This document shows, one piece after another, positions 1 through 64,000 of a stretch of 64,000 nt of DNA. How positions within the stretch are numbered: the first letter of the stretch is position 1; each line of letters begins with the position of its first letter. The DNA is from Mytilus trossulus (Eukaryota): assembly GCF_036588685.1 (NCBI RefSeq), contig NC_086378.1, positions 85,126,001 to 85,190,000 of the forward strand, written 5' to 3'. The translations under genes and the position numbers were made by a program. The notes beneath the pieces are model-generated. The model saw only the letters and a list, made by a program, of their open reading frames with translations, was not told where the DNA came from and did no database searches.

Positions 1-410
1 GCCTTTATCAACTGATTTTTTATAGTTTGTTCTTACATAAATGTATGTCGTACTGTTATACCACTGTCCCAGGTTAGGCGAGGGTTGGGAACCCGCTAAC
101 ATGTTTAACCCGCCACATTATTTATGTTTGTGCCTGTCCAAAGTCAGGAGCCTGTAATTCAGGGGTTGTAATTTGTTTATGTGTTACATATTTGTTTTTC
201 GTTCATTTTTTACATAAATAAGGCTGTTAGTTTTCTTGTTTGAATTGTTATACATTGTCTTATCGGGGCCTTTTGTAGCTGACTATGCGGTATGGGCTTT
301 GCTCATTGTTGAAGGCCGTACGATGACCTTTAGTTGTTAATGTTTGTGTCATTTTGGTCTTTTGTTGATAGTTGTCTCATTGGCAATCATACCACATCTT
401 CTTTTTTATC
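1..410 (+). repeat. Abundant dispersed repeat family 1 (other copies at ~11090-11190, 11355-11480, 35100-35295, 36915-37135 rev, 40760-41165, 43130-43380 rev, 47670-47855, 55925-56115)
   Basis: Shared end GTTGTCTCATTGGCAATCATACCACATCTTCTTTTTTAT recurs throughout the window. Confidence 0.8.
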
Positions 411-1149
411 AGTATATTTGGTCATTGACGTATATAGACGTCTATATAAGTCCTTGATTTGGTATATTTTTACTCCCTTATTTAGTTATTGATAGGATAT
501 CAAACTCCTGTGATTTATGTATGCAATACCGTAGATTTTATACAAATTGAGAATAAGTTACCAGAGTTGAAAGTCGTAAATGGGAGTCATGAAATATGCT
601 AATTAATCTGTAAAGCAGTAAATTCTCCCAAGTCTTTTACAGGCAATAAAAAAACAAAAAAAAAAAAAACCACTTCTACTTACCGGAACTACTGTTAGTA
701 TTTTAATATTATCAAATACGGATTTATTCCGGAAAATGCATTTTTTTTTTGTAACTCTCCTTATTGTGCTTGCATTTTCGCTAGCCAAGGGTTACGATCC
801 ACTCCCGCTCTCTCGATAGCGAAGATGTGTCATGGTTCGTCCTTATTGACAGGTTTTTCATTCATTTGATGTGTTTAAGATTTTTATTTTGACAAAATGA
901 TTTGATTTATGATCATTTATATGGACTAATAGTTATCAAAGGTACCAGGATCATAGTATAATTTTAATAGTACCCTTTTTTGAATTTTACTCGGAATTCA
1001 GTATTTTTTTGTGATTTTACTATTCACCTATCATTTTTATTAAAAACACTCCTATACCACTAAGTTATACTTGAAAGATGGAATAGCTCAATAGTACAAG
1101 TCGAGATACAAGTACAAGTTTACATTACTTTGCACGTCATCATAGGATG

Positions 1150-3040
1150 TTATCAGTGGCAATTCATAAGAAAGATAGTGATAAAGAAGTCTAGGTTGTA
1201 CACATTGGAAATTCATAAACATATATTTACGAAAAGTCTAGGTTGTTCACAGTGACATTCATATGGCAGTTAGTGATTAAGAAGTATAGGTTGTACACAG
1301 TGGAAATTCATAAACATATATTGACGAAAAGTTTAGGTTGTTCACATTGACATTCATATGGCAGTTAGTGATTAAGAAGTCTAGGTTGTACACAGTGGCA
1401 ATTCATATGGCAGTTAGTGATTAAGAAGTATAGGTTGTACTGAGTGGCAATTCATATGGCAGTGAATTGAGTAAGTGATACATAAGTCTAGGTTGTACAC
1501 AGTGGCAATTCATTTCGGGCAGTTAGTGATACATAAGTCTTGGTTGTACACAGTGACAATTCATTTCGGGCAGTTAGTGATACAGAAGTCTAGGTTGTAC
1601 ACAGTGGCAATTCATTTCGGGCAGTTAGTGATACAGAAGTCTAGGTTGTACACAGTGGTAATTCATTTCGGGCAGTTAGTGATACAGAAGTCTTGGTTGT
1701 ACACAGTGACAATTCGAGTCATAAAGCAGACAGTGATAACAAGTCTAGGTTGTTCACAGTGGCAATTCATAAGACAGTTAGTGATAAAGAAGTCTTGGTT
1801 CATAAGACAGTCAATGATAAAGAAGTCTGCAGTGGCAATTCATAAGACAGATAGTGACGAAAAGTCTAGGTTGTTCACAGTGACATTCATATGGCAGTTA
1901 GTGATAAAGAAGTCTAGGTTGTTCACAGTGGCAATCGTGACATACGACAGATAGTGATAAACAAGTCAAAGTTGTAAATAGTGGAAATTAATAAGACAGA
2001 AAGTGCTGAACAGTCTAGGTTGTTCACAGTGACATTCACATGGCATTTAGTGATAAAGAAGTCTAGGTCGTACACAGTAGCAATTCATGTGGCAGTTAGT
2101 GATAAAGAAGTCTAGTTGTACACATTGGAAATTCACATAGCAGTTAGTGATACAGAAGTCTAGGTTGTAAATGGTGGCAATTCATATGGCAGTTAGTGAT
2201 ACAAAAGTCTAGGTTGAACACAGTGACAATTAATAAAACAGCAAATGATAAAGAAGTCGAGGTTGTACACAGTGGTAATTTATGGCGTTGTCAGTTTATT
2301 TTCGATTTATGAGTTTGACAGTCCCTCTAGTATCTTCGTCCCTCTAGTATATTTCGTCCCTCTTTCATTAGACTGATAGTGATACAGAAGTCTTAGTTAT
2401 TCAGAGTGGTTATTTATAATACATTTTATAGTGATTAAAAAGTCAAGGTTGTACACGGGGACAATTCATCAGACCAATAGTGAGAAAGAATTATATGTTG
2501 TTCACAGTGGTAATTCGTATGACAGTTAGTGATGAAGAAGTCAAGGCTATTTACAGTAGCAATTCATAAGACATATAGTGATAACAAAAATTTTAAGTTG
2601 TGCACTGTGGCAAATCTTAGACAGTTAGTGATAAAGAAGTCAAGGTTGTTCACAGTTGCAATTCATTAGCCTGTTATTGATTAAGAAGTCAAGACTGATC
2701 ACAGTAAGAATTCATAAGACAGAAAGTGATTAAGAAGTCTAGTGGGTTGTTTATAGTGGCAATACATAAGACAGTTAGTGATTAAGAAGTCTAGCCGGTA
2801 GTTGTTTTTAGTGGCAATACATAAGACGGTTTGTGATTAAGAGGTCTAGGTTGTTTATAGTGGCAAAACATAAGACAGTTAGTGATTAAGAAGTCTAGCC
2901 GGTTGTTTATAGTGGCAATACATAGGACGGTTTGTGATTAAGAGGTCTAGGTTGTTTATAGTGGCAATCCATATGCCAGTTAGTGAATAAAAGTCTTTAG
3001 GTTTTATACAGTGGCAATTCATAAGACAGTTAATGATAAG
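1150..3040. repeat. ~51-bp minisatellite array (AAGAAGTCTAGGTTGTTCACAGTGGCAATTCATAAGACAGTTAGTGAT-like), roughly 35 copies
   Basis: 51-bp period seen directly (CAGTGGCAATTC at 1500, variant CAGTGACAATTC at 1551); produces the 17-aa repeats of ORF 1475-1954. Confidence 0.9.
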
Positions 3041-4973
3041 GAATCTGAATAAACACAAAATATCACTTCATTTTGATGTTTCAAGCCCAGGATGCATAGC
3101 TTCTTGAATACTCGATGAGCTATTGACATAAAGGGACGTTGGAATTTTAAAATACTAATGTTTTCTACCACAGGAATAGATTACCTGAGCTGTATTTGGC
3201 AAAACGTTTAAGAATTTTTGGTCCTCAATACTCTTCAAATTCGTACTATATTTGGTCTTTTTAACATTTTTTTTTCGAGCATCACTGATGATTTTTTTGT
3301 AGACAAAACGCGCATCATCTGGCGTAAATATAAAATTTCAATCCTGGTATCTATGATAGGTTTATATACTGAATACCGAAACTATTATGTTATTAAAGGT
3401 ATGTTTGCAAAAAAGAAAGAGTTAGACAAATTGTTTTGAAGAGTTATGCTTATACAAAACTTTGCATATTTTGATATTTTCTAACTCTTAATATTCGAAC
3501 AACGCTTATAAGTCCTGTATTAAGACGAAACGCGTGTCTGGAGTACAAATTTTCAATCATGGTATCTATGATGAGTCCATAATTGTCGGAATAAAAGTTA
3601 ACATTTTTTTTTATAATCGTTGTGGTTTCCACTATATTAGCTGGCTTAACTGTAAAATATGTCGCGGACTGTTTTACATTTCCGCTTATATTTACATCCT
3701 GAAATCTTTTAAACACTTATAGTTTATGTCGTTTGTATTTTTTAAATATTCAATCAAAGTATTGTTAACAATGACCGCTTATATGTGCGTTTCTATATTT
3801 TGTCATGCACAATGAAAATAAGATTAAGACTGGAAATGGAGAATGTCAAAGAGACAATAATCCGACCAAATAATTAAAACACTTAAAGGCCGCCAACAGG
3901 TCTTCAACACAGCGAAAAAATCCCGTACCTGAAGGCGTACTTCAGCTAGCCCCTTTACATAAACGGCACAAGTTCAGTGATAATGGAGGCCATACTGAAC
4001 TCAAAAACATATAAATGAGTTACATTACAAATCATACAAGACTAACAAAGGCCATAGGCTATAGCTACTGACTTGGGACAGGCATCAAAACGAACAGTCC
4101 GTTTTTATGAAAAAATATTGACAGTCACATTTGCTCGTTAAATGAAATATCTGACGGTATTTATGACTTGAATACACATTCCAAATAAAGGAGATTAAAA
4201 GTAATTTTGACAAAAGCAATAATCAAACGGTTTCTCATGATCATAAACAAGTGCATTTCTATTTTAATCCATTATTTGAATCCACATGTTTATCATATAT
4301 ATTTAATCAAACGGATTCAACAATATGGGTTAAGACAATACCTGAAACATCAAAGGTGCGCTTCATACATATACTGCACGACATTTGTTTGCATTTGACA
4401 CACTATGAAAATCTGTGAAAGAATTATTTATTTTGTTAGATGGTTTGCTTATCTATTAAAACAATTATGTTTATGTTTTCTGTTAAGAACATAAGTTGTT
4501 TGATTATCACAGAAAAAATGTTGAGAGCAAACTGACTTCCATTGAGTTTGAAAATTAAATAAAAATGTTCATAAACTGATATTCATAAAAAAAAAAAGAT
4601 GTTGTTTACCTTCCAACCTTTTTCAGAAAACGAATAAATAGCCAATGGACTTAACAAGTTCATTGATTTAACAGTTTGGAAAAGGTTTCTAACTTTACCT
4701 GGTAATGTGTCAAGCTCATTTGTATCTTAAAAGACCAAAGCTTTTTGAATAAGCCTATCAAGGCTTAACAGTGACGCATCTAGAGGGTTGGGGACGGGGG
4801 ATTAAAACAATCTTTTTATGACGATTAATGCTGTTGAATGGGGACATACAATTGGAACCCCCTTAATCCTGGATTGGAACCCCTTTTAAAATGGTTTGAT
4901 CCACCACTGCTTAATGCTTAAAAATGTTATTCAAACAATGGCCATTATTACACATGATATTGAGTATAATTCT

Positions 4974-4979
4974 TTTATT
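4974..4979 (-). promoter_or_regulatory. Candidate polyadenylation signal of copy 1
   Basis: AATAAA on the minus strand ~340 nt downstream of the stop, just past the 60-bp repeat. Confidence 0.4.
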
Positions 4980-5077
4980 ATAGCAAAAGATCACAGTGTA
5001 AAAATTGAAAGAAGAGTAAATTTATCAAAGTAACAGGCTTATAGTCTATGATGACAAATAGTTGAAGAGTTAAGTCA

Positions 5078-5318
5078 CTAAGAGTAATAACAGTGGTGTA
5101 CTCTGGTTGTGTCAGTTTTCTTTAGATGAGTAAAGTCACTAAGAGTAATATCAGAAGTGTACTTTGGTTGTGTTAATTTCTTTAGATAAGTAAAGTCACT
5201 AAGAGTAATATCAGAAGTGTACTTTGGTTGTGTTAATTTCTTAAGATAAGTAAAGTCACTAAGAGTAATATCAGAAGTGTACTTTGGTTGTGTTAATTTC
5301 TTAAGATAAGTAAAATCA
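5078..5318 (-). repeat. 60-bp tandem repeat (4 units) derived from the last codons and stop of copy 1
   Basis: 60-bp period; the distal unit reads KKTDTTRVHHCYYS*, homologous to the C-terminal KKTERTRIYYCYYS*. Confidence 0.85.
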
Positions 5319-5541
5319 TTAAGAATAATAACAGTAGTATATTCTGGTTCTCTCAGTTTTCTTTGGGTGGCTTCCACCATCGGCACTAGTGTTGTTATGA
5401 ATATCTTCGTCGTCTGTTTTTACAAATTCCTCACGTGCGCTCATTCCACGCACGCGCTGACATAATGTTGATGTGTACTGGTACAAATAGAAGGGCTTAC
5501 TTGTTGGTAATACTATGTTTCTGTAGGAAGATCCATCAGAT
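5319..5541 (-). CDS. Copy 1 ApeC terminal exon D
   Basis: SDGSSYRNIVLPTSKPFYLYQYTSTLCQRVRGMSAREEFVKTDDEDIHNNTSADGGSHPKKTERTRIYYCYYS*; TAA at 5319-5321. Confidence 0.9.
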
Positions 5542-8500
5542 CTATTAAATAGAGATGCAATAATGTGAAATTATTATAAATGTAGACATTTTGGTCTTGA
5601 AATGCATTAAGTGAACATATGTCTGAACTTAGTTTGTTGTAAACTGCAAGTATTTTTACTTTTCTAGTAGTCTGACAGACGTTTTAACCTTGTTTTTTTC
5701 TTTTAACTTTCACAAAGGATTACTTCCTCTTTAATTTTTTTTTTTTTAAGTTTCCTTTGAATTCTCCTTTAAATATGCGACAAATATGTTTTAATCTCAA
5801 AATGTCAATAAAACAAAGACAAGGAAGACAACTTGAGATGTGCACGTCACTTGGACATTATCTGATCATTATCTCAAAGGCAATTATACTGTTCTTCTTA
5901 TTTTGATGTGATTAACAACCATACTAAAGTATTAACATGAGGTATACAGTTTACATACAGAAAAGTTCCTACAAAGAAAGAATGTTTTGAATAATGACTT
6001 CTCTAATTTTCATGCTATTCTCACATTTCCTGACCGGTGTGAGAAAAATATTTCTAATTTTCTAGTGAAAAATTTGTTCTTAGCAAATGATTTGTGGAAA
6101 TTTTATTGTGACGTTAAATTTTCTTTTGTTTCTTTTGAATTTTCACATAAAAAGTACACAACTTTCTTCAAATCTTTGAAAAAAAAGGATAAAAATCATT
6201 AGAGAAACAGATTCCACCACTATTACTCGTGTATTATGATATTTCTCCACTCTCGACAGTTAAATTGTAACTATTTAAAAAGCTCGGCAAGCCTCGTAAA
6301 ACACTTTTTGCAGTTGTGGAATTTATATTTACCTGCAACAGTAGTATATCCTTGTGTTTCTATTATAGGTACCATCTGGAAGAATTCCGTTCTTTGAATT
6401 AGCATTGTTGTGGTCTTCGTCAAACCAATATATACTGCCTGTTCTGAATCCTATACAAATAAATTTGATCTTAATCTTTATATTTGGTAAGGATAAAGAA
6501 TTTTAGAAATCTGCAAGATAAAGTCACGCGTAGTAATTCAATTATCTGTTCAATTACATATTGATACGAACTTTATTTTTCTAATACCTGTTCCATGTTG
6601 GTATTACGCTTTATTGAATAAAAAAAAAAAAGATATACTTAAAACCATTTCAAGCCTAGGTATAACCGCAGGGATATATACATTTTATTGTTATCGTATC
6701 AAATGGTACCATTTTTTTTTATCTTGATACGCATAACGACGATAACAATCTCCTTAGTAATGCATAAAATATTTGAAAAAAAGACAAAAAAACGCGCTGA
6801 TTAAATCGAAAAACATAAACCACTGAGTCGTCACCAATGTCACTTTCGGTTCCTTGATATGGTCATATTAATCAAGTAACTGATTTCTCAACTTTGATAG
6901 TTTACTGACCTGTCCACACAAACAATAACATTGTTGAAACGAAAACCAATTTCAGCTCAACAGTCAGTTCTTCAGTCGTACATGATTTATAATAACCCTA
7001 TCTACAATTGTCTGTTTATAAATTTTGAAATCATAAAGAAACTAAGTTTTCACCTAACACAGGAAAACTTCGCCTGAGATGGATTTGGCTACTTATATCT
7101 AAAATTATGTTCTTTCAGTCATAAAGCTGGTCAATTGTTTCGGTTCTTATAAATCATAGGCTTTTAAATATTTGGCTTTGAGGGTTCCTGGTGAAGGTTC
7201 ACCCAGAAAAGCGCATTGGACGCATGAAATTATATAACGTGTTTTGAATTATAATCCTGGTACATTTGATAACTATCTTCCCAAAAGCCAATAAAAACTC
7301 CGACTTACCAGAAGGACAGGAACCCCCTTTCCTGGCAATACAATAGTTTCCACGTGGCCAGGATCCCGATCCACCATATGTTATTTTGGTACAGTAACAC
7401 AGCTTTGTGTTTCTGCCGAAAATACCTGTTTGTATATAACAGTAAGACGTATATGCAAATTTATTACATAACTTTAGAATCAACTGGACAGTGTCAGATA
7501 CATGTTCACAACTGTCTTTCGAGTCATATCACTTTCTAAGTCTGTTATTTAAATATCATCGTGTTGATATGCCATGATTCCTTTTTTCTTAATCAAACAA
7601 TGTTCAAAGTGATCTGTTTGCGTCTCTTTTTTCAACTTATGTCTATATGTTTTTAATGCTAATGCATTTGTTTTTAATTTTGTTTTGTTTTTTGTATAAA
7701 CGTTGAACGAACAGAAAGCTACAAATAATCGACAGAACTACCAGACACCATAAAATAGCACTCCCAATAATATTTCCCCTTACAAAATCACATGATACAA
7801 AAAAAACAAACACCCAACAACACATTTTTATATATCCAGAGACTTCACTTTAATATATTTTTGTTGATGGTTTGTATGATTCAAATTATTATTCCGATGC
7901 ACATAATTTATAGTTACTAACCCTGTTTGAACAGGTACAAACAGTACATATTAACGTATATCGATGAATCAATCATATTGGATTTTCTAAAAGAAATCTT
8001 TGGATATATTTAATAAGTTATTACATGTTAGATTGCAGTTTTTGAATTGTGCCTTGCAAACTTTTAGCTGTAATTTCACAGATAAAAGTTAGTAAGACTA
8101 TTGAAAAATAATACATCGAACTTACCATTAAAGTGATGGTTGTATCTGACATCGTTCACATTATGTATATCTTCATTATCCTGATATATACATCCTTCAG
8201 CCCATCCAGGTGGACATCCTGATTTTGATTTTGGAAGCGAGTACCTTCCACGTGGCCAGCTCACTTAAAAATTATTTTAGACGGTTACATCATGTTTTAA
8301 CTAACTATAATAGTAGGGCTTATTAAGTTATAAGACTGGTATCGGTGGTGAGTTTTTCATCCACATGATTATATTCCAAAATTTACATTCTCTGAGGTTT
8401 AAATATTTTGCTAAACACAGTTATTGCATTTAAATTATTATTTTGTTCAATTACAAGCATGGCAAACTCGATACTATTCGAATGGCTTACACTAATTCTA

Positions 8501-11500
8501 TAATAGAAATGGATGAAAAGTGCAATATCGCAGAAGCCATAAGACATATGAATATCATTCAGTGATATATGAAATATGAATATCAATTGGAAGATAACCG
8601 TGGTCATCTGAGATATTTTAATATACCCAACCATCCCGATACTGATATCCCATAAAGTTCAACCAACCCGATACTGATAATCCCATTATGGTCAACTAAC
8701 CCGAGATGACGTCCATAAAACACTGAAGTCTAAAATCGAGATCTTAAACATGTTCATCAAAATGAAAAGAAAAACTTATATATACATTTAATAAAATGAT
8801 GGCGTACGGAATGAGTTTCTGGAATACCAAACAAATTAATAATGTAAGAGTGTAAACAATCATGGCGTACGGGATGAGTTTCTGGAATACCATACACATT
8901 AATAATGCAATAGTGTAGACAATCATGGCGCTCGGAATGAGTTTCTGGAATACCATACATATTAATAATGCAAGAGTCTAGACAATCATGGCGCTCGGAA
9001 TGAGTTTCTGGAATACCATACAAATTAATAATGCAAGAGTCTAGACAATCATAACGTACGGGATGAGTTTCTTGATTACCATATACATTAATAATGCAAG
9101 AGTCTAGACAATCATGGCGTACGGGATGAGTTTCTTGATTACCATACATATTAATAATGCAAGAGTCTAGACAATCATGGCGTACGGGATGAGTTTCTTG
9201 ATTACCATACATATCAATAATGCAAGAGTCTAGACAATCATGGCGTACGGGATGAGTTTCTTGATTACCATACATATTAAAAATGCAAGAGTCTAGACAA
9301 TCATGGCGTACGGGATGAGTTTTGGAATACTAGTACCATACACATTAATAATACAAGAGTCTAGACAATCATGGCGTACGGATGAGTTTCTGGAATACCA
9401 TACACATTAATAATGTAAGAGTCTAAACAATCAAACGATATAAAGTATAAAACAAAAATAACATTCAAAGCCTTAGTAGTTGTTTATGCTATATCTGTTT
9501 CTTTATGTCGCCTTTAACCTGAGCGATAAATGTAGTTGTTTATGCTATGTCTGTTTCTGTCTGTCTTCTTTACATACCTATGACACAACCAGCGTTTGAG
9601 GGCCAGTCACAAACATTAATACGCCGGTTCCAGTGTAGTCCAACGGGACAGGGCATGGTATAAGAAATACCATGTCCACATTGTATGAAGGACGAACAGT
9701 CGTATGGATTGGGCAAATATCCATTGATAATTGTACTGCAATCTGAAAAAAATTACAATAACTGAAAACACCCTTCAAATGTTATAAATATTCTGTCATT
9801 GAATTATTAACTCGACTGATCATTTCGTTTAATGTTCTCTTATTACTTGTATAGTTTGATAGTACTTGAATGTTGGTTTTGGTTTTTGTTTTAAGAACTT
9901 AAAAGAAGGAAGTCTTATAATGTAATTCTATTATCTGTAAGCTACCAAAATGAATTAGACATTAAGGTTGTAGAAGTTAGTATAGTTTTAACATACAAGC
10001 GTGAACACAGATCATAGAGAGATCCTTTTTTTCCCACAAGAACTTTCTATGTTGAAATGTGGTGCACAGTGACAGCAATCCTATACCAAACACTAAAAAA
10101 GCAGCGTCTTTTATCTAATATTAAGTTTTAATGTTCAAGACTGTCGTGAAGGAGACACTTTTTTAAATCAGTGTCAATCGTTCATATATTTATATAAGTC
10201 TTATGTAGACAAAACGCGCGTCTGGCGTACTAAATTATAATCCTGGTACCTTAAATAACTATTATTTAAATAAAATTAACTATTGCCATCACATCCGCAT
10301 ATTGGCCAAAATACTATGACTGCATCGTGTAAATAATATGTACGTTCCTGTAATCAAATTTTGTGCATTTCAAACTTTCCATTCGGGAATTTTCTTTCAA
10401 CACTTGGAATAACTTCTTTTTGAATACATAAACATGTTTAACATTGATTCTTTTAAGGGGACACATCTAACTGAGTGGGTTCAAACGCGCTGCAGAGATT
10501 AACGTAAAGCAGAAGCATGTATTGTCAAATGTTTCCGATAAAAAAATTCTGATAGCAGGAAAAGCGCTAAATAAGATGCGGACTTTAGGTGCATTTCTGC
10601 ATGGTGTGATTCTAATATACATTGCATCCAAGAACCCGCAAGCATGTTACATTTATATGATTCTATTTGTGCTCCTTTGTAGTGTTAATTTCATTGTTGG
10701 CCCTGTCCACAAACAAACTGTAAAATCTTTTCAGGATCTTCCCAGTATCATAAGTAAAAAATTGTTCAAATTTCGGAAGTGTTTCTTTCAAGCTATATTA
10801 TGTTTTTAAGTAACAACAGTATACGAGATATGGCAGATACAAATACAGATGATCTTAACTGCTACAACACTCAATGAAACTGATAAAATTTCATATTGAT
10901 CATATACATTCAATCTTCTTCAGCAGGCAACACAGATGTTTAAAAAAGAGTTTTTAAACAACCTGGCATCATATTGCTGGTAGCACAATAATCATTGTTT
11001 CGGTAAATTTGTGTTTTTATGCCCTTTTTATTGGCATTATGTTTTTTTGTCTGTATGTCTGTCCGTCCGTCCGTCCGAGACGAACTTTGAAGGCCGTACG
11101 GTGATATATAATTGTTAATGTTTGTGTCATTTTGGTCTTTTGTGGATAGTTGTCTCATTGGCAATCATACCATATCTTCTTTTTTATATTTAAAGTACGT
11201 TGGGCATTTGTGTTGGACATGTTTATACAAACGTGCCATATATACCTATAATCTTGAAGATGATGTTGATTGTGGTCCTACTGTTATTGTTTTGAGATTT
11301 GACCTTTTAATTTTAAGGTGTAATATGACATTTCAGTGCCTTTTATAAATAACTATGCGGTATGGCCTTTGTTCATTGTCGAAGGCCGTACTGTGACCTA
11401 TAGTTGTTAATACTGTGTCGTTTTGGTCTCTTGTGGAGAGTTGTCTCATTGGTGATCATACCCCATCTTCTTTTTTATAAGGAGATTGACCAACTAATCC

Positions 11501-12508
11501 ACTAATGAGATATTGTAATTCTGACAACAACACACCAAATACTGTTGACGTACCATTACTGGTGTCTAAAACTGAACTTATCAGATTCAGCATATAAATT
11601 AATCAGTGATTTTGGAAATCAGACCCTTATACCAGTATAATGAGATATGCAAATGCTCCTTTAACTGTTTTATAGTACACAACATACCACGTATCATTGA
11701 CTTCCCTTAAGTATTTCTTGTTAAACTAACCAACATGAAAACAGACAGTATTCTCCGAAATCTAACATGTCCAACGAATGCTATAGGCCAAAAACTTGTC
11801 ACTTAAAAAAACAACTTTAAAAAAATGTCATCAATATAAATGTACACAAAGGTATCTGACATGTGTTGTTGGGTTAACAGACACCAGATAAAATAAAAGG
11901 GATATGTGACCATGGGACACAGATGATAACACTACTTGCAAATAAAAGATAGCGGAACAAAACTCAGTAACGGTAAAACTGACACTAGCCAACTGTGTGC
12001 TTAATCTGAATTTTGTGGTATTTAACATTGTTTGAAAGTTTCATACAATTTGTTTGTGGAAAACGAAAGCTAGGGAAAGGAGAAAATGATTTCAGCAATT
12101 TTTCCATTTATAAAGGGTCATAACTCTCGAACAGTAAAGATGAGGCCACCAAAATTCAAACTTAATCAATGTTTTGTGGTAATAAGCATATAAGTTTCAT
12201 AAAATGTGTTTGAGGCAAACGAAATTAAAAGAGAGGAGAAAATAATTCCTTATTTTTTTTCCATTTATAGGGCATAACTATGTCGATTCAAACGTTATCT
12301 GTGTTTTATGTTAATAAGCATTATATATAGCTTTGAGCATTATGTATAAGTTTCATAAAATTTGTTACAGAACGGAAACCAATTTTGGGACATACGGACG
12401 GATATTGGTAATTTTAAATACCCTTCCTTCATGGCCGGTTTGTGTATATGTTATTTGGGAGGGGGTCGGTGTTGACCTAAAACATGTCATCAAATTTTTA
12501 AATAAAGC

Positions 12509-12542
<34 letters not shown>

Positions 12543-12954
12543 GATGACGGACATAAAAAAGAATATCACAATAAAAAAATTTGTTCACTTGCTAGAGATC
12601 ATTATTTTATTTTCAATATGATTATTAAAGTAAGAATTTTAGATGAAGGTATTTCACAAATATTATAGATTATCGCACCGCGGGTATATAATCTCGTAAA
12701 ATTAAAAACAACATGTTTAATAATTTCATGCACCCGTAGCGCTTTTCTGGATTTAATTTCATCAGTTATATATAAGTGAAAAGTAAAATGCTTCTGTTAA
12801 AGGATTCTTTATTCTGTGAAAGATATTGTACAATATACATTCATTAATTACGGTGCATCAATATAAAGTACCTCATATATTAGGAGGAAAATGTACAAAA
12901 CCTACCTGCCCAAACATATTCAATCATCAAGAACAGAATTAACATATTCACCAT
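5319..12954 (-). CDS. ApeC copy 1: secreted signal peptide + CBM14 chitin-binding domain + ApeC (apextrin C-terminal) domain protein, 6 coding exons, 269 aa
   Basis: Exons 12906-12954, 9578-9742, 8126-8263, 7309-7425, 6333-6450, 5319-5541 all have GT-AG borders and join into an 810-nt open frame: MVNMLILFLMIEYVWA-DCSTIINGYLPNPYDCSSFIQCGHG...CDWPSNAGCVI-VSWPRGRYSLPKSKSGCPPGW...QDNED...WPRGNYCI...WFDED...LPDG..YCCRSDG...LPTSKPFYL...CQRVRGM...TDDED...YCYYS*. The motifs match the ApeC consensus recalled from apextrin-like proteins. Confidence 0.9.
6333..6450 (-). CDS. Copy 1 ApeC exon C
   Basis: 118 nt, GFRTGSIYWFDEDHNNANSKNGILPDGTYNRNTRIYYCCR. Confidence 0.9.
7309..7425 (-). CDS. Copy 1 ApeC exon B
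   Basis: 117 nt, GIFGRNTKLCYCTKITYGGSGSWPRGNYCIARKGGSCPSG, CAG/GTAAGT borders. Confidence 0.9.
8126..8263 (-). CDS. Copy 1 ApeC exon A
   Basis: 138 nt, VSWPRGRYSLPKSKSGCPPGWAEGCIYQDNEDIHNVNDVRYNHHFNG, AG/GTAAG borders. Confidence 0.9.
8790..9432. repeat. 63-bp intronic minisatellite (~10 copies) next to the CBM14 exon
   Basis: ACGGGATGAG recurs at 9121 and 9184; 21-aa repeat in ORF 8757-9275. Confidence 0.9.
9578..9742 (-). CDS. Copy 1 chitin-binding type-2 (CBM14/peritrophin-A) domain exon
   Basis: TTTTTTCAG acceptor, G|GTATGT donor, 165 nt, phase 1-1; translates DCSTIINGYLPNPYDCSSFIQCGHGISYTMPCPVGLHWNRRINVCDWPSNAGCVI, with six Cys and the CPxGLxWN..C-DWP signature. Confidence 0.92.
   Translation of the reverse strand: MAVQLSMDICPIHTTVRPSYNVDMVFLIPCPVPLDYTGTGVLMFVTGPQTLVVS
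12509..12542. repeat. (TAT)n microsatellite
   Basis: About 11 consecutive TAT units. Confidence 0.9.
12906..12954 (-). CDS. Copy 1 signal-peptide exon (MVNMLILFLMIEYVWA, phase-1 donor)
   Basis: ATG at 12954, 16 mostly hydrophobic codons + G, donor G|GTAGG; the same 49-nt coding length occurs in copies 2 and 3; an upstream acceptor near 12976 implies a 5' UTR exon. Confidence 0.85.
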
Positions 12955-15417
12955 CTTGATTCGTTCCTATCTGATCTGTTAAACGTAAAATGAAATACTT
13001 TTTGTGCTAAAATAACACGACGGATGCGTGGGACAAGATATGTCTGTCCTTCCGTAACACATGCTATCACCACAAGATTTGTCTTTATTTTTTTTTTAGT
13101 GAGCTATATATTGTTTGTCTTTCTATCGTTTTTCTTTTCCTAAGCTGTTTTCTGTTCATCCTATATGATTGATTACTCATCTGATGGCTTCCGCTTCTTG
13201 TTTCTTTTTAAAACGGATACCCCTTTAGAGAAAAGAAGTATTCGTGTTTTTGTTGGAAAAAGTCCAGATATCCTGATAAATCATTTGGAGATCTGGGCAA
13301 TTTTTGTCTTGTCGATTTGAATCTTCTTTCCATGGAGTACAACTTGCCACTAGTTTTCCTGTTCAAGATGGAACAAAGTTGCCTAAATAAAGGCAACAGT
13401 AGTATACCGCTGTTCAAAACTCATAAATCCCTGGACAAAAAACAAAACTAAAACTGTAGGAAACGCATTAAATAGAAGAGGAGAACAACGACACAACATT
13501 AAAATGTAAAACACACACACACACAGAAACGGACTAAGCATTAGACAAAATCCTATGAGAATAACAAATATAACATCAAAACCAAATACATGAATTTAGA
13601 ATATATAAGTACCGTGACACGTCTTATAGTAATGTGAATTCACACTAAAAAATAAGAGAAAACATACGACACAACGTTAAAATGTAACATACAAAGAAAC
13701 GAACTATAATATAACAATGGCCATATATATGACTTGGTACAGGAAATTTTTAAAGGAAAAATGGTGGGTTGTACCTCGATTTGTGGCATGCCGAACCTCC
13801 CTCTTTTATGGCCATGTGAAATATAAAACGGTCGATCTTCTGTATTTTTAAAACATGTGTTACCTATTGTGGTGTTGACAAAGTTCGAAGTGTTTAGTTT
13901 TGTTTTTGTCATTTATAAAAAAAAAAATGGTAATTTTTCTTTGAAGATTGGCATTTCAAATTACAACAATGGATTCGGATCCACAAACACTCCCCAGTCT
14001 GGGTCTATATGAGTAAGGGGAAAGTGTTTATAAATAGCTTAGGAGTGTTAAAATAAATTGAATCATAGACTGGAAAAGGTAGATGTTTCGTATGAGCCTC
14101 TATGGCTGATTGGCGTTTCTGGTTATTGCAAGGTTAATTCATTTGACACATGTTCTGTTTGTAATTCTATTAGAGTTTCAAAAGACAAAAAAGCAAGACA
14201 AATCATTTGCACACATTTGCATATTAAGAAAAATATAATCAAAGATTTTATTTTTAAAATTAGGGTTACTTTTTACTTTTTCGAATGTTGAGCATGTTCC
14301 AAGTTGTTTATAAGTTCCGTTATTGTACATCCTGATCGTCAGTAACTTTTTTTGTCGTTTTATCTTATTACATGTATATAATACAAAAAAAAATAGTGTT
14401 TTTAATTGGATGTGACATCAACCGCAAGACAAGAATAACTTTAACGAAATCTACTAAAGGACAACATTTATGAAATACAAAATGTATATTGACAAGTGTA
14501 TATGACTTTTGTGATTACATTTACAGCAAATCCGAACCCGTTTTCTATGACCGCATTAAAACTTTATCTTTATACTTTCAGTTTGCATATGCTTTATATG
14601 TATTTTGTCTTCCGATTATTTCAATTAATTGCTTTATATTTTATGCAGGAAATTAAGTATGAAGATGTAATTATATGTTCTTGAATAAATTTGGGTGATG
14701 AATGTGGAGTAAAGTGGGGATTTGTTTAGGTTAGTTAAGGTCAAAATATAGAATGCCTGAAGCTTTCATTCTGAATTATAGACCTCTTTAACATATAATG
14801 TCTATAGTGTCAGTTAGAACTAGAATTAATCTTTTTGAGACAGAGCAGGAATGATTTTTTTGTATTTGATTTTATTGTCAAAACGATATGCACAACGAAA
14901 TAACTGTGAAATAAACAGAAAATTTTATTAATTTGTTATATGGTTCACTCATCAATTAAAGAAATAGATTTCGGTTTTCTGTTAAAACCACAATTGGTTT
15001 GCTGATCACATGTTTTTTAATCAAATTCAAATTTTCGTGAACTAAGTTCTTGGAAACAAGATGTTCCTCCTTCCAACCAATCGGCTTAACTAATTCATTG
15101 ATTGAATAGTTGGTAAACCAACTGAAACTAGGAAATGTTTCATGTCCATTAATAACTTGAAAGAACAAAGCTTTTTCAAATAAGAATATTAATCTATGCA
15201 ATTTCCAATGTAATTTAACAATGGTCATTATCACACATGATATTGATTATACTTAATTAATTATAGACAAATTTACAGTGTAAAAAGAGAAACAAGTAAT
15301 TCAGGAATAAAGTTTAAAAACTACTAAAATGAAATGTTTTCTTCCGGTGTTGGATCATTGTCAGAATTCATCAAAGTAACAAGCTTATAGTTTATGATGA
15401 CAACAATTGAAGAGTCA

Positions 15418-18217
15418 TTAAGAATAATAACAGTAGTGTATTCTGGTTGTCTCAGTTTTCTTTGGATGACTGCCACCATCGGCACTGTAGTTATGAGTAT
15501 CCTCATCATCTGTTTTCACAAATTCCTCACGTGCGCTCATTCCTCGCACACGCTGGCATAGTGTTGATGTGTAATGGTACAAATAGAAGGGCTTACTAGT
15601 TGGTAATACTATGCTTCTGTAAGAAGGTCCATCAGATCTATTAAACAGATTGGCAGTAATATGAAATCATTATAAATGTAGATTTTCTTGTTATGAAATG
15701 CATTAAGTCATTAAGTGGGGTCTTTGTCAGAACACAGTATGCAATTTTGTTTTCGATCAACCGAAGTATTCTTACTCTTCGTTTAGTCTAACAGACGTTT
15801 TGAACCTTACTTTTTACTTTCATTTTTCATACGAACTTTTACATTGGATTACCTCCCTTTTATTTGATTTAGTTCAATTTGAAACAATCAAAATATTACA
15901 ATGCGGGTTTGCCTGTACAAAGTCAGCATATGACAGCTGTTTTTTTATCCATTTGATGTGTTGGGGATTTTGATTATGACATTGGATAAATGGCTTACCG
16001 TTTTGAAGTGTCCTTTGATTTGTTAAATAAGGGACAAACTCATTCTCAAAATGTAAAAAAAATTATCTCAAATGCAATCATACTTTTCTTCCATAACATT
16101 TCAATCAAAGAAAGAATATTTTGAATAACGATATACCTGCAACAGTAGTATATCCTTGTGTTTCTATTATATGTTCCATCTGGAAGAAATCCATTCTTTG
16201 AATTAGCATTGTTGTGGTCTTCATCATCCCAATAGATACTGCCTGTTCTAAATCCTATAATAAGAGTTTTGTTTTAATTTTTTTTTTTTATCTATTATCA
16301 TTTTATTTACAATATTACCATTGCAACCCCAAGGACAGCTGCATAGATATAATTTGTATGCTATTAGTATCAAACGTTACCAATTTTACTAAATTGAATG
16401 AACAGTTCGACAACAATGATCTGTTTAGTGATGATCGAGGCCAACATATTTGAAACAAAAACATAAAAGAACCTGTTGTAGAGATGATATCATCGAAAAG
16501 ATAAACGAGAGAAAAACATAAACGTTTTTTTACAATCACTTGGTCGATGCCATTTCTGGTTCATTGATATGATCAAATTTAACAATCAACAGATAACGTA
16601 ACTTTTAATTGTTCCAAATATTATCTTTTTCTAACGCTTTCTTAGCGTAGACATAAATACTAAATGTTATATTCCATAACTTCCGAATACCAATAAAAAT
16701 TACAGACTTACCGGAAGGACATGAACGACCATATCTCGCAATACAATAATTTCCACGTGGCCAGGATCCTGATCCACTGTAGGATGTTTTTGTACAGTAA
16801 CACAGCTTCGTGTTTCTGCCAAAAATTCCTAGTTGTATATAACAGTAAGTTGTATATCTATCACATAATTTTAAATTTATAAGGCAATTGTCAGTGATTT
16901 TCACAACTGTCTTTCAGATCATATCAAATTCTACCTCTGTTATTCAAATATCGTCTTGTTGATATGCCAGGGTTTATTTTCGTAGTCTAGCAATGTACGA
17001 AGTGATCTGTTCGCGCTTTTTTTCAATTTATGTATAAGTATTTTGAATGCTAATACATGTTATTTATTTATTTTTGTTTATATTGTTTCTTGATTAAAGG
17101 TTGACCGGACCAGAAGCAACAAATAAACGACAGAAATACAAGACACCACAAAAAAGTTATTCCAGTAATCGTTTCCCCATCAAAATCACATGATGCAAAA
17201 AAAAACATCATTTTTATATATCAAGAGACACCTCATAAATGTATTCCTGAGGATGTTTTGTATGATTCAAATTATAATTTCGATGCACATAATTACAGTT
17301 GATAAACCTGTTTGTATAGCTACAAAAGGTACAGATCAACACATAAAGATAAATCATTGAATTTGGATTTCCTATAATAAATATTTGGATATCTTTAGTA
17401 AGTAAATGTATGTAAGATTGCTATCGATTTAATTATTTAATGCTATCATTTCACAAATAAAACGTTTATATATAAATAAGACTATGAAACAGATAATACA
17501 TCGAACTTACCACTGAGGTGATGGTTGTAGCTAACGTCGTTAACATTATGTATATCTTCATTATCCTGATATCTACATCCTTCAGCCCATCCAGGTGGGC
17601 ATCCTGATTTTGATTTCGGAAGCGAGTACCTTCCACGTGGCCAGCTCACTTAAAAAATGAGTATAGACGGTTATATATGCAGCAATTTTTTAAGTAGCTA
17701 AAATATAAGGTTTTATCAAGGTGAAAGCCTTGTGAGTTTTTCATCCACATTATTATATCGCCAAATTTACATTCTCTGAGTTTTGCTAAAAATAGTTACT
17801 AGTTTGTAATCAAATTATTATTATGTATAATTAATATTAATACATAAATTGATTACTGGCCTTTTTATATTAAAGTAAAATTGTATGACGTGTATAAATG
17901 ATTGAAAGCACAAGGTAGAACTACTTAAATCTGTTCTTTTTTTATAGACCAAAGATATTAATATCGAAGAACCAGAGGAAAATTTTGTTATTCATATACA
18001 TATATATCCATAGCTTCATTTTAACCGTTACATAAGTAATTTCAGAGGGAAATTTGTGAGACACAGGAAATCATCAATATATAAGTGAAAAGTGAAATGA
18101 TTTTTTTGAATGATATTGTACAATATACATACATCAGATATCTTAGGATGATAATGTACAAAACTTACCTGCACAGACAGATGCAATCAACATGAACAGA
18201 ATAAACATATGCTCCAT
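15418..18217 (-). CDS. ApeC copy 2: secreted single-ApeC-domain (apextrin-like) protein, 5 coding exons, 213 aa
   Basis: Exons 18169-18217 (MEHMFILFMLIASVCA), 17511-17648, 16712-16828, 16137-16254, 15418-15637; GT-AG borders, 642-nt open frame, motifs QDNED, WDDED, TDDED, ends YCYYS*. Confidence 0.92.
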
Positions 18218-19114
18218 TTTCGTGCCTATCTGATCTATAAAAAGTAAAACGATTTTACATTTAAAAATGCTTGTATATGACAGTTGTTGTCTATTCGTTT
18301 GATGTGTTTTATCATTCGATCAGGGGTTTTCCTTTTTTAATTTTCCGCGGATTTCAGTATTTTTATGATTTCACTTTTTACTTTTATGTTAACAAACCAC
18401 GTTTGTTGCAACACATGGAACAGGATCTGCCTGACCACATGAGATTACCACAGGCATATGATACAGTTCTATTTTTTTGTGAGTTATTTATATTGTTTAT
18501 CTTGCCGTCCAGCTTTGAGTGTGCCAAGCTGTTGTCAGTCTGTTTAACTTATGAGGTTTATTCCTTATCTAATGGCTTCATTTTCTAGTGTTTTTTTTAA
18601 AATCGAATACGCCCCTAAAAAAAGAAGCATATATGTTTTTGTTGAAATATATCTTGATATTTTAATATCTCCATATTCTAACTTTATTCTATCCTTTCGG
18701 ATAGAACATCACTAATGAGTCTGTTGTGAATGAAGCGCGCGTCTTGAGTACACCATTTCAATCCTGATATCGAGGATGAGGTTATGCAGTTTTCAACTTT
18801 AAAAGACACTTAATGAGCTGACGCTTGACATAACATATTTATTTTACATTGTAAAACATTAAGATTGTACATACTTTGATACTTTTGTCTCTAGTAATTT
18901 ATCCGCAACCCGAACATAAAAAAGATGACTCTTTATGTTAAGCCTATATCAATTATATATGAGCGGAAATAAAATCATATGAACGGAACAAAAACACACT
19001 ATATAAATCGATCTTTTAACTACAAGTACACTATTGGTTTAAATGATATAAAAAAAATAAACAGTTACTTATTGTATTATTTCTATATATAAAACACAGA
19101 AAAGAAAAAAAAAA

Positions 19115-20420
19115 ATTCAACCCCAAGAAAACTGAAACCATGACTATTTCCCGTAAAATTTCAAAACCTTACCACCAAACCTTTAAACATGAATAACGAA
19201 GAACTACATGTAGTTGAAAAGCACAAGCACTTAGGAGTCTATTTTTCTAATAATGGTTCATGGAATGTCCATATTAATTATATTGTACAGAAAGCATACA
19301 AGAGACTTAATATATTAAGGAAAATAAAACACACTTTAGATAGAATGACCCTGGAAAAAATATATATATCGTTTATAAGACCTATCATTGAATATGCTGA
19401 TGTTATCTGGGATTCAGGAAATCAATCTTTAATGAATAAACTTCCAGTTGGACGCCGCTCGTATAGTTACAGGGGGGACTAAGCTCACAAGTGCGTCGAT
19501 GTTATATAAAGAAACCAAATGGGAGAAACTTTCAGTTCGAAGAAGTAACCACAAATTAATATTGCTTCATAAAATTTTAAATAATAAAACCCCAAATTAT
19601 TTGCAAGAGCTATTGCCTGGCTATGTCTGTGGTCGACACGACCACAGTACAAGACAAAGTAATAATCTATTATAGGTTAAATCACGTACAAATCTTTATT
19701 CTGATTATTATCTTCCGTCTCCCATCAAATTATGGAATCATTTACCTTTAAGTGTTAGAAATTGTGAATCTATTTCTCTATTTAAGAAACAAATTTGTAA
19801 TCAGAACGATCGCGTCCCTTTATACTTTTATGCTGGATGTCGGAATGGCCAAATTCTTCACGCGCGACTTAGAATGAATAGTAGTTCTTTAAACTGTCAC
19901 TTGTTTCCAAGAAACTTAGTTACTTCCCCTAAATGTCGCTGTGGTGACTTAGAAACTAGCTCACATTTTTTATTATTTTGCCCATTATACTCGGACATAA
20001 GACAAGAGCTGATAATATCATTTGCAAGCCTAAAACTAACGGCACTAATGGACACCGAATTTCTATAAAATGGTTCAGATACAATTTCGAACGAAGAAAA
20101 CATTAGTTTATTTCTCATGGTACAAAGGTTCATTATCAAAACTAAAAGGTTTACAAACTAATGACTCACACAATAAACCTGTAAGCATTTCGTCTTATCA
20201 GTTGCATTTTTATTTACTTTTCAGTTCATTATGTAACTCAACTGACAATATCAATATTTTTATTGTGTAACAGAGCATGTAGTTTTGATTTATTTGTGTA
20301 TAATGTATTTAATTCTACCAAGGAAACAGATTAATATAAGCAATTGTTGCTTGTTTCTGGATCCTTATTGTGTATGTGATTATAATTTATACTTGTATAT
20401 ACCAAAATAAAAATATTGTT
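19115..20420 (+). mobile_element. 5'-truncated CR1/L2-type LINE, degenerate RT C-terminal region
   Basis: FNPKKT...KHLGVYFSNNGSWNVHINYIVQKAYKRLNILRK...IRPIIEYADVIWD and CRCG..ETSSHFLLFCPLY, broken by frameshifts. Confidence 0.85.
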
Positions 20421-22577
20421 TACACCAAAAGAAAGAGAAATACATATATCTAGACTATATTATACCAAAGAATGATTTTGATTTGAAAAAAGTAAACATT
20501 AACTGATTGTCCTAAAATTTGAATGGAAAACAATATTTGATTATAAATTTTTCTCAAAATATTCCAGGGGGGTAAACATTATATATAATGAATGTCTGAT
20601 ACAGTGCTGAATGATTTTTAGGGTTGTCATTTCACATGATGGTTATAATTATTGTATTTTTGTTTTGAATAGGCTTCTATAAAATTTCTCTACACATTCC
20701 ACTATTCCAAGTACAAAGTTCAAATACAATTCACATTTATAATATATATCTCTTCTTTGAAATTTCCTTATCCATAATATTCATTATGCATTTTCTTGAT
20801 TATGCATAATTGTGCTTTTGATTTTTGTTTTACTTTTAAAATACAGGTCTGTCTTGAAGTTGTTATGCTTTATAAAAAAAATAAAAAAAATTAGTAACTT
20901 AATAAATAAGTTGAAGTTGTTTTATGAATTTGTTTTTTGTTACTTGTCCTTAGTGAGTGATTACATGTTAGTTAAATATGATTCATATATATTTTTAAAA
21001 AGTTGCATAGGGCTTTCGTTTTTAGTGTCTTACGCAATGTACATCACAATAATGTTATTTTTTGGTCTAATTTGATATTTACTTAATATTATCCATATGT
21101 ATTCTATGTATAAGAATCAGTTGTTTCGAAAATGGATCACCATCTTTTTCAATAACATATATTTATATTTCAAGTATGCTGTATATTTTTATAGAATGGT
21201 TTTTGTTTTTACACTAATCACAACCTTATTCTTTTTTTCTGGATTCGAGCGTTCCTGATAAGTCCAATAAGTCCTGATAAACCGCGAAAATACTGTACTT
21301 GTGTACCACTCCTAAATTGTTCGGAGATCCTGATATTTAATTGTGTATTTAATCTTTGTCTTGTCAATTTGAATCTTCTTTCAAATGAGTACAACTATTC
21401 ACCAGTTTTCTTTTTTCTAAATGGCGACCAGGTTCCCTTAAACAGACGTCCGTTTATAAATTTTGAAATTATAAAGAAAGAAACTTAGGATTTAACCCCT
21501 CAGGCAAAGTTGACCTTAGATGAATTGGGCTATTTGTTTCAGTTATTGTTTTGACATATAGCTCTTCAACTGCTTCGGGACTTCTACATGCCCCGGATTT
21601 CAAATTTTTGGCTTTGAGTGTTCCTGGTGAAGGTAAAGCCAGAAAAGCGCATTAGACGCATGAAATTATTCAACGTGTTGTTTCAATTTTTTTACGGACG
21701 CATGCAATTATCAAACGTGTGGTATTCAATTTTTTGCCTAACACAGACGATGTTCTAACTTTAAAAAAAACATGTGTTACATATTTTGTTTAGATTTGCT
21801 TCCGTCATTGTGAATAAAGGAATATTTTAGCTTTTTTCACAATGGTAATTGTTCTTTTAAGATTGTAATTTCAAATGAAAACAAAAAATTCAGATCCTCA
21901 AATAATATTAGTAAGAGGAAAGTGCATATAAACTGCAAAAAGCCCAGGAGTGTAAACAAGCAATTGCGTTATATCACTCATACCACATATTCCTATATGT
22001 TTCGTATGAGTCTCTATGGCTGATAAGAGTTTCTGGCTAATGCAAGGTTAATTCATTTGACAGATGTTCAGTTTGTAAAGTTATTAGAGTTTGAAAAGAT
22101 AAAAAAGCAAGACGATTCAATTGCACACATTTATATATTATATTACATTCGTTTATTTTAAAAAATGAAGTTATTATGTTCTATTTTCAATGTTGAGCGT
22201 GTTTCAAGTTGTTTTAGTTTCCTGATAGTCGATAACTTTGCTGCCTTTTTATTTTAAAACATGCATTTTATCAATAAAGTTTTGTTCCTAATAGGATGTG
22301 ACAGCAACCGGAAAACAAGAATTACTTAACGACATCTAGAGAATAACATGTAATCTAAACAATAGACAATCATTTATGAAATACAAACTCTATATTGTCA
22401 AGTGTTTATGACTTTCGTGACTACATTTACAGCACATCCGAGCCCGTTTTCTATGGCCGCAATACATTACAACTTTATTTTTATATGTTTAGTTTGCATA
22501 TGCTTTATATGTATTTTGTCTTCCGAGTATTTCAATTAATTTCTTTATATTTTATGCAGGTTATATAGTATGAAGAT

Positions 22578-23653
22578 TGCTGATTGATTGTCGGTTGCTT
22601 TAACACCACATTAGCACAAAAACCATGAGCCTATATCGCGACGAGAGCTAATTCGGATATTTTTACAATTCAAAGCATATTATATATTTTACATTTTATG
22701 GAAAGTTTCAATTTCTTTTAAGAATGCAACAATATTTGTAAATGGAACATTATTAGATAAATCATAGATAGTATTGATATATATTAAATGCTTCCTATGA
22801 ATATCAGCAAAGTCAAAAGAACTAAACATGTTTTATTGTATACTTGCAGTTACAAGGTATAAATTGTGGTTCTACTTTTTTAATAAGATATTCATGTGTT
22901 ATTCTAGTATGACCAATACGACATCTGGAAATGACACACTGATCTTTTCTGCACATAATATTATTGAAAGGTTTTCCTAAATTAGGTTTAATTGCATGAA
23001 GTTTATTATCATCTGTTTTCCTCCATTCATTTTTCAATATTAATATTAAAAACAAATTCTCTAAAATTATTAGATCTAAAGTCGGTATATGGTATATCAC
23101 AGTTAGATAAAGGGTCACCCAGAGCATGCTTTGTCTCAAGGCTGTGTTTTAAGGATTCCAACATGACTCGGCACCCATAGGAATATTATTTCTTTAAGAA
23201 GAATTCTTAAATTCCTCATTACAGATAAAGTTTTGCGAATTGTTGGGTTTTAAATTTAGTATATTGTATAGCTTGTAAGCATGAAAGTGAATCAGATCAT
23301 ATAATAAATTTGGATTTATCTGAAGGGGCAATAAATTTCAAAGCCAAAACTATTGCTTCTGTTTCAGCAGTAAAGATGGATCCATCAGAAGGCAAACAGA
23401 GAGTTGCAGCTCTGTCCCTGAAGACAGCAGCAGATTCAACTCTGTCGCCATCTTTTGATTCATCAGTATAGACAGTTGAAACATCTGAATAACTGGCTTT
23501 AATTTTAGCATAGTGTTGCTGAATTAAAAGAGGATTTGTTTTATTTTTATTGTTTTCACGGATACCAAATATCATTTTTGGTTTGGGAAGTTCATATGGA
23601 GGACATTTGAAAGTTTCAACTTGAACAATATATTTTAAATCAAAAGAAGGATA
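22578..23653 (-). mobile_element. 5'-truncated RNase H-bearing non-LTR retrotransposon (I/Jockey-group-like) with 16-bp TSD
   Basis: VYTDESK...SIFTAETEAIVLAL (RNase H) and SRCRIGHTRITHEYL; (CAAT)n-like tail; TATATAGTATGAAGAT duplicated at 22562-22577 and 23654-23669; empty site near 14655 in the copy-1 paralogous flank. Confidence 0.88.
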
Positions 23654-24086
23654 TATATAGTATGAAGATGAAATTATATGTTCTTAAATAAATTTGGTTG
23701 ATGAATGTGGAGTAAAGTAGAGATTTGATTAAATTAGTTAAGGTTAAAATCTATACGCTGTTATTCTTAATTACAGACCTCATTAACATATAATTTTCAT
23801 AATTTCAATTAGAACTAGAATTGATGTTTTAAAGATAGAGGTAGAGCTTTTGGTTTAATTGTCCAAAAGATATGCACAACGAAATTACTGTTCTCTTGGA
23901 TGTGAACTCAAGCTTTTATAAGAATTCATCGACTGAACCAGCTAATACACATCCTGCAATTATGATCCCAATTCACAGCTTTTATGTTCGTCCTCTATTA
24001 CCTTTTACTTTACGGATTTAAGAAACGATAAAAACCACCTAGACACATTTCGGATATCCACGTGCATATAAAACCGTATTCATAAA

Positions 24087-26995
24087 AGAGATGACCAGGA
24101 TAATGACGAACGAACGTACGAAAGCGTAACTTGACGAATCGTACGAAGCGGGGGCGGTAGTTTATACATATTAATGAATTAATCCAACATAAACTCGTCC
24201 AAGTGAAATAAATTGCATGGTTCTGCATGTAGTATAAAGAAATATTATCTGCATGTTTATAAGCTTACTCCAATCATTCATAGATTAATGTTTGCTACAA
24301 TAGAAAAAGGTGCACTCGATATCCAAGACTCTGTTTTAAAATTTGAGGTCCCAAAAGTGTTTTTTGGGGGTATGAAATGGTGAAAGCATAGATATCAAAT
24401 TTTACTATATTGATATAATTTATTTTTAATTTTAAATCTTGTTTTCTTTTCCGACATTTATCTATCTTCGTTGGATTATCCCCCCCCCCCCACAGACAAG
24501 CCAGATAAGGCTGATTACAAGGAACCCTGATCAAATCAAAGAAATAAGTTCCTAAAATTTGTTTTTTTAAATATTTTGCACGTCGTAAAAGGGGATGCTA
24601 TAAAAATAGATATTGAAGTTTATTACTAGTGTGTTGATACTTTTGCTAATCAAAGTGCAGTTGCATCTCTTATGGTTATTATATTTGCCGCTCATTTAAT
24701 TAGCTTATTCATAATAATTGCAAATTTATACGAATACTATTATCCAATTTACCACGCATACGGGTGAGGGTCCAATCTTTGAGTACTAAGGGATATAACC
24801 CTAGAAAAATGGGACCAGATCATCCCACCCACGCACACAGATGGACCTAATTTACATTTCAACTGGCTGAGTATCACATTATGGCATTAAACAAATAAAA
24901 AAAATCAGACAATATAATTAAAACATCCGTTTGAAATGTTGGTTTAGACTTTCTTGAGACAAATACATTTTTTTGGTGTGACATTTGTCCAATTGCTATA
25001 TAATAAGGCTTCATGTGAAAATCGACAATTTAGAACAAAGCTCTTATTTTAATTTATAGTTAACATGTAATTACCGGAAATTAAGTTGTTTTGCACCTAT
25101 TTTTCTACACTAAATCAATGAGTTTATCACTAAACGAAATCTTTCCACATTTCAAACGTCAAAAGTAATGACCTATAGACTTGAAAGGCTTATTATTGGG
25201 AAGAAGCGACATACATTATTTCTCGCCGAAACTCCAAAGCGATAACCAAGTTTACAATTTACGAATGACATACATTTGTACTCCTTGCCTCAACAGCTTT
25301 TTCTGGATTTGAATCGTTTATTGTATTTCCGTTAGTTCTACTATTGGCGTCCAGGATCATAACTAAAATTCTTAAACGAAATTTCCTTCAACGAGGACCA
25401 AAACTGCATTGGCTAGAGGTATAAGGTAGGATTGAGATCTCACAAAACAGGTTTAACATAGCCGCATGTTTGCGCCTATTCCAAGTCTCTGGCCTTTGTT
25501 AGTCGTGTATGTATTCTTTAATTTTAGTTTGTTTATTTGTGTTGGAGTCTAGTATGGCGTCCATTTTCATTGAACTAGTGCATAATTTTATTGAGGGGCC
25601 AGCTGAGGCCCACCTCCGAATGCGGGATTTCTCGCGAAGTTGAAGGCCTTTGGTAGCCTTCGTCTGTTATCTCTTTGGTCAGGTTGTTGTCTTATTGAAG
25701 TATTCCCCATTTCCATTCTGAATATATTTAGAAATATATCTGGCTGATTTTATTTTGTAACAGCGGTCCAGGTTTTTGCCTAATGGTGAAAGGAGAATAT
25801 GTCATGAAATCACAATAAGGCTTGCAATTTCAAGGGACCATTTTGATTTCTTTTTGTATTGTTATTTTGTGATAATTTAACAGAAATACAGCCAATTGCA
25901 TTGATTGTGTAGGTAAAGGTAGAATCTTTGATTAGCTTGCTTGTAAGCTAAACAATGAAGTCAATATTATATAAGGTATACTACCCTCCTTTTATTATGG
26001 GTCAAAGAACGGCCTTCAACACGAAGCCTTAGCTATTATGTATTTTTTTCATAAGCTTGGATGGGTGTCGGGGATGTTCTACCTCACAAAAGCTATTGGT
26101 ATTTTTTTTATACACATTAGTATCTGCATTTATCTTATAAATTTGTTGTGAGGTTCCAATGTCGTCATTTGCATTTGTGATGGACCAAGTAACCCTTGTA
26201 TGAAATCTGATGACCAGTTTAACACTAAAAAGATTGCTCCGTCAGAGGTTGACAAGTATGATAAAAGACTACCATATGAGTTTTAGGGGGAAGAACAGGG
26301 GGGGGGGGGCTAGGTTGAAATTTGAAAAGGCAGGACATGAATGTGGTGAAAAAAAGGCCGGATGACAATTTATGTAATAAAAAAGTCAGGATAAACTAAT
26401 AAAAAAGGCAGGACCGAATAGGGTGAAAAATAAAAAGGACAGAGACAGAGAAAGTGCAGGACAACATTTAACATACTGCCCCCACCCCCTCCTCATTTAA
26501 AAAAAAACATTTTTGAACGGGTTAAAAAATCCGGCATATTTTTTATATATTAACTGATCGATGAGATTACATATAAAACTTGAATACCCAATTAAAAAGA
26601 CAGATAAAAAAACTATCCCACAGCATCACATTTACATATTGTGCATTCATATCTCAGTACGAGTATAGTAAAAGTTGTCGACGCACTCGAATACTCCTGA
26701 GCGTGATGTTTATTTCATCATGCGTCCAACAACTATAAAAAACTACATGTACATGATATCGTAACTTACGTAACACTTTTATACGTCTTTTATCGATAAA
26801 TCATGAAACCATTTAAATTGGTATTTATAATGCATTTCTCTCTATTATCTTGATTGCATCCGAATATAAATCAAACATACAAATCTTTACATAACAACAC
26901 ATTTCGGTTTTAGGTACGTTTGTAAACGTACAATTACCGCTCCTTATACGTTCGTTCGTCGAGATAGATTCGTTCGTCAATTTCTGGTCATCTCT
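24087..26995. mobile_element. Putative non-autonomous TIR DNA transposon (~2.9 kb)
   Basis: Ends AGAGATGACCAG...GACGAACGAA / TTCGTTCGTC...CTGGTCATCTCT are inverted; TSD not clean; no transposase ORF. Confidence 0.5.
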
Positions 26996-27979
26996 ATTAT
27001 AACATTAAGTCCATTTCACAATTTTGTTCAAAGATACAATACCTCTGCAACTACATCGTTAAACAAAACAGTACGTGGACATACATAAATATTCCTGTGC
27101 ATAAACAAACCTGTTTTAAATCAAATTTAGATATAACTGTATGGTAAGCAGTGAACAGAAGAACAATTTCTCTCTCCTTTTTGGGGACATTACTTGGAAA
27201 ACCCAAAGCCTCTCATATCTTGTAATATGATTTTAATATGACTCTTGTTGAAAAACAAATTTTAAATTTGCATTTTGAGGTCATTTCTTTGAACAGGTCC
27301 AACAGTCATAAACCCTTAATGTTCAGATCCACTTCTAACTTTAATTAATTGATAAGCAAAGGAAATATCTTCTTGGTATCAACCGCCCATCATTTGGTTT
27401 CATGATGACTGTTAAATATCTTAATTTTGGATGTCAACTCGGTGAAGATTTCCTTATCGAAACTCGTTGGATTTACCTGGTGGTACTAACTAGGTAAAAC
27501 GTTTACAAAATGGAAACTAAAAAATAAACCCATGTAATCTTGTATGGGTCGTTGTCTTATGAACGTAAATCCCATTATTTTCCACGAGTAGATTATAGAA
27601 CAAGGTTGAGGTCGATTTACAATGAACAAATAACCTTTTACTGTGATGGGTGTTCATTTTCATAAACGTTTGTTCCTGACTAGATCAACATCATTTCAAA
27701 CGTTTTAAACTGAAGTATATCAGTTAAATGGCACATTAAATAACCATTTTAGCACAGAAAGGGTGGATGACGGTTGAACGTCCAGTGGCAAAATAACAAT
27801 TCAATTAATAAGATATCATTTTTTAATGTTACAGTATAGAAACATGCTTAAACAAATCACACAAGTCCGACAAGAAATCAAGTATCTAGAAACTCAAACC
27901 AGTTAATATAAGGAATAAAAGTCAGAGTCGAGTGAAAGATCATTGTATAAGGAATGCTAGCAATGGAGGATTGTAATCA

Positions 27980-30900
27980 CTACGAATAGTAACAGTAGTC
28001 TACTTTGGTTGTGTCAGATTTACTTGGATGAGTTCCATCATCACTGCTGTTGTTCTGGTTATCCTCGTCATCCATCTTCACAGATTCTTGTTGGACGGTC
28101 ATTCCACGTACACGCTGGCATGTCGATGTATACTTGTACAGATAGAAAGGATCACTTGTTGGGAGGTTAATGCTACTGTATGTTGATCCATCAGACCTAC
28201 GGTAAATAATGTATCGTTTTGAATCATGTATTATAAATAAATTTTAAATATGCCTGAGCATAACATAAAATGCTCGTCTTTCGTTTTAACAAAAGTTTCC
28301 AGTAATGCAAAATCGTGATTAATACATACAGCTGACAGTCTCGTACTTTTATTATTAATCAGGTAATTGAAGAGTTGGTGATTTAATGTCACATACTTTG
28401 CTGAAATTTGTACACAACTATTTATATTTTGTGTTAATACAACAAATAAGTATAACAATTGGTGATAATAAAACTTACTGTGAAAGAAACTTTAAAATCT
28501 CTTTTTCAGGTGATCTCTAATTTTTCCAAAAGAATCATCAATCACTATTGAAACACTTATAATTGTTATTGCAACTTTAATGGTATATTGCAAATTTGAC
28601 ATTGAAATGGCAATACTTCAACTTGTCAACTATGCAAAGCATTTAAAGTCAATAGACCATGTTTTTGGTGTCGGAGTCATATCATTCATACTAAAATATC
28701 ATGTACAAATGTTAATACACCTGCATAACAATTGTTATTCATCTACCTCTTTTATTTGCGTAATAAATAGTATTTGATTTTAAAAAAGGGAAGTGTTTTA
28801 AATATGAATTCATCTTGACTGATGGACTCTGGCAGAATAATATCCACGGAAACGAGATGTACAATGTTTATACAACTACATTACAATATCATTGACTTTA
28901 TACTATTGGGTTCTCGAAAAACTCACCTTATCCAAATGTTATACTATATCGAGACACGTCCTACTTTTTATAAATTTCCGAAGTGTTTTGAACACTGAAC
29001 AGAAAATAACCTTTTGAATAATGACATACCTGCAACAGTACTGTATTTGAGTGTTTCTGCCGTATTCCCCATCTGGGAGTACACCCCATTTTGAGTTGGC
29101 ATTTGCGTTGTCCTCGTCGTCCCAGTAGATTGATCCATTAGAAAATCCTATCAAGAGATATTCATTTCAAACGGTTATGATTGACTGAAGGATATTACAC
29201 CGAAATGTTTACAATCAATTCATTTTGTCTTCAAAGGGATACGGTTGAATAATTTATTATTTGCTTTAACGCTTGTCCAATCATAGTCTGAAAAAAGTAC
29301 AATTGAACTAACCATTCCAAACTATAGAATAGTTGCAAACTTTTTTCAAACAATTCTTTAATGGATATTCATATCAGTACACTAAGGCATTACACATTTA
29401 GATTCAAAAGAGGGTTATTGTGTTTCTTAAATACATGATTTGATCTCCAATTATTAAATTTATTGAGAAAAAATGTAATGCGGTCAAGCAGATGACAAAA
29501 TAATGTTATGATTCCTGAATTTTTATCACTTAGCGTATATAACTTTCATAAATGAAAAATACAGATCTTATTTTAGTACTTACTGTCTCTGTGGTTGATA
29601 CCTTATTGTGACAACCTCACCAAATGCCAATTATTGTATTTAATTATAAATCTAGACGAGTATTTTAGAGAATCGTCTTTTGGTATATATATTTAAAGGT
29701 CCCATCGACCGTTTAATTAAAATCCAGAGCAGGAAATTACCTTTGTTATATTATAGTTCGTGTCTGTGTGTGTTGTATTTTGGTGTTGTGTTTCTGTTGT
29801 GTCGTTGTTCACCTCTTATATTTGACGTTTTCCCTTCCGTTTTAGTTTGTAACCCGAATTTGTTTTTTTTCTCAATCAATTTATTATTTTAAACAGCGGT
29901 ATACTTCTGTTGCCTTTATCTATGTAGCTGACTGTTGGTCAATTTTTAAATTAATCCATATAAAAATTTACACTATGAATGTTTATTAATAAAAAATACT
30001 ATACCTGAAGGACACGAACCACCATATCTCGCAATACAATAATTTCCACTTGGCCAGGAACCTGATCCGCTATAAGTCGTTTTTGTACAGTAACACATTC
30101 TTGTGTTTCTACCAAAAAAACCTAGAAATATAGAAAGGAAAATGAAGGCTGTTTTATCTCCCGAAATTTTGACTACATATGCAAATGTACAATCGACTTG
30201 ATATTTATATTTCTTTTCAATTAGGGAATTACTAGTAATGTGGTTACTTAATGATTCTTATATACCTATATGGAGTTATTTTCTTTCAGAACGTCAGGTC
30301 ATTTTTTTTCAGAATCGACCCGGACGATACCATGTTTCAATGGTATATGCTCCAAGGCATAAAATAATGACCTGTGTAAGGTCATTATCTTCCTTGATAA
30401 ACATGCAATCTATGATTTACTTCAAAATTTTATTCGTCTAATTTTTTTTTGTTGCCGATTTTGAAATTTATTTTCTAAAGTTCAACCGATGATAGATGTA
30501 CAAGAAACCGTCATTGTAGACCCGCAATTTAATTTTAGAAACAAATAACGTGAAGTTTTGTTGATAATAAAGAAACATTATCATATAGGTCAGATGAATT
30601 TTAATGTAGACTTTCATAAAATAAATCCAGATTTGAAATATTCGTGTGTAAGATTTTGAAAATCTTATTGAGTCAAACTGAAAAGGTTGATTGCTTACCG
30701 TCCAGTGGCGAATATTTCATGCATGTTCAGAACGATACACACTGAATAGGAAATCATACTGTGACCTTCATGTATTTATATTCGTCTTCGTGTCAGTTCG
30801 TAACTTTTTCAAATTTATGTATACCTTTTACTCTATCAAATGATCAGCTAATAAAATAATTTTATATTCTATTGAATAACATTAACGTAACCCACGAAAG

Positions 30901-32731
30901 GATCGGGTGCGGAGGGTATATAACTTTATCCTGATTATCTTTTAATAAAATGTATTGCTATTCGAAAGACAATCTTTCTGAATTTTTCATTCGATTCAAG
31001 TAAAATGGTCAAATAAATAAAAACTTTTCCGCGATAGAAATAACATAACAAAACGAAAAAAAAAACATATCCCTCCCCCTTTTCATTAAGCTAAATGATA
31101 TAATAAATAACTTACAATGTGTCTTGTATTTGTCATACACCGTTATCGGATGGTAACAATACATTTGTGTCTTAGTTGTGTTGTCGGTAAAAAAGTATAC
31201 TAAATTTTACAAATCTTTATAAAATTAATATTTTTTTTTGACGGTATATAAGTCAGATAATGCATATTTTAAGTTTTTTTTTGTCGTAGAACACACCTCG
31301 GAGTGTTCTCCGACAAGAAAAATCTTAAAATATGCATTATCTATAACAGATATACCTCTTGTCTGTTCTAATTATTTAATGTTTTTTGTATTGGCGTTTG
31401 TATTTTGTATGGTTTTCATCCATTGAATAATTTCAAGAGGGGAAAATACCTTTGTGCGTGAATCACGTGGACAGGAATTGTTCGCAAAATTATAGAACTC
31501 GTAGGAAAAGGAATCCGAATCAAGTTTTGGTCGAAAATATATATGCTATACTTATACACGCACGTTAGAGTGACCTACATTTGCAAGACCGCAATTATGC
31601 TGGTAACTAATTTATAACTGCTCATAATAGTTTCATGTATAGATAGATATACTCATGACTAACATGACGAAACACTTTGTTTCCAAAAAGATATGCGTGA
31701 GTATAAAGTAGTATGCAATAGTTGCATGAAATACTGATGCACATATTACATTATTACATATAGAAATTTTTGACCATAGGCTATCTTGATATCTTCGGTT
31801 TATTGTATTGTTTGTTTGCTTCAGGAAAGCGCTATAGACGCATGACATTATCAAGCGTTTTTTTTTTTTAATTTTTCTATCACTTTCACATATGTTCCGA
31901 ACGTTTTTGTATTCATTGCAGCTACTTTATGTTTATTAGATCATATAATAACCAATGAAGTAGACTTACCATAGAAATGATGGTCCGGATCTGATGGGGT
32001 AACAGAGTTGATATTATGTGTATCTTCATTGTCCTGGTACCTGCATCCATCTGACCATCCATGTGGGCATCCTGATTTTGATTTCGGAAGCGAGTATCTT
32101 CCACTTGGCCAACCAACTAAAACAAAGATAGACTGATATCCATTGTTCGTAAATATTTCTTCTTATATGTAACATTGGTTCTCACAGAATTATTGTCTGA
32201 TGTGAATTTGATAATATCTAATTATCTAAAAAACTTTATTTCTAAAAATATGAAAAATGGCATTTTCTAATTGGTAGATTCTGAATTTCAACTAAACAAT
32301 GTGAAAAAGATAGCTGAGACAATCTCGTTTTACATAGATTCTCAATATGTGTCTCGTAAAATTTCACCAAAGATATCATGCATCATTCTTATTTGTGTAA
32401 TATCCATTTGATTTAAGTTTTAAATTAGATGAGATGTGAGTAAATGTACACGAAACAATTTCATAGAATATACGTTGTCAGAAAAAAACCAAAAATTGAA
32501 ATGCAACTTAGATGACCATTTCTTTCTGTGGACATTTGAAAGATACCAAGCTGATGTTTTTTTTTGTATCATCAAAATTGCACCAATCAAACGGTTATTT
32601 AAAGTTAAGATGGGCTATGCATATGTTAGATCAAATGGCATATAAAAAAGACCTTAACATTGAAAATTTTTACAAAACTTACTTGCATTAGCAGATGCAA
32701 TCATCAAGAATAGAATAAACATGTTCAACAT
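27980..32731 (-). CDS. ApeC copy 3 (divergent, acidic type B): secreted single-ApeC-domain protein, 5 coding exons, 215 aa
   Basis: Exons 32683-32731 (MLNMFILFLMIASANA), 31970-32116, 30005-30121, 29030-29147, 27980-28196; GT-AG borders, 648-nt open frame; probable 5' UTR exon donor near 33019-33020. Confidence 0.92.
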
Positions 32732-33558
32732 ATTGAAATGTTCTTGACTTGAATCAAAGAATCTGTAAATATTAAATGTAGAACACATAAGATGTGTTAT
32801 TTACATTGTAATTATTCTTATTTAACAGTGTCGTCTTTGTTGAATACAGTTCAGAAAACGTTATTGTAATAATCATTTTGTGAGTCATAATGTTGATGCT
32901 TTTAACTATTAATGAATTTTAATTGTTAAAGATTAGTAAAAAATATGAAAAAGAAATATTCACAACTCTTCATAATTAATACAAACGCAACAGTCTCATT
33001 GAAATATTAAGATACATACCTCAAGTGACCTGATCTTCAACAATTGACAGATTGATTTTACTTGAGAAAAAGTGCAACTAAATAGTACGTTTTGACCAAT
33101 AAAAAATCAAAGGAAATTAAACCTGCTGCGTCAATCTATGATGAAATAATAAAACATTTGTTGATTGTTTATGACCTTGCGTGTATTACGCAGAGAAACA
33201 AAAATAAAATAATACCATACTATATCGAAGAAAGCACTTGTAAACACCCTTGGTTTTTTTCGATGTTCTTGCGTCTGAGACTTTGTGTTTTGTTTACTAT
33301 TGTCTTTTTGTCTTCCGTTTAATGCCATTGCGTCGTCCGGTTATCTTAGACTGATATTTTGGTATCTGTCACCTCTTTTTGGAAACATAATCGTAGAGTA
33401 TATTCGTTTTAGTAATATTTACATTATTCTAATGTATGCTGGTAATTCCATCTCTAGTGAAAAACAATATACATATTTTGATGAGTAAAATCACTTGAAT
33501 CACCTGCATTTTACAGCATTTGAAAATGATAAGAAATTAATTTATCAACAGCAATTAA

Positions 33559-33940
33559 GGGAGCTGGCTTGTCATGTTTAGGATTGTTTGTCAGATTTTC
33601 GGAATCCTCTGTTTTATCCATTTAAATGCCTTGAAAAAATTTGCCCGGTGACCCCCACTTTTCTTTTCGCAATTCTTTTTCATGTATAATGATAAGCCAT
33701 ATGTAAAAGTCTTATAAAATTTTAATTACTTTTTAACAGTTTTTGATAACTTTAACTTGTCAATGATAAAGCTACGAAAAGTCAATATTTTCCTGCCATA
33801 ATTTCAATGGCTCATATCTCAGAAACAAGCACGGTGACCTATATATTTGTTTTGCTTTTTGGATTCCTTTATTAATTCCTTATCAATTTAAACTAGTGTT
33901 TTGAAAAGTTAATTACTTTGAAACTGAGAAGCGAGCTCCC
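33559..33940. mobile_element. TTAA-flanked MITE (Kolobok/piggyBac-like)
   Basis: TTAA|GGGAGCTGGCTT ... AAGCGAGCTCCC|TTAA. Confidence 0.75.
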
Positions 33941-35564
33941 TTAACAAAACAAATAATAGAAAAAAAAATTGATATTAAATTCTTATATAAATACAACAAC
34001 TGATTATCGGCATATTTGCTATGATATAAGAAACATGCAGATATGAATCTTACAATTAATTTAAACAACGAAAAACATAGAATTATCACATGGTCAAACA
34101 TTGACAGGTTTGCGGATATTTTGTCAAGTCTGATACATGAAGTTAAAGTTTTTGAATAAAGTTTATGACCCCTCATTAGACCCAAAATATAGCAGTTTTA
34201 CAAAATTGTTAAAATTTAAACTTACAATAAAAGTTACACATTTCTGGTACTAGCATCATTAGATCATGTTAAAGGCAAAGGTTGTGGATTTTTCTATACA
34301 ATTTCTATATGTTTAGCATTGAAACAACAACGGGGGAACATACCCACAAGAGAATGTAAACAAACTAAACATAGCCTCACCTCTGGTGCAAACATATTTC
34401 AACAAATGATTGAATTATTTTATATTCATCGATATTTGAGGCGAATTTTCTTTTTTCAATGACGGAAATCATAGACATAGAAAATATTAAATACAAAATT
34501 CCCATATTCATTATACATTTTTCGAAAAATATTAAAATCAAACATGACTTCAATCTCATTTTTTAATACGAACAATATCATTTGATCACAAGGTCATAAC
34601 GTATTGCTTATACAGATTTCTATCATCCTGTAATAAACACTACACAGAAAAAATGTCGTTCTAATATGCGCTATTTTATCATATAGCCTTGAACATTTTG
34701 ATACGAACGAACATCATGAAAGCTGAACGCGTATTTTATGTAGAAATTGCTTTTTGGCCATGTTTTTTTCTACATTGGCTAGAGGTATAGGGGAAGGGTT
34801 GAGATCTCACAAACGTGTTTAACCCCGCCGCATGTTTGCGCCTGTCTAAAGTCAGGAGCCCTTGTTAGTCTTGTATCATTTTAATTTTAGTTTCTTGTGT
34901 ACAATTTTGAAATTTGTATGGCGTTCATTACCACTTAACTAGTATATATTTGTTGAGAGGCCAGCTGAAGGACGCCTCAGGGTGCGGGAATTTCTCGCTC
35001 CATTGAAGACTCGTTGATGACCTTCTGCTGTTGTTTTTTTCTATGGTCGGGTTGTTGTCTCTTTGACATATTCCCTATTTTCATTCTCAATTTTTTTATA
35101 TAGATAAGATCGTTATTTTTCCCGTTTGAACGGTTTTACACTAGTTATTTTAAGGGCCTTTTATAGATTGCTACTTGGTGTGAGTCTATGCTCCATGTTG
35201 AAGAGTGTACCTAGACCTACAATGGTTTACTTATAAAATTGTGACTTGAATGGAGAGTCGTCTCCTTGGCAGTCATACCACTTCTGCCTATATATCTATT
35301 TTATCCATAAAATTGTTTTAGTATATACTATCGAGTATGACCCAATTATATAATGATTAGGGAGACAACACACCATCAACAGACGCCGCTTACATAATGT
35401 AGTGTTACAAAGTATTGAACGGAACGGATATGATCTTTGCGCAGGAGATTGCCTTCTTGACAGCTGAAGTGTTCAAGTTTTTTATTTTGCCATTTGAAAA
35501 AGGGTTTACCGTTTTTTTTTTGCGGTTTTACTTTTCACCTTTCATTGTAAATTTAATGAACATA

Positions 35565-35945
35565 ATGTTCACAGAGGTGATTCAGAAGACAGTGACAAAG
35601 AAGTCTAGGTTGTTCACAGTGGCAATACATATGACAGTTAGTGACAAAGAAGTCCAGGTTTTTAACAGTAGCAGTTCATAAGACAGTTAGTGATAAAAAA
35701 GTCTAGGTTGTGAACAGTAGGAAATCTTAGACAGTTAGTGATTAAGACGTCTAGGTTGTTTAAAGTGGAAATGCATAAGACAGCTAGTGATTTAAAAGAA
35801 GTTTATGTTGTTCACAGTGGCAATTCATCAAAAGGTCAGCGATTAAGAAGCCTATGTTATGTACAGTGGCAATACATAAGACAGTTAGTGAATAAAAAGT
35901 CTAGGGTTTTCACAATGGCAATTCACAAGACAGTAAATGATAAGA
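35565..35945. repeat. Shorter paralogous array of the same 51-bp minisatellite (~7 copies)
   Basis: Same unit, followed by the same unique flank as 3050-4750, so it belongs to a duplicated block downstream of copy 4. Confidence 0.85.
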
Positions 35946-37700
35946 AATCTCATTAAACACCAAATATCACTGTTTTTATGCGTGAAGTTTAGGATACAAT
36001 ATGCTAGGAGATAATTTCACGAAGGGCCTTTGTATACCGAAACAAATATGTTATTAAAGATATTTGTACAAAAAAAGAAGGGTTAGATAAATTGTGTTGA
36101 AGAGTAAGTTATGCGTATACAAACTTGGAATATGTTGAAAGTTTCTAACTCTTAATATCCGAACAACACTTATAAGTTCTGTATTAAGACAAAACACGTG
36201 TCTGGATTTGAAAAAAAAAATCAATCATGGTATCTATGATGAGTTTATAATTGTGAAAAAAATTGTGACATTTGTTTTTATAATCATTATGGTTCACCAC
36301 TATATTTAGGTGGCCTAACTGTGAAACACGTCGCACATTTGTTTAACATTTCCGCTATATTTACATCCTGAAATGTTTTAATGTTTTTTTTTAAATGCAT
36401 CCAATAAGAGTTGTGTTTTTAAAAAATGACTGTTTGTATGTGCATTTGCTATCTCTTGTCATATACAATAAAGATAAATTAGAGGATGTAAATGTGGAAT
36501 GTGTCAAAGAAACAACAACCCGACCTTATAATTAAAAAAAAACAATTAAGACCACCATTGGGTCTTCAACACAGGAAAAACAATCCGTACACGGAGGCCT
36601 ACTTTAGCTAGCCCCTTAACATACATATGAACTAGTTCAGTGATAAAGTAAGCCATACTAAACTCAAAAACATATAAATGAACCAAACAATATAACAAAG
36701 GTCACATGCTACTGACTAGGGACAGGCGCAAATACGAGCAGTCCGTGTAAAAGTTTGACAGCCACTTTTTTTATAAATAAGATTAAAAGTTTTTTTTTAT
36801 AATAGCAATACTCAAACGGTTTCCAATAAACAGTGCATTTCTGGTTTAATCCAATATTTGAAACTACATGATGGTTATCATTTTAATTAAACCAATTCAA
36901 CAATATGGGTTAATAGATATAGGAAGATGTGGTGTGAGTGCCAATGAGACAACTCTCCATCCAAATAACAATTTAAAAATTAAACCATTATAGGTTAAAG
37001 TACGGCCTTCAACACGGAGCCTTGGCTCACACCGAACAACAAGCTATAAAGGGCCCCAAAATTACTAGTGTAAAACCATTCAAACGGGAAAACCAACGGT
37101 CTAATCTATATAAACAAAACGAGAAACGAGAAACATGAAACATTACTGGTCCTCTACATACAAAAACTGCACGATAAGACTTTTCAAAAGCAAAACCTGA
37201 TCAAAAGCTGCTTTGTGTTCTAAACAGAAACAGTAATTTATTTGTTAGATGGTTCACTTATCTATTGAAGGAACAGATTTCTGTTTCCGTTAAACCTAAA
37301 AGTGATTTCAGAATCACATAAACACGTTTAAGAGCGAATCGTGTATAACCGTCATTAGGAAAAGAGCTTTATAATCATCTTCCAATTTATGTGAACTATA
37401 TTCAGAAAAAAACAAGATGTTCCTACTGTCAATATTTTTTTCCATGAACTGATGTTCCTTTAAACTAGATGTTCCTCCTGACAATTTTTTCGTGAACTAA
37501 TGTTCCTCAAAAGTTGATTTGTCTCCTTAGAACCTTCTTTTCATAAACTGATGTTCCTCAAAACGAAATGTTCCTCCTTCTAAAAAAACGAGACAGCCAA
37601 TGGACGATTCATTGACTGCATATTTTGTAGAAATAAATTTAATTGTAGCAAGGAATGTGTCAAGCCCATTGGTATTTTGAAGGAACAAAGCTTTTCGAAT

Positions 37701-39996
37701 ATCACCATACCTTTTCATATTATGTGCAGAGATTTTGGCAATAAAGGTTAGAGGTAATAAGAAAATACAGGGTATAGAAATTTGTCAAGTTGAACATAAA
37801 CTATCTCAGTTTGCAGATGACACTTCACTGATTTTAGATGGAAGTGAAGAATCTATGGAAGAAGCTTAATTAGAGCTAGATTGGTATGCGAAACTTTCTG
37901 GACTAAGGATAAATTTTACAAAAACTGAAGTAGATAGGAAGTAAAAAATACAGTAGAGAAATGTTATGCCAGAACAGAGACTTATCATGGGGGTCAACTT
38001 CTTTTAAGCTGTTCGGGATAAACTTTGATATTGATCTTGATAAAATTTTAAACTTAAATTATACTGATAGATATCTTCAGATAAAAAATTTGATAAATAC
38101 ATGGTTTTAAAGAAACTTAACAGTTATTGGTAAAATACCTGTGGTTAAAACTCTTATTCTTCCAATACTTAATCATCTCTTTTTAACATTACCAAACCCA
38201 AATGCTGAGATGATTAAGAAAATTAATGATGAGATTTATTATTTTTTATGGAACTCACCAGTTCATAGAGTTAAAAAAGAAGTGTTACACATGGATTATA
38301 AGAATGGTGGTTTAAAGATGATAAATATTCATCTATTTATGATAGCTTTAAAATGTACATGGATAAGAAAATTGTTCAGTTCTAACTGTAAATGGTTAAA
38401 TATTTTATTTACAAATATAGATAAAGAAAAATTGTTTAAACTAGGAAATAGTTACACAACAAATACTATTTCAAATGTCAAAAACAAATTTTGGATGGAT
38501 GTATTTAAAGCATGGCAATATTTTGTAGATAAAGATATAAATTCTACATGGAAATATTTTCTTGCTAGTCCATTTTGGATGAATAAGAATATAAATATCA
38601 ACAATAAACATGTATTTTATAGAAGTTGGTATGATAAAGGTATTGTTTTTGTAATTGATGTGATTAGTAATAGTGGAAAGTTTCTCTCCTATGGGGAAAT
38701 AAAAGACAAATTTGATATTTCTGGGAATATAATGATGTATAATAGTATCATTTCAGCATTAAATAAGACAAAGAAGCTGTATTCAAGGGGAGATAAAAAG
38801 CTCACATAACCTATTATTCCCTCTTTTGTTCAAAAGATTTTAAAAAGGAAAAAGGGAACTAAAGATATATATTGGATGTTAATACCTAAAATGATTCCTA
38901 ATGGGGAGAAAAAGTGGAATCAAATTTTGAAACTTAATGAATTGGAATGGAGAGAAATTTTCAAACTTCCTTTTGCAGTTACTAATAACACAAAATTACA
39001 AAATTACAATGGTTACAGTTAGAGTAAATCATAGAATATTAGCTACAAACAAATTTTTGTGTAAAATTAATGTCATAAATAGCCAGCTATGTAATTTTTG
39101 TAAGGAAGAAATAGAAACTATAGAACATGTACTATGGAATTGTGAAAATGTTCAGAATTTATTAGATGAAATAGATAAAATTATATGGTTTTTATCTAAT
39201 GGTATAAGTCTTTCATTCACCAAAAAGATTTTTTTGTTTGGTGATGTCTCACGTGTATACAAGGGTGAAATTTCAAACCTGATTTTTCTGTGTCTTAAAC
39301 AATATATTTATAATACAAGATATTTCCAGAAAGTTTTATCAATTCATGATGTGAAGAAAGTACTAAAAGATCTATATAATTTAGAGAAGTGTATAGCAGT
39401 AAGAAACAATAAACTTAAGAGTTTTAATAAATTGTGGATTCTATTTACTCATTTGTTTCGATTGTAATTAAAGTCCTATTATAATTCATATGTGAAAAAC
39501 ATGATAGAATGTTTATTTTTGAAGTTTCAAAAAAGTTACATCAAAAATATTCATCAGAACATTATATTTATTTTTCTTTTCTTTTTTTTTCTGTATTAAT
39601 TTTTTCTTTTTTTTCTGTATTAATTTTTTCTTTTTTTATCTTTATTTTAAATTTTAATTAATTTAACTTATTTTTCCTCAAATTTTCCATTCTTAAAAAA
39701 ACTAAAAAAACTTGAATATCTGCATGTTTGTTAAAATGATTATTCTAATATGATGAATACATGTATTTGTGGTCCTTATTTTTGAACTTTTATTAAGTTA
39801 TTTTTTTTTTATTGCAAACGAAAAATGTTGTATTATATTGTAACTACAGCTGATATATCTTTTTGTAAAATGAACTAACAAATACTAACACATATATATT
39901 TACATGATCTATTGCTAACATTAACGAGGCCGGGATAAGGTACCGATATTCGATGTTTTCATTACTTACCAATGTACAGATTTCAAAAAAAAATTA

Positions 39997-40024
<28 letters not shown>
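37701..40024 (+). mobile_element. 5'-truncated L1/Tx1-clade LINE with poly(A) tail and ~14-bp TSD
   Basis: SPYLFILCAEILA...QFADDTSLIL RT motif, zf-RVT-like CNFCKEEIETIEHVLWNC, poly(A) ~40002-40027, TSD AAAGCT(T/A)TTCGAAT at 37687-37700 and 40025-40038; empty site near 4738-4750. Confidence 0.92.
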
Positions 40025-40027
<3 letters not shown>

Positions 40028-40333
40028 GCTATTCGAATTAGAATTGCAAGGCTCCCACCGAAAGGGGCAGAGGGTTCGTGTGTTGGAACTCCTTTTTTTA
40101 ACGATGAATGCTTTTGAATGGGGACATACTATTGGAATCCCCTTTTAAAAATGGCTGGATCCGCCACTGGTTCATTATTATTTTGATCAAATATTTTTTT
40201 TTTACAGATCAAATCAGAAAATAAAAAAAGAAACAAGTAATTTAAGAAGTAAAGATTAAAAATGACTGAAACAGAACTTGTTCTTCCGGTACTGGATTAT
40301 CACAGAATTCATCAAAGAAACCAAAGTTATAGT

Positions 40334-42862
40334 TTATGATGACAACAATTGAAGAGAAGAATAATAACAGTATTGTATTCTGGTTGTCTCAATTTTCTTT
40401 GGATGACTGCCACCATCGGCACTGTAGTTATGAGTATCCTTGTCATCTGTTTTCACGAATTCCTCACGTGCGCTTATTCCACGCACGCGCTGACATAATG
40501 TTGATGTGTAATGGTACAGATAGAAGGGCTTACTTGTTGGTAATACTATGCTTCTGTAGGAAGGTCCATCAGATCTAGTAAACAGAGATGCAATGATGTG
40601 ATATTATTATAAATGTAGACTTTTTTTGTGTTGAAATGCATTAAGTCATTAAGTTGAAACAATGTCTGAACTTTTTTTTATAATTTCTTTTTTGATCAAC
40701 TGGAAGTAAACTTATGTTTCGTGGAGTCAGACATACGTTTTTAATTTGTATTTTTTCCGATCTTGTGAGTTAAGCCTTTTTCATTTTTTCAACTGATTTT
40801 ATAGTTCGTTCTTATGTTGTACTGTGAAACCACTGTCCCAGGCTAGGGAAAGGGTTGGAATCCGGCCAACATGTTTAACTCCGCCACATTCTGTATGTAT
40901 GTACCTGCCTTAAGTCGGAAGCCTGTAATTCAGTGGTTGTCGTTTGTTTGTTTGTTACATATTTGGTTTTTCGTACATAGATTAGGCCGTTAGTTTTCTC
41001 CTTTAATTTTTTGTAATAGTCATTTCAATGCCTTTTTTATAGCTGATTCAAGCGATATGGGCTTTGCTCATTGTTGGAGGCCGTACGGTGACCCATATTC
41101 GTTAATTCTGTGTCATTTTGGTCTCTTTTCTAATTGGCAGTAACACAACATCTTCTCTTTATCTTATTATAAAAAAAAGTCAAGGATAAAATTGAGAATG
41201 GAAATGGGGAATGTGTCAAAGAGACAACAACCCGACCAAATAAAAAACAACAGCAGAAGGTCACCAACAGGTCTTCAATGAAGCGAGAATTTCCCGCACC
41301 CGGAGGCGACCTTCAGCTGGCCCCTAAACAAATATATACTAGTTCAGTGATAATGAACGCCATACTAATTTCCAAATTGTACACAAGAAACTAATATAGA
41401 AATAATACAAGACTAACTAAGGCCAGAGGCTCCTGACTTGGGACAGGCGCAAAAATGCGGCGGGGTTAAACATGTTTGTGAGATCTCAACCCTCCCCATA
41501 TACCTCTAACCAATGTAGAAAAATAAACGCATAGCAATACGCACATTAAAATTCAGTTCAATAGAAGTCCGAGTCTGATGTCAGAAGACGTAACCAAAGA
41601 AAATAAACAAAATGACAATAATACATAAATAACAACAGACTACTAGCAGTTAACTGACATGCCAGCTCCAGACTTCAATTAAACTGACTGAAAGATTATG
41701 ATTTCATCTTGAGATGTGCACTGTCTGATAATTATCTACAAGAAAAGCGTACTTTTCTCCTTTTTTATGTGATTAACACCAATTATAAAGTACTAACATG
41801 AGGTCGGAAAATTACATAAAGATAAATTCTTATAAAGAAAGAATGTTTTGAATAATGATATACCTGCAACAGTAGTATATCCTTGTGTATCTATTATAGG
41901 TTCCATCTGGAAGAATTCCTTTCTTTGAGTTTGCATTATTGTGGTCTTCGTCATCCCAATATATAATGCCAGTTCTGAATCCTTAAAAAGAGATTTTTTT
42001 TATCTGTTATTATTACATTTACAATATTAAAGAATTTTCGACAGTCACGTGTTAACACTTATTATCTGTTTTATTACGCTTTGACACGAACTTTCTGATT
42101 CTACAAGTATTTTTGGGTTAAACATATTTTATTTCGGTACACCGCTTCATTAAATCAAAAATGAAATGCGAAATGTTTAAAACCATTGCAAGCCCTGTGA
42201 CAACTGCTGGGATATTACTTTTAAGGAAATTGTATCAATCAATTTCTGTTTTTTTTAAGCATTTTCATTTATGCCATGTCACATACGATTCATTGATATG
42301 GTCATATTTATCAAGAATTTTAATAGTCTACCCATACAAACAATTACATTTAGGTAATGAAATAAAATTTCAGCTCAACAGCCAGTTCATCAGTTTTGAC
42401 ATGATTTATATTTTTATGATTTTAAGGTGAAACTCTATAGAAATATTGAATCTTAAATCTTCATAATAATCCTATCTAAAATTGTCCGTTGATAAATTTT
42501 GAAATTATAAAGTAACTTAGGTTTCATTTCCCTCAGGAAAAGCAGGTCTTAGATGGATTTGGCTATTTATTAGGGTCTTTTCGGTCATATAGCTCTGCCA
42601 TTGTTGTGGTTCTTATCAATCATTGGATTCAAATATTTTTTTTTAGCCTTGCCGATGAAAGTTAACCAGAAAAGCGCTTCAGACGCATGCAACTATAAAA
42701 CTTTTGGTTTTATTAATTTTCCGAAAGCCAATAAAACTACAGACTTACCTGAAGGACAGGAACCTCCTTTCCTGGCAGTACAATAATTTCCACGTGGCCA
42801 GGATCCTGATCCACCATATGTTGTTTTGGTACAGTACAGCTTTGTGTTTCTGCCGAAAATAC
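40334..42862 (-). pseudogene. ApeC copy 4, 5'-truncated pseudogene (only exons B, C, D remain)
   Basis: Exons 42749-42862 (Cys codon deleted, KL-YC), 41864-41981 and 40334-40574 (TDDKD; original stop lost by a 5-bp deletion, extended by SLQLLSS*). No signal or exon-A copy was found upstream: intron homology stops near 43075 and upstream-flank homology resumes near 45128. Confidence 0.8.
41185..41710 (-). repeat. Abundant dispersed repeat family 2 (other copies at ~25408-25720, 34770-35095, 57785-58170, 61480-61915)
   Basis: Shared core GGTTGAGATCTCACAAACATGTTTAACCCCGCCGCA...CCTGTCCCAAGTCAGGAGCC. Confidence 0.8.
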
Positions 42863-43413
42863 CTGGTGGTATATAACAGTAAGTCGAATATGCATATATA
42901 TCACATTATTTTAAAATCATCTTGACAGTTTCGAGTATATATAGAAAAAACTTTCTTTCGAGTCATATCTCGGTCTAACTTTGTTATTGAAATATCGTCG
43001 TGTTAATTTGCCATGATTGTTTTTTATCAAACCATGTACAAAGTGATCGGTTCAAGAATGATTCCAATTTATGTATATGCTCTCATCATAGCTACCAGGA
43101 TTAAATTTTGTTTTTACGCGCGTTTCGTCTACAAAAGACAACTCTCCACAAGAGACCAATATGACACAGATATTAACAACTATAGGTTACCGTACGACCT
43201 TCAACAACGAGCAAAGCCCATACCGAATACTGAGCTTTAAAAGGCCCCGAACTGACAATGTATTTAACAATTCAAACCATAAAACTAGCGGCCTAAATTA
43301 TGTACAAAAAAATGAACGAAAAACAAATATGTAACACTTAGACAAACAACAACCACTGAATTACAGGCTCCTTACTTGAATGTTCATAACATACTAAATG
43401 TATGTTCTCATTG

Positions 43414-44722
43414 CGAAGCAAGACATCTCGGCACATTACAAACTCGGGACATGTTAACTCGGCATACTGTAAACTCGGCACATTACAAACTCGGCATATT
43501 ACAAACTCGGTACATTCATAATAAAAATGTATCAGATTTATTATTGTGCCAATAAAGACTAATCACTGCAGCCAATACAAAGAATGACATTTTTATTTGT
43601 CGTTAACTTTTCATTTAGTGTCTGTATGGTATTTATAGAGAGATTTTGTGTACATAATCTGTTTATATATATGTAATTACTCAATGGAAAATACTTCATT
43701 GATAATAAACGTTCTTGTCAGTTGATTGTGCTGCTTTTTATCAATCATTTAAAAAAGGACTACACATAGTTTTACTACATGTTACTCCAATTAAAATACA
43801 CTGATGACACAATAAAAATAAGAGATGCATGGTATCAACCAGTAAGGAAGAAACCTAACAAAAAAGACTGATTGATAAATATAAGATATGGTTTGATTGT
43901 CAATGAGACAACTCTCCATTGCAAAGATAGGTTCTTATTGAAAACTATCATATTTGATGAAACTACTAATCTATTGCGATGGTGATACTAGAAATAAATC
44001 ACTGAACTTGATATATTTAAACGAAATCATTCGAATATGGAAAACTCCTCAAATCTCAAACACTTTTAAATCTTTCTATTTGCAACTATATCACCCGAAA
44101 GACATGTAGAAACGGCCAACCGTTTTCCTTCCTTAACATAATGATGTGTCGTCATTTTTTATAACTATCTATCAGTTATAGAAGAGGGACGAAATATTCC
44201 AGAGGGACAGTCTAGATAAGCAAAAAACGAGGGCAACACTTTTGCCTAGGTAACTGCATCACCTTAAATACACATAGCATATATCAATGACCAGGAAAAA
44301 ATGAATGTAGGACAGAAAGTCAAAGAACAAAAAAAGTCACAGGAAAAAAATTACAATTAATTTGGAGACATTTGTTTGAATATATAACAGAAAGATCTTG
44401 CAATGTTTTCTTTTTAATACAAAACACATTTTTTTTTATATCAAGTGACACTGTTTTCTTATTTATGTCACAAAACTATATATAACTTGTGACTTTTTGT
44501 CCTATAGTTTGTTCCATTTCTCAACTATTTAAAAAAATAATGTTATCTTTTTCTCATCGTAATTATTATATAAAATTTCTTTTTATGAACCATTGCCATA
44601 AATATATTCATTGGTGTGCCGAGTTTGTATAGGTAATGTGCCGAGTTTGTATAGGCCGAGTTTGTACTATGCCGAGTTAATACATGTCCCGAGTTTGTAG
44701 TGTGCCGAGATGTCCTGTATTC
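43414..44722. mobile_element. Non-autonomous Mutator/MULE-like element with long repeat-rich TIRs and 9-bp TSD
   Basis: TTCTCATTG at 43405-43413 and 44723-44731; ~100-bp TIRs built of AAACTCGGCA subrepeats. Confidence 0.85.
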
Positions 44723-46399
44723 TTCTCATTGAAATTGATAGAAAACAAAAAAATGGGAACATTGGAAATAAAGGAAGAGGGGTAAAAAAAAAGCATTTTC
44801 CTGTCCCCAATAAGAGGAGGGATATGACCTTCATCGGGACTCCGGGATCGGGTGTTTTTAAACTACGAATTTCTGGATTGCCCCTTTCGGGATCCAATAA
44901 TTCCTTTTTTTTTAATTTCGGGACCTCGGGATTTCGTTTTTTTTAAGCCTGGGATTTCGGGATTTCATGTTTTAAAGCCCGGGATTTCGGGATCAGGATC
45001 CCTCCTATCCCGGCCCCTCCAATAACCTTTTTTCCAGTCCTTTAAAATTTTACAAAATTCTTCCAACAACAAATTACATACTTTAAACTACGCTCTGCAT
45101 GCCCGCGATTTCGCGGGTGTGTTCTAGTTTTCTTGATTATGCATCATTGTGTTTTGTTTTAAAAGTTTTGTTCATAATACCTGTGTTGTAGTTGTTATGC
45201 TATCTAAAAAACTTAACTTATTTACGTAATATCTTTTCTTTTCTTTTCTTTTGGGAAATTGGTATAATAGTTGTCCTTAGTGATTATATATTTTTTACTT
45301 ATTTATGCTTCAAGCATTTATCATCAAAATAATGTTATTTGGGTATACTTTGTATTAAAATCAGGCATTTGGAGAAAGGACTTTTATTTGGTTTTATTAT
45401 ATATTCATTTTTAAATTATGCTTTATATTTTTATTCAATGGTTTTTGCTATTTACCTGATCACAAACTTATCAACTATTTTTTTATTCAAACGTGACTGC
45501 TGGGTCTTTAGACTGGCGCAAATTCAAAATAATTATCTCAGGGTAATCAAGTTCAAGTCATTTGATAGATGCTCTACTTGTTATGTAAAAGGTTTGAAGA
45601 AGCAAAAAAAAAGGAACAAGAGTCATTTGCTTGCACACATTCGCATATTTGAAAAAAATAGTTAAGTGATTTTTATTCTAAAGTAAGGGTTTTTCCTCTC
45701 AATGTTGAACACGAAACAAGCTGTTTATTATTTCCGTTATTGTACATCTTTATCGTCAATAAGTTTGTTGTCATTTAATTTTATAACATGTATATTATAC
45801 AAAAAATTATGCTTCTAATTGGATGTGACTGCAACCGCAAAACAAGAATAACTTAAAGACACCTAGAGGACAACAGATAATCTAAACAATTATTTTATGA
45901 ATACAAACTGTATATGCCAATTTCTATTGTCTATTTTGTTTTTGCATAAGCTTTATATGTATTATGTCTTCCGAGTATTTCAATTTTTTTCTTTACAGGA
46001 TATTTAAAGTAGGCGAATGCAATATATCCTTTTTAGGTAACTTTAGATGTTGAAGTTAAGGGAAAGTAGTGATATTTTAAGGTTGATAAGTTCAAAATAT
46101 AGTATGTCTGAAGAGATGTCATACTTAATTATAGATTTCTTTAACAGGAATCGTCCATAGTTTTAATAAGAGATTGTACACATCTTTTTGAGATAAAGCA
46201 GGAGCGATTTCTTTAAATTAAATTAAATATTACCTTGGAACAATATAACAGGATTTAAGAAACGTTTAAATAAAAACCTCATTACCTCACTTAGAACATC
46301 CAAGGGCTAAGATAAACTGCTCCATAATATAAAATTTAGTACATCACAATTGTGATAAAGGATTCAATTGCTCTGCAGTTAGATTTTCAACAAAAACAG

Positions 46400-46812
46400 A
46401 CGTGGATATCAACAAACATTCCGACCCGTGGTATGCCAGAAAATGACAAACCTGTTTATGATTATCTTCAGATATTACTATTCGGTCATCATTGTTTCCC
46501 TATCCTTTTCATTTGGCATTACTTGAAAACCCGAAAGCCTTAGATATCTTGAAACATGAACAAAACCAAAATGCAGTATTCAATATGTAGGGTAAACTGA
46601 ACGTAATGTGTCAAACAAACGAACACAACAACATCTATACCGCTTCCGCAGATCTTAAAATTTCCAAATTTTAGTTAAACGATCTTATACCCATGGGCAC
46701 TAATTGTGCCCCTTTAATAGCAGACTTGTTTTTGTACTGTTACAAATCACAGTTTATGACTAAACTCAGTAAAGACCCGTCGAAATTGCATGTAATTGAT
46801 AAATTCAACAAC
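46400..46812 (+). mobile_element. Penelope-like retroelement RT fragment
   Basis: IPMGTNCAPLIADLFLYCY RT motif near 46687; related degenerate sequence at ~27090-27480. Confidence 0.65.
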
Positions 46813-48529
46813 ATTTTTAAATTATGCTTTATATTTTTATTCAATGGTTTTTGCTATTAAACTGATCACAAACTTATCAACTATTTTTTTATTCAAACGT
46901 GACTGTTGGGTCTTTTGTAGACTGGCGCAAATTCAAAATAATTATCTCAGGGTAATCAAGTTCAAGTCATTTGATAGATACTCTGCTTGTTATGTAAAAG
47001 GTTTGAAGAAGCAAAAAACAAAAAAAGTTAAAAAGTTTTTCAAAGAGTATCTGAAATATATAGTTAATAAATATAGTTAACCAAATATGCAGCCATAAAA
47101 AAAATCGTTTCAGTTTTCAAGGATTCGACGTGTCACTGAGTTTTCTTAAAATGAATTCAAACTTTCTCAATACAAGATACCTTTTTATATAATATAGTTA
47201 TTGGAGTTTGATAACTTACTCAATTAGTGCAAGCGTGTTGTAGAACAAAATCCTAAAATTGAGACATGACCGTTATGGTATCTATAATGAGTTTATTTTC
47301 ATACCAAATGAAACGTTGAAAACATTATAGCAAATTAAAATATAGTTACCAAATATTACCAAAATACATTTCCATGATATTTCCTTACAACTACCTACAT
47401 TTTGACAAAAACATAAGACCCTGCTCCTTGCAAACACGTGCTGCCTGGCATGTTTTCCCACTTACATGAACAAATTAGATCTTGTAGAAAGTCCAATGGC
47501 ATTTGTCCCTCAAAGAAAACTGGCTCTAACTTGTCATTTTGCGCAGTTTTCCAACAAAGGCACATGGGGAGCCATTATTTCGGTTGGCTAGATTTGCCGA
47601 CAACCAAACTTTGCTTTGCCACATTGTACGTAGTACGTGTTGCTTAAATACGAATTCACATGCCGAAAGCTTTTCGTTTGAATTGTTTTACATTGTCTTA
47701 TCGGGGCCTTGTATAGCTGACTGCGGTATGGCCATTTGGGCTTTGCTCATTGTTGAAGGCCGTAAGGTGACCTATAGTTGTTAATGTCTGTGTCAGTTTG
47801 GTCTTTTGTGGACAGTTGTCTCATTTGCAATCATACCACATCTTCTTTTTTATATTATAAGACTTTTATCTTTATTTATAGCCAAGTGATGTCTCCGCAA
47901 ATTTAAATCGTTGTGATAATTCTTAAATTTGTATTTCGAGTCGTATAAAGCAGCTTCAAGCACTCTAGCAGCAACTACAGCACTATCAACATCATGCATT
48001 AAGGCTACAAGATTACCGAAACGGCTTGGTTTTGTCCTAAAGAGGTTGAATACCGACTTTTAATACATTCCAAAAAAAAACTTGAAGTGGAGTCACAACC
48101 ACCAGAGCATGAATGACCGGCATAATCAGACTTTAAATGGAGTAATTATGTTATTACAATTTGACACCAGGCACTCTGCGAGAGTAACACATTTTCTCAA
48201 AATATCATGCGAAATATTCATTGATACTGAAAAAAAAGGTTTCAAAAGACTTTGTCAAGAGACAAGTAACAAAACTTATCAAACAGGTTGACAACATTGC
48301 TTCTGATATATCCAACGATATGCATTTGTACTTGGTTATTTGCACGATAATAATCCCTAGATATATAAACATTTTCCATATTTTGTAATAAAATATTCCA
48401 AAATTTCCTTTTCAGCTGATACTGATTTTTAATTCTGCTTACTTGTGTAGCTTTTATAACATAACCTATGACATCTTAATACGGGTAATGGAATTGCTGT
48501 TTCATTGCAGAATTCGTTCAAATAACTGA

Positions 48530-49990
48530 ACAAATAATCAATCTATGACAAACGAGACGATTTTAATTTTGAAATTATCAATTTCCCCCACCTTAGTAGT
48601 AATATACCAACTTCACCTGCATATGGAATATACATTTCCCAACTTATTAGGTATTCAAGAGCTTGCAGCTCCTATTCAGACTTTGTAAAACGTCACCAGT
48701 GTCTGAGCAGAAAGTTGATGAACCAGGGGTATGTCAAAGAACGTCTCGTCCTTTTTCTAAAAAAGTTCATCGGAAGATACCAAGAACTTGTTGATAAATA
48801 TTCCGTATCAACTTCACAAATAATACAAGATGGTCTTGAAGGATAGATTTTGCGTACTGACGTTTGTTATCATCTTAATTACGTATTATAGAATTCTTTT
48901 ATAAGTCTTTTTTAGATAATCATTTGAAGTGACTCAGTGGTTATGTAAAACCACATACTTTGAACGGCAAAATTATTTCATTGATTGATATTACTTTTAC
49001 TTAAGGATCTTGAATACTATGAATGACAAAAGTATTTTATTCAATAACACTACTTTTTCTGTTTAGTCTGTTTTTCATGATATACATTTGACGTGAAACT
49101 GTACTTATGTGTCCCGTCATACTTTGAACCACACCATTATTTTATTTATTATTATTACTTTTACTGTTAAGTCTGGTTTTTGGTATATCTACTTTACGTG
49201 AGTCTGTATTTATGTATGCCGACATACGACAAAATTATTTTTATGTCTACCTGTGCGAATTTCAAACGCGCTATTTTACACCAGTAATGATAACCTTCTA
49301 TCATTTATGGGTAGACTTTACATAGATAAATTCAGCCGTATTTGACGTGAAACTGTTCTTATGTATCCCGTCATACTTTGAACCACACCATTATTTTATT
49401 TATTATTATTACTTTTACTGTTAAGTCTGTTTTTGTTATATCAACTTTACGTAAGTCTTCATTTATGTATGCCGTCATACGACAAAATTATTTTTATGTC
49501 TACCTGTGCGAATTTCAAACGCGCATTTTTAAACCAGTAATGAAACCTTCTATCATTATGGGTAGACTTTACATAGATAAATTCAGCCGTTTAAGAAAAG
49601 CAAAATGAGAATGTTAAATTAATGTATGCCTTTTTGTGCTTCTTTGTTACATTTGTTGTTTATGTAGAGATATTAAGATGATAACACAATATTGACTGTT
49701 GTACCCCTATTTTTGACATTTTTACTCTTTGAGTATGTTTGTTTTGTTCATGCATCGTTGACAATTTAATGGAATTTGATGCGACTGTCATATAAGTGAG
49801 AGGTTTAGCTAGCTATAAAACCAGGTTCAATCCACCATTTTCTACATTAGAAAATGCCTGTACCAAGTCAGGAATATGACAGTTGTTACCCATTCGTTTG
49901 ATGTGTTTGGACTTTTGATTTTGCCTTTTGATTTTTGATTTTCCTTTTTGAATTTTCCTCGGAGTTCGGTATTTTTGTGTTTTTACTTTT
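48530..49990 (+). mobile_element. Penelope-like retroelement 3' fragment with an internal ~255-bp tandem duplication (49085-49590)
   Basis: IYDKRDDFNFEIINFPHLSSNIPTSPAYGIYISQLIRYSRACSS from 48541 to a stop at 48846; duplicated downstream block. Confidence 0.7.
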
Positions 49991-52612
49991 CATCACGTCT
50001 CTTTGCTGTAGCAGTAATCAGACTTTTTCTTCCAGATTCTGTTGATGTTATTAATATTTCATCAACAACAGAATATGCATTTGTCAACACAAACTTCCAC
50101 TTTCCTTTTTGTTTTGGCATCTACGATCTAGCGGGACCAGTTTTAGCGAGATAGTTAAATTGTCCATGTGATCGAATAAAAAACAAATCAAACACACCTG
50201 AAAACCAAACGAACCCTAAAATGAAATTCACTTTCCCAGTGCAATTCAACAAAAAAGAGTATACAACAATATCAAACAACATAAATTAATCACAAGGCTT
50301 TGGAAATTTTAAAATGAACAAGAAATATGCTTGAAAATGACTACAAATGACCTTCGCTAAATTGCTGAATGTGGGAAAATACTAGAAACCACAACAATGT
50401 CGGTAAATCTGTGACAAATATTCGGACTTGAAATCTGGATAAAAAGCAGATATTTAGCCAAATATTTATATTATTAGGAATTAATTTCAAAAAGTAAATC
50501 GGGTCGATTGAAGTATTATACGGCTTCACGGTTGTGCCTTTAAAATACACCTATACTGCACGTGCAAATAATGCTAGATGAAAAACTACGATTTTTACAG
50601 TGTTATTTTAAACCATTTTCAGATGCATTAAGCATTAAATTTAGGACTATTTGGAAATGCCCTTACATTGTATGAAGTTCACGAATAACTGTATTTACTA
50701 ATTTCATTCACAAATTATTTTTTAGAACGGGTTTGTTGTGAAATTTGACTACCGAATCAGCAGTGGGGTATTCGATGCAAGTTGGGTAACGTCAGTCAAG
50801 GCTATTTTTAACGTCATTTGTACCACATTTGATATTGACGACAAATATTTATCTAAAGCTGAATAATCGATAAACAATTTAAGACCTTAAAATTCCATGA
50901 GGTATTTAGGTAATTTAAAATCGTTAACTAAGCGACTTTTTCAACATTCGCCGCTCCACTAATGGTGAACTGGATTATTTGAAACAATGGAACAATTTAC
51001 TGTTTGTGATATTTAGACATTTCATTTACTAAACTGTACTAAAGGTAGGTCTGAGATTATTTCTTGTATTGATGTTCAGTTTCATACATTTGTATTGGTG
51101 CTCTAATACTTCAATACTTTGTTATATTTTCAATAGTATGTCTAAGGTGAAGAAAAAAACCTATTTAATGCCTCGTGGTTTGCACAGCAAATACCAATTT
51201 TTAGTTCCTTAAAGGACAAACATAAGTTTCCTTAATAAGAAAGTATATATTTACATAATTGAGGTCAGAGTATGACAGTTCTTGTCCATTCGTTTTTAAT
51301 TCGTTTTGTTATTTTATTTTGCCATGCGATTATAAACTTTTCGAATTGATTTTCCTCTAAGTTAAGTATTTTTGTGAATATACTTGTTACATAATTGAGT
51401 TAAATATCTGGGTTTTTTTTTTATTGATGTTGCATCTTTAGAAGTGTGAATTGTTCATGTAAGTGGCATAACGAGGAGTTATCAAAAGACCCATAAATAC
51501 TTTTCTGTTTTTATTTATCCTTTCCTCGCAAATATTCGTTTTTGAACATCCCTGGCAAATGGCAATCCAGAAAGCACTTAAGGTAGATTGGGTGTCTAAA
51601 TTATAATCAATATAATGTCTTTATAATTTGCCAAAATTTAGTTTATATCCTGCTTTAAAAAGAATGGGTCACCGGACTTATTTTCACGCGACAGGTTGTG
51701 TAAAAATTGCCAGAATTTGTATAGATTTTCGGTCATAAAATGAAAACTACACCATATAATTTTGAGATATAATATGAGAAGATAGCTCCAATTTTATTCT
51801 TTCAGTTAGGAAGAAGAAAAAATGGGGTCACCGGACGCGTTTTCTTGCTACATAATACAATGGGTTCATTCCTAAACACTATCTGAATTATCTGTCCTTG
51901 CATTAGATTTGTCTAACCTTATTTGGCAAAGTTGGAAAAACCTGATCCAAACAAAAATATATGTTTTTTTGTAAAATACAATCACAAATATGTTAAAACA
52001 TGGCGTTTTCTATATTATAAAGAAAAATCTTACACATGAATTACCCACTTATCTCAAAATTTGCATATTTGATAAAAAATCAGTGTTTTTCTATATTTTA
52101 ATTTAGTTTCACAAGATATATAAATAAAAGAGATACGAAAGATACCAGAGGGATTTTAAAGCCCATAAGTCGAAATAAGAGCAACATACAAAAGTACAAA
52201 AAAAATTTTGCACAACTAAATAGTTTTCAAAGGTACCAGGATTAAAATTTGTACGCCAGACGCGCGTTTCGTCTACATAAGACTCATCAGTGACGCTTAT
52301 ATTAAAATATTTATAAAGCCAAACAAGTACAAAGTTGAAGAGCATTGAGGATTCAAATTTTAAAAAGTTTTGCCAAATATGGCTAAGGTAATCTATGCCT
52401 GGGAGAAGAAAATCCTTAGTTTTTCGTAGAATTCAAAGTTTTGTAAACAGGAAATTTATAAAAATGTATAAAATACACCAAACTATAGTCCTCTTGATTT
52501 TCTTTTCACCTTTCGCGATATAGAGTTCAATTGGAAATACCAGAATTTATGTCGCGACAAATGTTTTTTACTTAGATATTTGCCTTCTTTGCTGTGTAAT
52601 TCCTTAAGTTAT

Positions 52613-52773
52613 AGGTAATGCATATTTTAAGGTTTTTCTTGTCGAAGAACACACCGAGGGGTGTCAGGATTGAGCAAATGGAAGACCGACCGGAGGGAGG
52701 TCTTTCTTTGAACAATCTTGACACCTCAAGGTGTGTTCTACGACAAGAAAAACCTCAAAATATGCATTATCTG
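52613..52773. repeat. Fold-back palindrome/MITE; an internally deleted copy lies at 31255-31345
   Basis: Arms TAATGCATATTTTAAGGTTTTTCTTGTCG..AACACACC / GGTGTGTT..CGACAAGAAAAACCTCAAAATATGCATTA. Confidence 0.75.
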
Positions 52774-52834
52774 ACTTATATACCGTAAAAAAACATTAAT
52801 TTTATAAAGATCCTATTTTACCAACAACACTTAA

Positions 52835-53611
52835 GGATGTACACCTCTGAGGAGCCAAAAATTTCTAGAATTAAACTTTTTTTCTTAACCTGATTTTTAG
52901 GTTTATAAGACTGTAACAAAACAATTGGTGAAGAAAAAAATCATATGGTGGTGTGCTTCTTTTTTTGCTACGGCCCGTTGAAAATGCCCAATTTTGATGA
53001 TTTTCTCACTTTTCATCAATTTTTACCTATTTTTGGGCTATTATCGTGAAAAAAATCACAGTTCCACAATTAAACTTTTTTTCATACTTTCCATAAAGAT
53101 GAAGTGGACCAATCTGAATAAATTCAACTTACAAAAACTATAGGTAGGTGTTAATATAAGAAAGTTTTATCATATTTTGATGCTTTTTTGTGAAAAATTT
53201 ACCATACTGCCAATTTTGTATTTTTATGATTTTTCTCATTTTAAAGAACAAAATGCATATTAATTCAACTTTTTTGTTATAAATGATTGAAAAAATACAT
53301 ATCTAAGAAATTTGAAAAGACCAAAATGAGATGGGATGTATATTATTCTTGTAAAATCATTTTTTGTATCCCTCACCCATTTTCTCAAAATTTTGACTAA
53401 AAATACTGACTTGAATGGTCGTAAAATTTGAAAACTGGATTATTCAAAAACCGTTCATGGTAAATGCACAATTTTTTCACAGAGTTATGTTTGATTATAA
53501 TATTTTTAAAATTCATTGATATTTTCCACTTCTATCATATGTTTTGGAAATAATTTAAGAACGATATTTCAACGAGACTGAACGAGACTGAAAAGTCAGA
53601 AGAATACATCC
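52835..53611. mobile_element. TTAA-flanked non-autonomous DNA element (Kolobok/piggyBac-like)
   Basis: TTAA|GGATGTA ... TACATCC|TTAA; interrupts a segment that is uninterrupted at ~31160-31200. Confidence 0.65.
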
Positions 53612-56600
53612 TTAAGTGGGATATTCCTTTCTAATGCGTTTAGGTTTTAATACGCCCTTCGGCTCATTTAAAATGTGAAATAAAACTCACTAAATACTTT
53701 TGATATAAACTTTTAAATTTGTTTATCCATACATAATAAAAATGTTACTGTAACTGCATGAAGTAAGACACAAATGTATTGTTACCATCCGATAACGGTG
53801 TTTGACAAATACAAAACACTTTGTACGTTATTTATTGTACCACTTAGCTTATGGAAAAGGGGGAGAGGTATGTTTTTTTTATTTGTTATGTTATTTCTAT
53901 CGCGGCAAAGTGGTTATTTTGTTAACAATTTTACTTGAATCGAATGAAAAATTCTGAAAAATTGTCTTTTGAATAGCAATACATTTTATTAATAGATAAT
54001 CATGATATAATTATATATCCTCCGCATCCGAACCTTTCCTGGGTTACTTTTATGTTATTCAATAGAAAATAAAATTATCGTATTAGTTGATCATTTAATA
54101 GAGTAAAAGGTATACATAAATTTTAAAAAGTTAAGAACTAACACGAAGAGGAATATAAATGCATGTAGGTCACAGTATGATTTCCTATTCAGTGTGTATC
54201 GTTCTGAACATGCATGAAATATTTGCCACTGGACGTTAAGCAAGCAACAAAAAATCAATCAACCTATTCAGTTTGACTCAATAAGATTTTCAAAATCGTA
54301 CACACGAATATGTTAAATCTAGATTTATTTTATGAAAGTCTAGCGATAAATCAACAAAACTTCACGTTATTTGTTTCTAAAATTAAAATGCGGGACTACA
54401 ATGACGGTTTCTTTTACACTTATCATCGATTGAACTTTAAAACATAATTTCCAAATCGGCAACAAAACAACTATTAGACGAATAAAGTTTTGAAGTAAAT
54501 CATAGATTGCATGTTCATCAAGGAAAATAATGACCTCAGACATTATTTTATGCCTTGGAGCATATATTATTGAAACATGGTATCGTCCGGGTTGATTCTG
54601 AAAAAGAATGCCCTGACGTTCTGAAAGAAAATAACTCCATATAGGTATATAAATGTATCAATTGGGTATTTCTCTAGCTTTAATCTTTTAAAATGAGAAA
54701 TATTCTGATTAAGGTTGTACTGTTTATGGAATAAGGCAATATATGGTCATACTAGAAACATTTTCAGTGTTAAAATCGTCCATCTAAGAAAAAAAGAGGC
54801 CCACTTGAGGCTAAATTTAGATAGAAATTATATTCTCTTGTGTAAAGAACTGTTCACATTCTTGGCAAATAATGCAGGAAATATTTCAATACTGCTTGAT
54901 TTTGTAGTCTATCTTTTATTATATCAGGCATATATAATTTTTCATTTTCTACTGTTTGCAAGGACTTTTGCGGGAAATTAATACTCCCAAGGGACATAGT
55001 TCAGCTTTTTCATAGATTAAGTTGTAATTCTTTAAATGTTTAAGATTTTAATTTTTGTATGTTAAAGATTTATTTAAAATACAATTGAAGTTGTTTTATG
55101 TTTAATCAATCATTAACCATATTTTATGTCATATGTTTAATTTACAAAACATTGTTTATAGTTTTCCAGATATTCTATTTATATCGACAATGCTTATTAA
55201 TAATGTACTATAAGCAATTATACGTACAATATACATGTATATTTTATACATTCTGTTGTTTTAGACTCAATTGTGTTTTTTCAGGTTAGTTTTTCCTAAA
55301 GAAATCACAAATGTATATTTTGATAAGAATATTTAGACCTTTAAACATGATGCATTCAGATAAATTTAATCTGTTATACTCTGATTTACTATTTTTATGC
55401 ACACACGAAGGTTTTTTTTTTAAAAGTGTGCTCCGCGCAAAATGTTTGTTACAAAAAACATCGCACCCGTTCATTCATTATACGAACAAAGTCCATGTTT
55501 GCCCCGGCCCAACCCTCAGATAAATATTGCACAGTTCCTTAAGGTGAAGTGTCTCTTTGTCAAAACAGAAATCTTTTAAACTTTAATAAATATGATTTAC
55601 AAAATTATCATATTTCTTATATTTTTTTATTCGTAAATGCATTTGAATCAAACTTGACTTCAATCTCATTTTTGAATACGAAAAATATAATTTGATCACA
55701 AGGTCATAACGTATTGATTATACATAATTCTAGCATCCTGTTATAAACACTACATAGAAAAAGTAAAATGTTTTTTTTTATCGTTCTATTGTACAACATC
55801 AATAACTATAAATAATTTATATAAAATAGCCTTGAATATTTTGATACGAACGTGCAACATGAAAGCTGGACGCGTATTTTATGTAGAAATTGTTTGTTGT
55901 GCATGTTTTTTCTTACTATAGAAACGACCGTTGGTTTTCCCGTTTGATTGGTTTTACACTAGTAATGTTTGGGGCCCTTAATAGCTTGCTGTTTGGTATG
56001 AGCCTATGTTCCGTGTTGACGACTGTACCTTAACCTATAATGGTTTGCTTTTAAAATTGTGACGTGAACGAAGAGTTGTCTCCTTGGCACTCAAACTACA
56101 TCTTCCTTTACCTCTTTTATATAGAAATTTCTTTTTAGTATACACTATCTAGTATAAAATGATTAAGAGATATAAACTCAATAAACAGGCGCCGTTTCCA
56201 AAAAAGTTGTAAAGCAATAAGGTTCATATTGAAAAATTGTAGTAATCTTTCTTCTTATGAAGTTTATCTTTTCCCATACGATAAACATCCAATAATGCAG
56301 GTTTAATACATAACTAAAGTTAAAAAAAAACTGACAGCCATGGTCAAAAGTTTTAAAGACGAAACATAACATATAATGTTATACCTTGAGTACTCAAATC
56401 TTATTAATAGATTCTTAATTTGATCTTAGATCAACAGAATTCCTGTTGCAAACGTTAATTAATCAAATTAAAAAAGTAAAACAATTAGGATAAAACGTTG
56501 GGAATGTGTGACTGTTTAAACAAGTGTTCCTTCCAAATAAAAAAGCCCATCGAGACAAAAATATCAGTTTTTGTCCATATACAATTTGTTATCGATCGTA

Positions 56601-58171
56601 TTGTCCATTTTATCAATATCCTGTGTAAACATTTGTCGAAATTGTGACTTTGTTAAGTTTTTGTGTATCCTTGCCATCAAAGGATAGAGTTGCAATCTGA
56701 TTTTTTTCAAAATAATAGCAATACATTTATATCTGTACTTTTAAATAAACAAATGATTAAAGATATTTTTTATATAATTCATTATTTTTGTTCATCATGG
56801 ATTGAGAAACATAAACATATATTTATTTTTAATGGGAACATAATAAAAGCAAGCGCTGTAAATATGCAAGAAGTTGTCGTTGTTGATGTGGTTCATAAAT
56901 GTTTCTCGGTTGTTTTTTTTTGTAATAGATTTGACCGTTGGTTTTACCGTGTTAATAGTTTTACACTAGTTAATTTAGGGGCAATTTTTATCTTGCTGTT
57001 TGTTGTTGAAGACTGTACTTTGACCTATATAATGGTTTACTTTTACAAATTGTGACTTGGATGGAAAGGTGGCACCCATATCACACCTTCTTATATTTAT
57101 ATAATGAGAAATAGGAAATTAAAACGAATTTACAAGTTCATCTAAGACCAACATTAAATGAGGGGTTGTAACCATGCTTTACTTAATGAAAGGAATAACA
57201 ATAATTGTTTAATTTCCAAATTTACCAAAGGAAGACAAAACCAAAAAATGGATGTTATAAATCATGCCGGTATCCTTTCATTGACTTTTGAGTTAATATC
57301 TCCCTTACAAACTAGCTGGCCATTCGCAACGGTATCGATGAAGTGTTTCAAACTGAAAAACTGAAAATGTCTAGAGATCTCCTTTTATTCAACACAAATG
57401 CATATACTCAAAATAATCAAAATACAGACAATATTAGATACCACACAACGTAAAAGACAAAAAGAGTGAGCAACATGAACCCCAACAAAAATTGGGGTGA
57501 TCCCAGATACTCCCGAAAGGTAAGCAGATCCTGCTCCACATGTTGATGGTACGTAATAAACAAAAAACGGTTTAAGGCTGATCTTCGACCTTTTATTGGA
57601 ATATGTTTATACATTGTGACTTTGATTGAAAGTTTTATCATTAGCACTCATACGGTGACATTCCCTTTTTACCATCTTATGGTGTTTAATATCTCAACTC
57701 ACTCGAATTGCTCGAGTGTAACGATAGAAATCTCTTTATTTCTGAAAATTATTACACCAGCGTTTTCGGTATTAAATACTAGTCAATAAAATTGATAAAG
57801 GAAATGACGGATGTGTCAAAAGGAAAACAACCCGACATAGAACAGACAACAACCGAAGGCCACCAACGGGTCTTTAATGTAACGAGAAATTCCCGCACCC
57901 GTAGGTGTCCTTCAGCTGGCCCCTTAAAAATACGTTTACTAGTACAGTAATAATCGACGTCATACTTAACTTCGAATTATACACAAGAAACTAAAATTAA
58001 ATTCATACAAGACTTACAAAGTCCAGAGGTCTTGGGACAGGTGCAAAATTGTGGCGGGGTTAAACCTGTTTATGAGATCTCAACCATCCCCCTGTACATC
58101 TAGTTAATGTAGAGTCCGATGTCAGATGATGTAAGAAAAGGAAATAAATAAAATGACAATAAAACATAATA

Positions 58172-59115
58172 AACAGCTGCGCCATGAGCGCATGATACGC
58201 CCGACGTCTAATGTGGAAGTTATATGCAATAATCATAAATAGTTTCTGAGAAAGTTTTAAGCAATAACCATACTAGTATATAGTTTTTGAGACATGGCGG
58301 GAAACCCCCACCCTGGTTTTTTTTTTACAAAAAACTAAATATCACTAAAATAAAATTTTCAATCAAAACCAAAACGTATACAGATCTTTAGATTAATATA
58401 ACAAAGAAGTGTGTAAAGTTTTGAGCCATAATCATAAATTATTTTTGAGATACGGCGCGACAGGTAAAAAAACCTCCCCTGTTTAACAAAATACTCAATA
58501 ACTCAAAAATAAAATTTTGAATCATCACTAAAAAGTATACAGATCTTAAGATCAATATAACAAAGAAGTGTGTAAAATTTTAAGCAATAATCATAAATTG
58601 TTATAGAGATACGGCACATGTAAAAAAAAAACTCCCCCTTTTTTAACAGAATACTCAATCACACAAAAATGAAATTTTGATTTCATCATCAAAAAGTATA
58701 CAGATCTTAAGATTATTATAACAAAGACATGTGTAAAGTTTGTAGTAATACTCATAAATCGATTTTGAGATATGGCGCGACATGTAAAAAAAAATCCCCC
58801 TTTTTTACAAAATACTCAATAACTCAAAAATTAAATTTTGAATCATCACCAAAAAGTATACAGATATTAAGATTAATATAACTAAGAAGTGTTTAAAGTT
58901 TTTAGCCATAATCAGGAATCGTTTTTGAGATACAGTGCGACATGTGAGAAAAAACACACCCCTGTTTTAGTAACCATGTGCCGTAAATCAAAAAGTTTTA
59001 TTCTAATTTTCACCAAAAAGTATACAGATCATTTGACCATCATAAGAAACAACTATATTAAGTTTCATGAAATTTGGATATGTCGTACTCAAGTTACGGT
59101 GCGACATATTTACGC

Positions 59116-59169
<54 letters not shown>

Positions 59170-59264
59170 GTACGACAGACAGACGGACGGACGGACGAAC
59201 GGACGGACACCGGACATGTGTATACCATAATATGTCCCGTCAAAATTTTGACGGGCGTATAAAA
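58172..59264. mobile_element. Helentron/HINE-like non-autonomous element with ~160-bp internal tandem repeats, (GACG/GACA)n microsatellite and 3' hairpin, nested in another dispersed repeat
   Basis: About 5 units containing AAAAAGTATACAGATC; microsatellite 59117-59215; hairpin CCCGTCAAAATTTTGACGGG; the flanks join into the repeat seen intact at 41600-41700. Confidence 0.75.
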
Positions 59265-59429
59265 ACAACATACTACTAGCAGTTAACTGTCATGCCAGCT
59301 TCAGACCTCAATTTAACTGATTGAAAATTTATGTCTCTTCATCATATGAATATCAGGCACAATCCATCTCGGTAGGGGTTTATTACCATACTATCATAGA
59401 ATATATGAGAAGAACATAATCCGTGTCAT

Positions 59430-60720
59430 GCCAACAACTGTTTTTTTCTCGAATAAATGTATTTAGTTCTGATGCAAATACCCTATAAGTGAATACATAT
59501 TAAAGCCAAGATATGCAATCTTTAATGACCTGACAACAGTATCGTAACTGTATCCCTTTTTAATAAGTTTTGTTTAAAGGATTTGCAAGCTTTTGAGGTG
59601 AATACTGACATTATTGTGCTTTATAAAGACTATTACAATAAAAGATTGGATGTGAAATACCAGAACGTATAAGATGTCTTGCATGTTGAATTATATTTAC
59701 GAACTATTTCCTTATACCGATGATAAAATTTAGTAAATGTTTTGACCAGTTTGTGATATCGAAAACTTTGGTGTTATAATATTTCAGTAATACATAAATT
59801 TCTCTCGCTAAAATCTAATATATTGTTACATACATAAGCGAATCGTACAAGTTGAGATATATAAACACCATGAATTGGTGACAAGGGAACGTCACCATCT
59901 TTAAATGACTAATTAACGATAGGAAATAAAAGTCATCCCTTTTATCACACATTTTAGTATTAAGCATTCCGTTAATGATATAGATATCAAAATTGAGGAA
60001 AGCGAAGTGGTCATTGTAAGTATTAGCTTTATTTAAGTAAGTTAAACAAGATAATATAAAAAAGAAGATGCGGTATGATTGCCAATAAGACAACTATCCA
60101 CAAGAACCAAAATGACACAAACATTAACTATAGGTCACCGTACAATAAATTTCTTTAGTATACATACTGAAGTCGTCATTATTGAGAGCCAATATACCAT
60201 ACAATAATTAAAAGTATTGTTAAATTTTTGTATCAAATGTTGTTTCGATGGGTCTTTGCTGATTTTAGTCATACATTGTAACTCATATCAATACAAAAAC
60301 AGGTCCGCAATAAGTTGTGCACAGTTAGTCTCTATTGGAATTCCAATAACTTGACGATGTACGAAATCTCCAAAGCGAACAAAGATGTAATAAGGTTATA
60401 ATGCATTTACTATATTTTATCATTGCTACATGGAAATCATTTGTCAATATAAACCAACATGCAGACCTATCATACGTTTAGGTACTCTACATCCATGCTT
60501 TTACAAAGCGCAATAATGACTTGATCAGAAGGAACTGTTGTCAGATTATTAAGAATGGCATAGAATGGCATATTTGACATCAATATTGATTCAGTAAGAG
60601 TCTTTGGATGGGAAATTAACTCATTTATTCGAAAACAAGTTGACATAATAAGGGTTATGATATATTTTAAATTGGTATGAAACTAAACCCCAAATAGTCA
60701 TACCAGGCTATCAGTTTAAT
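59430..60720 (-). mobile_element. Degenerate Penelope-like RT fragment interrupted by a short repeat (60055-60145)
   Basis: DKRDDF motif in ORF 59815-60093 and ILALNNDDFSMYTKEIY on the minus strand. Confidence 0.55.
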
Positions 60721-62361
60721 ACGGCAGAATCACATTTCGCTTACATAAGACTCATCATTGATCCTGACACTAAGATCAAGATAGTTAGAAAACAAAACAA
60801 GTACAAAGTTGAAGAGCATTGATGACCGAAAATTCCAAAATTTTGTGCCAAATACGGCTAAGGTTATTTATGCCTTTTATAAGAAAATCTTTAGAATTTC
60901 GAATAATTCATAATAGATATTCATGTTTTCACTGAAGTTCCGACTACTCGGATTGTGATACCATCAGAGACGAAGCGGAAACCAGCAGTGGCATCGACCC
61001 AGTGGTGTTCATAGTTAAATTCAAAGGTTGCAGGCTTATAATTTAATACGCCAAAACGCGCATTTCGGCTGTAATCCACCATTTTCTACATTAGAAAAAG
61101 CCTGTACCAATTCAGGAATATGACAGTTGTTATCCATTCGTTTGATGTGTTTTGATTTTTGATTTTGCCTTTTGACTTTTGATTTTCCTTTTTGAGTTTT
61201 CCTCGGAGTTTAGTATTTTTGTGTTTTTACTTTTCGTAGACATAAAAGTCATCGGTGACGCTAAGATCAAAATAGTTAGAAAGCCAAACAAGTTCAAAGA
61301 TGAAAATCATTGATGAACCCAAAAAATTAAAAAAAAGTTGTACAAAATACGATTAAGGTTATCTACGCCAGGGATGAGAAAATTCTTAGTATTTCGAATA
61401 ATTAATCCTTTTGCAAACTGCAAATTCATAAAACAAGAGGGATTGTGCTGATTTTCAAAGGATGACGACATAATATTCAAATCAGTTTAATTAAGGTCTA
61501 GAGCTGTTATTTCAGTCACTACTAGAAGATCTTTGTTTAATTATGTATTATTGTTATTTTCCGTTGCTTCATTTGTTACTTTTTCTGTCATCGGATTCGC
61601 ACTTTCTTTAAATTGAGTTGAACTGTGCGTATTATTGCGTGTTGCTTGATTCTACATTTGCTAGATATACATTTTTGTAAATAGGGAGAGTTGAGGTTCC
61701 ACAAATATGTTAAACAACGCCACATTAATTCATTTATATGTTTTGGTGTTGAGTATGACGTCCATTTGCAATAAAGTAGTTCACATACATTTAGGGGCTA
61801 GCTGAATGTGTGGGTGTAGGTGTGGGTTTAAAGACCCATTGGTAGCCTTTTTCTGTTATCTGCTGTTTGATTGGATTGTTATCTCTTTGACATACACACA
61901 ATGTCCATTCTATTTTTTCTTTTATTGTTATTTGTGTGTACATACCAGGATAAAATTTACCAATATTATGTTCCTGGCAACTAAACGTTGAACCTTTTAA
62001 CCTTTTTAAACAGAAATTGAATGATAAAAGTATTTTAACGCTTTATAACTTAATACTGACATGTTTCACTTTTATGAAGTTGAGTTTGTGAAAGGACATC
62101 TTCCTCAAAAACAAAACAACTTAGTTAAAAACTAAGACCAATACCTGATGATATGGGATTAATTTGAAATGTCCAGTGGCAAAATAATTTTGTGAAATTA
62201 GATATCTATTTTAATGCATAGAAACACACTTTAACAATTTACACAGGCTCAACAAGAAATCAGTCTATACAAAACTCATACCAATCAAGGAGAAAAGATT
62301 AAAAGTAAGAATAACAGGTGTATATCTGGTGTAGAATCATTGTCGTAAGGAAACCTTCGAA

Positions 62362-62581
62362 CTATGCAACATAATAACAGTAGTACACTTCAGTGGTATC
62401 TGTTTTCTTTGGATGAGTTCCACCATCACTGCTGTTGTTCCTGTCATCTTCATCGTCCGTCTTCACAGATTCCTGACGGACAGTCATTCCACGTACACGC
62501 TGGCACGACGAGGTGTACTGGTACAAATAAAAAGGCTCTCTGGTTGGTAGATTAATGTAACTGTAGGCCGAGCCATCAGAC
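62362..62581 (-). CDS. ApeC copy 5 (type B) terminal exon; the rest of the gene presumably lies beyond the window end
   Basis: AATAG acceptor; SDGSAYSYINLPTREPFYLYQYTSSCQRVRGMTVRQESVKTDDEDDRNNSSDGGTHPKKTDTTEVYYCYYVA*; 3' flank homologous to that of copy 3. Confidence 0.88.
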
Positions 62582-63545
62582 CTATTAAAATTTGATAATG
62601 TAGAAATCATGTATTGATCATAAATCTAACCTTCTTTAAATTTCTAGGAATATCATTAGTTAAAAGTGACCACGTGGAAAACATGTATATTTCAAAAGGG
62701 ATTTGTAGGCGTGGTATATTTTAATACACGGCTAGTAGAGGTGTTATGTTCCTTTATTAAAAAACACGGCGTCGGAGAATTATAGAAACATTTAAACTGC
62801 TTAACACATAACGACACTAACGACGAAAAATTATAAAAAATACAGAAAAGGCTTATCAGTTGTTGCTATTGGCATTTTACTTTTTATATGGAAGACTTGA
62901 TCCCTTTTGTAAGCCATAAGTAAACAATGCCTCATGTTAAAATAGTTTATAAGATATATTCGTTACACATTATCAAAGTGACCCAAAACGATATATATCG
63001 TTTTAGGGCACGAGAAAACTGTGTAATTAATAATATCTCTACTCATGTTCAAGTGTTTTAAATGTGACATATATCTGAACATTAAACTGTTTGCCTGCTT
63101 TTTGCTGCTAAACAAATACAAGTATTTTGAAATCGTGTATTATCCATAAAGATGATATTTTTCTTTTTAATACGTTTTCCCATTAAATCTTCTCAAGAAC
63201 TACTTGATTGTAATAAAGATATTTAAATGGTATCTGCTAATATTTGTGACGAAGCTGTATATGTTTAGATGAAGCTATGTGTAGTAGTTTCTAAAAAATC
63301 AAATAGTCCGCTTTACATATTTCTCATTATGCGTCGTTTTAATGTAATTTTATCCGAATTTGAAGCGTACAGGTAACGTAATAGCCTCCACTTTGTAAGT
63401 TTTCATTTGTATGACGTCACGTTTAGCCATGACTTCTTTTTACCAAAATCATTCATGAATTTTCGCGGAATTTTTTTTTATTTGACAAATTTAGACATTT
63501 TTTCAAGATTTGTCGTATTTTTTCTTTTTGTAATGCATTAGAATC

Positions 63546-63680
63546 GGAATAACAGTACTGTAGTTGAAGAGTTGCCACCATCAATTTCGATTTCGCTACG
63601 CGTCGCCAGTTAAACTGCATTTGCGACAGTCAAATCTACAATTGACAGTGGCAATTCTTCAACTACAGTACTGTTATTCC
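63546..63680. mobile_element. 135-bp MITE with ~33-bp TIRs
   Basis: GGAATAACAGTACTGTAGTTGAAGAGTTGCCAC ... GTGGCAATTCTTCAACTACAGTACTGTTATTCC. Confidence 0.8.
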
Positions 63681-64000
63681 TTAAATATAATGGTATATTC
63701 TAATTATGAAAATGAAGACTGGAACTGATTTCAAAGTGGTTTTTTAATAACACTGTATAATTGGTTCCCATCAAATAAGCCTAAGACAAAATTTGAACTA
63801 TGCAAACAGTTATCAAAGGTACCAAGATTGTAATTTAATACTTCAGATGCGTGTTTCGTCTACAAAAGACTTATTAGTGACACTCAGATCAAAATAGTTA
63901 TTAGCCAAACCAGTACAAAGTTGAAGAGCCTTGATGACCCTAAAGTGTCAGCGTCCATGAACCATAATGTGAGTAATGAACTCTATTTAAATGAGACTTG

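What the first reader, a model, noticed from the sequence alone, without database searches (positions are those of the whole stretch)
5319..62581. Birth-and-death tandem cluster of at least five ApeC immune lectin genes, all on the minus strand
Seen: three intact genes, one pseudogene and a fifth terminal exon share intron positions and phases, and mostly the same exon lengths (49/138-147/114-117/118 nt), and fall into type A (copies 1, 2, 4) and type B (3, 5). None is visible as a long ORF. Inference: a rapidly diversifying pattern-recognition locus likely to show copy-number or presence/absence variation between individuals.
Basis: partly seen in the sequence, partly recalled or inferred. 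Interest (0 to 1): 0.7.

Follow-up and report, generated by a model that had tools for sequence, protein, structure and literature searches.

The report
Mussel lectin captured a chitin-binding exon
This is an ordinary row of seven duplicated mussel immune-lectin (ApeC) genes, but one copy splices in an extra chitin-binding exon, likely copied from an unrelated gene 1.7 million bases away, making a hybrid secreted protein predicted to bind chitin as well as bacterial cell wall.

Summary
The cluster is real: three intact ApeC genes, one 5'-deleted copy and a terminal exon lie on the minus strand at the stated places. It runs on past the window to seven copies: four intact, one with a broken splice donor, two pseudogenes. 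The nearest named relatives are Mytilus apextrin-like proteins. All 15 pairwise dN/dS values are 0.13-0.31, so this is birth-and-death under purifying selection; presence/absence between individuals was not tested.

Copy 1 has a sixth exon (9742-9578, phase 1-1) encoding a complete CBM14 chitin-binding domain (Pfam 59 bits). Contigs of public runs splice it to exon 1 (3 of 4 runs) and to ApeC exon 2 (4 of 4, one as a loose end). The exon and 1.55 kb of flank match only one other locus found, exon 2 of a TIG-domain (fibrocystin-L-like) gene 1.66 Mb away (dS 0.38, dN/dS 0.18). The fusion occurs in M. edulis and M. galloprovincialis gene models, not in the M. coruscus or M. californianus outgroups retrieved, and was not found described in the papers searched. 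Verdict: recent exon shuffling; new variant of a known lectin family; binding untested.

The parts
12906..12954 (-). c1 exon 1 (49 nt, signal peptide, phase-1 donor)
   Evidence: spliced to 9742 in contigs of X1, X2, X3
9578..9742 (-). c1 extra exon: 165 nt, phase 1-1, complete CBM14 chitin-binding domain (6 Cys)
   Evidence: Pfam PF01607 59 bits, profile 1-53/53; both splice joints seen in run contigs; in frame
8453..9998 (-). segment (CBM14 exon plus flanks) homologous to G000:C6:83476031-83478384, the likely donor
   Evidence: the homology ends at 8453, where c1/c2 intron homology resumes
8795..9433 (.). 63-bp x 10.1 tandem array in the captured intron flank; single unit in the donor
8126..8263 (-). 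c1 ApeC exon 2 (138 nt)
7309..7425 (-). c1 ApeC exon 3 (117 nt)
6333..6450 (-). c1 ApeC exon 4 (118 nt)
5319..5541 (-). c1 ApeC terminal exon to stop (223 nt); full c1 product 269 aa = signal peptide + CBM14 + ApeC
15418..18217 (-). c2, intact type-A short-form ApeC gene, 213 aa (exons 18217-18169, 17648-17511, 16828-16712, 16254-16137, 15637-15418)
   Evidence: exon 1-2 joint in X2, exon 3-4 in X7, exon 4-5 in X2 and X3 (the last two could come from c1)
27980..32731 (-). c3, intact type-B short-form ApeC gene, 215 aa (exons 32731-32683, 32116-31970, 30121-30005, 29147-29030, 28196-27980)
   Evidence: groups with 'nacre apextrin-like protein 1' at 97/77
40334..42862 (-). c4, type-A pseudogene: exons 3-5 only, one Cys codon lost, third DxED motif and stop lost
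   Evidence: paralogue homology stops at 43077 and resumes at 45128-46214 (upstream block), exons 1-2 absent
62362..62581 (-). c5 terminal exon (type B); exons 1-4 lie beyond the window, exon-1 donor is GA

Best explanation
This is a tandem array of seven mussel short-form ApeC lectin genes, in which copy 1 splices in an extra phase 1-1 CBM14 exon that was likely copied from a TIG-domain gene 1.66 Mb away, giving a secreted CBM14-ApeC protein predicted to bind chitin as well as peptidoglycan. Shown: the exon structures; the in-frame CBM14 exon; its splice joints in public run contigs; the single second locus sharing exon and flanks; purifying selection on both CBM14 copies; and monophyly of the CBM14-bearing ApeC genes. 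Inferred: the array grew by unequal crossing-over. About when c1 split from c2 (dS about 0.36-0.38), a genomic segment of at least 1.55 kb replaced the middle of c1's first intron; its symmetric phase let it splice in without breaking the frame. Direction donor-to-c1 is about 75% likely. Also inferred: the product is a bifunctional agglutinin or tether at mucosal or haemolymph surfaces, with ApeC binding Lys-type peptidoglycan as the oyster short-form ApeC does, and CBM14 adding the chitin binding that short-form ApeCs lack.
For:: PF01607 59 bits, full length; joint 12906>9742 (GT-AG on the minus strand) in 3 of 4 runs; CBM end 9578 joined to an ApeC exon-2 start in X2, X3, X7 and as a loose end in X1; one 450-nt X3 contig spans exon 1, CBM and exon 2, with 7 differences from c2's exon 2, the same number by which c1 differs there; 266-aa SP-CBM14-ApeC models in M. 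edulis and M. galloprovincialis, CBM differing from the window's at 2 of 54 residues; only G000:C6:83.476 Mb shares exon and flanks; there the exon sits in frame between a signal-peptide exon and a TIG exon (70/165/196 nt, canonical sites); dS 0.38 (95% 0.17-0.71), dN/dS 0.18 (0.06-0.47), Fisher p 0.0004; the three other related CBM14 exons examined are at dS 1.4-1.8 from c1; the 5 CBM-bearing rows form one clade (97/88) inside edulis-complex type A (100/97); outgroups lack CBM. The CHIT1 high-impact residues Pro451, Leu454 and Trp465 (PMC5459812 passages) map by spacing to P32, L35 and W46 of the exon.
Against: No binding was tested; CBM14 domains also serve in shell and matrix proteins. The runs are only guessed to be RNA and are contigs, so there is no tissue, level or inclusion ratio; c1's own exons 2-5 were not in the laid stretch, and a CBM-skipping isoform was not tested. 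Direction is not proven: the two other TIG-gene paralogues checked have no CBM14 in the 20-30 kb upstream of that exon, so the exon is derived in the 'donor' too, and the donor's expression was not checked. Absence in M. coruscus and M. californianus rests on protein records, not their genomes. c1 in this genome has its second DxED motif changed to FDED. The AlphaFold model is poor over the CBM (pLDDT under 50 for residues 1-43 and 63-67).
Confidence: 0.78

Rival explanations
1. Same gene structure, but the fusion works in the shell or extracellular matrix: CBM14 anchors the ApeC domain to the mussel's own chitin scaffold, rather than to fungi or parasites.
For: A type-B relative (nacre apextrin-like protein 1, nearest named row to c3 at 97/77) was found in the nacre proteome (PMC4517812 passages). 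Chitin-binding domains are common in shell matrix proteins (titles and abstract starts).
Against: c1 is type A, close to AEK10750. Apextrin-like transcripts are reported high in haemocytes and gill (PMC4581086 passages) and shift after Vibrio injection (PMC6697025 passages); these passages do not say which copy. The oyster short-form homologue is a gill lectin (PMC9585378).
Confidence: 0.25
2. The copy ran the other way or from a lost third source: c1 acquired CBM14 first and the TIG gene received it, or both took it from a gene now deleted.
For: Two paralogues of the TIG gene lack CBM14. The TIG-gene copy is followed by three partial duplicates of the exon's 3' half, two with in-frame stops.
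Against: c1 is itself only dS 0.36 from c2, about the same as the CBM split (0.38). The other related CBM14 exons examined are at dS 1.4 or more, so c1-first needs a lost source.
Confidence: 0.2
3. One reading: a hypervariable locus under diversifying selection and presence/absence variation between individuals, with nothing special about copy 1.
For: Pseudogenes c4 and c6. Copy numbers appear to differ between assemblies, judged only from runs of adjacent accession numbers: 2, 3, 4 and 7 here. ApeC genes are dispensable in lancelets.
Against: dN/dS 0.13-0.31 in 15 of 15 pairs. c1 occurs in all 4 other edulis-complex assemblies whose models were retrieved. No mention of apextrin, ApeC or PF16977 in the 2 supplementary files held for the mussel pan-genome paper. 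The CBM14 exon is real and spliced.
Confidence: 0.12
4. The CBM14 exon is a neutral passenger in the intron, spliced as noise.
For: It sits among repeats and satellite arrays.
Against: dN/dS 0.18. Only 2 of 54 residues differ across species, against 13-14 of 198 in ApeC. It is spliced in contigs from four studies.
Confidence: 0.04

Closest known systems
Mollusc short-form ApeC-containing proteins (Li et al. 2022, PMC9585378; CgACP1), including Mytilus apextrin-like AEK10750 and nacre apextrin-like protein 1 AKQ70860
   Same: Signal peptide plus one ApeC domain of about 197 aa, Cys pattern and DxED motifs. c2, c3, c5 and c7 fit; both named Mytilus proteins fall inside this cluster's tree.
   Different: c1 adds an N-terminal CBM14. 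The paper's architecture section does not mention chitin-binding domains, and its accession table lists the neighbours (VDI32706, VDI32707, CAG2214854, CAG2214855) but not VDI32709 or CAG2214856. It reports weak or no chitin binding for short-form ACPs.
Amphioxus BbtPGRP1-3, chitin-binding domain fused to a peptidoglycan recognition protein (PMC4610682, abstract seen)
   Same: Same logic: an N-terminal chitin-binding module shuffled onto a peptidoglycan-recognising domain, widening the range of ligands.
   Different: That module is hevein-like and the partner is a PGRP amidase. Here it is CBM14 on a non-enzymatic ApeC, the event is recent, and a donor exon with its flanks is still visible.
CBM14 / peritrophin-A domains (tachycitin 1DQC, human chitotriosidase CBM)
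   Same: Six Cys; C-P-x-G-L ... C-x-W motif; sequence matches at E 1e-9 (tachycitin) to 2e-3.
   Different: Here it is a single-exon module fused to ApeC; binding not tested.
Apextrin proper (signal peptide + MACPF + ApeC)
   Same: ApeC domain.
   Different: No MACPF domain in any of the 8 full-length proteins scanned; these are not pore-forming apextrins.
Lancelet multi-lectin ApeC proteins (fucolectin + 2 CTL + CUB + ApeC; PMC12373286 passages)
   Same: Extra carbohydrate-binding modules placed N-terminal to ApeC.
   Different: Different modules, a different lineage, and mostly dispensable genes.

Membership tests
Short-form ApeC-containing protein | One ApeC domain of about 200 aa (PF16977) | tested here: met
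   181-201 bits, profile 1-208/208, for the c3-identical protein, the c1 orthologues and AEK10750
Short-form ApeC-containing protein | N-terminal signal peptide | tested here: inconclusive
   16-aa exon 1 with a hydrophobic core (8-residue mean hydropathy 3.25-3.4); no signal-peptide predictor was available
Short-form ApeC-containing protein | Eight conserved Cys and three DxED motifs | tested here: met
   c2, c3, c5 and c7 have 8-10 Cys and 3 of 3 motifs; c1 has 10 Cys and 2 of 3 motifs; the c4 fragment has lost one Cys and one motif. Cys were counted, not mapped onto the paper's figure.
Short-form ApeC-containing protein | No other domain | tested here: not met
   Not met for c1 (CBM14); met for c2 and c3
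Short-form ApeC-containing protein | Binds peptidoglycan and agglutinates microbes | not testable with these tools
   Shown for CgACP1 and BgACP1 (PMC9585378 abstract); inferred here
Apextrin (MACPF + ApeC) | MACPF domain | tested here: not met
   only PF16977 and PF01607 in 8 of 8 proteins; the gene models leave no room for it
CBM14 chitin-binding module | Full Pfam PF01607 match with six Cys | tested here: met
   59 bits against a cut-off of 22.1, profile 1-53/53
CBM14 chitin-binding module | Binding-site Pro, Leu and Trp (CHIT1 P451, L454, W465) | tested here: met
   P32, L35, W46 at the same spacing from the two Cys (residue numbers from PMC5459812 passages; alignments)
CBM14 chitin-binding module | Binds chitin | not testable with these tools
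   Needs a binding assay
Intronic exon shuffling of a phase 1-1 module | Symmetric exon, in frame, spliced | tested here: met
Intronic exon shuffling of a phase 1-1 module | Homologous exon with intron flanks in an unrelated gene; absent from paralogues and outgroups | tested here: met
   outgroup absence from protein records only
Intronic exon shuffling of a phase 1-1 module | Direction and mechanism of transfer | tested here: inconclusive
   AT-rich junction, no target-site duplication noticed in the pairwise alignments; both hosts carry it as a derived exon
Birth-and-death multigene cluster | Tandem paralogues, pseudogenes, lineage-specific duplicates | tested here: met
   No resequencing depth was examined

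The most novel reading that the evidence does not exclude
Copy 1 is an undescribed dual-specificity pattern-recognition lectin (chitin plus peptidoglycan), born by exon capture after the M. edulis complex split from M. coruscus and M. californianus and since kept in all three species. The same phase 1-1 CBM14 exon family has been plugged repeatedly into unrelated secreted mussel proteins (a fibrocystin-L-like TIG gene, an ApeC gene, a sushi/EGF/TSP1 gene, PAN-domain genes), so the birth of a new immune receptor can be dated and tested with donor, recipient and CBM-less sister gene all in hand.
Probability: 0.4. Interest if true: 0.72.

Novelty: new variant of a known kind. Interest (0 to 1): 0.55.

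Why it matters
Short-form mollusc ApeC lectins bind peptidoglycan but hardly chitin (PMC9585378). A copy that has gained an intact CBM14 is a natural gain-of-specificity experiment with its control, c2 (91% identical, no CBM), right beside it. Recent exon-shuffling events with the donor intron still alignable give a direct look at how invertebrate receptors gain modules. Practically, two public gene models fuse c2 and c1 into one 459-465 aa protein; the run contigs show c1 using its own first exon, so those models likely need correcting. The tandem cluster alone would be ordinary.

Tried and rejected
Uncollapsed haplotypes: rejected (dS 0.19-1.05 between copies). CBM14 exon as cargo of a multicopy transposon: not supported, since its flank matched 2 of 2 candidates scored, itself and one locus; common-word skipping limits this search. 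An ApeC gene at the donor locus: none by tblastn in 70 kb. The 190-aa frame at 8757-9329 is the 63-bp array read through, with no Pfam hit above cut-off. Run search: no RNA holder listed on record; 23 rows, all guessed RNA, shares 0.05-0.19; 4 were laid and 19 were not. Fold searches with the 266-aa model gave nothing usable: Foldseek had no match at E 0.001 or better; VIA wide gave one row at Z 2.1. The Atlas gave no usable hit. The first protein alignment misplaced 3 CBM-only rows and was rebuilt without them. Three tree rows (Cvir, Mtro_134723749, Mcal_127702281) were cut short at the N-terminus by my trimming; they are distant outgroups. Scan notes: 3 look-ups, 0 findings. The broad ApeC survey (Li et al. 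2021, doi 10.1016/j.ympev.2020.107009) was not available, so a CBM14+ApeC combination in other phyla cannot be excluded. Figure 1B of PMC9585378 could not be seen.
Full report
1. Observation. The window is AT-rich (31.5% GC) animal DNA at G000:C6:85126001-85190000 of a 1.3-Gb genome; the nearest named proteins are all Mytilus. All 9 ApeC-type exons scanned match PF16977 in order along the profile. A genome search with c1's terminal exon gave 30 matches from 32 candidates, 7 of them in this array. In 120 kb of flank, c5 is complete but its exon-1 donor reads GA; c6 has a 1-nt deletion in exon 4 and a damaged exon 5; c7 is intact; nothing lies in the 50 kb on the other side. c4 lost exons 1-2 by deletion: homology to its paralogues stops at 43077 and resumes in the upstream block at 45128-46214.

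2. Cluster evolution. Nei-Gojobori values over 148-197 codons for all 15 pairs among c1, c2, c3, c4, c5 and c7 give dS 0.19-1.05 and dN/dS 0.13-0.31 (c6 left out as broken). A tree of 41 ApeC domains recovers type A (100/98 with outgroups) and type B (96/89). M. coruscus and M. californianus contribute one type-A row each, sister to a clade of edulis-complex paralogues (100/97). c1 and c2 have orthologues in M. edulis and M. galloprovincialis (c2 at only 80/75). The named proteins AEK10750 (apextrin-like) and AKQ70860 (nacre apextrin-like 1) fall in types A and B. Per-exon identities are uneven (c1-c4 95% in exon 3, c1-c2 84%), which hints at exchange between copies; this was not tested. So birth-and-death holds, diversifying selection is not seen, and PAV is untested.

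3. The missed exon. c1's first intron is 4642 bp against 520 and 566 bp in c2 and c3. Inside it, 9742-9578 is a 165-nt AG...GT exon in phase 1-1 that encodes a whole CBM14 domain (59 bits, 1-53/53). With it, c1 reads open for 269 aa. No other copy in the 184 kb examined has it. Four public runs were laid on 9440-18300 (four studies, three organism labels; contigs, RNA status guessed by the tool). The joint 12906>9742 with GT-AG ends appears in X1, X2 and X3. The exon's 3' end joins an ApeC exon-2 start in X2, X3 and X7, and shows as a loose end in X1. c1's own exon 2 was outside the stretch, so these contigs were placed on c2's exon 2, which lies upstream and cannot be the cis partner. The X3 contig has 7 differences there, the number that separates c1 from c2. 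Inclusion rate and a skipping isoform remain open. Public models agree: 266-aa SP-CBM14-ApeC proteins in M. edulis (XP_071172452) and M. galloprovincialis (XP_076113207, VDI32709), all uncharacterised, plus two models that fuse c2 to c1 (CAG2214856, XP_063442793; the latter's c1 part matches the window letter for letter and is not independent). Among the 120 listed of 166 near-length relatives, only that cluster carries PF01607 with PF16977. Among 276 fetched proteins, 5 have both domains, all in that cluster. The representative search listed only its best 150 of 5060 hits, so this is not a full census.

4. Source. The exon and flanks (window 9998-8453) match one other place, G000:C6:83476031-83478384, 1.66 Mb away (88% over the exon). 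The match ends at 8453, where c1/c2 intron homology resumes. There the exon sits in frame between a 70-nt signal-peptide-like exon and a 196-nt TIG exon, with another TIG exon 15 kb on; the label 'fibrocystin-L-like' is my recall from this layout, not a tool result. The two CBM copies differ at 11 of 37 synonymous and 8 of 125 non-synonymous sites (dS 0.38, dN/dS 0.18, p 0.0004), close to the c1-c2 split (dS 0.36). The next relatives (25 matches from 75 scored) are 65% identical or less. The three examined are at dS 1.4-1.8 and lie in a sushi/EGF/TSP1 gene and next to PAN-domain exons. Against a simple story, two paralogues of the TIG gene (of 3 found) have no CBM14 upstream, so the module is derived there too. 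Donor-to-c1 is the simpler order because c1-first needs a lost source; I put it at about 75%.

5. Function (inferred). Oyster and snail short-form ApeCs bind Lys-type peptidoglycan, agglutinate microbes and show weak or no chitin binding (PMC9585378: abstract, passages, section 19, supplement part 1). The captured domain keeps the residues most needed for chitin binding in human chitotriosidase (PMC5459812 passages) and matches tachycitin and chitinase CBMs by sequence. It differs at 2 of 54 residues between species. AlphaFold models ApeC with confidence (blocks mostly 72-98) but not the CBM, so structure adds little. The likely product is a secreted two-ligand lectin. The closest tested analogue is amphioxus PGRP3, where a fused chitin-binding domain broadens activity (PMC4610682 abstract). 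A shell-matrix role is the main rival, since a type-B relative was found in nacre (PMC4517812 passages).

6. Novelty. ApeC clusters in bivalves are known, and neighbours of this array are in the 2022 survey, but the CBM14 forms are not in its accession list. Eight full-text searches (listings seen, passages read only for the papers named above and PMC8878817, PMC12373286, PMC4581086, PMC6697025, plus a supplement search of PMC7653742) showed no description of a CBM14-ApeC protein or of this capture. Subscription papers, including the 2021 ApeC survey and the 2011 paper on the Mytilus apextrin-like genes (recalled), were not seen. The protein exists in databases only as an automatic annotation. 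Verdict: the cluster is ordinary (about 0.3 alone); the dated, spliced, selected exon capture with a visible source raises it to 0.55, a new variant of a known kind.

Noticed in passing
window 5068-5349: 60-bp x 4.7 tandem repeat built from the last codons and stop of c1; the outermost unit still reads like an ApeC C-terminus.
   Followed up: partly
G000:C6:83473755-83479941 (L020/L021): TIG-domain (fibrocystin-L-like) gene with an N-terminal CBM14 exon that two paralogues lack; three partial duplicates of the exon's 3' half follow it in the intron.
   Followed up: partly
G000:C6:46570107-46587341 (L023, L024, L027): Two tandem genes that appear to pair a PAN_1 exon with a terminal CBM14 exon of the same subfamily.
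   Followed up: partly
G000:C12:15426001-15446000 (L025, L026): Modular sushi/EGF/TSP1 gene holding two CBM14-like exons, one 65% identical to the c1 exon.
   Followed up: partly
L001 (window-scale 67831-67879): c5 exon-1 donor is GA; public model P0026 carries c6's exon-1 sequence on c5's ApeC, so c6's first exon may be spliced onto c5 or the model is a patch.
   Followed up: no
P0016, P0017 versus P0008-P0010: AEK10750-type CBM-less proteins share their signal-peptide sequence with the CBM-bearing c1 orthologues in M. edulis and M. galloprovincialis, which suggests exon-1 exchange or a shared origin.
   Followed up: no
window 38111-39467: LINE-like retroelement remnant (zf-RVT 32.5 bits). 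Other frames at 19144-20068, 22822-23683 and 48538-48846 look like retroelement fragments by recall but had no Pfam hit.
   Followed up: partly
window 1139-3043 and 35566-35950; 49033-49590; 58321-59065: 49-51-bp satellite at two sites, a 253-bp duplication and a 160-bp array.
   Followed up: no
window 13926-14907, 20791-23891, 45128-46214: Conserved upstream block shared by the three type-A copies, a candidate promoter region; some run contigs lie over 14297-15015.
   Followed up: no
G000:C6 56.26-56.28, 74.21-74.29, 75.48-75.53, 77.22 Mb; C7 13.85-13.91 and 24.08-24.14 Mb: Further ApeC terminal-exon matches, most in small clusters, elsewhere in the genome.
   Followed up: no

Follow-up and report, generated by a model that had tools for sequence, protein, structure and literature searches.

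We found that one of the seven tandem apextrin-like genes that form the ApeC cluster of Mytilus trossulus carries, within its first intron, an exon for a complete CBM14 (peritrophin-A) domain. The gene, copy 1, lies on the minus strand of the window, by which we mean the whole 64,000-nucleotide stretch analysed. On balance, we think that copy 1 gained the exon through a composite insert and makes from it a spliced signal-CBM14-ApeC product. The sequence shows a real exon-shuffling gain and, if the exon is expressed, a new ApeC architecture. The features on which this reading is based are as follows.

12906..12954, minus strand: copy-1 exon 1 coding sequence; start codon ATG and a hydrophobic, signal-like peptide of 16 aa; phase 1 at its end (G|gtaggt)
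12759..12905, minus strand: 5' remnant of intron 1, alignable to copy 2
9996..12754, minus strand: dispersed retroposon-like repeat, 5'-truncated when compared with its C12 and C13 copies, its 3' terminus ...CACRCTTGT abutting the exon block
8453..9998, minus strand: exon-bearing block of 1.55 kb, collinear with C6:83476031-83478384, ending ...GCTTGT
9578..9742, minus strand: CBM14 exon, 165 nt, phase 1-1, complete CBM14 (peritrophin-A) domain (Pfam, PDB sequence matches, predicted model, dN/dS)
8795-9433: 63-bp minisatellite inside the exon-bearing block
8628-8704: 33-bp repeat inside the exon-bearing block
8264..8452, minus strand: 3' remnant of intron 1, alignable to copy 2
8126..8263, minus strand: copy-1 ApeC exon A, phase 1 at both ends, ApeC 28.6 bits
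7309..7425, minus strand: copy-1 ApeC exon B
6333..6450, minus strand: copy-1 ApeC exon C, 39.7 bits, altered DXED motif 2 (WFDED)
5319..5541, minus strand: copy-1 ApeC exon D, stop codon included, 65.8 bits

The CBM14 exon and its host gene

Sequence and fold alike identify the exon as a genuine CBM14 module. Its peptide matches Pfam CBM_14 (PF01607) over profile positions 1-53 of 53 (E 5e-16, 59 bits; gathering score 22.1 bits) and scores 57.5 bits in a profile scan of the whole genome. A chance ORF at 9742-9578 was rejected, the Pfam match being far beyond chance. CBM14 domains follow the Cys consensus CX13-20CX5-6CX9-19CX10-14CX4-14C, which the six Cys of the exon satisfy with a spacing of CX13CX5CX9CX12CX7C. 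Positions C15, C21, C31, C44 and C52 are invariant across 10 genomic paralogues of the exon, and C1 is found in every paralogue whose N-terminus was sampled. The peptide also matches PDB chain sequences in a sequence search, and its predicted model (pLDDT 87.6) fits Avr4 (4Z4A) with TM 0.83 and rmsd 0.7; CHIT1 CBM14, chitin-bound Avr4 and tachycitin are further fold matches. The six-Cys spacing is like that of tachycitin (1DQC), CHIT1 CBM14 (5HBF/6SO0), Avr4 (4Z4A/6BN0) and Aplysia EHEP (8IN3), modules with which the exon has a common fold (TM 0.71-0.83), and the Trp after Cys5 is common to the exon and known CBM14/peritrophin-A modules. The Pfam score of 59 bits and the predicted fold bear out the initial annotation, which had read the six Cys as a CBM14/peritrophin-A module. 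In the cases known, CBM14 is combined with the catalytic domains of chitinases, with additional CBM14 repeats or with mucin-like linkers; ApeC was not found among the cases retrieved.

On the minus strand, the exon is bounded by an acceptor at 9743/9742 (tttttttcag|AT) and a donor at 9578/9577 (ATAG|gtatgt), and its reading frame contains no stops. With seven T followed by CAG, the acceptor is stronger than that of ApeC exon A. The signal exon of copy 1 ends in phase 1 at 12906 (...GCA G|gtaggt) and ApeC exon A starts in phase 1 at 8263 (ag|TG AGC), so that splice sites, open frame and flanking exon phases all confirm the proposed 165-nt phase 1-1 exon in frame with both neighbours. Such phase 1-1 exons are the usual encoding of CBM14 modules in animal genes. 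The frame is kept either way: inclusion of the exon gives an 810-nt coding sequence for 269 aa, and skipping gives 214 aa. From its symmetry (phase 1-1 in a phase-1 intron), its orientation, which is that of the ApeC gene, and the good splice sites on either side, we infer that the exon joins the signal exon to the ApeC exons in the mRNA. This would yield a secreted protein of 269 aa with a chitin-binding module directly ahead of an ApeC domain of the peptidoglycan-binding type.

When Pfam was run exon by exon, CBM_14 and ApeC both lay above their cut-offs, exon A scoring 28.6 bits against the ApeC profile (PF16977; cut-off 26.5). In the genome scan, ApeC scores were 27.1 bits for exon A (1-51), 39.7 for exon C (92-134) and 65.8 for exon D (133-208). 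The 16-aa N-terminus is signal-like by hydropathy alone and has an acidic residue (Glu) in its hydrophobic core; between 9743 and 15400, only 12906..12954 is a signal-like, phase-1 first exon with a good donor. With the exon included, the ApeC domain follows CBM14 and not the signal peptide directly. Conserved Cys and three DXED motifs are features of ApeC-containing proteins (PMC8361754). Copy 1 keeps the Cys and motifs 1 (DNED) and 3 (DDED), and its motif 2 is FDED, a copy-1-specific D-to-F change. The altered motif 2 and the acidic residue in the signal peptide core were counted against the favoured reading. The ApeC exons of copies 1 and 2 differ with a dN/dS of 0.12, and purifying selection is shown on both the CBM14 exon (see below) and the ApeC exons of copy 1. 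Swapping of first exons occurs within the ApeC cluster.

The composite insert and the donor-like locus

The initial annotation had described an insert of about 4 kb in mid-intron, with both intron ends still alignable to copy 2. This was upheld: segments 12905-12759 and 8452-8264 can both be aligned with copy 2, and between them ∼4.3 kb (12758-8453) stand in place of ∼237 bp of copy-2-like ancestral intron. About 2.75 kb of the inserted block is a dispersed retroposon-like repeat, which had been overlooked. Members of the repeat family end in ...CCACACTTGT, followed by divergent A-rich tails, and the C12 and C13 copies reach at least 850 bp further 5' than the copy in the window. No Pfam profile matched the RT-like ORFs of the C12 copy, which is the longer one, and the element is unclassified.

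The proposed genome search for the exon and its flanks led to a donor-like locus at C6:83.476 Mb, 1.66 Mb away, which carries the only close paralogue of the CBM14 exon. C6:83476031-83478384 is collinear with window positions 9998-8453; the exon and its intronic flanks are common to both, with 88% identity in the exon and 70-86% in the flanks, and the canonical donor splice site is conserved. This homology stops at 8453, precisely where homology to copy 2 begins. Within 30 kb around 83.476 Mb, tblastx and tblastn revealed neither a further coding exon in common nor an ApeC exon; the sole lead to a donor gene is a candidate signal-like first exon at C6:83473755-83473824.

These junctions suggest that a composite DNA segment, made of a 5'-truncated retroposon-like repeat directly followed by a 1.55-kb copy of the locus 1.66 Mb away, was inserted into the phase-1 first intron of copy 1. 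The transfer may have proceeded by retroelement-associated 3' read-through, by a template jump or by microhomology-mediated repair at CTTGT; this mechanism is the least certain part of the explanation. L1 3' transduction was reportedly described as a form of exon shuffling by Moran et al. in 1999. The insert resembles such transductions and RT template-switch chimeras in its 5'-truncated element with an intact 3' end, followed by an unspliced, exon-bearing foreign piece lying in sense orientation within an intron. Unlike L1 3' transduction, however, there is no source element upstream of the donor-like region (no repeat copy is found upstream of 83476031 at the present locus), and the insert borders show no poly-A and no clear target-site duplication, with at most a 4-nt AATT overlap.

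Distribution, age and selection of the exon

As proposed initially, the exon has no counterpart in copies 2 and 3, whose first introns (520 and 566 bp) contain no CBM14 match. In fact, none of the other six cluster genes has a CBM14 exon, and genome-wide the window exon is the only CBM14 match within 20 kb of an ApeC match. Proteins were searched for ApeC with three successive queries, a paralogue's open frame of 141 aa, P0151 and P0181, which listed ∼195 other ApeC proteins of 122-453 aa (longer models lay outside the listing), including RefSeq and transcript-derived (Logan, MMETSP) entries. PF01607 was present in none of them, which is compatible with a derived state. Among these proteins, M. 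trossulus RefSeq contributes only copies 4 and 5; the listing has no entry of this species for copy 2, for copy 3 or for any version of copy 1. A 54-aa exon query against protein representatives returned no ApeC-like sequence among its best 150 matches, where multi-CBM14 proteins dominate and leave the result uninformative. A published survey of 130 mollusc ApeC-containing proteins (ACPs) distinguished nine architectures and recorded a chitin-binding module in none (PMC9585378).

In a tree built from the concatenated exon peptides of each gene, which also served to polarise changes, copy 1 groups with plain copies 2 and 4. The outgroup consists of plain 213-aa signal-ApeC proteins of M. coruscus and M. 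californianus, which have no CBM14. Window copy 3 groups with Mytilus galloprovincialis nacre apextrin-like protein 1 (support 99/96). Since the exon is absent from the six other cluster genes, the outgroup proteins and the ∼195 ApeC proteins, it is a gain.

The initial annotation had called this a recent exon-shuffling gain. The gain holds, given the insert, the sister copies lacking the exon and the donor-like locus; its recency does not. Synonymous divergence of the exon from its 83.476 Mb paralogue (dS ∼0.42) equals that of copy 1 versus copy 2, and the insert flanks diverge from that locus by 0.15-0.39. Because both values match the age of the copy 1/copy 2 duplication, the gain is, as judged from these divergences, as old as that duplication and not recent. 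A fusion as old as dS 0.4 would be expected in M. edulis and M. galloprovincialis as well; no CBM14+ApeC protein was seen in either among the ApeC proteins listed.

The exon and its paralogue differ by 11 synonymous and 8 non-synonymous substitutions (dN/dS 0.157, binomial P-value 5e–4). Polarisation of the paralogue alignment by hand assigns 2-4 non-synonymous changes to the window lineage, against ∼9-15 expected under neutral evolution at the rate of the flanks. The exon has kept all six Cys and both splice sites while its flanks accumulated ∼0.25 substitutions per site. The dN/dS of 0.16 argues for translation of the CBM14 exon; the sign of selection would be less marked should the exon derive from a third donor copy that is now missing.

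Alternative readings and possible roles

The exon might be not spliced, or only negligibly so, leaving copy 1 an ordinary 214-aa signal-ApeC gene. This would fit the lack of CBM14+ApeC among the ∼195 ApeC proteins, RefSeq, Logan and MMETSP entries included, but it sits poorly with the dN/dS of 0.157 and the few non-synonymous changes on the window lineage, with Cys and splice sites that outlasted ∼0.25 substitutions per site in the flanks, and with an acceptor (seven T, CAG) stronger than that of exon A. We regard it as unlikely. Alternatively, the exon might serve another product: a short signal-CBM14 peptide terminated within the downstream intron, if this is retained, or a separate nested transcript. 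Two codons, Gly-Met, and a stop follow directly after the donor (ORF 9570-9716 ends ...CVIGM), tachycitin is an example of a single-CBM14 peptide, and first exons are known to be swapped within the cluster. Yet the insert holds no independent signal-like first exon, the canonical donor is conserved with the 83.476 Mb paralogue, and the phase match with exon A would be a coincidence, which makes such a product improbable. That the exon belongs to an independent nested gene with a signal exon of its own was rejected, since no signal-like first exon lies inside the insert.

An ancestral CBM14-ApeC form, with loss of the exon from the remaining copies and species, is highly improbable. All that speaks for it is how old the exon pair is (dS 0.42); against it stand the absence of the exon from 6/7 cluster genes and from outgroup orthologues, the sharp insert junctions, transposable element included, in an intron otherwise alignable to copy 2, the lack of a second CBM14/ApeC neighbourhood in the genome, and the absence of the architecture among the 130 mollusc ACPs (PMC9585378). 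An ancestral CBM14-ApeC was rejected on distribution and insert anatomy. Just as implausible is an assembly artefact in which repeat and block were mis-joined into the intron: one insert border is indeed repeat sequence, but the transitions at both junctions are clean and fall in unique sequence, the window contains no N, and the block is 12-30% diverged from its only paralogue, hence not a collapsed duplicate.

Under the favoured reading, a gained and spliced exon, copy 1 probably encodes a secreted chitin-binding ApeC protein of a sort not described before. More tentatively, if the exon is spliced constitutively or in certain tissues, this might be the first ApeC protein known to contain a chitin-binding module: a secreted dual-ligand lectin of the nacre apextrin-like family, for chitin and peptidoglycan-type ligands, created by a retroelement-associated transfer of an unspliced fragment bearing the exon. 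ApeC alone binds Lys-type peptidoglycan, with weak or absent chitin binding, and the genes for the short-form relatives belong to the tandemly expanded 'group 1' type of bivalves (PMC9585378). Like oyster CgACP1, snail BgACP1 and amphioxus ACP1/2, copy 1 is an ApeC-containing protein of the short form; these have no other domain, whereas copy 1 has a CBM14 module between signal peptide and ApeC, and FDED as motif 2.

ApeC is a promiscuous immune and matrix domain of invertebrates. A CBM14-ApeC gene beside plain sisters offers a ready comparison for the effect of an added chitin anchor on an ApeC lectin, be it on shell/nacre incorporation, on tethering to gut or gill lining, or on fungal recognition. 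Moreover, the preserved donor-like locus and both junctions document module transfer between genes in a bivalve genome with rapid gene turnover and, if the reading is true, retroposon-linked exon shuffling in a mollusc with junctions still legible. Both domains and phase 1-1 exon shuffling are already well known, and no new class of system is involved.

The copy-1 protein may bind chitin and act at chitinous matrices such as the nacre/shell framework or the gut/gill lining. We consider a role in the shell or chitin matrix at least as likely as fungal recognition, by analogy, because the gene family is that of a Mytilus nacre apextrin-like shell-matrix protein, a kinship that the initial annotation had missed. 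This relative, M. galloprovincialis nacre apextrin-like protein 1 (P0231), is 216 aa long, has a signal peptide of 16 aa and occurs in the acid-soluble matrix of nacre (PMC4517812). It belongs to the same cluster family but is a copy-3-type paralogue, not the orthologue of copy 1, and, unlike copy 1 with its CBM14 exon, has no chitin-binding domain. BMSP carries VWA domains; BMSP-like proteins have other partner domains than copy 1 and no homology to it beyond the chitin-binding module. The BMSP-like nacre proteins of Mytilus are secreted and have a chitin-binding domain, and such modules anchor proteins in the shell framework (PMC4517812).

The CBM14 exon and its host gene

Seven tandem ApeC genes (PF16977), all on the minus strand, were found in the window extended by 10 kb at its low-coordinate side and 30 kb at its high-coordinate side. 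A CBM14 (PF01607) match is present in copy 1 only. The exons considered for copy 1 are:

12954-12906, minus strand: signal exon, ATG and 16 hydrophobic codons, then G/gtaggt, phase 1
9742-9578, minus strand: CBM14 exon, 165 nt, phase 1-1
8263-8126, minus strand: ApeC exon A, preceded by AG, phase 1
7425-7309, minus strand: ApeC exon B
6450-6333, minus strand: ApeC exon C
5541-5319, minus strand: ApeC exon D, stop codon within

The CBM14 exon is bordered by an acceptor tttttttcag/AT and a donor ATAG/gtatgt; its frame, begun one base ahead of the exon, holds 54 whole codons without a stop. As the initial annotation held, its phases agree with those of the signal exon and exon A. The resulting coding sequence is 810 nt (269 aa), versus 214 aa without the exon, and the frame is kept either way. 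The peptide carries six cysteines spaced CX13CX5CX9CX12CX7C and matches Pfam CBM_14 over profile positions 1-53 of 53 (E 5e-16, 59 bits, cut-off 22.1), and exon A matches ApeC (28.6 bits). A PDB sequence search with the peptide returned Aplysia EHEP, a nematode chitinase CBM14, tachycitin, Avr4 and human chitotriosidase. The AlphaFold model, with ten genomic paralogues as alignment (pLDDT 87.6), superposes on Avr4 (TM 0.83, rmsd 0.7), with further structural matches to the CHIT1 CBM14, chitin-bound Avr4 and tachycitin. Together, profile, PDB matches and predicted fold identify the module as CBM14, upholding the original reading of this six-cysteine exon. In the genome scan for ApeC, exons D, C and A of copy 1 scored 65.8, 39.7 and 27.1 bits. 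The copy 1 3' UTR (5078-5386, minus strand) contains a tandem array of about four 60-nt units that stem from the final part of the coding sequence and create a spurious 102-113-aa open frame.

Origin and age of the insert

Intron 1 of copy 1 aligns to the 520-bp intron of copy 2 only at 12905-12759 and 8452-8264. Between these ends, 4.3 kb stands in place of about 237 bp of copy 2, which bears out the proposed mid-intron insertion of ~4 kb. It has two parts:

12754-9996, minus strand: dispersed repeat with thousands of partial genomic matches
9998-8453, minus strand: exon-bearing block, collinear with C6:83476031-83478384 (C6 is the contig carrying the window), 1.66 Mb away

Repeat copies on two other contigs, C12 and C13, reach at least 850 bp further 5', and the window copy is therefore 5'-truncated. 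It stops exactly at the family-terminal motif (...CCACACTTGT), which in 8 of 11 copies examined is followed by unrelated A-rich sequence. Truncation at the 5' side with a fixed 3' end is how a non-LTR retroposon behaves. A longer copy (C12:32625270-32627881; positions 5270-7881, plus strand, of fetched stretch L043) has about 3.3 kb of extra sequence with ORFs of 394, 251 and 219 aa, including a YLDD box. It may be an unclassified reverse-transcriptase-bearing element; a Pfam search of these ORFs gave no family at E 0.01.

The block and the 83.476 Mb locus share the upstream flank, the exon (88% nucleotide, 85% amino-acid identity), the downstream flank, one 63-bp repeat unit, the 33-bp repeat and the final 200 bp. 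The 63-bp minisatellite (8795-9433) has ten copies in the window versus one unit at that locus, and the 33-bp repeat (8628-8704) has 2.4 copies versus dozens, opposite shifts since the transfer. The match ends at ...GCTTGT (8453), the copy 2 match begins at the very next base, and CTTGT recurs at the repeat/block junction. At the 83.476 Mb locus, the interval from -10 to +20 kb is free of ApeC exons and the upstream side lacks a copy of the repeat; hence, the window is the recipient. An intact CBM14 exon lies there, with three partial duplicates of its 3' half arrayed in tandem behind it (C6:83476313-83476740, plus strand; fetched stretch L024:313-740), each with a gtatgt donor and two of the three with stop codons. 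The 30 kb searched around it yielded no further coding exon except a candidate signal-like first exon (C6:83473755-83473824). Retroelement-associated transfer, by read-through or template jump, would fit the insert geometry, and so would microhomology-mediated repair. No source element, poly-A or target-site duplication was found for the insert.

The exon is missing from six of the seven cluster genes and from outgroup orthologues. In the maximum-likelihood tree, copy 1 is placed with copies 2 and 4 (support 91/82), the next branch is an M. edulis sequence, and the outgroup consists of plain 213-aa signal-ApeC proteins from M. coruscus and M. californianus (100/99). Genome-wide PF16977 and PF01607 scans found both families <20 kb apart only at copy 1, a lower bound since 150 of 299 CBM14 candidates were scored; among those scored, the next-nearest pair is 237 kb apart. 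PF01607 occurs in none of roughly 195 public ApeC proteins returned (122-453 aa). A survey of 130 mollusc ApeC proteins lists nine architectures, none with a chitin-binding domain, and no such term appears in its text or supplement (PMC9585378). Our literature search found no paper naming both 'ApeC-containing' and 'ChtBD2'. These absences point to an exon-shuffling gain in copy 1, as first proposed.

The claim that this gain was recent did not survive. The exon and its paralogue differ at 19 of 165 nt (11 synonymous, 8 non-synonymous; dS 0.42, dN 0.065, dN/dS 0.157), a split departing from the neutral site ratio (binomial p 5e-4). Flanking introns diverge by 0.15-0.39 substitutions per site, and the ApeC exons of copies 1 and 2 give dS 0.41 and dN/dS 0.12. 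By these values the transfer is about as old as the copy 1/copy 2 duplication, and copy 1 has been kept under purifying selection. Copy-specific ApeC changes are few on copy 1, five versus seven on copy 2; one of the five turns D into F in DXED motif 2.

Transcript inclusion and predicted function

Inclusion of the exon in at least some copy 1 transcripts has somewhat better than even chances, to judge from its genomic setting. Orientation and phase agree with the host, exon A has the weaker acceptor of the two, the splice sites are kept in common with the paralogue, and the stretch up to the next gene offers no second signal-like first exon in phase 1 whose donor is usable. Polarised by eye against more distant paralogues in the alignment, two to four of the eight amino-acid differences fall on the window lineage and four to six on the other; under neutrality the window lineage should carry about 9-15 changes, as estimated by hand from the 128 non-synonymous sites and the rate in the flanks. 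This paucity is the main argument for translation at the present location, and would weaken if the true donor were a third, since lost copy. It also bears against a silent intronic passenger, a reading that we consider rather unlikely. Still less probable is another product, such as a signal-CBM14 peptide closing Gly-Met-stop in a retained intron, which would make the phase match to exon A coincidental. M. trossulus RefSeq proteins were recovered for copies 4 and 5 only; copies 1-3 have none in any form among the public ApeC proteins returned (122-453 aa), a gap for which the length filter, absent models or fused models may be responsible.

In CgACP1 and BgACP1, the ApeC domain binds Lys-type peptidoglycan, and it binds chitin weakly or not at all (PMC9585378); copy 1 differs from them by the predicted CBM14 between signal peptide and ApeC, which would confer chitin affinity on its product. 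If expressed, CBM14-ApeC would be a new architecture inside a known, promiscuous family. Copy 3 (27983-32736, minus strand) groups with M. galloprovincialis nacre apextrin-like protein 1 (P0231; support 99/96) and is probably its orthologue, which connects the 'immune lectin' genes of this cluster with the proteome of the shell matrix. That protein (216 aa) is in the nacre acid-soluble matrix, and chitin-binding-domain proteins occur in Mytilus nacre (PMC4517812). A predicted role in attachment to the chitinous framework of the shell is thus no less plausible than one in recognising chitin from fungi or arthropods.

Neighbouring ApeC copies

Copy 4 (40337-47565, minus strand) is without signal exon and exon A, and its exon B is one codon (a conserved Cys) short. 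Its RefSeq model (LOC134723085, protein P0233, 190 aa) has an unrelated first exon (47565-47464) and no signal peptide; copy 4 resembles a paralogue in decay or one that has been re-wired. The own signal exon of copy 5 has the splice donor G/GA, not G/GT. Two signal exons lie past the window end:

L039:3837-3879 (fetched stretch; window-equivalent 67879): signal exon, copy 5
L040:4147-4195 (fetched stretch; window-equivalent 78195): signal exon upstream of copy 6

In RefSeq, the copy 5 protein (P0176, LOC134723086) begins with a signal peptide whose coding sequence lies about 10.7 kb away, upstream of the degenerate copy 6, so that copy 5 seems to have captured the first exon of its neighbour. 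The public M. edulis model P0181 (259 aa) joins exons of a copy-3-like gene to exons C-D from a copy-2-like one, an artefact of annotation spanning two tandem genes and a caution for architecture surveys of the ApeC family.
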